Below the pieces are notes generated by a model that did no database searches, was not told where the DNA came from, and saw only the letters and a list, made by a program, of their open reading frames with translations. The position numbers were made by a program, and so were the translations under genes. Shown piece by piece: positions 1 through 28,445 of a stretch of 28,445 nt of DNA (positions within the stretch are counted from its first letter, which is position 1; every line of letters starts with the position of its first letter). This stretch comes from Thermococcus sp. JdFR-02 (lineage in GTDB: Archaea; Methanobacteriota_B; Thermococci; Thermococcales; Thermococcaceae). Location: contig MTLP01000008.1 in NCBI GenBank assembly GCA_002009975.1, positions 1 through 28,445 on the forward strand, in the 5' to 3' direction.

Positions 1-96
1 GCCTACACCCGGAGAATAATCTACGACCGCGACGTGGAGAAGATGGGGGTTGGCTTAGAAAAGCTGTGGGATTTTATTCGGCGAACAAGGGGATAG
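1..96 (+). CDS. 3' end of a CDS entering from the left (AYTRRIIYDRDVEKMGVGLEKLWDFIRRTRG*), product unknown
   Basis: Frame 1 is open from base 1 to TAG at 94-96 with protein-like composition, followed by AT-richer intergenic DNA. Too short to assign. Confidence 0.45.
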   Translation, partial: AYTRRIIYDRDVEKMGVGLEKLWDFIRRTRG

Positions 97-256
97 AGCG
101 CAATTTGAGCATAAGTCTGGAAAACCGGTTTGGACTTTTCTAATATTCAGGCGCAGATGGTTAGCGCATAAACATGTATTACCTCCGGCAATTACAGAAG
201 ACTATTTATATTACTGACGTTCATATATATTTGTTAGGGAAAGGGAGGTGAAATAA

Positions 257-628
257 ATGAGAGGGATGATTATTCTAGTAGTCCTCTTGACAACATTAGC
301 TGCTTCTGCTTCAGCCTTTACAGTAACTAAATGGAAGACCAAAGAACTCTCCGTGGCAGGAAATGTAACCTTTACATCATCCATTAGTGCTACAGACGGA
401 GAAACTATTACCATCAGCATAACGAACACCACAGCCACTATCAGCAATGTGGTACTGAAAAAAGCCACGCCTAAGCCTAAAAATTCCGCTGCATATATAG
501 ATAACATAGCTGTTGCTGGAGATGGAAAAAGCGTGAGCCTAGAGGTCAACAATGCCGGAAAGAAGACACTCCACCTGTGGCTCTACCTTAACACGGGCGA
601 GCACGTTGGTGTAAACGTCCATTTCTAA
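257..628 (+). CDS. Small secreted beta-rich protein (123 aa) with Sec signal peptide
   Basis: RBS GGAGGTGA just upstream; hydrophobic N-terminus ending ASA-SA|F; Thr/Ser/Val-rich beta-strand pattern; T-tract after the stop. Confidence 0.8.
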   Translation: MRGMIILVVLLTTLAASASAFTVTKWKTKELSVAGNVTFTSSISATDGETITISITNTTATISNVVLKKATPKPKNSAAYIDNIAVAGDGKSVSLEVNNAGKKTLHLWLYLNTGEHVGVNVHF

Positions 629-652
629 AATTCTCTCTTTTTTTTAATTTTG
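629..652 (+). terminator. Archaeal oligo-T terminator
   Basis: ttctctctttttttttaatttttg directly after the stop of 257..628. Confidence 0.55.
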
Positions 653-781
653 TTCATAAAAGGTACTGAAAGCCCCGAGGGGATAGCCTTGATCCTACTC
701 CGAAAACTTAAATAGTGTTCTGATTATTTATGAACTGCCGTTTTGTTTCTGACCAATTGCGTTTTCTGTCTTTTATTTTTC

Positions 782-1009
782 TCACTTTTTCAGCAGCTCG
801 AGGAACTCCTCCCTGCTCAGCCCTGCATCTTTGATTATTTTTCTGAGTAACCCTCTACCTATCTCCTCCCCTTTATGCACAGGTACCACACTTACTCTGC
901 CATCTTCGTGCCCCATTATCACATGGCTGCCCTTTTGCCTGAGAACTTTGAACCCTGCCTTTTCCAGCGCTTTAATAACCTTGTGGGCGGGCAGAGGTTT
1001 AAGCTTCAA
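782..1009 (-). CDS. hicA: HicA-family mRNA interferase toxin
   Basis: 75 aa with the HicA signature (ALEKAGF..RQKGSH..VVPVH..EIGRGLLRKIIKDAGLS); overlaps the upstream hicB. Confidence 0.95.
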   Translation of the reverse strand: MKLKPLPAHKVIKALEKAGFKVLRQKGSHVIMGHEDGRVSVVPVHKGEEIGRGLLRKIIKDAGLSREEFLELLKK

Positions 1010-1214
1010 CTACCTGCACTCCCACGAACTCCATCTCCGCTTCTTCACCCTCTCCCTTTACCTCCAGGTAAAGCTCTATTGCCTCTTTAATCCTCTTCAT
1101 CAGTTCATCCAGGCTCTTAGCTTGGGTGTGACATCCTGGCAAAGATGGAACACTTGCAACGAAGTAGCCATCTTCGTCCTTCTCAATAACGACACTGTAC
1201 TTTCTGCCCATCAA
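999..1214 (-). CDS. hicB: HicB-family antitoxin (short form, no DNA-binding domain)
   Basis: YSVVIEKDEDGYFVASVPSLPGCHTQAKSLDELMKRIKEAIELYLE is the HicB partial RNase H fold; adjacent to hicA. Confidence 0.95.
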   Translation of the reverse strand: MMGRKYSVVIEKDEDGYFVASVPSLPGCHTQAKSLDELMKRIKEAIELYLEVKGEGEEAEMEFVGVQVVEA

Positions 1215-1411
1215 CCTATTCTAAACTTGTAACCTTGTAAAGGTTGCATTGCTAGGTGACAGCAATGATAAGCCAAAAAATTAAATGCCTTGGAAAACCC
1301 TTACACCGGAAAAGCAAAAAACTACACGGCTGGTGCTGGAAAGAGCCCCGAGGGGGCTTACGACAAGAAGTTCTAATCCCCTTTTTAAAACATTTTTGAA
1401 AATACCGACAC

Positions 1412-1509
1412 TCAGTGGCATTTCAGTGGCACTCAGTGGCAGTCTTAGTTGCACCTCTCCCGCACGAGCAAACTCTCGTGCGCGCTGTCCCGGTACAGTG
1501 GCAGTGGCA
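1412..1509 (+). repeat. Cluster of (T)CAGTGGCA direct repeats plus an 8-bp inverted repeat
   Basis: TCAGTGGCA at 1412, 1423 and 1433; degenerate TTAGTTGCA at 1445; further overlapping CAGTGGCA copies in 1496-1509; CGCACGAG(1461-1468)-N6-CTCGTGCG(1475-1482); AT-rich run at 1381-1403. Confidence 0.85.
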
Positions 1510-1556
1510 CAGAGAGAGGGAAAAGAAAATACCTCTGCAGAAGGAGGTGGTATCTG

Positions 1557-2885
1557 ATGGGGGATATAGACATCCACAACATGGAACAGCGCTACAACAA
1601 CATCATAAAGGCAATAGAGGAGAGTACTATCCACGAGCGCAACAAGGAACTGATACTTGACTTTGCTGATAGCTGTCAGATCGGCTGGAACGGCACCAAG
1701 CTCTCTCTTGGCAGAGTGGTTAAGTATCTCAGCCACCTCAAAGAAATCGCCCTCATCCTTGGGGATAAGCCGTTTGACTACGTCACGGCAACCGACTTAA
1801 AAAGGATACTCAGAACAATATCCAGGGATCCTAAGAAGAGCAGTGAGTGGACACAGTACGACTACAGGGTTGCTTTAAGGAAGTTTTTCGCTTGGCTGAG
1901 GGAGGAATACGGTTACCCTGAAGACTATCCCGACAGAGAGGATCATATTCAGGCGCTGAATTTGATGAAGCTTGGCTTGGCAAAACATCCCTTAGAGGTA
2001 TCAAGGATCAAACCAAAGAAGCCCGACAAGCTCCGCGACAGGGACAAGATCCCCTCTAAAGAGTACATGAGATACCTCCGGAATGCCGCGGTAAACCCCA
2101 GAGACAGGGCTTACTTGGCAGTGTCGGAGGATTTGGGCCCCAGAATAGGGGGCATTGGCACGCGCAAGATAAAGCACGTGGAATTTGACGAGTTGGGCGC
2201 GAAGATCTACATGGAAGACAAGACGCTAAACGGCGAACCCGTGAGACTGACTTGGTCTTCGAGTTACCTTCGCGAATGGTTGGAGGTCCACCCCTTCAGA
2301 GACGATCCGGAGGCTCCCCTCTGGGTGAACCTCAGAGAGCTGGAGAGGCCGGTTCCTCTGGACTACGATGGGTTCCGCAGGATAATAAGCAGGGCGAGGC
2401 GTCGGCACAACCGTCGTGCAGAAGCGCTTGGCCTCCCAAAAATACCGCGTGATTTCGATACTTACGCGTTTCGATATTTCGCGCAGATACGTGATGAACT
2501 CAATGGCGTGCCAAGACGTGTCCAAGAGTTGCAGCGTGGTTGGGTACCTGGCTCAAAGCAGCCAAGCCGCTACGCTAGGCTTGTTGCCAAGGATGTGGAC
2601 GAGTACTTCAGAAAGAAGCTTGGCCTGAATAACGGAGAAAGAGACACCCCACAGGTTTGCCCGAGGTGCAAGGAAGTCAACCCCAACGACGTAATGTTCT
2701 GCCGGCGGTGCAGCATGCCGCTCAACGATGAGGCATCAAAGTACCGACAGAAGGTTGTGGAACTGGCATTAAGGATGTTGGCAGATCCCGATCTAAGTAA
2801 AATATTCCAGCAACTTGTTGCCGAGCAAGCTTCACTTTTCCTGCGCTCGGATAAAAAAGATGAAGGAGGGGTGATAGGAATATGA
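1557..2885 (+). CDS. Tyrosine recombinase/integrase with N-terminal SAM-like domain and C-terminal Zn ribbon
   Basis: Start moved to ATG 1557, which has RBS GGAGGTGG at 1543-1550. Motifs: NPRDRA..GPRIG (Arg I), DKT (Lys), YAFR (in place of HxxR), GWVPGSKQPSRY (Trp and catalytic Tyr), CPRC..CRRC ribbon typical of euryarchaeal integrases. Confidence 0.93.
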   Translation: MGDIDIHNMEQRYNNIIKAIEESTIHERNKELILDFADSCQIGWNGTKLSLGRVVKYLSHLKEIALILGDKPFDYVTATDLKRILRTISRDPKKSSEWTQYDYRVALRKFFAWLREEYGYPEDYPDREDHIQALNLMKLGLAKHPLEVSRIKPKKPDKLRDRDKIPSKEYMRYLRNAAVNPRDRAYLAVSEDLGPRIGGIGTRKIKHVEFDELGAKIYMEDKTLNGEPVRLTWSSSYLREWLEVHPFRDDPEAPLWVNLRELERPVPLDYDGFRRIISRARRRHNRRAEALGLPKIPRDFDTYAFRYFAQIRDELNGVPRRVQELQRGWVPGSKQPSRYARLVAKDVDEYFRKKLGLNNGERDTPQVCPRCKEVNPNDVMFCRRCSMPLNDEASKYRQKVVELALRMLADPDLSKIFQQLVAEQASLFLRSDKKDEGGVIGI

Positions 2886-3949
2886 TGAGGGGTATGTTGT
2901 CTCTCTTCAGAAGAATAGAAGTTTTCGACGACACGTATTTGCCAGAAAATTTCCTCCACCGCGATCGCGAGATGGAGGAGTTAATGGCATGCATAAAGCC
3001 GCTTGAGCACGGAATTCAGGGCTACAACGCTCTTCTGCATGGCAGACCTGCCACAGGGAAGACCACCGCGGTGCAGAAGGTCTTCCAGCAAATAGAGGAG
3101 TCTAGTTCCCGCATCCGCTGTGTTTACGTCAATGTCGCCCTAAAACCGAGTGCTTGGGGCACGTTGGCTGAAGCGTGTTTGAGGCTTACTGGGCAGAACG
3201 CCCTACCAGACAAGGGTACTGGGGTAATACACTTAGTGGACAGCATCTTCCGAAAGCTATCTAAGAAGAGAAATTCCCTTGTGTTGTGCCTGGACGAGTT
3301 CACGTCAATGCCCACGAAGGAACTTCAAACGGTGGTTGCGCCGTTCCTTCGCCCCTGGGAATTTAGCGCTGTATCGCGTGAAGTCAAAACCTCTATAATC
3401 CTTGTATCTTCCTCACTGCAATCCCCACGATTCAGGTCGGCAGTGGTCTCTAGCTTATGCCCTAGGTGGATTGAGTTCAAACCCTACAGTGCTGAGCAAA
3501 TGCACGATATCCTAAAAGTGAGGGCTGAGGCTGGCTTCGGTCCCAGAGTGGTGAGCGATGAAGCGCTGTGGCTACTCGCAACTGCAGCGAAAGACCTGAG
3601 GCATGCGATTCGCTTGTTGCGCCTAGCAGGCGAAATTGCAGAATCTCGGGGAACTAAGGTAGGGGTTGATGATGTGGAAAAGGCTTTTGAGCGGCTCCCA
3701 GATTCTCATGTGGCTTCAATGAGGCTCAGCGAAGCTGAGAGAAGAATACTAGACGAGATACAGTCTCGTGGCAGCATGCGTTCAGGCGAGATTTACTCTT
3801 TTTCGGAGAGAGAGCTTGGACTGAAGCGAACTAGAACGCGTCAAATCCTCGCGAGTATGATTAGGAAAGGTATACTAAACTCGGAAACGGTGAACCATAG
3901 GGGGCTGACGAAAGTGTTTACTGTCGCTAGGGGGTGGAAGAGTTGCTGA
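2882..3949 (+). CDS. cdc6: Orc1/Cdc6-type replication initiator (AAA+ plus winged helix)
   Basis: YLPENFLHRDRE N-terminal motif, Walker A GRPATGKT, Walker B LCLDE, IEFKPYSAEQMHDILKVRA, sensor-2 DLRHAI, C-terminal wH; ATGA overlap with the integrase stop. Confidence 0.93.
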   Translation: MMRGMLSLFRRIEVFDDTYLPENFLHRDREMEELMACIKPLEHGIQGYNALLHGRPATGKTTAVQKVFQQIEESSSRIRCVYVNVALKPSAWGTLAEACLRLTGQNALPDKGTGVIHLVDSIFRKLSKKRNSLVLCLDEFTSMPTKELQTVVAPFLRPWEFSAVSREVKTSIILVSSSLQSPRFRSAVVSSLCPRWIEFKPYSAEQMHDILKVRAEAGFGPRVVSDEALWLLATAAKDLRHAIRLLRLAGEIAESRGTKVGVDDVEKAFERLPDSHVASMRLSEAERRILDEIQSRGSMRSGEIYSFSERELGLKRTRTRQILASMIRKGILNSETVNHRGLTKVFTVARGWKSC

Positions 3950-4815
3950 CCTGCCCCGAGTGCGGCGGCACGGTTGTATATGAGGGTGGCGAGCATGTTT
4001 GCACTGAGTGCGGGCTTGTCGTCGGCGACGGCATAGCCACCACGGAAAAATACGTTAGCTTCACAAGCGTCGACCACCACGAGAAGATCACAAGCGTAAT
4101 GGACAACCCGCTCAGGAAGAGGGGCAACAAGGTACACACGAAGACCCCTGAGGAGAAGCGTGATGATACCGTGCACCACTTGCTGGAGAACTGCAGGGCA
4201 CCAGATTACATACGCTCTACCGCAAAGATGCTCGCGGGCAAGTACTTCAGAGCTGGTGGGGACATCCGCAAGATCGGCAGCAACGAGGACTTTGTGGCTG
4301 CGCTGCTGTACCTGAGCTACCGCCTCTGCAAGCAGGTACCTCCAAGCGAACTAGGCGATGCGGAAAAAGTACAGACCCGGGTGAGCAAGATTGTCAGGGT
4401 GTTGCGCAGTGTAGGTGCCAATGTGCCCATATATTCGGTCTCTCCCGGGGCGCACGAGCTGATACCTGTTCTGTGCAGAAAGCTTGGCAGGCCCGAACTT
4501 GCAGACAACGCGCTCAAACTGCTCGCATCCTTACCACACAGCAGCCAAATGCCAGCCACGCGGGCAGCGGTGTGTGTCTACGAGGCATTCCATAGGGAGG
4601 GTGTAAAGGTAACCTTCAAAGAGGTGGCAAAGGCAGCAGGCATCAACTCCAGCACTGTGTCAAAGAGCTACAATGAAGTCTTCAAGTCCAATAAAGAAAA
4701 GAAAGATATAGGGCAGGATACCCAGATACCAGTGAGGGGAATAGCAGCGAGCGAGTTTTTGACTGTGTTGCATCACACCCTGCTCAGGCTCTCTAACATC
4801 AAACAGGGAGGATAA
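3934..4815 (+). CDS. tfb: Divergent transcription factor B (TFB/TFIIB) homologue
   Basis: N-terminal Zn ribbon CPECGG..VCTECGLVV, two cyclin-like repeats (FVAALLYLSYRL; PATRAAVCVYEA), C-terminal HTH VTFKEVAKAAGINSSTVSKSY; GTG start overlapping the cdc6 end. Confidence 0.85.
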   Translation: MEELLTCPECGGTVVYEGGEHVCTECGLVVGDGIATTEKYVSFTSVDHHEKITSVMDNPLRKRGNKVHTKTPEEKRDDTVHHLLENCRAPDYIRSTAKMLAGKYFRAGGDIRKIGSNEDFVAALLYLSYRLCKQVPPSELGDAEKVQTRVSKIVRVLRSVGANVPIYSVSPGAHELIPVLCRKLGRPELADNALKLLASLPHSSQMPATRAAVCVYEAFHREGVKVTFKEVAKAAGINSSTVSKSYNEVFKSNKEKKDIGQDTQIPVRGIAASEFLTVLHHTLLRLSNIKQGG

Positions 4816-4830
4816 AAAACCCTCGCTTTT

Positions 4831-5175
4831 TTAGCGTCTGATTTGTGGCCGGTATATTTCTCTCGTAAGTTCCAGTGAGTCTGCCAAATGACTACCTTCT
4901 GATATGATTGGCTTTCTTATATTGCCGCACGAGTTGCTGTTCATACCAAGCACACATACCCTTGCTTGAATGAGAATCATCCCATCCCGCTCCACACTCT
5001 CCTCGTTCTTCCTCCTATCCGCCCTTGACAGGGCGCAGTTTAGGCACCTGTTCTTATGCGCAACTCCAGCTTTTGCCACCTGCAGCAATGCATCCCTCAG
5101 TTCGTCTAAAGGTATCCCGAGCTTCTCGGCGAAAGGTACATAGCTTTTGAGAAGTTTCTCAAAGTCAGCGGTCAT
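4831..5175 (-). CDS. Small Cys-containing hypothetical protein (CLNC..C..C), downstream of the MinD-like gene
   Basis: 114-aa ORF with a G-rich RBS, co-oriented 20 bp after the MinD-like stop. Confidence 0.7.
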   Translation of the reverse strand: MTADFEKLLKSYVPFAEKLGIPLDELRDALLQVAKAGVAHKNRCLNCALSRADRRKNEESVERDGMILIQARVCVLGMNSNSCGNIRKPIISEGSHLADSLELTREIYRPQIRR

Positions 5176-5194
5176 CTGCCACCCCTGCTCACAC

Positions 5195-6070
5195 TCACTC
5201 CTTTTTACGAAGGATACTCCTCAGGATACGCATCCGCCGCAACGCTTCGAGTACGCCCCCTCTCCTGTCCCTGCTCTCCTGCACAGATATGTCCTCCCAG
5301 CCTTCCCTCCCAGCAATCTTCGCTGCAAGTTGCCTTATCGCAATAGCTGCTGGATCATCTGGCTTGTACGTTACCAAACACTCCCAGCGTTCGATTGCCT
5401 CCTCTACCGCGGGAGAGTAGGGCACTATCTGCACTACTTCAACGCCATGCTTTTTGAAGAAATTCCTGACCTTCTCCTCCTCGCCCCTGATCACGGCGTT
5501 GGCTATGACACCATCTATCAGCCTCTCGTCTCTCTTGAGAGTTTTCATTGCGAGGTTACTCAGAGTTCCTATCATCTGCTCTCCAGCTGTGAGAGAGTCC
5601 TGCGTCGGCCTCACGACAAGGTAGCAGGTTCCCACGAGTGAGAAGAAGTAGTGCAGTGTTGTTTTCCCGGCAGGAAGGTCAATTATGGCGAAACTGGTGT
5701 GGTCATCGAAAAACTGAAGCAGCAGGGAAAGCTTCTTCCTCAGAAGCTCCTTGTTTTTCAGGCTCGGGTGCGGTTCAAACCCCCTCACGTTTGGCATCAC
5801 AAGCAGGTTGTTCATCACTGAGGAGCGGACAACTGCGTCCTCTGGCAGAACCTCCGGATCTCTAAAGAAATCAAAGATATCCTTCCTGGGGGTGGTGCTG
5901 GGGCCAAGCAACATGCTTGTGGTTCTGCTCCCCGGGTCAACATCCACCATAATGACATTCTCCCCGGGGCACATCTGTGCGAATGCCACACCTAGATTGG
6001 AAGCTATGAAAGTCTTGCCAGTGCCGCCCTTGTTGCTGAGCAACACGATCACTTTAGTCCTCTGCTCCAT
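5195..6070 (-). CDS. minD: MinD/ParA-family ATPase
   Basis: Deviant Walker A SNKGGTGKT, VDVDP (switch I), IIDLPAG (Walker B), VPYSPAVEEA, P..PAAIAIRQLA, basic amphipathic C-terminus resembling a membrane-targeting sequence. Confidence 0.92.
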   Translation of the reverse strand: MEQRTKVIVLLSNKGGTGKTFIASNLGVAFAQMCPGENVIMVDVDPGSRTTSMLLGPSTTPRKDIFDFFRDPEVLPEDAVVRSSVMNNLLVMPNVRGFEPHPSLKNKELLRKKLSLLLQFFDDHTSFAIIDLPAGKTTLHYFFSLVGTCYLVVRPTQDSLTAGEQMIGTLSNLAMKTLKRDERLIDGVIANAVIRGEEEKVRNFFKKHGVEVVQIVPYSPAVEEAIERWECLVTYKPDDPAAIAIRQLAAKIAGREGWEDISVQESRDRRGGVLEALRRMRILRSILRKKE

Positions 6071-6113
6071 CTCGCACCACCTGTTCGTCTATCCGACCTG
6101 ACACGTAGGGAGG

Positions 6114-6128
6114 GTGGAAGTATATAAA
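6114..6128 (-). promoter_or_regulatory. TATA-containing motif TTTATATACTTCCAC upstream of the MinD-like gene
   Basis: Exact 15-bp match to 8775-8789 (+); lies 44 bp upstream of the start at 6070. Confidence 0.7.
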
Positions 6129-6136
6129 TACCCAGC

Positions 6137-7063
6137 TCAGCGCAACCCCTTCACCGGCAAGACGTACTTCACCATGCGTCTGAGCAGGTGTATTAACCTA
6201 CCACCCCCAACAGTGGAGAGCACAGCTACCATTGACACCGTCACTGCCATACCCGAGATTGCTGGGATGAGGTAGAGCCAGAGTAGCACCTCGTCCACGT
6301 ACCAGTCGAAGAACTCATTCCAGAGCTCGATCAGCACTGGTATCGCAGGTGGAAGTGCTATGAGCCTCAGCGGGAAAAGGAGCGGCAGAGCGGTCGGGAA
6401 GAAGCCAAGAGGAGGTTCCGCGTTTACACCAATCTCATGGTCAAGAGGCATAATCAACCCTACGAGCGTTGCTGGTAGAACAAGCCAGAGGGCGATTGCT
6501 GCTGCCACGAGGAAAGCCCCTGCGTAGCGCATCCCTGGCACAAGCAGAAACACCATCCCAAAGGGGAAAAGTGTGCTCATCGCGTAGTTATGCCCGAACC
6601 TGAGCAAAGCCAACACAACTGCCACAGCTTCGCCAGCGTCGTAGAGCCTGTCGAGCACGCGCGTCAGCATTTGTGAGATCGCCTTCGCCGGAAACCCGAG
6701 TAGCGGGACTGCACCACCAATGGAACCTACAGACTTCACAACAGCCGCCTGCACACTCGCCGAGACGATGCGCTTCAGGTGTGCACTGACGAATTCCTCT
6801 GCGGTGTTGTAGAGCGCATCCACGTGCAACGCTTCTCCAGCAACTTGGAAGCCATGGGCGAGCGCAAAGATCACGAGCGTCACTTGGCCGACAGCGCTCA
6901 ACACGCGCACCTGAGCTTCGCTTAGCTCTCTATCGCTCATTACGGGCACGAGTACCAGGAGGTGGAACACCCTGAGCAGAACCGCTGCGGTGCCAAGGTA
7001 TATCGCAAGCCTAAGGTAAGATTCAACTGCCGGGTCCACACTAACCACCTCACTCGTATTCAT
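6137..7063 (-). CDS. Polytopic membrane protein, CedA/VirB6-like DNA-transfer channel candidate
   Basis: About 6-7 hydrophobic segments; LFPFGMVFLLVPGMRYAGAFLVAAAIALWLVLP recalls the conserved P..R..GA.L core of CedA-type proteins; clustered with pilin and VirB4-like genes. Confidence 0.6.
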   Translation of the reverse strand: MNTSEVVSVDPAVESYLRLAIYLGTAAVLLRVFHLLVLVPVMSDRELSEAQVRVLSAVGQVTLVIFALAHGFQVAGEALHVDALYNTAEEFVSAHLKRIVSASVQAAVVKSVGSIGGAVPLLGFPAKAISQMLTRVLDRLYDAGEAVAVVLALLRFGHNYAMSTLFPFGMVFLLVPGMRYAGAFLVAAAIALWLVLPATLVGLIMPLDHEIGVNAEPPLGFFPTALPLLFPLRLIALPPAIPVLIELWNEFFDWYVDEVLLWLYLIPAISGMAVTVSMVAVLSTVGGGRLIHLLRRMVKYVLPVKGLR

Positions 7064-7343
7064 CGAGTGCTTCCAGAGCCTCGTCTGTCAGTGCGTCCAG
7101 CAGAGGCTTCCTCAACCTGCCAGTGTTACCAGTATCTAGGAGGTATCCTCCCTCTGCAACGGCGCGCAGGACATCTTTACCAAAGAGTCCCGTATCCTCT
7201 AAGTATCCTTCTTCCAGCTTGCCCCTCCTGAAGAAAAGGTAACCTACTTGCTTTATTTTACCCTGAGAACTTTGCAGCACCCTGACGAGCCCGGAGTACC
7301 TCGAGGAGAGAAGTCGCTCCACTTCGGAGCCATCGAGTATCAC
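7050..7343 (-). CDS. Small soluble protein, DUF2226/PatA-N-like domain (97 aa)
   Basis: Start moved to GTG 7343 (GTGA overlap with the upstream stop); YSGLVRV..GYLFFRRGKLEEGY..G.FGKDVL pattern. Confidence 0.6.
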   Translation of the reverse strand: MILDGSEVERLLSSRYSGLVRVLQSSQGKIKQVGYLFFRRGKLEEGYLEDTGLFGKDVLRAVAEGGYLLDTGNTGRLRKPLLDALTDEALEALDEYE

Positions 7344-7846
7344 ACGAGAACCCCCAAGCTGTATCCGACGTACGCAGAAACGGCGAAAACAGCCAAGGCG
7401 AGGGCGGCGCGCTTGCTCCTTGCATGAAGATGCACGCCGAAGGCAGAGGAGGATATGCACAGAAAGAGGTTCACTACAAGCGCCGCAACAGCGGTTATTA
7501 TCACTCTCTGTGCGGGAACTGCGCCCTGAAGTTGCTCAAGAGAAGTAGAACCACCCACAGCACTTGGCAGGATGTCAAGCAAGCCGAGAACCTTCACAAG
7601 CGGAGCATACAGTGCGGCGGTGTGCACACCGTAAGCAAGGGAAACTACGATACCAGCATACCCGTAGTATAAGGCACTCCCGAGCAGCAGAACCAGTAAA
7701 GCCATCAGCACATCCTCCAGTGGGAAAAGCTTTCCCAGCCATGCAAGTTCTGGCATGAGGTAGTGGCTGGCAGCACCAGCTAGGTATGCCAGTACGGCGA
7801 GAAACATCGCTTCCTCCTCGCGGAGCAACGCCGTTTCACTGTCCAT
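7340..7846 (-). CDS. Small polytopic membrane protein (about 5 TM), first gene of the CedA-like operon
   Basis: Start moved to ATG 7846 after RBS GGTGAGAGGTG; mostly hydrophobic; coupled to 7343 and 7063. Confidence 0.75.
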   Translation of the reverse strand: MDSETALLREEEAMFLAVLAYLAGAASHYLMPELAWLGKLFPLEDVLMALLVLLLGSALYYGYAGIVVSLAYGVHTAALYAPLVKVLGLLDILPSAVGGSTSLEQLQGAVPAQRVIITAVAALVVNLFLCISSSAFGVHLHARSKRAALALAVFAVSAYVGYSLGVLV

Positions 7847-7894
7847 ATTTCCGACACCTCTCACCTTCAAAACCGCCACCCTCCTGAGAGGGAC

Positions 7895-7908
7895 GGAAGT
7901 ATATAAAG
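7895..7908 (-). promoter_or_regulatory. TATA motif CTTTATATACTTCC upstream of the 7846 operon
   Basis: Third copy of the shared motif, about 50 bp upstream of ATG 7846, in a divergent intergenic gap. Confidence 0.65.
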
Positions 7909-7930
7909 ATCATCCGCTTCCTTCCGCCTG

Positions 7931-8698
7931 ATGAACAGCAGATACATTGACTATGTGTTGTACTCAGCGCTCCTCCTTGGCGTCTTTGCAAGCATAGCGG
8001 GAGGGGTGCTGATGCTCTCACCGCACCTGGTCCTTTCCGGATTGGGGATAATAGCGGTCAGCGCGCTTCTGCTGAGGTTTGGTAATTGGCTGATACCTGC
8101 GTTGCTAGGCGTCAGTGGAACCCACCCTGTGTACGAGGCGCTGGAGTTGGAGGAAGACGCAGTACTGTTCCGTGAGGGTGGTGAGTGGGTTGCGGTGGGG
8201 TTTGTAATACTGGAGATACACATGAGTCCCCTTGAAGAGGGCGAGAAGCAGCAGCTTGCATACTTCAGCCTGCTCAGCAACTTTTACACTCACCTGCCAG
8301 AAGAGACGGTTATATCCATGTACCTCTCGCCAGTTGACATTGACGCCTACAGGCGTGAGCTGAAGAGGAAACTTCATACTGCACTGAGTGACCTGACAGA
8401 GGCGCAGCGCAAAGGGGAGGCAGGAAAAGAGAGGCAGCTGAAGCTGAAGGTGAAGGAGTTAGAGAAGCAGCTGGAGGCCATTGACCTTGACCGCCCCATT
8501 GATGTCGCCTTCGTCGCTAAGGTCGCGGCAAGAAATACATCCCGCGATGCGGCGCTCCAGACCATGAGGGAGAGGCGCACTAGGCTGGAGAGCACCGTGC
8601 GTGGGGTTCTCAGAGTGAGTACCCGCGTGGCAAGAGGGACAGAGATGGTTGATGTAATGAGGCTTGTGATGGCAATACCACAGCGAGAGTTTTTCTGA
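7931..8698 (+). CDS. Membrane-anchored coiled-coil protein, candidate VirB3/VirB4-N-terminal-like partner of the transfer ATPase
   Basis: Two N-terminal TM helices, then an alpha/beta domain interrupted by a coiled coil (RRELKRKLHTALSDLTEAQRK..LKVKELEKQLEAI); gene context. Confidence 0.55.
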   Translation: MNSRYIDYVLYSALLLGVFASIAGGVLMLSPHLVLSGLGIIAVSALLLRFGNWLIPALLGVSGTHPVYEALELEEDAVLFREGGEWVAVGFVILEIHMSPLEEGEKQQLAYFSLLSNFYTHLPEETVISMYLSPVDIDAYRRELKRKLHTALSDLTEAQRKGEAGKERQLKLKVKELEKQLEAIDLDRPIDVAFVAKVAARNTSRDAALQTMRERRTRLESTVRGVLRVSTRVARGTEMVDVMRLVMAIPQREFF

Positions 8699-8774
8699 GA
8701 TATACAAGCTTACAGAATGCGCTGAGAAAGCCCTGACTTCGGTCAGATGATAAATCTGGGAAGTGGGCAGACTC

Positions 8775-8789
8775 TTTATATACTTCCAC
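8775..8789 (+). promoter_or_regulatory. TATA motif TTTATATACTTCCAC upstream of the pilin gene
   Basis: Identical to the 6114-6128 copy on the opposite strand. Confidence 0.7.
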
Positions 8790-8858
8790 TGCTTCTAAGC
8801 GGCAGGGTGACGAGACATGAAGGTCAAACCCGCACAGGTGCTGCAAGAGGTGACTGGC

Positions 8859-9290
8859 ATGCTGTATGTCAGGATTGCAGCTCTGCCGATGAAATTCAAA
8901 ACAACCACAAGCAGAATTATCAGTGTACTGTTCGTTATGAGTACAGCCCTGCCAAGTGTTTATGCTGGCAGTCTGTGGGATGATTTTTTCAGCAAGATCC
9001 CACTGATACAGAACCAGTTCTACGTTAACGATCTGGCTAAGTTCGGAGCATACGTGTGTGGTTTTCTCTTAGGCTTAGGGGTTATCATGTATACAATTGG
9101 CTATGCATTCGCTGGGGACCGCCCAGAGGCCGCAGGGTTGCTTAAGTGGGGCAAAAGGCTTATAGTTGCGGGCTTCCTCGGCGTATTGCTGTTAGGTGTG
9201 ATCCCATATCTTATAGACTGGTTCCGAGGACAGGTGAACGCCCCTGAAGTGCCCACGTGGGGTGGGGAACAGAAGACAATCTCGGTGTGA
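8859..9290 (+). CDS. VirB2/TrbC-type (CedA1-like) conjugative pilin candidate
   Basis: RBS GAGGTGA before ATG 8859; signal-like segment ending VYA|G, then two TM helices joined by a short charged loop (GDRPEAAGLLKWGKRLIVAGFLGVLLLGVIPYLIDWF). Confidence 0.7.
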   Translation: MLYVRIAALPMKFKTTTSRIISVLFVMSTALPSVYAGSLWDDFFSKIPLIQNQFYVNDLAKFGAYVCGFLLGLGVIMYTIGYAFAGDRPEAAGLLKWGKRLIVAGFLGVLLLGVIPYLIDWFRGQVNAPEVPTWGGEQKTISV

Positions 9291-9301
9291 GGTGACATAC
9301 G

Positions 9302-9913
9302 GTGAACATTGTGTTTGTCGGCCCCGGACAGGGTAAGAGTATTACAGCTGCATTGCTTGCAGTCACGCATGTCGTTACCGCCTACGACGCCGACCCTTAC
9401 AGGGCACTCGTGGAGTTGTACCCTCGGGCCGAGGTCTACGAGGGACCCGATGATCTCATACCGCCGTGCATCATTGACACCAGCCGTGTTGACAGGAGGG
9501 GTAGACCATACCTTGCAGTAATCCGTGAAAACCCGGGGGCGTGGGTTATTCTCGTGACCACCCCATTCTTCCATCAGGTGGCAGTGGCGCGGCGTGTTGC
9601 GAAGGACGTGAAGGATTGCACAGGTACCGCGGTGCGGGGCGTAATAGTGAGCATGGCAGCAAGCGAGGATGAGGCAAAGAGCGTGGCTGAACGGCTCGGT
9701 GTTCCCCTCACTGGCTGGCTACCGCTGTCGAAAGCTCTCGAGGAAATGCTCGCCACCGGTACCGTTATTTCCGAAAAAGAGGATGGTGCATCACCTGTTG
9801 GGGATGCCGCACTTATCGAGCGCATACTAGCGCTTGGAAAGGAGCTGGGACTACAGGTTCGCCTGCGACAACGCGATAAGAAGAGAGGCAGATTACCGTG
9901 GCTAAAGCGCTAA
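9302..9913 (+). CDS. Degenerate MinD/ParA-like P-loop protein
   Basis: IVFVGPGQGKS P-loop without the signature Lys, YDADP, IIDTS, LVTTP, GVIVS, LGVPLTGWLPLS; RBS GAGGTGA. Confidence 0.75.
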   Translation: MNIVFVGPGQGKSITAALLAVTHVVTAYDADPYRALVELYPRAEVYEGPDDLIPPCIIDTSRVDRRGRPYLAVIRENPGAWVILVTTPFFHQVAVARRVAKDVKDCTGTAVRGVIVSMAASEDEAKSVAERLGVPLTGWLPLSKALEEMLATGTVISEKEDGASPVGDAALIERILALGKELGLQVRLRQRDKKRGRLPWLKR

Positions 9914-9962
9914 ACTTCTTTTGTATGATTCCTTTTTATATGTCTCTTGCCACGGTTTGGCG

Positions 9963-12374
9963 ATGAAAGGTAAGATTCTACTCGCTCTGGTAGCTGTGGC
10001 ACTTCTTCTCGCAATCACCGTGCTACACCTTCCAAAGCAGATACACTCCTCCGGGGGAGTGTTGGTGCGCATGGGCTATGATGAGCAAGGCAAGTACATC
10101 CTTGTAGCACCGCGCGAGCCAGCGCTCATTGAGGAACTGAAAGTTGGCAGGAAGGTTGTAGCAAGGAACATTTGGGCACCAGTGGAGGGCGCCAGGGTAC
10201 CGTACAACTGGAAGCCTAAGAGAGTATACGCTGTGGACGTCAGACTCAGCACAGGGAGGGAGGTGGTAAGAGTAGCCGCACCTCCGCTGAGCCCTGTCCT
10301 TGATGCAGAGCCACTGGCGTACAACTCTTCTGACAGGGCAGAGTTGCTGCTTCGGATGCTTTATGCAGAGTACGACAGGATCATAATCCTGCGCACCAGT
10401 CATCTGCCAGAGAGAGTGCACATTCTGTCCATGCCTGCCGTTGGTATCAGCCAGGGCGACCTTGACAGCTTCACCTCAGCTCTTTCGGATCTGCTCAGGA
10501 AAGCACATGTAGAGGTGGACTTCGGGAGCAGAGTATCGGAAAAGGAATTGCAGGACAGGAGAACGGTGCTCGTTGTCGCTGGAGGAGTGATGCCCAGCGA
10601 TGAAAAACTGCTCGATGCGGTGAGGTCGCAGCGCCGCTGGGGTGAATGCAGGATCATATACTTGGGGCTGCAACCCGGTGCTGTGTTGGTCGACCAAAGC
10701 GGAAACACAATGCCAGGAAGGATACTGCCAGGTACCCTTTCGGGAAGCGCAGAGGTGCGCAGCAAAGTGCTGAAGATGAAGAAGTCACTGTACACATCGA
10801 GCACGTTCTCCGCTGCGCCAGCGCACAGGGAAGACGGCTCGCCAGCGGTCTACCTAACAGGCTGCACACTCGTGTTCTCGAACACCATATCTGGGGGCTG
10901 GGACTCGCCAGAGGACGCTGCGTGGGACGTATTCTACGCGGTGCTCACCGATGGCTCCATGAACCCGCCCGAAGTGCAACTCACCCCTGACAGAGATGCA
11001 GGGAGTGCCCTCCTGCGCCTCACTTACAGCGAGCAGAACATATCCCTCCTAGCCTTCCGTGGGGATAAGCTCTCCAGCGTTTTGCATCTGAAGGCACCTG
11101 TTGTCGGTGAACCTCTTGAAGCTGATCTCACGCTGCTCGAGGATCCCATGCCTGGCGAGGTGGAGGCGGTAGTGTGGGTATCCAACGCCAGCGGGCGCGT
11201 CCGCGTCATCGCCACCAGCCTGAGCACTAACCAGACCTTGGTGACGGATCTTGGAAGGGCTGAGGGTGAGGCCTCTTTCAGGGCAAAGTTGCACCTCCCG
11301 CCGGGGGATGTGCTCCTTGGCGTGGAGTCGGGAGGCCACCTCTCAGCGGTGAAGGAGTTCCACGTGCCCGTGATAAGAGCAGCTGCAAGGCCCGTCAAAG
11401 GAGGATACTTGGTCAACGTGACTGAGGACGGCTCACCATACAGCGGCGAGGTTGTGGTTAGCTCTCCTAGAGGAGGTACCGGCAGGCTGAAGATTCAGGG
11501 CAGACTGTTCGTGAGGGACAGCAGCTTCAACCTTGTGTTGCGCGGTTATCAGGTGCCTGTCACATACTTCCCACCCGAAAAGAGGAACGTGCCTGTGGGA
11601 CTGATTGCTGCGGCGCTTGCTGCGCTGCTCCTCACTGTTATGTCGCGCCTGAGGCCACGGCGCCGCCAACCTACTGTACGGATACGGATACATGTGCCTG
11701 AGCCTGAAGAGGAGCAGGTGCGTGCATCGAGCATCATCTCCGCCATGGAGCGCTACAACAAGCAGAGGGGGGTGGCATACCTCCCGCTGAGCCTGGAAGA
11801 GGTGAGAGAGGCTATAAGCACCTTCGCAGCGAGAACAGCTCCTTCCCCAGCGTCTGCTCTCGCGCTGCTGGAAAAAATGAAGTTGCTTGAAGGAGACGCA
11901 CAGATAAAGGAAGTGCACGGGTACTATGCACCTGCCGCTTGGGAGCGGGCTGCAGACCAGAGCGTGGAGCACCTTGCAATGATACGCGCGGTGTACGACT
12001 GGGCAACCTCTAGAGGGTTTATAGCAGAACCATTCACCACTAGAGGGGACACCTTCGAGGGCGCCCCCGACATGCTACTGCTCAGCCCTGATGACAGGGT
12101 GGTCTACGTGGAGGTGGTGAGTGGGCGCAGGAAAGCGCATCTAGAGCGCCTGTTAAAGACCTACACTCGCTGGGCAGAGAATCTGGCCAGCACGGAGGCG
12201 GAGAGCTACTCGCTCCCAGCCAGCATCTGGGTGGTGCTCACAGAGGACATCTACACACTCTATAGAGAGAAGTTAGAATCATGGGACTTTGCGATGAAGC
12301 TGAAGGCCCTGGAGAAAGAGGGCTACCTGAGAGTGGTGAGTATCGCAGACTTCTTGCGCGATTCTGAGCGTTAG
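9963..12374 (+). CDS. Large membrane-anchored protein (~803 aa): extracellular beta-rich region, C-proximal TM, cytoplasmic tail with PD-(D/E)xK-like motif
   Basis: Start moved to ATG 9963 (MKGKILLALVAVALLLAITV); second TM VPVGLIAAALAALLLTVM followed by RLRPRRR; tail contains PDMLLLSPDDRVVYVEVVSG. Confidence 0.75.
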   Translation: MKGKILLALVAVALLLAITVLHLPKQIHSSGGVLVRMGYDEQGKYILVAPREPALIEELKVGRKVVARNIWAPVEGARVPYNWKPKRVYAVDVRLSTGREVVRVAAPPLSPVLDAEPLAYNSSDRAELLLRMLYAEYDRIIILRTSHLPERVHILSMPAVGISQGDLDSFTSALSDLLRKAHVEVDFGSRVSEKELQDRRTVLVVAGGVMPSDEKLLDAVRSQRRWGECRIIYLGLQPGAVLVDQSGNTMPGRILPGTLSGSAEVRSKVLKMKKSLYTSSTFSAAPAHREDGSPAVYLTGCTLVFSNTISGGWDSPEDAAWDVFYAVLTDGSMNPPEVQLTPDRDAGSALLRLTYSEQNISLLAFRGDKLSSVLHLKAPVVGEPLEADLTLLEDPMPGEVEAVVWVSNASGRVRVIATSLSTNQTLVTDLGRAEGEASFRAKLHLPPGDVLLGVESGGHLSAVKEFHVPVIRAAARPVKGGYLVNVTEDGSPYSGEVVVSSPRGGTGRLKIQGRLFVRDSSFNLVLRGYQVPVTYFPPEKRNVPVGLIAAALAALLLTVMSRLRPRRRQPTVRIRIHVPEPEEEQVRASSIISAMERYNKQRGVAYLPLSLEEVREAISTFAARTAPSPASALALLEKMKLLEGDAQIKEVHGYYAPAAWERAADQSVEHLAMIRAVYDWATSRGFIAEPFTTRGDTFEGAPDMLLLSPDDRVVYVEVVSGRRKAHLERLLKTYTRWAENLASTEAESYSLPASIWVVLTEDIYTLYREKLESWDFAMKLKALEKEGYLRVVSIADFLRDSER

Positions 12375-13723
12375 TATCTCTTTGCTGCCCTATACCTCTG
12401 CAGTGCCAGCTTTTTGATCTTCCTCATCGGATCGCTGAGCTTTATGCGCAGCCTCACCTGCTTCTGTGGCAGTATTGCCCTGACATTGACGATGAATGGT
12501 GGCACGACTGCCTGCCTGTATTTGAGCTTTGCGATGCACTGCCCCACGAGGAGGTTAGCGAAACGTCCCTGCAGGTACTGGCTCAGCCCCAGCGTCTTTG
12601 AGAGGGACTCTCTGTCTGTATCCTTCTGTATCATCAGTGTGAACACTGCACCAGCGTTGTTTAGCAAGTAATCGTCTTCCTTTATATCGCTAAGGTCTTG
12701 TGTTGCCGCAATCACGCCGATGCCGTACTTCCTGCCCTCCTTGTCGAGAGTTTTGACGGGTGAATCTTTCTGTGAGATGACCTTCCACGCCTCATCGATC
12801 ACCACGATCAGCCTCAGCCTTCTCTCCGCTGGTACACCGCCCCGGCGCATGTCCTCGACGATGTACTGCAGCACACTTGTTGTTACACTCATCCTAGCGC
12901 TCTCGCTTGGGAGCTTAGAGAGGTCGAGCACCACGTACCCGCTTTGCGTCAGCTCTTTAAGCGTAAGCGTGCTCTGCTTTGCAAGGTAGTCATGTGGCGG
13001 CTCAGTCACAGCCCTGAGCTTGTCGAGCAGCCCCACGAGCGACTCCCTTGCACTGGTGCTGTTGGCGAAGGTTAGCACCAGCTCACGTTCCTTCTCGTTC
13101 TCGTACTCCTTGTTCTCATACTCCTTCGTTATTACGTCGCGCCAGAGGTTTCTGAGTATCCTGTAGGCGTCACCCAGCGTGGGAGGCTCCCTGTCCCAGG
13201 TATCTGGGTCGTCCGTGATGCCCTTCTCTGCGTATGCGAGGTCCACGGCATCGCGCAGTATCCTTGCCTGTCTCGTAGCTCTGTCTGTGTCGAAGAAAGG
13301 TTGCATCGCCTCAACCACTTGGGCAGCGCGCACTGCTGGCGGCACGCCGCCCAGGTCCATGATGTTTAGAAAGTGCCTGACTCCGAGCTGTACAACGTGC
13401 CCGCCAACCATCTCAGCGAAAGGCGCGTACTCACCTGTAATGTCAAACACCAGCACGTTCGCGCCGAAAGACAGGGTCGAACGTAAAGTAAGTGTCCGGA
13501 CAAAGTATGTCTTGCCAGAACCGCTGGAACCAAGAACGACCATGTGATAGTTTATGAGTTCTTCAGGCTTCCAGAATACTGGTTTTCGGAGTATCTCTGT
13601 GTGTCCTATGTAGGCCGCTCTGCCGTCCTGCTTGGGCACCAAGTGCCTAGCCAATGGCTCAGGCGGCCTCACCAAGTTTGTTCTCCCGACAACTCTCGAA
13701 ACAGAAACTCGCCCTGCTAGCAT
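12371..13723 (-). CDS. VirB4/HerA-family (CedB-like) DNA-transfer ATPase
   Basis: NYHMVVLGSSGSGKT Walker A, VFDITGEY, VVLDLS, IVVIDEAW Walker B, EGRKYGIGVIAATQ, LLNNA; no TM and no HAS barrel. Confidence 0.9.
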   Translation of the reverse strand: MLAGRVSVSRVVGRTNLVRPPEPLARHLVPKQDGRAAYIGHTEILRKPVFWKPEELINYHMVVLGSSGSGKTYFVRTLTLRSTLSFGANVLVFDITGEYAPFAEMVGGHVVQLGVRHFLNIMDLGGVPPAVRAAQVVEAMQPFFDTDRATRQARILRDAVDLAYAEKGITDDPDTWDREPPTLGDAYRILRNLWRDVITKEYENKEYENEKERELVLTFANSTSARESLVGLLDKLRAVTEPPHDYLAKQSTLTLKELTQSGYVVLDLSKLPSESARMSVTTSVLQYIVEDMRRGGVPAERRLRLIVVIDEAWKVISQKDSPVKTLDKEGRKYGIGVIAATQDLSDIKEDDYLLNNAGAVFTLMIQKDTDRESLSKTLGLSQYLQGRFANLLVGQCIAKLKYRQAVVPPFIVNVRAILPQKQVRLRIKLSDPMRKIKKLALQRYRAAKRY

Positions 13724-13984
13724 GCAATTCTCCGAAAGCAGAAGATATCTAAAAAGCCATGATTTGGATATCCTCTATATTAAAACTACGGCATCAGAAT
13801 CGAGAACATTGGCAAACTGCCGAAAATGCTCAACGAACACGCAATTGAAAAAGTTGCAAACATACAACTTCCTAGGGGGATCCTTTGACCCCTTTGCTGC
13901 ACGAAATGAGTATTAGATGTTCTGCTGAGATTGAAAAGATTGAGAAGCGAAAGTTCCAAATAGAAGCGTAGTTATCTATCAGCA

Positions 13985-14455
13985 ATGAATGAGGTGCCAC
14001 TTCCCAATGTGAGCAGGGTTATTTACCTGATTGAGGAACTCCTACTCTGGACGTTATCCGTTTTGCTGTTCTCTGTCGTCCTGAAGGGTGTGGATGTGGT
14101 TGTCTATTCGGACCAAACGCTTGTTTTTAGGATGAACATCTTCCATGGCATTGGTCTGCTACTTGTGTGGTTCGCACTCGACTGTACATGGAAGAGTATC
14201 GCTAGCAGAGGTCTCATCCACAAATCCATATACAATGGATACTGGGAGGAGAAGCTGGCTGACCTTGCTAGGCTGGTGCTCGAAATGATCTCAAAACTGC
14301 GGAATCTCTGCAAGATTTTTCTGCTGGTGTACGTGAGCCTGCTATTGCTAAAAATACTGCTGTACGGAGTACCGTCTGTTAGACCCCTGCTTGAGGCTGG
14401 CATCAATATCGACTTCAGCATCGTCACTGAGTTTCAATTGGTGGAACTTATTTGA
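13985..14455 (+). CDS. Hypothetical membrane protein (about 3 TM)
   Basis: 156-aa ORF with three hydrophobic stretches; divergent from the ATPase gene. Confidence 0.65.
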   Translation: MNEVPLPNVSRVIYLIEELLLWTLSVLLFSVVLKGVDVVVYSDQTLVFRMNIFHGIGLLLVWFALDCTWKSIASRGLIHKSIYNGYWEEKLADLARLVLEMISKLRNLCKIFLLVYVSLLLLKILLYGVPSVRPLLEAGINIDFSIVTEFQLVELI

Positions 14456-15014
14456 GGCAAATCACCTTACTGAACATCCTCTTTACCTCTTCGGGGGCGT
14501 CTTCCACCGCAACGATCATAAGAGGTTGATCACTGGAGAGCGCAGCCTTAATCTTATCAATCAGCGCCTTGGAACCTTCCAGCCTCGCGCCGACTATCAT
14601 GACTATGGGCTTTCGCACCGCCCTCAGCAGCTCCGCAGCTCTGTCCTCCTCCCCCTGGTACAGAAGCTCAATGTGAGCATCCCGGAAAGCTGTGGTTCTT
14701 GTGGCTCCGCAGAAGTCCAGAACAAGCACATTTGACATCAGTCTCTTGGTGTAAAGACTGAGAGCAAGGCTTCTTGCGCAATCACGATATCCCTTCCCTA
14801 CAAAAAGCACATGCTCTTCTCCAGATAATCTGCATACAGAGGATCGCCTCCAGCTCTCTACAAATAAAGCACCCACCTTTTTCAACCACTCTGACAGGAT
14901 TCTGAACACGGCGGTTCCGCGTTCCCACATCTTCCCTACTCTCTTCAAAACCTTACCTTCCGATTCCCAGAGCTCCCTCAAGCATTGCGACAGTCTCCAT
15001 TTCACAGGACACAC
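14448..15014 (-). CDS. Hypothetical protein with remnant MinD-like P-loop fold
   Basis: HVLFVGKGYRDCARSLALSL..NVLVLDFCG mirrors the strand/P-loop/helix/VLxLD layout of MinD but lacks GKT; a motif-type TATA lies upstream. Confidence 0.55.
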   Translation of the reverse strand: MCPVKWRLSQCLRELWESEGKVLKRVGKMWERGTAVFRILSEWLKKVGALFVESWRRSSVCRLSGEEHVLFVGKGYRDCARSLALSLYTKRLMSNVLVLDFCGATRTTAFRDAHIELLYQGEEDRAAELLRAVRKPIVMIVGARLEGSKALIDKIKAALSSDQPLMIVAVEDAPEEVKRMFSKVICLK

Positions 15015-15033
15015 CGAGGAAGAGAAGAGGTAA

Positions 15034-15046
15034 GAGGTATATAAAG
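15034..15046 (-). promoter_or_regulatory. Variant of the shared motif (CTTTATATACCTC)
   Basis: 20 bp upstream of the GTG at 15014, compatible with a leaderless transcript. Confidence 0.5.
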
Positions 15047-15187
15047 AGGAAAATTTCCATTTTCCACTATCTCCGGCAGGAGGAGAAAAGAGAAGTATAA
15101 AAAGGAGTCAACACATCTGGTTTTTCACCCTAAAAGGTGAATTGTGATACGAAAATGACTGGAGTTCCTCACTTGCACTATAACCCT

Positions 15188-15256
15188 TTCACGTTTCAAT
15201 TAAGTTTTCAGCTTTCCGGGACCAAAACCTTCACGTTTCACTCAGCTTGCGTTTCA
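15188..15256 (+). repeat. Short direct repeats TTCACGTTTCA / CGTTTCA
   Basis: TTCACGTTTCA at 15188-15198 and 15230-15240, CGTTTCA at 15250-15256, GTTTTCA at 15204-15210. Confidence 0.6.
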
Positions 15257-15387
15257 AACATATACCTACTCGCTTATATCTTTGGGTTTTTTAACACCTT
15301 GGCTTTTTAATGCAGGTATTAATATATCTTTTCTAACGAAATATTTATACTTTTCGTCCTGTAATATGACACAAGGAGCGAAAAAGG

Positions 15388-15819
15388 ATGAAGCTGGTGA
15401 AAATTTATCTTGATTCCGACATCTGGCTGAACTTCTGGAAAGGTGAAATGATAGGCATGATACCAGCGTTTCACTTTACGGAAGAACTCCTCAGAAAGGC
15501 GGTGCTGGAAAGATGGGTTGTTGTGGTATCTGAGTTGGTCAAGGAAGAGGTCTTTGAAAAGGGCGTGTCTCCAAATGATTTTGATGAAAAAATTAACGAG
15601 CTGGAATCCGCAGGGTGTGTGATAGAGAAAGCAGAAGTCACAGAGGAAGACGTTAAGTTTGGCTTGGAGTTAAGGAGGGAAAGAGGAATCCATCTTTCTG
15701 ATGCAATTCATGCAGCCATCGCAAAAAGAGTTAATGCAATTATAGTGACGAGAAATATAAGACACTTTAAACTCGTTGCAGATATAGTTAAGGTTAGAAA
15801 ACCCGAAGATCTGCTGTAA
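15388..15819 (+). CDS. vapC: PIN-domain (VapC-like) ribonuclease toxin
   Basis: IYLDSDIW, SELVKEEV, HLSDAIHAAIA, IVTRNIRHF acidic PIN motifs; canonical BRE-TATA CGAAATATTTATA at about 15337-15349. Confidence 0.93.
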   Translation: MKLVKIYLDSDIWLNFWKGEMIGMIPAFHFTEELLRKAVLERWVVVVSELVKEEVFEKGVSPNDFDEKINELESAGCVIEKAEVTEEDVKFGLELRRERGIHLSDAIHAAIAKRVNAIIVTRNIRHFKLVADIVKVRKPEDLL

Positions 15820-15825
15820 AGCTTA

Positions 15826-16047
15826 TTATTTTATTATGCTGAGATCCCAACCTTTCTTCTTAAACAAGCGCTTCAGGGCTCTTTCTTTTTGTTCGATGGT
15901 AAGCGGACCACTTTCAATCTTGTGTTTCAAACTCCCCCGCTGAAGTCTAATCCTCCAAGTTGCTATCTCCTTTCTTGTGTCTTGGTCTTTCACCTCTCTC
16001 TCAAGCTTCTCCAACTCTCGCTTGAGACTCTCAACAACCACGGACAT
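15826..16047 (-). CDS. Small charged helical protein, possible antitoxin convergent on the PIN gene
   Basis: 73 aa, RBS GGTGGAG; stop lies 6 bp from the PIN stop. Confidence 0.6.
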   Translation of the reverse strand: MSVVVESLKRELEKLEREVKDQDTRKEIATWRIRLQRGSLKHKIESGPLTIEQKERALKRLFKKKGWDLSIIK

Positions 16048-16153
16048 AAAACTCCACCTATTTACACTTACCTACTTACCTAACTATTTATATTTTTACC
16101 ATAAACAAGTATTCATAATAATAATGCGTAACCTCTGCGTTGTAAGAATGACG

Positions 16154-17944
16154 CTATAAAAACTCTCGCAACATTTCTTCAAACGCTGCGATTGCATTTT
16201 GACGGCACTGCTCAGCTATACGTTGGTTTAGTGATGCTCTGCCTCTTGGAGTATGCAATACGTTATTCCTTTTTTTCCTGCAGTAATCGATATCGTCGTA
16301 TGAAGACAAATAAACCTTTCTTCTTCTCAGCATGTCTTTGAATTGGTTCATTAATTCTCCTCTTAGATCGTATTCTGTAAGATCTTTTCCACACTCCGGA
16401 CATGCAGTTTCTGTCCCTCTAAGTTCTTTTCTACATTTTGGGTTAGGACATATGTAAGAGTACTCAATACGGTTTCTTTTTACTCTTTTAGCTTTCTTTT
16501 TTAGGTAAGTTCGTATCCTTGGAGTTTCTCCATCAGAAATCATTTCTGCTTTAATGAAGAATTCTAAAACTTGCCAAGAAAGGATAACAATTTCTTCATA
16601 TGTCTTATTTTGATATTTTTCTTTTAATTCATTATAATATTGCTGTGATTTTGAGAAAAAGTCTTTCGCCTTTATACTTGAATATTTAGACAGTTTTCGC
16701 TGGATATATATGTCAATTTCTGATAATTTAGGTTCGATAGGTTTTTCAGCATAATTTTCGGCAAAATCGTTTATTGAATAGCCATAACTATCCCACTGTT
16801 TAAAGAACTCTAAAACGTGCTCATCCAATACAAACATTTCGATTAGCATGTTGGTTACAGTATAGCCGCAACCTGCGTTTATTAAAAGTTGATCCAATTT
16901 TCCTGGAATTTTCCTCTTTTCGATACGGGGATTTTTTACTAATAGATTGAATATTTTTAATCCTTCTGATGGGTCTATTTTATTAATTTCGAGTTCCTGA
17001 TAGAACTTCCAGATTTTCGTTAGACCTTGATTAAAGTAGGGTGAAGATTCAGCTATTTTATTTATGAGATTTGGAATGTGTTGCTTTATTTTATTCTTAT
17101 AGACACTTTCTATTAGTTCCTTATCTATCTGTCTTTTTCCCTTTTCAAATGCTTCTTTGCAGAGACGTTTACATCTGCTCAGAAGAGTTCTTGGGTTACC
17201 TTCAGAGATTTTCATAAGATACTGTGTAGCGTCTTCTGTAAAAACATCGTTCAGATTTTTAGAAACGGTTTTGAGTCTTCTCTCAACTATCTCTTTGACT
17301 TCAGCTGCATTAAGCATGTCTAATTCAATGGCGTTCTCGCGGTCTAAGTAACTTAAGTCTTTGGAATTCAAAAATTCCCAGTCTGGTGAACAGGAAATTA
17401 TTGTCAGCGCGCTGATCTTAAGTCGCTGTAACATGTTTTGATTATCCTTTAAAAATTTGTTAATAACTGCCATATCCTTTTTTGAATTTAGTTTATCCAG
17501 CTCATCTATGCAGAATACAGGCAGTATAGGAATCTCACCGCGCGTATAATGTTCCATAACTTCTTTTAGATTTTCTGGAGAGTATTCTGGACAATCTCTT
17601 ATTCCCATCTTTGCAACTAAATTCTTATAGATAATTTTAAAAATATGTGTGGCAATTTGATAGGGGTCCCTCTTTATAGAGGAGATGTCTGGTTCTATTT
17701 TAATTCCGAAAGCATTGTCATGCAAACTGGCTTTGTACGTAATAACGTTAAGGAGAGTGGATTTTCCAATGCCTCTGGGCCCTATCAGCAGTCTTAAGTC
17801 TCCTTGCTTGCTGTCAAAAATTTTCTCAATTTCTCCTAAAATAGATTTTATTTTTCTAGTTTCTACAAATATTTCGTAATCTCCCAATGAAGGATCCAGT
17901 GGAACATCTCTCCAAGGATCCTTTGAAAATCCGAACCAATCCAT
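16154..17944 (-). CDS. AAA+ ATPase fused to a C-terminal HEPN-like domain with inserted Zn ribbon (candidate defence protein)
   Basis: Walker A GPRGIGKS, Walker B CIDELD, sensor-2 SEGNPR; C-terminus SWQVLEFFIK..CPNPKC..CPEC..RNNVLH (RxxxxH); canonical BRE-TATA CGAAAGATTTAATA upstream; AT-rich. Confidence 0.85.
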   Translation of the reverse strand: MDWFGFSKDPWRDVPLDPSLGDYEIFVETRKIKSILGEIEKIFDSKQGDLRLLIGPRGIGKSTLLNVITYKASLHDNAFGIKIEPDISSIKRDPYQIATHIFKIIYKNLVAKMGIRDCPEYSPENLKEVMEHYTRGEIPILPVFCIDELDKLNSKKDMAVINKFLKDNQNMLQRLKISALTIISCSPDWEFLNSKDLSYLDRENAIELDMLNAAEVKEIVERRLKTVSKNLNDVFTEDATQYLMKISEGNPRTLLSRCKRLCKEAFEKGKRQIDKELIESVYKNKIKQHIPNLINKIAESSPYFNQGLTKIWKFYQELEINKIDPSEGLKIFNLLVKNPRIEKRKIPGKLDQLLINAGCGYTVTNMLIEMFVLDEHVLEFFKQWDSYGYSINDFAENYAEKPIEPKLSEIDIYIQRKLSKYSSIKAKDFFSKSQQYYNELKEKYQNKTYEEIVILSWQVLEFFIKAEMISDGETPRIRTYLKKKAKRVKRNRIEYSYICPNPKCRKELRGTETACPECGKDLTEYDLRGELMNQFKDMLRRRKVYLSSYDDIDYCRKKRNNVLHTPRGRASLNQRIAEQCRQNAIAAFEEMLREFL

Positions 17945-18248
17945 CCAGTTAATTTTAGACCCTCCAACCCAACATTATATTGATATTAAAAAGGTTACTT
18001 TAAAATACTCCGTATTAAATCTTTCGAAACCGGAACTGAATTGTAGAACTGCATAAGTGCGTTATAGCAACGGCAGTACACACGAGCGAAATTTCACCAG
18101 AGTTGGCATGACCATTTGACTCTTATAACAGACGGGAGGGAAGAAAGGATTTAATAGTCAATGACATAGTTCCAAAGGTGTTAAAGGATGGAATTTTTAT
18201 ATTCTGTGTTGCATTAAATTTATTAAGATTATTAAGCTAAATATAACT

Positions 18249-19532
18249 ATGAAAGAAGAATTTTTAAAAATAATTCTTATAACAGGTCTAATCATTGTTT
18301 TTAATGCCATTCCAACTAGTGCAATTACATCCCCAGAGGATTACTTATATGAATATAATTACACCAGCGAGAAGACATATATAGAAACCATTTATTTTGA
18401 TGGAACTATTTTGTATTTATTTGTATATTGCACCTCGGAGTGCACCATTGTAGTTTTTGATCCTGAAAATATGGTACCGTATTTTGATAAGAATAAACTT
18501 ATTGAAATATTTAAAAATCTCGAAACGAAAAATTACATTAAGGCTAAAAATATCAAACCAGACCTTTATGATAATGTGATAAATGATTTAGGTGTAGATG
18601 GGGCGACTACTTGCAGAGTGTTTGATTATACCGATGTAGTAAAAGATACTGCTATAATTCAAACAGAAAATGTGATCATTAATTACTTGCCAAATAACGA
18701 TAGACAAAAAGCATTGTATATAGCTGCGGTGATAAATAAAGCAGCTGATGTAAGAAAATATAGTGTGCCAATTGTAACTTTGTCGGTTGCTTGTTGGGGG
18801 GAGGATATTGTACTTAGTGAATTTACAACAAATGGGAAAACTGCTAAGGAATCCATCATAAATTTAAATAAAAACATTTTCTTGACAGGACAGCCTGATA
18901 CGTTATTTTCTTCTCATAAAAGATTTGTCTTAAGTCTTAGAACACAAAAATTTTCTCCAAAAACTATTGAAAATACTATTTTAACAATAATTAAAAACCT
19001 TCTGGGTGGTGATGAGGAATTGATAATAACCAAAATAAATAAATGGCATGATAAAACATCCATTTATTTCAAACCAGAAGAACTTAATATTATCAATTCA
19101 AAGGCGACCGAAAATTCTAATAAGTCAATTACTAGATTAGAAAAATTAAAAAAAGAAGTATCTGAGAATATAACAAGTCTTTCAGAGGAAATACAATCAG
19201 AAATTACCAAACGTAAAAATAAACTTCCATATTCTCTATTATTTGATTTTAATTATACTTTAGCTGATAACAGACTCTTAATCGCCAAAAATTTTTTGAA
19301 AGACGCAAAAACATCTTTCCAGGCTTATAGATACAATACAGCAAAACAACTGTTACAAAAAGGTTATTCGGCATTAGCAGAAGCCAAATCTGCAAGACAA
19401 AAAGCCGAAAACACAAAACCCACCTTATGGAAATTAGGTGTGTGGATTTTGGTTATATTTGGATCATTATACTTTAAAAAATTAAAATTTGCTGCTTTAG
19501 TAATTTTTCTTTTGATTTTAATTATTGTGTGA
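18249..19532 (+). CDS. Secreted/membrane-anchored coiled-coil protein (AT-rich)
   Basis: Signal peptide ending PTSA|I, C-terminal coiled coil and two TM helices; BRE-TATA GAAAGGATTTAATA at about 18143-18156. Confidence 0.8.
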   Translation: MKEEFLKIILITGLIIVFNAIPTSAITSPEDYLYEYNYTSEKTYIETIYFDGTILYLFVYCTSECTIVVFDPENMVPYFDKNKLIEIFKNLETKNYIKAKNIKPDLYDNVINDLGVDGATTCRVFDYTDVVKDTAIIQTENVIINYLPNNDRQKALYIAAVINKAADVRKYSVPIVTLSVACWGEDIVLSEFTTNGKTAKESIINLNKNIFLTGQPDTLFSSHKRFVLSLRTQKFSPKTIENTILTIIKNLLGGDEELIITKINKWHDKTSIYFKPEELNIINSKATENSNKSITRLEKLKKEVSENITSLSEEIQSEITKRKNKLPYSLLFDFNYTLADNRLLIAKNFLKDAKTSFQAYRYNTAKQLLQKGYSALAEAKSARQKAENTKPTLWKLGVWILVIFGSLYFKKLKFAALVIFLLILIIV

Positions 19533-19568
19533 TTCCAAATCATACAATAAATCCTTGAAAGAGCATCT

Positions 19569-20423
19569 TTAAGTAATTTCATCTAATGTTCTTAATTCTA
19601 TCCTGGATACATTATTTAATGGGACATCAACTAAGTAAGTTGTTCCGTCTTTTCTTTTCTTCAGAATTTGGACAGAATTAGAATCAATTCTTTTTATTCT
19701 TCCAGTAATACTTTTCTTAGGATTTTTTAAATATATCTCACCGTAACGAAATGAATCTTTTGTAATTCCCTTTTCTAATGCGATGAGAGTTAATGCTAGA
19801 AAGATATGTAGGTAAATAAATATACCGGTTGGAATCGATGTTTTTGATATTAAAATCATATATCCGAATATAAACAGAATATATGAGCGTAAACCTATAA
19901 AAAAGACAATATAAATTACTGCAGCAAGGAGGAATCTTTTATTTTCATTCAATAATCTAAAAGTATTCTCAAAAACCCTACTTATTACTACCATTATTGG
20001 ATTTAATGGTTTGTTATTTCTATCATTAGACTTTAGGAACTCTTTTATTATTGGATCTACTTCGTCATATGAAAATTTTGTTTCACATCTCATGCTTTTC
20101 ATAATAGCTAACCAAGCTATTATTGAAGAATAAGTTATCGTAATAATTTTTAATAAGGTACTGTAAAATTCACTTTCTATTATAAACCATGAGCGGGGAA
20201 AATATTGAATGGTAAAATATACCAAATAAAGCGATAAACCAAGATAATAAAATAAATAAAACATACCTAGGAAATTTTTAGAATATGATTCAATTTTAAC
20301 GGTATGACGGGTGTAAAAATAACCAAAATAAGGAAAAAGTGAGGCTATCACTATATAAATTAAATTTGAATTAATTAATCGAGGGAGTAGCGATTCTAGC
20401 ATTAAATTTTGAAATTCTGACAT
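19569..20423 (-). CDS. Polytopic membrane protein with C-terminal Sm/SH3-like beta domain (AT-rich)
   Basis: Start moved to ATG 20423 (RBS GGTGAGG); about 6 TM; tail EIYLKN..ITGRIKRIDSNSVQI..VDVPLNNVSRIEL. Confidence 0.75.
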   Translation of the reverse strand: MSEFQNLMLESLLPRLINSNLIYIVIASLFPYFGYFYTRHTVKIESYSKNFLGMFYLFYYLGLSLYLVYFTIQYFPRSWFIIESEFYSTLLKIITITYSSIIAWLAIMKSMRCETKFSYDEVDPIIKEFLKSNDRNNKPLNPIMVVISRVFENTFRLLNENKRFLLAAVIYIVFFIGLRSYILFIFGYMILISKTSIPTGIFIYLHIFLALTLIALEKGITKDSFRYGEIYLKNPKKSITGRIKRIDSNSVQILKKRKDGTTYLVDVPLNNVSRIELRTLDEIT

Positions 20424-20472
20424 CAGCCTCACCAACAAACTAAAATATAGAGTATGAAAAAGATAAAGGTTT

Positions 20473-20680
20473 CTACATTGTTAAAAAAGTGGCCAAGGAG
20501 ACTATTTCCAAAGCCTCCAGCTCCTCCAAACCCTGTTAAAGGTTGTTTTACTCATGCCCAGCTCCTCTATTATCTCCTTCTTTTGGAGAGGTCAAAGAGC
20601 CTGTTGTCTATCAGAAAGTCAAATATCCTGAGCTGGGACGATCTTCCAAGGGCACGCGACAACAGAGACTCTTTTTCCAT
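20473..20680 (-). pseudogene. Frameshifted, truncated winged-helix transcriptional regulator
   Basis: Manual translation across two frameshifts (about 20582 and 20525): MEKESLLSRALGRSSQLRIFDFLIDNRLFDLSK/KEIIEELGMSKTTFNRVW/ELEALEIV, an ArsR/TrmB-like wHTH that lacks its wing. Not in the ORF track. Confidence 0.75.
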
Positions 20681-20920
20681 TAAAGACATACTCGCTTATA
20701 TTCTTGGGGGATAATAAAAAAGAATTTGCTCAATCAGAATGATTTCTCCTTCATCTCTTTAGCATAGATTTTTTTGGTCGCCAAGCATCAATTTTACCTC
20801 CCGAAAGAAATATCCGCCTATCAACGCTTAGAAATAAATAAAGAGAACCTTCTCCCTCACAAATGGTATCCGACGTTATGTTTATACTTTGTTATAGAAA
20901 TGTTTAAACAGTGAGAAGCG

Positions 20921-21091
20921 ATGGACATCGAAGTGCGCATGGTGCTGCAGGGCGAAGAGGTCGTTGAACGTGTGGTGAAGCGCATAGGCAACAGCGGTCA
21001 CGTAACGCTACCAAGCAACTGGATAGGCGAGAAGGTGAAGGTGATACGCCTGAAAAAGGATACGCAGGCAGAAGATGGAGGAGAAGGATGA
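20921..21091 (+). CDS. DUF2080-family (AbrB-like, transposon-associated) small protein, 56 aa
   Basis: Manual translation MDIEVRMVLQGEEVVERVVKRIGNSGHVTLPSNWIGEKVKVIRLKKDTQAEDGGEG; VK..GNSGHV.LP..WIG.KVKVI signature; ATGA overlap with 21088. Not in the ORF track. Confidence 0.88.
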   Translation: MDIEVRMVLQGEEVVERVVKRIGNSGHVTLPSNWIGEKVKVIRLKKDTQAEDGGEG

Positions 21092-21432
21092 GGAAAGTCG
21101 AACTAACCTCTGAATATGACTGCTTCCGCAAGCGCTGGTTCAGCGACTTCTGCGCCGAGTGCGAAGCCTTCGAGCGCTGTTCTGCGAGGGTGTGGCTTAA
21201 GTTCACCATGAAAGCACCGCACCTCGCAAGAAGAAAGTCTGGCTTCCTTCGTAGAGCGAAAGCTAATTTTAAGAAGCAACATTCCAGTCAAAAACGAAGA
21301 CACCCCAAGAAGAGGTATCCAGAGAAAAAGCACCCTGTCCTGAGACATTCCCATAAAAGAGGATACCATCCAAGGTATCCAGAGGAAAGTTTAAGAAAAG
21401 GTGAAAAGAGAACCTACTCGAAAAGACGTTGA
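21088..21432 (+). CDS. Small 4-Cys, highly basic protein
   Basis: DCFRKRWFSDFCAECEAFERC, then a Lys/Arg/His/Pro-rich tail; coupled to the DUF2080 gene. Confidence 0.6.
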   Translation: MRKVELTSEYDCFRKRWFSDFCAECEAFERCSARVWLKFTMKAPHLARRKSGFLRRAKANFKKQHSSQKRRHPKKRYPEKKHPVLRHSHKRGYHPRYPEESLRKGEKRTYSKRR

Positions 21433-21510
21433 GAAGCGAAAGGTTGAAGTGGGATAAGGAAGGAGGTTTTTAAGAATCCCACCTTATATCTGTTGGGTGA
21501 GGTGGTTGAG

Positions 21511-22341
21511 ATGCGTGCGAAGGCTGTGCTTGCTGTAACGCTGGCAGTATTAATCGCAGTGGCGACGCTGCCGCAGGCGTGGGCGTACGTGGAGGATCCG
21601 TTTGACGAGATTGAAAGCAAACTGGTTGAAAAGTATAACATCAAACACGACAGGCACTTTGTAGACCGGAGAGCGCTTGCCAAAGTCCTCGAAAGTAAAC
21701 CGGAGTCTGAGCTGACAGCCGAAGAGGCTTACTGGCTTGCCTTTTGGGAGATTTCTAAAAGCATTGAGAAAACCAAGCACTACGCAGACCTGATGCTCCA
21801 GAAGGACAGCTCACACCAGTACCAAGTACTCTATTATAGGGTATTAGCTGATGCTTATGGCGGAGCAAACATGGGTTACCCAGATATCGAGCTGACGAAG
21901 AAAGAGGCAGAGTATGCAATGAAGGTCATCGAATTGAACCCTGACGGTCAAGTGGGTGACTACAACTACTGGAGCATGCTTGCCAGCGCACTCATGCGCC
22001 CCAGCGAGATCGACCTCTCCTTAGTTTCGGAGAAGGTCTGGAAGTTCCCGCAGGAGATATACGAGAGCGGCGAGTACAAGTACCTGAAAACGCAGGACGA
22101 CCTGAAGAAGATAGGCTATTACAAGTGGAAGGAAGAGGTTGCAGAGCCGCACCTGGAGAAGCTCGGGAACACGTTCACCTGGAAGCTTGCCAGAAAGCTG
22201 CCAGTGATAAAAGACAGCAAGGAGTACACGAGCCTCTTCGGTGCATTTGGCTGGTACATAATGGGTGCTGCTGCGGTTTTCGTGGCTATCATGGGATACC
22301 TCGCGGTGAGAAGGCTCAGGAGTAGGGCAGGGACTGCGTAG
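21511..22341 (+). CDS. Secreted helical protein with C-terminal membrane anchor
   Basis: RBS GGTGAGGTGG before ATG 21511; signal peptide ending AWA|Y; C-terminal TM followed by RRLRSR. Confidence 0.85.
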   Translation: MRAKAVLAVTLAVLIAVATLPQAWAYVEDPFDEIESKLVEKYNIKHDRHFVDRRALAKVLESKPESELTAEEAYWLAFWEISKSIEKTKHYADLMLQKDSSHQYQVLYYRVLADAYGGANMGYPDIELTKKEAEYAMKVIELNPDGQVGDYNYWSMLASALMRPSEIDLSLVSEKVWKFPQEIYESGEYKYLKTQDDLKKIGYYKWKEEVAEPHLEKLGNTFTWKLARKLPVIKDSKEYTSLFGAFGWYIMGAAAVFVAIMGYLAVRRLRSRAGTA

Positions 22342-22359
22342 CTTCCCTACTCTCTCTCC

Positions 22360-25296
22360 TCAGTACACCGTGAAGGTCACAACCTTCAGGTACTTTTTCT
22401 TCTTGAAAAAGGTTCCCTCCTCTTGGTAGAGGGCAGTGCTGTTGCTGCAGTTAGGCGTCACGTCATTGCACTCTGGCGGAACTTTCTCCTCATAGAACCA
22501 CTTCCTATAAACCTCCGACGCAGGGTAGTCGACGTGATTAAGTATCGCCGTTATCTCAGCCGAACTCACTCCAGCATCACTTAGATTATGCGAGCCACGA
22601 TACTCCAGGTCGGCTTTCACCTCGCTACTCAGCGCCCACTTCGTACTGCAGAATTCCTGCACAAGATAGCATGTTATGTTGTCAGGATTGGTTGTCCATG
22701 CCGGAGCCACAGAGAACCTGTCGGTGATCGTGTGCCAGGTTTTGCCTCGATAGTAGACGTAGGCGATGGTGCTCGTCGGAATGTAAGTATACTCTAGGTC
22801 GTTGGGCTTATAGTCGGTGCTCTGCTTCGTGGGATCGTACACGTACACAACAAACTCGTTGCCCCAGAACGTATCAACGTAGGAGACACCCACAGCGTAC
22901 TGCTTCGGTGCAGGCACGCACTGCACCTGCTTGCTGCACTTGAGGCTGCCCACCCTTGCCTCAAGTGTGTGATAGATATTGCTGCTGCAGGTTATCGTCA
23001 CGCTCTTGCTGAACCTTCCTGTCGAGTCTGTCGTGACCGTAGCGATCAGGTTACCGTCCAGGTAAATGCCCACCGGCTCGTTTGGCACGCCTCTCCCGCT
23101 GGCGTCCTTCACGTAACCGTTGAAAACCACGCTCTGCCCGCTGTTCACCTGTGTCGCGCTCACGGAGCAGGTCACGCTCGCCGGTGTAGAGCAGCAGTTG
23201 CTCGCTGAGTACGTCTTCGAGATCACCGTGCCCGTGCAGCCGCCGTTGCAGTCGCCGGTGGCGCATTCTGTCGCCTTTACTGTAACGCTGGTAGCCCTGC
23301 TACAGTCCAGAAGCGAGTCGTACGCAGACTTCGGTACGGAAAGGCTGAAGTAACCTGTGGGCGGGTTACCGCTCACGTCGGTCATGGTGCAGGCGACGCG
23401 CTGGCCGTTGATGTAGAGTTCCACCTTACCTCTGACGCCAGCGTTATCTCTTGTGAGCCTGCCGCTCACGCTTATCCCCGTGCTGCAGATGCCGTCCAGA
23501 TTTACGTTCAGGTTGCTGAAGGTGAGCGTGTCTGTGCTGGGCACGCACTGCCCATTGACACATATATACCCGGGAGGACAGTCAGCATCGCTGGTGCAGC
23601 CGCCCCCTGGCTGGCAGGTTCCGTTAACGCAGCGATAGCCCGGCGGACAATCGCTGTCGGAGCAGCACCCGTTTGTGGCGTCTACGCAACTACCGTCGGG
23701 ACAGGGCTTGGTCCCGCTCGGGCAGAGGCACGCGCTGGTAGAGCACTCGTGCTCCACTCCCTTCGGGTCGGTCCAGCGCACCCATATCGGTGTGGAGCCA
23801 GCGGGCTTTGGCTTGGTGAGGCGGTAGTAGCCCTGGGAATCGGTGGTGACAGCGAAGTTTGAGCCCCAGGCAGCGTGGTAGATGAAAACGGTCTCGCCTG
23901 CCTGCGGGCGGCAGCCGCTTGGGGTGTTGTAGCAGACGCGACCGCTAACAGTTACTGTGCCGTCGCCGTTGTCGGTGCAGTCGCAACTCAGTGAGTAGTT
24001 GCAGAATACCCAGTTGTTGGCGCAGGTCTGGCAGGAGGTCTCGCACCAGGTCTGGCAGCCGCTCTGGCAGGAGAACAAGCACGGGCTACCTTCACAGGCG
24101 GTCTCACAGCCCACTAAGCACGAGGTCTCGCACTGACCGCCGAATGGGTTGCTGCATGTTTGTGGCGGCGGCTCTATCGTGACCCATACGCCGCTCTGGC
24201 CGCCGACGACCCAGTGAAGATGATCGGGGGGATAGCTTCGTGCGATGCCCTCTCTGACCATCCAGTGATTATCTGGGTAGGGGGTTGACCAGTATAACTC
24301 GTCGGTGATGATTGGGCGTATCCTTACGATACCGGTGCCGTCACCATTGTCTCGGACTTCTTTCACCTGGTCTCGGATGCGCCAGCTCACATAGTACTGT
24401 GCGCCAAGCTGGTTCAGGATATTCTCCAGGTCCTGTGCTGCCTTGCGGGCTGCTTGATCGAGGGGCATGTTTTGGGACTGCCAGTAATACCAGGTCTTTA
24501 GGGCAAACTCATTTGCGTAGTATCTTTCCCAGAGCTTCATCTGTTTGATCAGCTCAAGCGGTCTTGCAGGAATCCGCTGACCGTTGATTTCGATTGTAAT
24601 TCGATAGCCGCTAGAAACTTCAGGCGTGCCGATAACTTCTTTAGCAAAGGCTTCTGGAAGGGAAGACTTCTTCAGCGTGCTACCCAGCAGAGCGCCGGCT
24701 GCGTTGGCACCTATTGCTTTGAGCACGCCCCTGCGGGAAGCAAGGATACCTTCAGGATACGGATGCTCGATTACACTGAATGCCCAGCCTATCTGTAATT
24801 CGAGCGCTTCTGGCTCCTCGGTGAAGAAATAGTCGCTAACCCAAGCCCGGCCAAGCTTCTCGTCATACTCGCTCTCAGCGAGAATGACATCAAGTTCGGC
24901 CTCTATGAATGTTTTTAGCTGACCGTAAGCTTTTTCCGCCTCGTTCCTGCGCTCTTTCAACCAGCCGTCTAAAAAGCGAGGGCGGAGACGGAAGTCGAGA
25001 CGCAGGAAACCGTGTTCAAAGCAGGAGACCTCCCTGATAAGAAAGACGTTTATTTTTTCAGCGAACTGCTTTATCTTCTCTGCGGTGTCTGTTGCCCAAG
25101 CAATGTAGTCCTGTTGCCATCCCTGATTGTAGCTTGCGCACCAGAGTCCATGAATTTTCTGAAGCCTGATTACATAGGGTGAGGCGTCACTGCGGAGTAC
25201 GACTGTGATCCTATAATGGTCTTTTTCATCAATCAGCGCAACGCAGGATGTGCGGTTGAGAATCTCTAACTTCTCGCCACTATTGCCAGTCATCAT
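22360..25296 (-). CDS. 978-aa Cys-rich multidomain exported protein with embedded CxxxC repeat (putative radical SAM substrate)
   Basis: Internal SRRGVLK Tat-like motif (aa 187), CxxxC array (aa 381-432), CxxDxDCPPGYxCVNGxC repeats, Ig/carboxypeptidase-regulatory-like repeats (VTTDSQGYY, VTTDSTGRFS); RBS GGAGTGA. Confidence 0.85.
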   Translation of the reverse strand: MMTGNSGEKLEILNRTSCVALIDEKDHYRITVVLRSDASPYVIRLQKIHGLWCASYNQGWQQDYIAWATDTAEKIKQFAEKINVFLIREVSCFEHGFLRLDFRLRPRFLDGWLKERRNEAEKAYGQLKTFIEAELDVILAESEYDEKLGRAWVSDYFFTEEPEALELQIGWAFSVIEHPYPEGILASRRGVLKAIGANAAGALLGSTLKKSSLPEAFAKEVIGTPEVSSGYRITIEINGQRIPARPLELIKQMKLWERYYANEFALKTWYYWQSQNMPLDQAARKAAQDLENILNQLGAQYYVSWRIRDQVKEVRDNGDGTGIVRIRPIITDELYWSTPYPDNHWMVREGIARSYPPDHLHWVVGGQSGVWVTIEPPPQTCSNPFGGQCETSCLVGCETACEGSPCLFSCQSGCQTWCETSCQTCANNWVFCNYSLSCDCTDNGDGTVTVSGRVCYNTPSGCRPQAGETVFIYHAAWGSNFAVTTDSQGYYRLTKPKPAGSTPIWVRWTDPKGVEHECSTSACLCPSGTKPCPDGSCVDATNGCCSDSDCPPGYRCVNGTCQPGGGCTSDADCPPGYICVNGQCVPSTDTLTFSNLNVNLDGICSTGISVSGRLTRDNAGVRGKVELYINGQRVACTMTDVSGNPPTGYFSLSVPKSAYDSLLDCSRATSVTVKATECATGDCNGGCTGTVISKTYSASNCCSTPASVTCSVSATQVNSGQSVVFNGYVKDASGRGVPNEPVGIYLDGNLIATVTTDSTGRFSKSVTITCSSNIYHTLEARVGSLKCSKQVQCVPAPKQYAVGVSYVDTFWGNEFVVYVYDPTKQSTDYKPNDLEYTYIPTSTIAYVYYRGKTWHTITDRFSVAPAWTTNPDNITCYLVQEFCSTKWALSSEVKADLEYRGSHNLSDAGVSSAEITAILNHVDYPASEVYRKWFYEEKVPPECNDVTPNCSNSTALYQEEGTFFKKKKYLKVVTFTVY
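23545..23664 (-). repeat. Two tandem CxSDxDCPPGYxCVNGxC modules
   Basis: CSDSDCPPGYRCVNGTC and CTSDADCPPGYICVNGQC in the 978-aa ORF. Confidence 0.85.
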
Positions 25297-25424
25297 ATCA
25301 CTCCCGGCAGAAAGGGAGGGATGGTTTCTAAAAAGATCACTTTTCGGGCAATTCTAGGGGAACACAAGAGGAGATCCGCCACGCTTCAGTGGTCTTTCCA
25401 AACCGTAGAAAAAAAGAGAGCACT

Positions 25425-25456
25425 GCTCGGACTGGCGGGGGTGGACCAGTCCGAGC
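25425..25456 (-). terminator. 11-bp perfect hairpin followed by a T-tract on the minus strand
   Basis: GCTCGGACTGG(25425-25435)-N10-CCAGTCCGAGC(25446-25456); the minus strand continues AGTGCTCTCTTTTTTT. Confidence 0.5.
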
Positions 25457-25709
25457 GGGCGACGGAGGGGGAATTGCTGGCACTGATTATCTTGCATAAA
25501 CAGATATAAGTTACTTCTCCGAGAGCGCCGGAAAACTGACACAATAATGCTGAGCAAGCCTGTTATTTCAACCAAGAGACAAATCTTGGCGCAACGTCCT
25601 GATTCATTCTAATCACGGCAAAGAAGTGATTTGGAGTAGTTCACGTCAAGCGGGTTGCTGCGGTCTCGCTTTTTTTATACATCTTCTTTACTCTGCTTCT
25701 GGTGGTTGC

Positions 25710-26834
25710 ATGGGATGTGCATGTGAGAATGGGGTCTCTTTCAGAAGAGTATCTGAACTCACCGTGATACCAACATACGCGTGTAACTTTGATTGCACCT
25801 ACTGCTTCGTGCATCATAGCTGGAACGAGGTGCCTACGCAAAAGGTGATGAGCAGGCGTATCGTCGACCGTATCCTCGACTTCTTTATTCCCGGGAAAGT
25901 TGAGAAAGAGTTTAATTTCTGGTTCTTCGGCGGGGAACCGCTCATACCAGCGGTCAGGGACACAGTGATGTACGCAGTGGAGAGAGTCAGAGAGGTTGCC
26001 CGCGAACACGGTATCCGCGTAACCATCGGCGCAACCACCAACGGATACTATCTTGACGGGGACTTCATTGAGTGGTGCTTGCAACAAAACTTCAGGTTGC
26101 TCATAAGCTACGACGGATACCACAACCAGCGTATATTCCGCGGACGCAAAGGGCATCGCGAGGAAGATGCAGAGGTGGTAGAAGAGAACATTCGCATGTT
26201 GCACGTGACCGAGAAAGGGAAGATGCTCGCACCCACAGCTGCGATGCAACTCCCTCCAAGAGGGCTAAAAAGACTTTACAACAATGTTATGAGCGCCTTT
26301 GACCTGGGATTCAGGAGCGTTGCACTGAACAAGGTCACTGGCAGGACAGGAGGATACTCCGCAGAGGATATCAGGATACTTGAACGTGAGCTTTCTCGCT
26401 TGGTGGAATTTCTGAAGCGGGAACGAAGCAGAGCCCCAGAAGAGAGACGCAGCGTGGAGTTCTTGGAAAAGAAGATAAACTTCTTGTGTAGCCCCTCCTT
26501 CCTGAGCAAGCAAGTATTCCAGAATGATAACAGCTGCGGCGCCGCAAAGGGATCCTTGAGTGTGGGACCAGACGGCAGCATTTACCCCTGCCAGAGAATG
26601 CACTTCTCGAGGTTTTGGCTTGGCAATGTGGTGGAGGGCAAGTTCTTCTTGGCAAAACGCACCGCCCTAGCGGAGCACCGGCCTGCAGGGTGCCTCGGCT
26701 GCGAGGTGCGTTGCGCACCATGCTATGCTGCCAGCTATGAGGTGCTCGGGAACATTGACGGCGTGCCAGAGCACGAGTGCATGTTCGAGAGGGCGTTCTT
26801 TAGGAAGGCCAGGGAGTTTGCGCTCACCGTCTGA
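25710..26834 (+). CDS. Radical SAM/SPASM-domain maturase (anSME/SCIFF-maturase-like)
   Basis: Start moved to ATG 25710; CNFDCTYC, FFGGEPL, TTNG, ISYDG; SPASM CGAAKGSLSVGPDGSIYPC..CLGC..C..C..C; no N-terminal RRE extension. Confidence 0.95.
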   Translation: MGCACENGVSFRRVSELTVIPTYACNFDCTYCFVHHSWNEVPTQKVMSRRIVDRILDFFIPGKVEKEFNFWFFGGEPLIPAVRDTVMYAVERVREVAREHGIRVTIGATTNGYYLDGDFIEWCLQQNFRLLISYDGYHNQRIFRGRKGHREEDAEVVEENIRMLHVTEKGKMLAPTAAMQLPPRGLKRLYNNVMSAFDLGFRSVALNKVTGRTGGYSAEDIRILERELSRLVEFLKRERSRAPEERRSVEFLEKKINFLCSPSFLSKQVFQNDNSCGAAKGSLSVGPDGSIYPCQRMHFSRFWLGNVVEGKFFLAKRTALAEHRPAGCLGCEVRCAPCYAASYEVLGNIDGVPEHECMFERAFFRKAREFALTV

Positions 26835-26883
26835 ATGGTTTTTTTAGAAATCTTACGCCCCTCATGTGGTGAGGTGGCTGAAG

Positions 26884-28445
26884 ATGCGCGAATCCGTGCC
26901 AGTTGCCTGCCTGCTCGTGCTCATGCTTGTTCTAGCCACCCCTGCGGCGGCTGTAACATACGTGCCGGGTTACATTGAGATAGAGAAGCCCCGCGAGAAC
27001 ATCACGGTGCGCGTGCCAGTGGCTATAGAGTCTGGAAGCACTCCTCCGCAGGGTGATTATCAGGAACCCGGAGAGCCAGCGTCTGGAATTAACATAACGA
27101 TACTCTTCCCGCCAGATGGGCTCGAGTCCTTGGTGAGCAATATCACCGCCTACGGCAGGGCATGGTCTAGGGATACCGTCACAAAGGTGGAGTTTCGCCT
27201 CAATGGAGGCGCTTGGGAGACTGCCAGCGGCACAACCTCGTGGACGACACCCTCGCTTCAGCTGGTGGACGGCTGGAATACAATAGAAGTGCGTGCCCAC
27301 GACAGCAAAGGTAGGGTTACAACCGCGAAGGTGAAGGTGAAATACACGCCTGAGGTGGTCTCGCAAGGGGAGTGGCGCGTCTATCGCGTGCCTGTCACTA
27401 TCAAGTTTTTCGGTTGGTACAGCCAAGCAGTATTCTACACCGACACTGGCTTCAAGGTGGTAATTAAAGCAGAGGGGGATGGAGCAAGCTACAGAGAACA
27501 TCGCAGAGATCCGCTCACAAACCGGCTCCACCTCTATGTATATGATCCTCAAGGGAGGTTGTACGCAGACAGCTACACCATTGCAGTGGGTCAGGGCAAG
27601 ACTGTTCCAGGAAAGTTGGACTTCACCTATGAGATGTGGGATGCTGACTATGAGCCAGACTATACACTTTACTACTACGAGGTCTGGCAGGCATCAAGGG
27701 GTCTAAGCACACCCAAGATATATTACTCCGAAGACGATGGTGGCTGGCTTCACATCAAAAACCTGAAGGTGTGGCTCTATGAGCCGAAGAATCTTCAGAG
27801 AAGCTACTCTATAACCAAAACGCTTGTGCACTGCTCGTATGATGACGATGACTGGGGTGTGTTCACTGGTCTTTATCAGGTGTACTCGATAGGCAGCCTC
27901 AGCAAGACCTGCTATTTCCAGCATCCCGTCATACAAGGCAAGCTGGTGCTGTACGGCGACAAGGAGACTCCGCATGTTGTGCAGCAGTTCTACAGAGCCA
28001 CGCCGTTTGTTTACGCAAAGACTCTTGAGAAGAATTATGACTACGACTACTGCTGGAGTGGCCAACTCATTTACGGGGACAAGAAAACATGCTCGATGGA
28101 CAGATACAGGACGATATACCACCGGACCTTCTCCAGCACAGAAGTGACGAATAACAATGTGGTGCTGAGGGTAACCGATGATTCTGGTAGTCAGAGGACA
28201 ACGAGGCTTGAGACCTACAGGAGAAAGAGGAATGAGATAGACGGCTGGAAGTCAATCAACGATGCCTTCTCCGCGCCATCGCCAGCGGTCACCGTCTACA
28301 TCCGGAAGCAGGGTGGCTCCTGGGTCACTGCAGGCAGGTACACATTCGAGTACCCGTACAATGTCCACATAAGCTATGTGAGCAGTGTGAGCGAGTACTA
28401 CAGTGATCGCAGTATCAACGTAGGCACGGAGTACTTCTACGCCAG
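26884..28445 (+). CDS. Large secreted Ig-like domain protein, truncated by the window edge
   Basis: RBS GGTGAGGTGG; MRESVPVACLLVLMLVLATPAAA|V signal peptide; Ig-like VTKVEFRLNGGAW..LVDGWNTIEVRAHDSKG; frame open to the end, hence absent from the ORF track. Confidence 0.85.
   Translation, partial: MRESVPVACLLVLMLVLATPAAAVTYVPGYIEIEKPRENITVRVPVAIESGSTPPQGDYQEPGEPASGINITILFPPDGLESLVSNITAYGRAWSRDTVTKVEFRLNGGAWETASGTTSWTTPSLQLVDGWNTIEVRAHDSKGRVTTAKVKVKYTPEVVSQGEWRVYRVPVTIKFFGWYSQAVFYTDTGFKVVIKAEGDGASYREHRRDPLTNRLHLYVYDPQGRLYADSYTIAVGQGKTVPGKLDFTYEMWDADYEPDYTLYYYEVWQASRGLSTPKIYYSEDDGGWLHIKNLKVWLYEPKNLQRSYSITKTLVHCSYDDDDWGVFTGLYQVYSIGSLSKTCYFQHPVIQGKLVLYGDKETPHVVQQFYRATPFVYAKTLEKNYDYDYCWSGQLIYGDKKTCSMDRYRTIYHRTFSSTEVTNNNVVLRVTDDSGSQRTTRLETYRRKRNEIDGWKSINDAFSAPSPAVTVYIRKQGGSWVTAGRYTFEYPYNVHISYVSSVSEYYSDRSINVGTEYFYA

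What the first reader, a model, noticed from the sequence alone, without database searches (positions are those of the whole stretch)
1340..15046. Archaeal ICE-like element combining integrase, own Orc1/Cdc6, own TFB and a Ced-like transfer machine
Seen: integrase, cdc6 and tfb overlap in one operon, next to MinD/ParA, a pilin, a CedA/VirB6-like protein and a short VirB4/HerA-like ATPase. Established: crenarchaeal Ced/Ted DNA-import systems are chromosomal, relaxase-free homologues of conjugation machinery, while pNOB8-type plasmids use a larger VirB4 plus VirD4. Inference: a minimal Ced-like apparatus on an integrating, self-replicating element, possibly an undescribed element class linking conjugation to domesticated DNA import.
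Basis: partly seen in the sequence, partly recalled or inferred. Interest (0 to 1): 0.82.

Follow-up and report, generated by a model that had tools for sequence, protein, structure and literature searches.

The report
Compact archaeal mobile element, possible DNA-transfer module
A foreign, GC-rich block of about 12 kb in a vent archaeon's genome bin carries its own integrase, replication initiator, transcription factor and a set of membrane proteins with a motor ATPase that may form a stripped-down DNA-transfer machine, but neither that function nor its mobility is shown yet.

Summary
The genes are real. An integrase, Orc1/Cdc6 and TFB overlap in one operon. Beside them lie a MinD/ParA, six membrane proteins and a 450-aa DUF87-type ATPase. 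The block is 51-59% GC; the bin's large contigs are 37%.

The ATPase and the 308-aa membrane protein were not found in any other genome of the host family or phylum searched, so the block is accessory. Their families are tiny and metagenomic.

The Ced-like reading is only partly supported. The ATPase scores about equally with CedB (92 bits), DndH/DptH (98 bits) and VirB4/HerA. The 308-aa protein has no sequence match to CedA or VirB6. VirB6/TrbL appear in two fold searches at non-significant E of 0.2-0.27. The "pilin" has the right topology (signal peptide plus helical hairpin) but no match.

No VirD4, att repeat or circular junction was found. The integrase's closest known relatives are integrases of Archaeoglobus and Geoglobus pleomorphic viruses, so a provirus is a live rival.

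TFB on archaeal conjugative elements, and membrane-protein-plus-ATPase modules on Thermococcales integrative plasmids, are already published.

The scan found no look-alike sequence on other DNA. It has noted chromosomal minimal T4SS-like operons in other archaea.

The parts
1413..1509 (.). Cluster of five copies of the octamer CAGTGGCA just upstream of the integrase start. Candidate iterons: origin, integrase arm sites or operator.
   Evidence: All 5 matches in the window lie here. 1.09 are expected by chance, and 0 of 100 shuffles reach 5. Sequence read.
1557..2885 (+). Tyrosine integrase with a C-terminal zinc ribbon. The ORF is open from TTG 1449; the likely start is ATG 1557.
   Evidence: phrog_1 3.3e-7, XerA 7.2e-5, SAM-like 0.0021, DZR 0.0025. 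Full-length relative of the integrases of Geoglobus acetivorans pleomorphic virus 1 and ThalV2 (tblastn 3e-25 and 1e-15; phmmer 2e-34 and 9.1e-24). The alignment keeps R196, K222, R298, W329, Y339 and the CPRC...C.RC ribbon.
2882..3949 (+). Orc1/Cdc6-type replication initiator: AAA+, lid and winged helix. Overlaps the integrase stop by 4 nt.
   Evidence: NF001624 6e-62, TIGR02928 2.3e-47 (161.6 bits, cut-off 181.3), Cdc6_lid 2.7e-11. Only 25-27% identical to the bin's other Cdc6 genes on C2, C25 and C40.
3934..4815 (+). TFB/TFIIB-like transcription factor. Overlaps the cdc6 end by 16 nt.
   Evidence: TFIIB Zn ribbon 1.4e-7, TFIIB repeat 1.1e-6, NF001658 1.2e-10.
4831..5175 (-). 114-aa protein of unknown function, last gene of the leftward operon.
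   Evidence: No family. Paralogue on contig C18 (phmmer 4.6e-23).
5195..6070 (-). MinD/ParA-family ATPase: partition, or a VirC1-like role.
   Evidence: CbiA 2e-16, minD_bact 2e-21, phrog_164 ParA-like 4.6e-19.
6137..7063 (-). 308-aa polytopic membrane protein with about 7 long helices (TM308). Candidate VirB6/CedA/TedA-like channel.
   Evidence: No Pfam, NCBIfam or PDB sequence hit for it or its 15 relatives. AF2 model pLDDT 81.5, pTM 0.74. Foldseek: R388 TrwI/VirB6 at rank 10, E 0.27 (PDB); TrbL at rank 3, E 0.20 (BFVD). Atlas nearest cluster is named 'CedA1 domain-containing', score 0.91, with recognition below the tool's mark.
7050..7460 (-). 136-aa ORF. It overlaps the next gene by 121 nt, so the true start is probably later. 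Doubtful or short gene.
   Evidence: ORF list. No family.
7340..7879 (-). 179-aa membrane protein with about 5 hydrophobic segments, first gene of the leftward operon.
   Evidence: Hydropathy scan. No family.
7931..8698 (+). 255-aa protein: N-terminal membrane anchor plus a charged helical cytoplasmic part. First gene of the rightward operon.
   Evidence: Hydropathy. No family. Paralogue on C18 (4.4e-10).
8889..9290 (+). Small secreted hydrophobic hairpin protein (ORF open from 8817; P157). Candidate VirB2/TedC-like pilin, or a virion membrane protein.
   Evidence: The signal-peptide-like N-terminus ending ...VYA/GS was read by eye. AF2 single-sequence model pLDDT 70.5: helix 44-74, loop, helix 80-116. 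No relatives. No Pfam or PDB hit at E<=10. TrbC and T4SS_pilin profiles do not hit it. Atlas leads at 0.88-0.89 to T4SS_pilin/TrbC clusters.
9302..9913 (+). 203-aa degenerate P-loop protein, a second ParA/MinD-like candidate.
   Evidence: The GPGQGKS motif was read by eye. CbiA 0.024, ParA 0.046, all below cut-offs.
9921..12374 (+). 817-aa bitopic protein: N-terminal anchor or signal, about 520-aa ectodomain, TM at 557-575, about 240-aa cytoplasmic domain.
   Evidence: Hydropathy. No family at E<=10. Paralogue on C18 (5.8e-35). The conserved C-terminal pattern GD..E..PD...VE...G(K/R) is seen in alignment A4; the nuclease reading is my inference and was not tested.
12371..13723 (-). 450-aa DUF87-type (HerA/VirB4/DptH clade) ATPase, motor domain only. 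Convergent with the 817-aa gene, overlapping it by 4 nt.
   Evidence: DUF87 2.8e-16, TraG P-loop 4.5e-13. CedB 2.4e-26, VirB4 CD1110 1.6e-18, TraC 6.7e-16. DndH 5.6e-29, HerA 1e-19. PDB: DptH 8.4e-17, VirB4 4ag5 4.7e-6 over residues 54-385. Single copy in the bin.
13782..13845 (.). 64-nt intergenic stretch at the drop in GC that recurs in other sequence contexts in three metagenome runs. Possible recombination core or regulatory element.
   Evidence: Loose ends and record 12 of run X2 (a 6,529-nt contig, 4 differences), and both-sided loose ends in X4. No second copy in the window or the bin.
13985..15014 (.). Two genes of unknown function: a 156-aa membrane protein (+) and a 188-aa protein (-). 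GC is 46-49%. Whether they belong to the element is open.
   Evidence: ORFs. No family. Contigs of X1 and X2 run through them without a break.

Best explanation
The block from about 1.35 to about 13.8 kb is the core of a mobile genetic element that came from a GC-richer archaeal host. It sits inside a larger mosaic accessory region of a low-GC Thermococcaceae-like genome bin.

Shown: an overlapping operon encodes a tyrosine integrase, an Orc1/Cdc6 initiator and a TFB.

Inferred: these insert and excise the element, fire its own origin (perhaps at the five CAGTGGCA repeats upstream), and steer the host RNA polymerase to element promoters. A MinD/ParA, plus a degenerate second one, partitions the DNA or brings it to the membrane.

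Two divergent operons and one convergent gene encode six membrane proteins and a soluble 450-aa DUF87 ATPase. I read these as a minimal DNA-transfer apparatus of the Ted/Ced/T4SS kind, without relaxase or VirD4. In that reading the ATPase is the motor, the 308-aa seven-helix protein is the channel, the small signal-peptide hairpin protein is the pilin, and the 817-aa anchored protein is a surface adhesin with a cytoplasmic DNA-handling domain.

The mobile-element part is well supported. The DNA-transfer function is the most likely reading, but it is an inference.
For: Foreign and accessory:
- GC is 51-59% against 37% in the large contigs.
- ATPase protein: 0 of 24 same-family and 0 of 2 same-order genomes at E<=0.001.
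- ATPase profile: 2 of 97 family genomes at E<=1e-10, namely the bin itself and one partial 7.2e-12 hit in a 534-aa frame.
- TM308 profile: 1 of 133 phylum genomes, the bin itself.
- The linkage is not an assembly artefact. Contigs of three runs from three studies bridge both GC borders: X2 647-3431 and 3404-16340, X1 1325-15604.
- A vent run (X4) holds int-cdc6 at 97-98% identity and the ATPase at about 90%, but nothing for 4003-10005. That indicates mosaic relatives.

Element functions: integrase, Cdc6, TFB and ParA family hits. The integrase keeps the catalytic pattern. The iteron cluster is non-random.

Transfer-apparatus reading:
- The part list matches the Ted locus as published: a pilin with an SPase I signal, a 7-TM TedA, a VirB4-like TedB and a MinD/ParA (PMC9905601 section 6, read).
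- The ATPase hits CedB and VirB4-family profiles, and VirB4 4ag5 over its whole length.
- VirB6/TrbL appear in the top 10 of two independent fold libraries for a confident TM308 model.
- Language-model neighbours of TM308 and P157 point to CedA1, T4SS_pilin and TrbC clusters.
- TFIIB next to archaeal T4SS genes is a published pattern (PMC6563490, passages).
Against: - No significant structural or sequence match of TM308 to VirB6, CedA or TrbL. Foldseek gave 0 hits at E<=0.001. The TrbL profile finds nothing in the bin at E<=1. No Pfam, NCBIfam or PDB hit for any of the 16 family members.
- P157 has no relative and no match. Its fold search returned unrelated helical proteins.
- The ATPase does not resolve. 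DndH/DptH (98.4 bits) is at or above CedB (92.5 bits, cut-off 700), and HerA profiles also hit.
- It lacks the VirB4 N-terminal domain, and no VirD4 is present.
- No att direct repeat, no tRNA and no circular junction were seen, so integration and excision are not shown.
- The flanks are themselves accessory. All 36 of the bin's 1160 2-kb windows above 48% GC lie on small contigs. Whether the 37%-GC archaeon is the host is therefore unproven.
- 77 CRISPR spacers of the bin do not touch the contig, which is uninformative.
Confidence: 0.45

Rival explanations
1. It is a provirus of an enveloped, pleomorphic (pleolipovirus-like) or otherwise membrane-bearing archaeal virus. In this reading the small hydrophobic signal-peptide protein is an internal membrane protein (VP3-like). 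The 817-aa anchored protein is the spike or fusion protein (VP4-like). The ATPase is a virion or packaging NTPase. Integrase, Cdc6 and TFB serve lysogeny and replication.
For: - The integrase's best known relatives are integrases of two Archaeoglobi pleolipoviruses: BK065156.1 (95% coverage, 3e-25) and BK065158.1. They share a C-terminal zinc ribbon.
- Those genomes are 13.4 and 16.2 kb, the size of this core.
- The order 'small membrane protein, then large signal- and anchor-bearing protein' resembles their VP3-VP4 order.
- Makarova et al. 2014 list HerA-like ATPases and Orc/Cdc6 in archaeal dark-matter islands as 'virus associated' (PMC4158269 Table 1, passages).
- The ATPase hits phrog_7035 (6.7e-24) and a 'terminase large subunit' phrog (2e-15).
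Against: - Of 26 contig proteins compared with 24 proteins of the two viruses at E<=10, only the integrase matches.
- Their NTPase is 312-346 aa with Walker A near residue 25. This one is 450 aa, DUF87-type, with Walker A at 65.
- tblastn of the ATPase against 50,697 virus records hit 9, all unannotated 'Bacteriophage sp.' from faecal samples and none archaeal.
- IMG/VR scans with the ATPase profile gave only matches of 46% identity or less over short segments (best E 1e-14 at 24%). Scans with the 817-aa protein, TM308, integrase and Cdc6 gave none.
- No capsid-like family.
- Two ParA-like genes fit a plasmid better.
- A 2026 survey of Thermococcales viruses found no Orc1/Cdc6 in its viral genomes (PMC12934983, passages).
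Confidence: 0.2
2. It is a cryptic integrative plasmid or island whose membrane-protein and ATPase module does something other than move the element. Candidates are a surface or secretion system, entry exclusion, or a DptH/HerA-type defence module, riding on an integrase-Cdc6-TFB backbone.
For: - The best single profile score of the ATPase is DndH/DptH: 5.6e-29, one stretch 38-351 against 1344-1645 of 1715. The best PDB hit is DptH, 8.4e-17.
- Sources name relatives 'DptH' or 'HerA-like'.
- The contig and its sister contig C18 are rich in defence and TA genes: HicAB-like pair by eye, PIN, Shedu SduA, AbiE-type AAA, RecD2-like helicase.
- Paralogues of the 817-aa, 255-aa, 114-aa and MinD genes sit scattered on C18 without an ATPase.
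Against: - Only the ATPase domain resembles DptH. The protein is 450 aa against about 1,700.
- None of the 5 element neighbours tested (817-aa, 203-aa, 255-aa, TM308, 188-aa) hits PADLOC. MinD gives only a marginal TRIP13 match, 9.9e-5.
- No DndF/G-type partner was seen.
- Six membrane proteins and a secreted hairpin protein are not a known defence architecture.
- The same ATPase also hits CedB, VirB4 and TraC profiles.
Confidence: 0.2
3. The contig does not belong to the 37%-GC archaeon at all. It would be a co-binned piece of a plasmid or chromosome of another, GC-richer vent archaeon. This concerns the host, not what the element is.
For: - All 36 2-kb windows above 48% GC lie on small contigs: C18, C22, C24-27, C29, C32, C37, C43.
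- The integrase type has relatives in Archaeoglobi viruses.
- A preprint on 122 complete Thermococcales genomes reports that all 72 integrated elements use SSV1-like integrases at tRNA genes (10.64898/2026.09.28.752058, passages).
- Integrase relatives in the family occur only in 3 multi-contig assemblies.
Against: - The contig itself is a mosaic with a 27-35% GC block at 16-20.5 kb.
- That linkage recurs in independent assemblies.
- Depth along the contig in X1 is even, 84-110.
- Sister contigs of the same bin carry paralogues.
- The ATPase profile was not found in 401 sampled genomes of the phylum that holds a Methanothrix MAG, nor in 401 of the phylum that holds a Thermoplasmatota MAG. No alternative host is known.
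Confidence: 0.3

Closest known systems
Ted system of Thermoproteales (TedA/TedB/TedC plus MinD/ParA; Beltran et al. 2023, PMC9905601)
   Same: Same list of parts: a small pilin-like protein with a cleavable signal peptide and two hydrophobic helices, a roughly 7-helix membrane protein, a VirB4/HerA-class ATPase and a MinD/ParA ATPase. No relaxase and no VirD4.
   Different: Ted is chromosomal and is proposed to import cellular DNA. Here the genes sit with an integrase, Cdc6 and TFB on foreign DNA. No sequence or significant fold match to TedA or TedC was obtained. The ATPase is a bare 450-aa motor domain.
Ced system of Sulfolobales/Desulfurococcales (CedA, CedA1, CedA2, CedB)
   Same: CedB is the best NCBIfam profile for the ATPase (2.4e-26). 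The nearest language-model cluster of the 308-aa protein carries the CedA1 domain in 23% of its members.
   Different: The CedB score is 92.5 bits against a cut-off of 700. CedA1 is not processed according to PMC9905601, whereas P157 has a signal peptide. Ced is chromosomal.
pT26-2 family of integrative plasmids of Thermococcales and Methanococcales (Badel et al. 2019, PMC6972569)
   Same: Same host order and habitat and a similar size class (17-38 kb). Same overall plan: an integrase, an exchangeable replication module, and a conserved module of many membrane proteins with one VirB4/HerA-like ATPase, proposed to be a new DNA or protein transfer system.
   Different: No sequence relation was found. 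ATPase and TM308 profiles hit none of 96 other family genomes. I did not verify that those genomes carry pT26-2 elements. The replication module here is Orc1/Cdc6 plus TFB. The integrase groups with Archaeoglobi virus integrases.
Integrative-conjugative elements of Nitrososphaeria (Krupovic et al. 2019, PMC6563490) and conjugative plasmids pNOB8 (Sulfolobus) and pT33-3 (Thermococcus)
   Same: Archaeal, relaxase-free, with a VirB4-class ATPase and membrane proteins. All thaumarchaeal ICEs carry a TFIIB gene.
   Different: Those carry a VirB4 plus VirD4 pair and are far larger: median 64 kb for the ICEs, 103 kb for pT33-3. No VirD4 is found in this bin, and the core is about 12 kb.
Archaeoglobi pleolipoviruses GacPV1 (BK065156.1) and ThalV2 (BK065158.1)
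   Same: The integrase is homologous over its full length, including the C-terminal zinc ribbon. Genome size is similar. A small membrane protein is followed by a large anchored protein.
   Different: No other protein matches at E<=10. They replicate with a rolling-circle Rep, not Cdc6. Their NTPase is of a different size and layout.

Membership tests
Ced system | CedB ATPase reaching the NCBIfam equivalog score (NF041017, 700 bits) | tested here: not met
   92.5 bits in two stretches covering profile positions 254-370 and 426-535 of 590. The roughly 250 N-terminal profile positions have no counterpart.
Ced system | CedA: polytopic VirB6-like membrane protein | tested here: inconclusive
   About 7 helices in a confident model. 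No sequence hit. Only a language-model lead to a CedA1-domain cluster. No CedA profile or sequence was available for a direct comparison.
Ced system | Chromosomal, DNA-damage-induced import of cellular DNA | not testable with these tools
   No RNA run holds the stretch. The context here is a mobile element, not core chromosome.
Ted system | TedC-type pilin: SPase I signal peptide plus helix-loop-helix, VirB2 fold | tested here: inconclusive
   Signal-like N-terminus read by eye, and a hairpin at 44-74/80-116 in the model. PDB sequence search at E<=10 found nothing, so no similarity to the solved TedC or CedA1 chains. Foldseek gave no specific hit, but the model included the signal helix and had pLDDT 70.5.
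Ted system | VirB4-like ATPase and MinD/ParA encoded with the pilin and channel genes | tested here: met
   The ATPase at 12371-13723 and MinD at 5195-6070 lie within 8.5 kb of both candidates.
Type IV secretion / conjugation (VirB/D4) | VirB6/TrbL channel protein | tested here: inconclusive
   The Pfam TrbL profile finds nothing in the bin at E<=1. Foldseek: TrwI/VirB6 at rank 10, E 0.27; TrbL at rank 3, E 0.20. Neither is significant.
Type IV secretion / conjugation (VirB/D4) | VirD4/TraG coupling ATPase | tested here: not met
   PF02534: 0 matches in the whole bin. The control search rang in 5 of 14 genomes, including Sulfolobus acidocaldarius.
Type IV secretion / conjugation (VirB/D4) | Full-length VirB4 (N-terminal domain plus motor domain) | tested here: not met
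   450 aa with Walker A at residue 65. VirB4/TraC profiles match only their C-terminal halves, for example CD1110 positions 391-553 of 752.
pT26-2 plasmid family | The seven core genes, including ATPase t26-14p | tested here: inconclusive
   No homologue of the ATPase or TM308 in 96 other family genomes. The family is reported as widespread there (PMC6972569). I did not compare directly with pT26-2 proteins, nor confirm that such elements are in those genomes.
Pleolipoviridae | Conserved VP3-like, VP4-like and NTPase genes | tested here: not met
   phmmer at E<=10 of 26 contig proteins against 24 proteins of GacPV1 and ThalV2: only the integrase matches. Haloarchaeal members were tested only through the ATPase tblastn, which gave no hit.
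Tyrosine recombinases | Catalytic R...K...HxxR...H/W...Y | tested here: met
   R196, K222, R298, W329 and Y339 are invariant in the alignment with two viral integrases. The first position of HxxR is Lys here. Motif naming is recalled knowledge.
Orc1/Cdc6 | AAA+ module, lid and C-terminal winged helix; curated score | tested here: inconclusive
   All three regions match. The scores lie below curated cut-offs: TIGR02928 161.6 against 181.3, NF001624 209.7 against 354. It is a divergent member.
Dnd/Dpt defence (DptH) | About 1,700-aa DptH with DptF/DptG partners | tested here: not met
   Only the ATPase domain matches (38-351 against 1344-1645 of 1715). The protein is 450 aa. Of the 6 element neighbours tested, 5 do not hit PADLOC and MinD gives only a marginal TRIP13 match, 9.9e-5.

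The most novel reading that the evidence does not exclude
This is a self-transmissible archaeal integrative element of only about 12-14 kb. Its three-part machine (hairpin pilin, seven-helix channel, bare VirB4-class motor), helped by ParA and working without relaxase or VirD4, would be the still-mobile counterpart of the domesticated Ced and Ted DNA importers. It carries its own Orc1/Cdc6 and TFB, so it can replicate and be transcribed in hosts as different as a 55%-GC donor and a 37%-GC Thermococcaceae recipient.
Probability: 0.25. Interest if true: 0.8.

Novelty: new variant of a known kind. Interest (0 to 1): 0.55.

Why it matters
Conjugation in Euryarchaeota has been shown experimentally only for one 103-kb plasmid. 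Ced and Ted are read as domesticated conjugation machines whose mobile ancestors have not been identified.

A 12-kb element with integrase, initiator, transcription factor and a minimal VirB4-class membrane machine would be a tractable model. It is small enough to clone and mark in Thermococcus. It could show how archaea move DNA without relaxase or coupling protein, and it could serve as a vector backbone for hyperthermophiles.

If it turns out to be a provirus, it would extend enveloped pleomorphic-type viruses, or a new virus group, to Thermococcales. In either case the two protein families involved have no annotation today.

Tried and rejected
- Complex prediction of TM308 with mature P157: no verdict (score 0.00, controls not run).
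- Profile comparison of TM308 with P157 and with the 179-aa membrane protein, to look for the CedA/CedA1-type internal homology: nothing (probabilities 0.6 and 0.1).
- Fold search of the P157 model: only unrelated helical proteins, 0 at E<=0.001. The test is weak for a 2-helix protein modelled with its signal helix.
Close relatives may have been cut off.
- IMG/VR scans: the ATPase profile gave 54 loci, all distant. The 817-aa protein, TM308 (A2), integrase and Cdc6 gave none. The A3 alignment was too diverse to scan.
- The tool that fetches contigs of exact proteins is closed, so synteny in the 9 ATPase and 15 TM308 relatives could not be examined.
- Sampled genomes of two other archaeal phyla: 0 of 401 and 0 of 401. 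These are samples, and the tool notes that an empty answer shows nothing.
- att search: no direct or inverted repeat of 12 nt or more links 600-1600 with 13650-15400. The best are 10-mers. No tRNA and no Rfam hit.
- No RNA holder was listed among the sequencing runs. Parts of the stretch had no cover in X4 and X2.
- An imperfect 35-nt repeat (15252 and 20674, 77% identity) brackets the low-GC block. I considered it a possible insertion mark but did not pursue it.
- CRISPR spacers of the bin (77) against the bin: no hit on C22.
- PDB sequence search of the integrase (E<=1) found nothing. The C-terminal domain of the 817-aa protein gave only two weak hits at E 0.069 or worse.
- Catchpole et al. 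2023 on pT33-3 is not held. What I say about it comes from a review passage (PMC12857230).
- No ATPase phylogeny was made, because no CedB, TedB, VirB4 or DptH reference sequences could be obtained through the tools.
- Supplementary files of the cited papers were not seen. The Ted locus accessions and the pT26-2 core protein lists there could bear on the comparisons.

Full report
**What is there**

The window is a whole contig (C22, 28,445 bp) of a 2.36-Mb, 44-contig genome bin. The bin's large contigs have 36.5-39.7% GC. Earlier notes of this scan call the bin Thermococcus- or Palaeococcus-like. I did not check that name. In the genome collection it is the only member of its genus within a family of 97 genomes.

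Along the contig, GC is 43-47% up to 1.5 kb, 51-59% from 1.5 to 13.5 kb, 27-35% from 16 to 20.5 kb, and 49-61% from 21 kb to the end. There is no tRNA gene and no Rfam family.

**Genes of the GC-rich block**

Rightward operon of three overlapping frames:
- Tyrosine integrase, 1449/1557-2885. Hits are weak but consistent, and it has a C-terminal zinc ribbon.
- Orc1/Cdc6, 2882-3949, 6e-62.
- TFB, 3934-4815.

Leftward operon:
- 179-aa membrane protein, 7879-7340.
- A doubtful 136-aa frame.
- 308-aa membrane protein "TM308", 7063-6137.
- MinD/ParA, 6070-5195.
- 114-aa protein, 5175-4831.

Second rightward operon:
- 255-aa anchored protein, 7931-8698.
- 157/133-aa protein "P157", 8817/8889-9290.
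- 203-aa degenerate P-loop protein, 9302-9913.
- 817-aa protein, 9921-12374, with an N-terminal anchor, a large ectodomain, a second membrane span at 557-575 and a roughly 240-residue cytoplasmic tail.

Convergent with that operon is a 450-aa ATPase, 13723-12371.

Upstream of the integrase, five copies of CAGTGGCA lie within 97 nt. These are the only copies in the window, and 0 of 100 shuffles reach five.

Its labels "pilin" and "CedA/VirB6-like" are interpretations.

**Is it accessory?**

- The ATPase protein matched 0 of 24 same-family and 0 of 2 same-order genomes at E<=0.001. The weaker hits in the same class are partial matches in frames of 487-832 aa.
- A profile of the ATPase and its 8 relatives matched 2 of 97 family genomes at E<=1e-10. 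One is the bin itself. The other is a partial 7.2e-12 hit in a 534-aa frame.
- The TM308 profile matched only the bin among 133 genomes of the phylum.
- DNA of 13700-21500 has no counterpart in the family apart from two matches of about 40 nt.

The block is therefore not a fixed, syntenic feature of relatives. The bin has no close relative in the collection, so no empty site could be compared.

**How rare are the families?**

- ATPase: among 5.8 billion clustered proteins, 24 hits at E<=0.001. Only 9 clusters are at or above 34% identity. All are metagenomic, named by their sources HerA-like, DptH, VirB4 component or hypothetical.
- TM308: 3 word-based relatives and 15 representatives in an exhaustive HMMER search of 1.84 billion proteins.
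- P157: none but itself.
- Sampled genomes of two further archaeal phyla gave 0 of 401 and 0 of 401 for the ATPase profile.

**The ATPase**

It is a bare motor domain with Walker A at residue 65. Profile scores across libraries are close:

| Profile or structure | E-value | Bits or extent |
|---|---|---|
| PADLOC DndH/DptH | 5.6e-29 | 98.4 bits |
| NCBIfam CedB | 2.4e-26 | 92.5 bits, cut-off 700 |
| VirB4 CD1110 | 1.6e-18 | |
| Mycoplasma ICE VirB4 | 6.8e-18 | |
| TraC | 6.7e-16 | |
| CedD | 1.8e-12 | |
| PADLOC HerA (defence) | 1e-19 | 68.6 bits |
| NCBIfam anti-phage HerA | 3.2e-11 | 42.5 bits |
| PDB DptH | 8.4e-17 | |
| PDB VirB4 4ag5 | 4.7e-6 | residues 54-385 |

It belongs to the DUF87 (HerA/VirB4/DptH) clade. 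These scores cannot place it further. "Best hit CedB" holds for one library only.

**TM308**

None of its 16 family members hits Pfam or NCBIfam at a meaningful level. The profile finds nothing in the PDB at E<=10. The TrbL profile finds nothing in the bin.

The AlphaFold model from the 16-row alignment is confident (pLDDT 81.5, pTM 0.74) and all-helical, with about seven long helices.

Foldseek gave no hit at E<=0.001 in either library. However, the R388 TrwI/VirB6 chain is rank 10 in the PDB (E 0.27, prob 0.51, 285 columns). A protein named TrbL is rank 3 in the viral library (E 0.20). VirB6-type proteins are rare in both libraries. I treat the agreement as a weak, non-statistical pointer.

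The language-model atlas puts TM308 nearest a cluster named after the CedA1 domain. That domain is present in 23% of members, and the recorded members are DPANN (the atlas label Microcaldota sits in kingdom Nanobdellati and includes Micrarchaeia). The query's recognition value is below the tool's mark.

**P157**

- By eye it has a signal-peptide-like N-terminus ending VYA/GS.
- The single-sequence model (pLDDT 70.5) shows a helix-loop-helix at 44-74 and 80-116.
- That is the topology published for TedC and bacterial VirB2 (PMC9905601, section 6, read).
- Nothing matches it in sequence. The fold search was unspecific.
- Atlas neighbours at 0.88-0.89 include T4SS_pilin and TrbC/VirB2 clusters. 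The tool rates that range as leads only.

**Integration and mobility**

No repeat links the two GC borders.

Logan contigs of three runs from three studies hold 77-95% of the sampled words of 1-10000. They bridge both borders: X2 covers 647-3431 and 3404-16340, and X1 covers 1325-15604 without a difference. The junctions with lower-GC DNA are therefore genuine. No circular junction was listed.

Assembly-graph breaks occur at 647-676 and 1325-1354 in X1 and X3.

A variant of 4-676 (40 differences) is about eight times deeper and diverges after 676.

A fourth run, from a vent, carries int-cdc6 at 97-98% identity and part of the ATPase at about 90%, with nothing for 4003-10005. Relatives are therefore mosaic.

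A 64-nt stretch (13782-13845), right where GC drops, recurs in other contexts in three runs. A back-joint 18987->13742 appears in X2 at depth 8. I cannot explain either.

**The integrase points elsewhere**

Its best matches among 50,697 virus records are the integrases of two pleolipoviruses:
- Geoglobus acetivorans pleomorphic virus 1: 95% coverage, 27.5% identity, 3e-25.
- ThalV2 of an Archaeoglobus.

Next come haloarchaeal and methanogen viruses. Haloarchaeal plasmids match more weakly.

The alignment shares R196, K222, R298, W329, Y339 and the C-terminal zinc ribbon.

Within the host family, integrase relatives occur in 3 of 96 other genomes, all multi-contig assemblies. None of the three has other element genes beside the integrase.

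A preprint on 122 complete Thermococcales genomes reports only SSV1-like integrases in 72 integrated elements (passages). The backbone thus looks imported from another archaeal lineage, which fits its GC.

**The provirus rival**

The two Archaeoglobi viruses are 13.4 and 16.2 kb. Their gene order is integrase, small protein, VP3-like, VP4-like, then a P-loop protein of 312-346 aa. This resembles the P157-to-817-aa order here.

At E<=10, however, only the integrase matches, out of 26 contig proteins against 24 viral proteins. The ATPase has no archaeal-virus hit. Five IMG/VR scans found nothing close.

**Context in the bin**

- All 36 of 1160 2-kb windows above 48% GC lie on small contigs.
- C18 carries paralogues of the 817-aa (5.8e-35), 255-aa, 114-aa and MinD genes, and of the three large surface-protein genes of C22's right part.
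- C22 and C18 both end inside a gene pair that is 70% identical in protein and 88% in DNA.
- C32 carries a second, divergent TM308 gene (1.1e-19). C26 carries a TFB-like gene and a MinD. C25 and C40 carry Cdc6 genes.
- C18 also carries Shedu, an AbiE-type ATPase and a RecD2-like helicase.

The element may therefore be part of a larger mosaic mobile region, or one of several related elements. Its assignment to the 37%-GC host is unproven.

No VirD4 and no other VirB4-type gene were found. DUF87 hits elsewhere in the bin are one strong match on C6 and one weak match on C19.

**Comparison with what is known**

- Relaxase-free archaeal conjugative elements with VirB4 plus VirD4 are known in Sulfolobales and Nitrososphaeria, and one in Thermococcus (pT33-3). 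Sources: PMC9905601, PMC6563490 and PMC12857230, passages read.
- All thaumarchaeal ICEs encode TFIIB.
- The pT26-2 plasmids of Thermococcales combine an integrase, variable replication genes and a module of membrane proteins with one VirB4/HerA-like ATPase.
- Ted combines pilin, channel, ATPase and MinD/ParA.

What is different here is the combination: a core of about 12 kb, no VirD4, a motor-only ATPase, Orc1/Cdc6 and TFB in one operon with a virus-type integrase, and protein families with no annotation.

Literature searches gave no description of such an element. The terms were CedA1/VirB2/archaea; type IV pili/TFIIB/VirB4/arCOG; Thermococcales/integrated element/plasmid/VirB4; pT33-3; and CedB/mobile genetic element/integrase/plasmid. 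The library lacks most subscription papers, and supplements were closed.

**Verdict**

- It is a real mobile-element core of a rare, undescribed family (about 0.85).
- Its membrane and ATPase module is most likely a minimal DNA-transfer apparatus. My confidence in the whole statement is 0.45.
- The rivals are a membrane-bearing provirus (0.2) and a non-transfer membrane or defence module (0.2).
- I rate it a new variant of a known kind, with interest 0.55.

Noticed in passing
window 782-1214 (- strand): Two small overlapping ORFs (75 and 71 aa) that look by eye like a HicA/HicB toxin-antitoxin pair, between the contig's left end and the integrase. A weak HicA-like match also lies beside the integrase homologue on G075:C110.
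   Followed up: partly
window 15252-15286 and 20674-20708: An imperfect 35-nt direct repeat (77% identity) brackets the 27-35% GC block. That block holds a PIN gene, a 596-aa AAA/ORC-like ATPase with a weak HEPN match, and two unknown membrane proteins. It may be a separate insertion into GC-rich DNA.
   Followed up: no
window 21493-28443; G000:C18 3040-6804 and 43800-45371: A cluster of large secreted or surface proteins (282, 978 and more than 526 aa, with CarboxypepD_reg and Big domains) and a radical SAM/SPASM enzyme. Three of them have paralogues on contig C18. Both contigs end inside the same gene family.
   Followed up: partly
G000:C32 4472-5695 (-), locus L241: A second, divergent copy of the TM308 family (E 1.1e-19; 407-aa ORF, one TGA inside the match) among five unannotated ORFs without any Pfam hit.
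   Followed up: partly
G000:C18 18-38 kb, locus L239: A defence-like island: Shedu SduA (5.3e-28), an AbiEii-type AAA_21 ATPase (4.2e-19), a 1158-aa RecD2-like helicase and two adjacent ParA/MinD genes. It lies next to the 763-aa paralogue of the 817-aa protein.
   Followed up: partly
window 11640-12374 (residues about 590-817 of the 817-aa protein): The cytoplasmic tail keeps a GD..E..PD...VE...G(K/R) pattern with its C18 paralogue, which is reminiscent of PD-(D/E)xK nucleases. There is no Pfam or PDB support, and it was not folded.
   Followed up: partly
window 1-676: In two metagenome runs a variant of this stretch (40 differences), which includes a 123-aa secreted protein gene, is about 8 times deeper than the rest of the contig and diverges after 676. 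This suggests a more abundant related strain with a different neighbourhood.
   Followed up: no
G000 contigs C5, C7, C8, C10, C13: Five CRISPR arrays with 29-30-nt repeats, from which 77 spacers were extracted. One spacer of C5 matches the bin's own contig C8 perfectly over 38 nt.
   Followed up: no

Follow-up and report, generated by a model that had tools for sequence, protein, structure and literature searches.

A radical SAM/SPASM enzyme encoded beside a large archaeal surface-type protein with a conserved CxxxC run as a candidate thioether-forming pair

The window, a 28,445-nucleotide stretch of a Thermococcus sp. JdFR-02 contig, encodes a radical SAM/SPASM enzyme (25710..26834, + strand) and, divergently from it, a 978–amino acid (aa) multidomain surface-type protein (22360..25296, − strand; defined by its ORF and homologues). 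On balance, we slightly favor the reading that the enzyme staples a Cys run at aa 381 to 432 of its neighbor via thioethers, which would make the large protein its substrate. We establish here the genes and their adjacency, the class of the enzyme, how well the run is conserved, and that such runs generally pair with enzymes of this class.

The full enzyme ORF spans 402 aa (25626-26834, + strand) and opens with GTG at 25626; however, the homologues begin with MGCxC at the position of ATG 25710, which is thus the probable start of a 374-aa protein. The TTTTTTATA box at 25671-25679, about 30 nt ahead of this ATG, may be a promoter. The 413-bp divergent intergenic region common to both genes (25297..25709) also contains a 62-aa ORF, which has no Pfam match. 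The enzyme scored above the cut-off of Radical_SAM PF04055 (44 versus 29.5 bits) and just below that of SPASM PF13186 (19.9 versus 21.5 bits). The CxxxCxxC cluster motif CNFDCTYC occupies residues 25 to 32, counted from the M at 25710, with only 24 residues ahead of it, and is invariant in 9/9 relatives. Equally invariant in 9/9 are the SPASM cysteines C260, C276, C294, C328, C331, C335, C338, and C357 (seven or eight), in agreement with the seven expected. The annotation of this neighbor as a radical SAM/SPASM enzyme in the earlier note is thus correct. Its family is small, comprising nine clusters.

We placed the enzyme relative to the known families. The best NCBIfam model was PapB/freyrasin (NF047865; 118.8 bits, cut-off 340), whose profile was matched almost end to end (positions 2-307 of 330, by residues 42-360 of the enzyme), followed by the SCIFF maturase (TIGR03974; 91 bits, cut-off 425) and QhpD (73.3 bits, cut-off 453). 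All three are Cys-thioether formers. Lower scores were obtained with anSME (57 bits, cut-off 349), the CXXX-repeat enzyme TIGR04115 (56.4 bits, cut-off 350), and cyclophane formers (35 to 52 bits). Because all family scores are far below the cut-offs, homology does not fix the chemistry of the enzyme, and PapB/SCIFF-maturase-like describes its position among CteB, PapB, and anSME. The best PDB match and nearest solved structure is CteB (1.6e-17); the ~100-aa N-terminal extension of CteB is absent, as residue 47 of the query pairs with residue 101 of CteB in the alignment. As the earlier note had stated, neither a small precursor nor an RRE is evident: the enzyme lacks a CteB-like N-terminal extension, and no small Cys-dense periodic ORF is present anywhere in the window.

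The large protein has homologues with 64% (P0122) and 45 to 46% identity (P0123 and P0124), and further ones in P0143, P0146, P0147, P0156, and P0158. It starts with a folded α/β domain (aa 1-185; 24742..25296, − strand), which is in frame in 4/4 full-length homologues. AlphaFold2 modeled aa 1-215 with a mean pLDDT of 75.4 and a pTM of 0.73, most 10-residue blocks of aa 11-180 scoring 75 to 96, and Foldseek detected no fold match for this domain in the PDB (best E 0.077, TM ≤0.3). A Tat-like signal or signal anchor follows at aa 186-218 (24643..24741, − strand), where SRRGVLK (aa 187-193), a hydrophobic stretch, and AFA (aa 216-218) conform to the S/T-R-R-x-F-L-K plus hydrophobic stretch plus AxA pattern. 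The RR-x-F/V-L-K motif also occurs in P0122, P0123, P0158, and a paralogue on contig C18 of the same bin, while P0146, P0147, and P0156 carry a hydrophobic Sec/TM-like stretch instead, and aligned P0124 is without the Tat-like motif. The earlier description of the protein as exported depends on this motif, which lies internally, after the folded 185-aa domain, with no N-terminal signal peptide in the protein. Furthermore, searches of the bin detected no TatC, either by profile (best score 17.8 bits, not over the cut-off) or with the TatC flanking an enzyme homologue (L084) as a query, and TatA genes were present only on contigs C18, C38, and C42.

The first domain beyond this segment (aa 219-380; 24157..24642, − strand) is predicted to consist of two long helices followed by β strands, with block pLDDT values of 60 to 91 over most of its length in the model of aa 216-532, and matches no Pfam family. 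C-terminal to the Cys run, the protein continues into a stalk (22939..23952, − strand) with a CarboxypepD_reg-like domain (aa 449-500), CCSDxDCPPGYxC repeats (aa 523-590), and an Ig-like domain (aa 711-786), of which only CarboxypepD_reg exceeded its Pfam cut-off (35.4 versus 32.3 bits). The protein has another 37 Cys outside the run, and the repeats that hold them are plainly of the disulfide type.

The Cys core (aa 381-432; 24001..24156, − strand) contains 12 Cys and two CxxxC runs, C389-C393-C397-C401 and C406-C410-C414-C418-C422, and both it and the two ORFs are exactly as previously described. Its unit is C-[E/Q/L]-x-[G/S/A], with runs of three and four units joined by EGSP. Among 4933 stop-to-stop frames of at least 80 aa from the whole bin, the large protein was the sole carrier of (Cxxx)3C runs and had two; such a run arose by chance in 97/20000 shuffles of its sequence. 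The core is also the best-conserved block of the protein, with 36/52 columns invariant and all 12 Cys kept (alignment A2), whereas overall identity is 39% for the distant members, and the Cys run is kept in P0143, P0146, P0147, P0156, and P0158 as well. AlphaFold2 gave the run no confident fold (block pLDDT mostly 25 to 27 in the model of aa 216-532), while its flanks fold well.

The consensus C-[E/Q]-[T/V]-[G/S] is common to the large-protein family, SCIFF, and viral proteins of 600 to 2400 aa. Glutamate or glutamine occupied position +1 in 78% of 63 units from the large-protein family, 93% of 462 units from long-run proteins found by homology, and 90% of 763 units from viral ORFs. In the large protein itself, aa 389-425 hold C-E at four Cys and C-Q at three, in line with a Cys-Xn-Asp/Glu substrate motif. 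The description of the core as SCIFF-like is justified at the level of the unit, as C-[Q/E/K]-[T/S]-[S/A/G] is common with the canonical SCIFF peptide CQTSCQSACKTSC, but not at the level of family models: the SCIFF model PF13165 gave only 7 bits (E 7.5; cut-off 27), and no NCBIfam model, including the CXXX-target model TIGR04117, matched the core at E up to 10.

A general pairing emerged from viral records that contain CxxxC-run proteins. In 3 of 14 records tested, the contig ends at the 3′ side of the run gene, leaving 11. A radical SAM ORF lay on the same strand no more than 2.2 kb downstream of the run gene in 11/11 observable records, 10 of them clear and one (G139) weak and truncated (13.7 bits). 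As a control, a radical SAM gene was found in 0/3 searchable pattern-hit records without runs. The viral run proteins span 600 to 2400 aa with runs of up to ~500 aa; the associated enzymes belong to at least eight lineages below 45% identity, and the eight scanned fall into the same NCBIfam neighborhood as the window's enzyme. Together, these data strongly support a general rule by which CxxxC-run proteins pair with such radical SAM enzymes in viral records.

The close homologues of the enzyme show no such arrangement. Those with visible flanks have neither a large-protein homologue nor a Cys-dense ORF beside them: in L081 (81% identity), the gene directly upstream encodes a DNA methyltransferase; TatC and small proteins flank the homologues in L082 and L084 (54% identity), and the one in L085 (42% identity) is followed by unrelated genes. 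Save for the enzyme, none of their neighbor families is in common with the bin. The contigs of the large-protein homologues (sizes 7052, 7814, 7270, 7252, 5355, 3605, 7550, 9855, and 4850) do not match in size any recorded enzyme-homologue contig, and two enzyme-homologue contigs of ~20 kb gave no full-length large-protein homologue. The 'Archaeon IPdc08' MAG carries both a large-protein homologue (GCC11499.1) and an enzyme homologue (GCC11708.1), with the genes on separate contigs. Thus, the expectation that enzyme homologues adjoin large CxxxC proteins fails for the enzyme's own close relatives with visible flanks, while radical SAM and run genes pair generally in viral records.

Beside the paralogue on contig C18, a GFO/IDH/MocA oxidoreductase takes the place of the radical SAM gene, and the run is degenerate: its 60 aa contain 7 Cys but only one CxxxC. 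This concurrence of run loss and enzyme absence is seen in one paralogue. Counterparts of the aa 523-590 repeats are present in this enzyme-less paralogue. By our own reading, C18 also encodes a thioredoxin-like exported CxxC protein.

In the earlier note, the known targets were given as short bacterial peptides. However, Dieter et al. 2026 (PMC13692751) showed that the archaeal enzyme CrpC forms ranthionine thioethers on CrpA, a protein of 28.8 kDa. Since protein-sized archaeal thioether substrates are thus known, a stapled large protein is not without precedent; section 14 of the same source names QHNDH as a further one. As here, the Methanococcus voltae crpC gene (TIGR04463) encodes a radical SAM/SPASM enzyme and adjoins that of a Cys-rich protein rather than a peptide. 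The CrpC-installed thioethers form on repeated Cys motifs with the Cys ahead of the acceptor, and structure-prediction confidence is low over the Cys region of both CrpA and the large protein (PMC13692751). There are marked differences, however. The window's enzyme belongs to another family (50.9 bits against the TIGR04463 cut-off of 525, N-terminal half only) and has no RRE, while CrpC has an RRE and CrpA a leader-like N terminus; CrpA has ten 17-residue repeats (PMC13692751), whereas here a 52-aa run lies inside a multidomain protein of 105 kDa that carries a Tat-like segment and is encoded on a mobile element–like contig.

Other systems resemble the pair in part. SCIFF (CteA/CteB) uses the same four-residue unit as the core, in three units, within a peptide of ~45 aa as compared to a protein of 978 aa. 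PapB links Cys to Asp/Glu in Cys-Xn-Asp/Glu with n = 0 to 6, according to PMC9413430, and this spacing fits the C-E units of the core. The CXXX-repeat systems (TIGR04115 enzyme, TIGR04117 target) likewise have a Cys at every fourth residue of a predicted radical SAM target, and the long-run relative P0152 weakly matched TIGR04117 (16.2 bits). To our knowledge, these systems are uncharacterized predictions. The SPASM enzymes anSME and QhpD/QhpC act on proteins before export, and QhpD forms Cys-Asp/Glu thioethers; neither a sulfatase nor an amine dehydrogenase gene is present here.

What we infer from these data is the modification itself, together with its chemistry and acceptors, the sequence of steps, and what the product does. 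The RRE-less 374-aa enzyme would act in the cytoplasm on aa 381-432 of its 105-kDa neighbor, where it would join several Cys to neighboring side chains by ranthionine-type thioether bridges, most likely to Glu/Gln at +1 or Thr at +2 of each C-[E/Q]-[T/V]-[G/S] unit. After stapling, the protein would be exported or anchored through the Tat-like segment, and the cross-linked run could connect the head domain to the Ig-like stalk as a linker that withstands reduction, heat, and proteases. The proposed RiPP-type chemistry on an internal segment thus draws support from the enzyme class, the core unit, the viral pairing, and the presence of both genes in IPdc08, but the adjacency is not conserved among the enzyme's close homologues with visible flanks. 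The absence of an RRE from the enzyme, the lack of an evident leader, and the failure of the core to match the SCIFF and CXXX-target models also count against it. Nothing in evidence points to the released peptide proposed as another outcome.

Alternatively, disulfide formation or metal binding might be all that such a run does in an exported protein. The run would then be a self-sufficient disulfide ladder or metal-binding stalk module, and the radical SAM gene a passenger of the element with another, unseen substrate. The unrelated contexts of the enzyme's close homologues, which have no large-protein homologue and no contig in common with one on record, favor this explanation, as do the 37 further Cys in disulfide-type repeats and the thioredoxin-like CxxC protein on C18; the EGSP join of the two runs would, by our inference, suit a hairpin. 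Nevertheless, we consider it unlikely, though the most serious of the alternatives, as it explains neither the viral radical SAM pairing (11/11), nor the E/Q at +1 in 78 to 93% of units, nor the loss of the run in the C18 paralogue. The lack of a confident fold for the run between well-folded flanks also argues against a self-sufficient module.

SPASM enzymes catalyze many different reactions, and the anSME and cyclophane-former scores leave some room for modification of the large protein by other chemistry or at another site, e.g., anSME-like conversion of Cys to formylglycine, C-C cross-links, or action on the aa 523-590 repeats. This seems improbable, given that the three best models are thioether formers, that the repeats persist in the C18 paralogue without the enzyme, and that the conserved E/Q/T beside each Cys fits known ranthionine acceptors (PMC9413430 and section 12 of PMC13692751). 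RiPP enzymes usually act on small peptides, so the substrate might also be another product, such as an unrecognized small peptide elsewhere on the element or the exported Ig-like protein encoded downstream (26866..28443, + strand; at least 526 aa, with the contig ending inside). The latter starts 32 nt past the enzyme stop codon, which suggests one transcript, and the two genes are probably cotranscribed. We give this explanation little credence: by eye, the Ig-like protein has few Cys; contig C18 ends in a near-identical copy that has no radical SAM neighbor; the window contains no Cys-dense periodic small ORF; and the 62-aa ORF between the two genes belongs to no family and is absent from L081.

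A broader reading may be entertained, tentatively and at somewhat less than even likelihood: SCIFF would be the smallest member of a wider undescribed system of viral or mobile-element fiber, stalk, or surface proteins with stapled tracts, each with its own enzyme. Bacterial and archaeal viruses and mobile elements would then use such tracts, each with between 7 and over 100 C-[E/Q]-[T/V/S]-[G/S/A] units, which a dedicated radical SAM/SPASM enzyme would stitch into a thioether ladder that reinforces the structure covalently. An archaeal exported version would be seen in the window, where the RRE-less enzyme would recognize its substrate as a folded protein and not through a leader peptide. The new evidence here is the radical SAM gene downstream of viral CxxxC-run genes in all 11 observable records, one of them weak and truncated.

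Last, we examined the genomic setting. A Logan contig of 4701 bases from run X1 is identical to the window over 22990-27690, a stretch that contains the join between the two genes; because X1 may be the source sample, this support for their adjacency is not independent. In agreement with the earlier suggestion of a mobile element, the contig resembles one, with genes for Orc1/Cdc6, TFB, ParA, and a HerA/VirB4-like ATPase and a GC content of 49% as compared to 36 to 39% for the large contigs C1-C10. Convergent with the large-protein gene, an ORF at 21493..22341 (+ strand) encodes a 282-aa protein that carries a signal peptide and, at its C terminus, an anchor; it belongs to no Pfam or NCBIfam family and keeps the same position next to the C18 paralogue.

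The Cys-rich block that the earlier note had described in a giant ORF is present exactly as quoted: the large protein (978 aa with 49 Cys, encoded at 22360-25296 on the reverse strand) carries, at aa 381-432, a core with 12 Cys in two CxxxC runs. The first run consists of three CxxxC steps (C389-C401) and the second of four (C406-C422), the latter followed by C425 and C432, with a turn-like EGSP separating the two. Among the frames of at least 80 aa in the whole bin, that of the large protein alone contains (Cxxx)3C runs, and of 20000 shuffled versions of its sequence, just 97 had at least one such run. An alignment of the four full-length family members showed invariant residues in 36 of the core's 52 columns, all 12 Cys among them, while the overall identity of distant family members is only 39%. 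The intact run was also found in homologues P0143, P0146, P0147, P0156, and P0158. An AF2 model of aa 216-532 was confident in the flanks of the run, while the run itself had block pLDDT values mostly of 25 to 27 and no confident fold; thus, the model does not discriminate between a disulfide module and a modified tract. A 379-aa metagenomic homologue (P0144) has a different N terminus devoid of a signal-like segment and a shortened core, in which each CxxxC run is partly deleted.

The core is embedded in a multidomain architecture. The N-domain (aa 1-185), which is in frame in all four full-length homologues, was modeled fairly confidently (pTM of 0.73 for aa 1-215, with pLDDT of 75 to 96 in most blocks of aa 11-180). 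Its assignment as an RRE-like domain is unsupported, as a fold search against the PDB returned no match. A Tat-type segment follows at aa 187-218 (SRRGVLK, a mildly hydrophobic stretch, and AFA), and then, in order, a helical/beta domain, the Cys core, a CarboxypepD_reg-like domain, Cys-rich CCSDxDCPPGYxC repeats, and Ig-like domains. The Tat-type pattern is shared by homologues P0122, P0123, and P0158 and by the paralogue on contig C18, while in P0146, P0147, and P0156, the corresponding place is taken by a Sec/TM-like hydrophobic stretch, at which P0147 begins. The bin contains TatA genes on contigs C18, C38, and C42 only, and no TatC was found in it. Thus, export of the protein, as described in the earlier note, is plausible, although its signal is internal. 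A tblastn search with the large protein gave no match among plasmids and only a 9% Cys-repeat match among phages, a scan of viral contigs revealed no relative, PHROGs returned nothing useful for it or for four viral run proteins, and 133 genomes of the phylum yielded matches to the Ig-like parts only.

The gene of the radical SAM/SPASM enzyme lies on the opposite strand and starts 413 bp from the large-protein gene. Its ORF opens with GTG at 25626; in all eight relatives, the protein starts (MGCxC...) at the point that corresponds to ATG 25710, and a TTTTTTATA box is located about 30 nt upstream of this ATG. Thus, the enzyme (25710-26834) is probably about 374 aa long, with 24 residues ahead of the CNFDCTYC motif. 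In an alignment with CteB, residue 47 of the enzyme (numbered from GTG 25626) was opposite CteB residue 101, which together with the short N terminus indicates that there is no RRE-sized N-terminal domain. The window contains no small ORF that is PqqD-like or Cys-dense, in agreement with the earlier observation that neither a small precursor nor a PqqD/RRE gene is evident.

Comparison with NCBIfam models bore out the assignment of the neighbor as an rSAM/SPASM enzyme. The best score was obtained with PapB (118.8 bits; cut-off 340), followed by the SCIFF maturase (91 bits; cut-off 425), the nif11-type maturase (75.9 bits), QhpD (73.3 bits), anSME (57 bits), the CXXX-repeat family (56.4 bits; cut-off 350), and the CrpC family TIGR04463 (50.9 bits; cut-off 525). 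These scores place the enzyme in a predicted thioether-forming neighborhood of SPASM proteins, yet in none of the scored families. Its own family comprises eight further 90% clusters with 43 to 84% identity, the next full-length matches being about 30% identical or less; searches of 185,579 species genomes and of IMG/VR revealed no close relative (best identities of 28% and 24%, respectively). Some Logan contigs from runs X1 and X2 match the window only from 25748 on, which is 38 nt inside the 5' end of the enzyme gene, and others only from 26834 on, the last base of the gene. The sequence preceding these points is unlike the window and absent from the bin, and it may represent a variant context of the enzyme gene in the same samples.

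The reading that the enzyme staples the Cys run of the large protein by thioether (ranthionine-type) bridges has its weak point in the linkage within the two families. At the locus with the most similar enzyme (L081, 81% identical), the gene directly upstream encodes a DNA methyltransferase, and the contig ends after the enzyme. At two loci with 54% identical enzymes (L082 and L084), the enzyme gene is divergent to a TatC homologue (35.1 bits, cut-off 25.1; 3-692 and 1208-2401, respectively, both on the reverse strand), with a small membrane/coiled-coil protein (117 to 119 aa) in between, and a protein of 137 aa is also encoded there. The genes downstream of a 42% identical enzyme (L085) are unrelated. 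In none of these four flanks was there a Cys-dense ORF or a homologue of the large protein, and of the gene families in these neighborhoods, only the enzyme itself recurs in the bin. As judged only from the contig sizes on record and the source names, the contigs of large-protein and enzyme homologues are never of equal size, and no full-length large-protein homologue was obtained from two roughly 20-kb contigs that carry the enzyme. In favor of a link, both homologues exist in "archaeon IPdc08", on separate contigs (GCC11499.1, tag 01554, for the large protein and GCC11708.1, tag 01765, for the enzyme). The bin's second large-protein copy, on C18 (43% identity over aa 381-822), has kept the 282/292-aa neighbor beside it and has a GFO/IDH/MocA oxidoreductase at the place of the enzyme; its run is decayed, with 7 Cys in 60 aa and one CxxxC. 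The Tat-like motif of the large protein and the TatC genes next to the 54% identical enzymes are hints that the enzyme family may serve Tat-exported, pre-folded substrates.

A profile-free search with aa 360-470 against 1.84 billion representatives returned 13 proteins, eight of which (P0148-P0155, 584 to 1212 aa) are long-run proteins: very long C-[E/Q]-x-x runs were seen in the five read as sequence, the other three being known only from the match table and the unit tally. In the large-protein family (63 units), E/Q occupies position +1 in 78%, T position +2 in 41%, and G/S position +3 in 81% of the units. Position +1 is E/Q in 93% of 462 units of the long-run proteins and in 90% of 763 units of viral ORFs; the viral unit composition is only slightly biased by the DNA search pattern, which fixed four units per match. 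The unit consensus is common to these three groups and to SCIFF, a long-standing orphan peptide, whose canonical form reads CQTSCQSACKTSC and thus has three C-[E/Q]-x-x-type units like those of the run. Canonical SCIFF peptides also adjoin SCIFF-maturase-like genes in GenBank records of faecal origin that are labeled "Bacteriophage sp." and carry no annotation (L189 5420-5632, L190 1002-1157, and L192 565-729); these could be bacterial DNA or phage-borne SCIFF.

The viral ORFs came from a scan of IMG/VR for DNA encoding C-E-T-x-C-E-x-x-C-E-T-x-C-E, which gave 27 loci (L153 being the same record as L150). We searched and mapped radical SAM genes in the 14 records with ORFs bearing (Cxxx)4C or longer runs (G133-G146); at 12 loci from 12 further records, the run was absent or short (33 aa in a 68-aa frame in L139, 25 aa in L148). 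The viral run proteins are 600 to 2400 aa long, and their runs reach about 500 aa (G133-G146; L166-L185 and L195-L199). In G133, G142, and G144, the contig stops at the 3' side of the run gene, which leaves 11 records with a visible downstream region. A radical SAM ORF lies downstream on the same strand in all 11; in a small control, none of three searchable pattern-hit records without runs has a radical SAM gene. Large CxxxC proteins do occur beside such enzymes, as the earlier note had proposed to check, in the viral records and not in the visible flanks of the enzyme's own close homologues. The gap is 4 bp in G135 (L169; run gene 5206-8196, enzyme ORF 8200-9555) and 23 bp in G141, which has two enzymes in tandem, and the enzyme of G138 is adjacent to the run gene. 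Larger gaps were found in G134 and G140 (763 bp each, with identical enzymes), G145 (0.8 kb), G136 (858 bp), G137 (1.7 kb), G146 (1.9 kb), and G143 (2.1 kb); G139 has only a truncated radical SAM match (13.7 bits).

Apart from the identical pair, the viral enzymes are mutually 20 to 44% identical, with two closer sets (G136 versus G134/G140, 66 to 68%; G138 versus G141_3458, 61%), and they therefore represent at least eight lineages. For six of the eight viral enzyme ORFs scanned with NCBIfam, the top models were those of the SCIFF maturase, PapB, nif11, and QhpD, with every score under cut-off, and in this profile the six resemble the enzyme of the window. G138 and G141_3458 form a second type with much lower scores and a retained SPASM domain.

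Enzymatic thioether bridges are mostly known from small RiPP peptides, and to our knowledge they have been demonstrated experimentally on a full-size protein only in 2026, for one archaeal protein. We consider a thioether-stapling pair to be the best available reading of the large protein and the enzyme, and a moderately probable one; it is grounded mainly in the general pairing rule of the viral records and the conservation of the run, and not in conserved synteny of the pair itself. If the pairing is functional, thioether chemistry would be a building tool in a surface protein of 105 kDa encoded by an archaeal mobile element and, on a far larger scale, in viral structural proteins. It would also give SCIFF a structural context and point to a new class of reduction-proof protein staples of use in protein engineering, with a C-E/Q-x-x run plus an enzyme as a simple sequence signature for finding them.

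Dieter et al. (2026; PMC13692751) selected archaeal Cys-rich proteins adjoining radical SAM enzymes, demonstrated that ranthionine bridges are formed on the 28.8-kDa CrpA by CrpC (TIGR04463, RRE plus SPASM), and mention more multi-domain Cys-rich proteins associated with radical SAM. PapB joins Cys to Asp or Glu at spacings of 0 to 6 (PMC9413430). Thus, this kind of system is already demonstrated, and the window's version differs from CrpC/CrpA in having an enzyme of another family without an RRE and a short, internal run within a very large protein that bears a signal-like segment, the whole being in a mobile context. The viral pairing, which is the most interesting lead, appears to be unreported: a literature search for viral CxxxC-run proteins with radical SAM partners returned no relevant paper, although the supplement of PMC13692751 may list related proteins.

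The window, which is the entire contig C22 of a 44-contig metagenomic bin, encodes Orc1/Cdc6, TFB, ParA, a HerA/VirB4-like ATPase, and a PIN protein, with most remaining ORFs assigned to no family. Its GC content is 49%, as compared to 36 to 39% in the large contigs C1-C10. This gene content and GC contrast fit a mobile element, as the earlier note had held; however, the higher-GC contigs may belong to another archaeon in the bin. No tRNA gene is present in the window, and hence, no integration site is defined. Contigs C18, C22, C24-C26, C29, C32, C37, C38, and C42-C44 have 42 to 49% GC. A cytochrome c assembly gene is found on C18, and sulfite-reductase-like, NosZ-like, and TatA genes are found on C38 and C42; the higher-GC contigs, the window included, may therefore come from a second organism, possibly another archaeon, or an element in the bin.

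A low-GC island (28 to 40%) spans 15000-21000 of the window, with the lowest values (28 to 35%) at 16 to 21 kb. It contains the PIN protein (15388-15819), a 596-aa AAA/ORC-like ATPase (16154-17944, reverse strand), and two ORFs without a family assignment (427 and 289 aa), and may be a defence-type insertion. The large protein and its 282/292-aa neighbor are found side by side again on contig C18, and an exported protein of about 520 aa, near-identical in the window and in C18, is cut off by the contig end in both (26866-28443 in the window, 43812-45373 in C18), indicating that the assembly broke in a repeat. Last, the low-GC chromosome of the bin carries a classic RiPP-type cluster (C5 64065-65859; L194 3066-4860), in which a radical SAM/SPASM enzyme of 485 aa that has an N-terminal extension accompanies peptides of 67 aa with 6 Cys and 60 aa with 8 Cys, both with C-x-D-type motifs, flanked by ABC-transporter genes.
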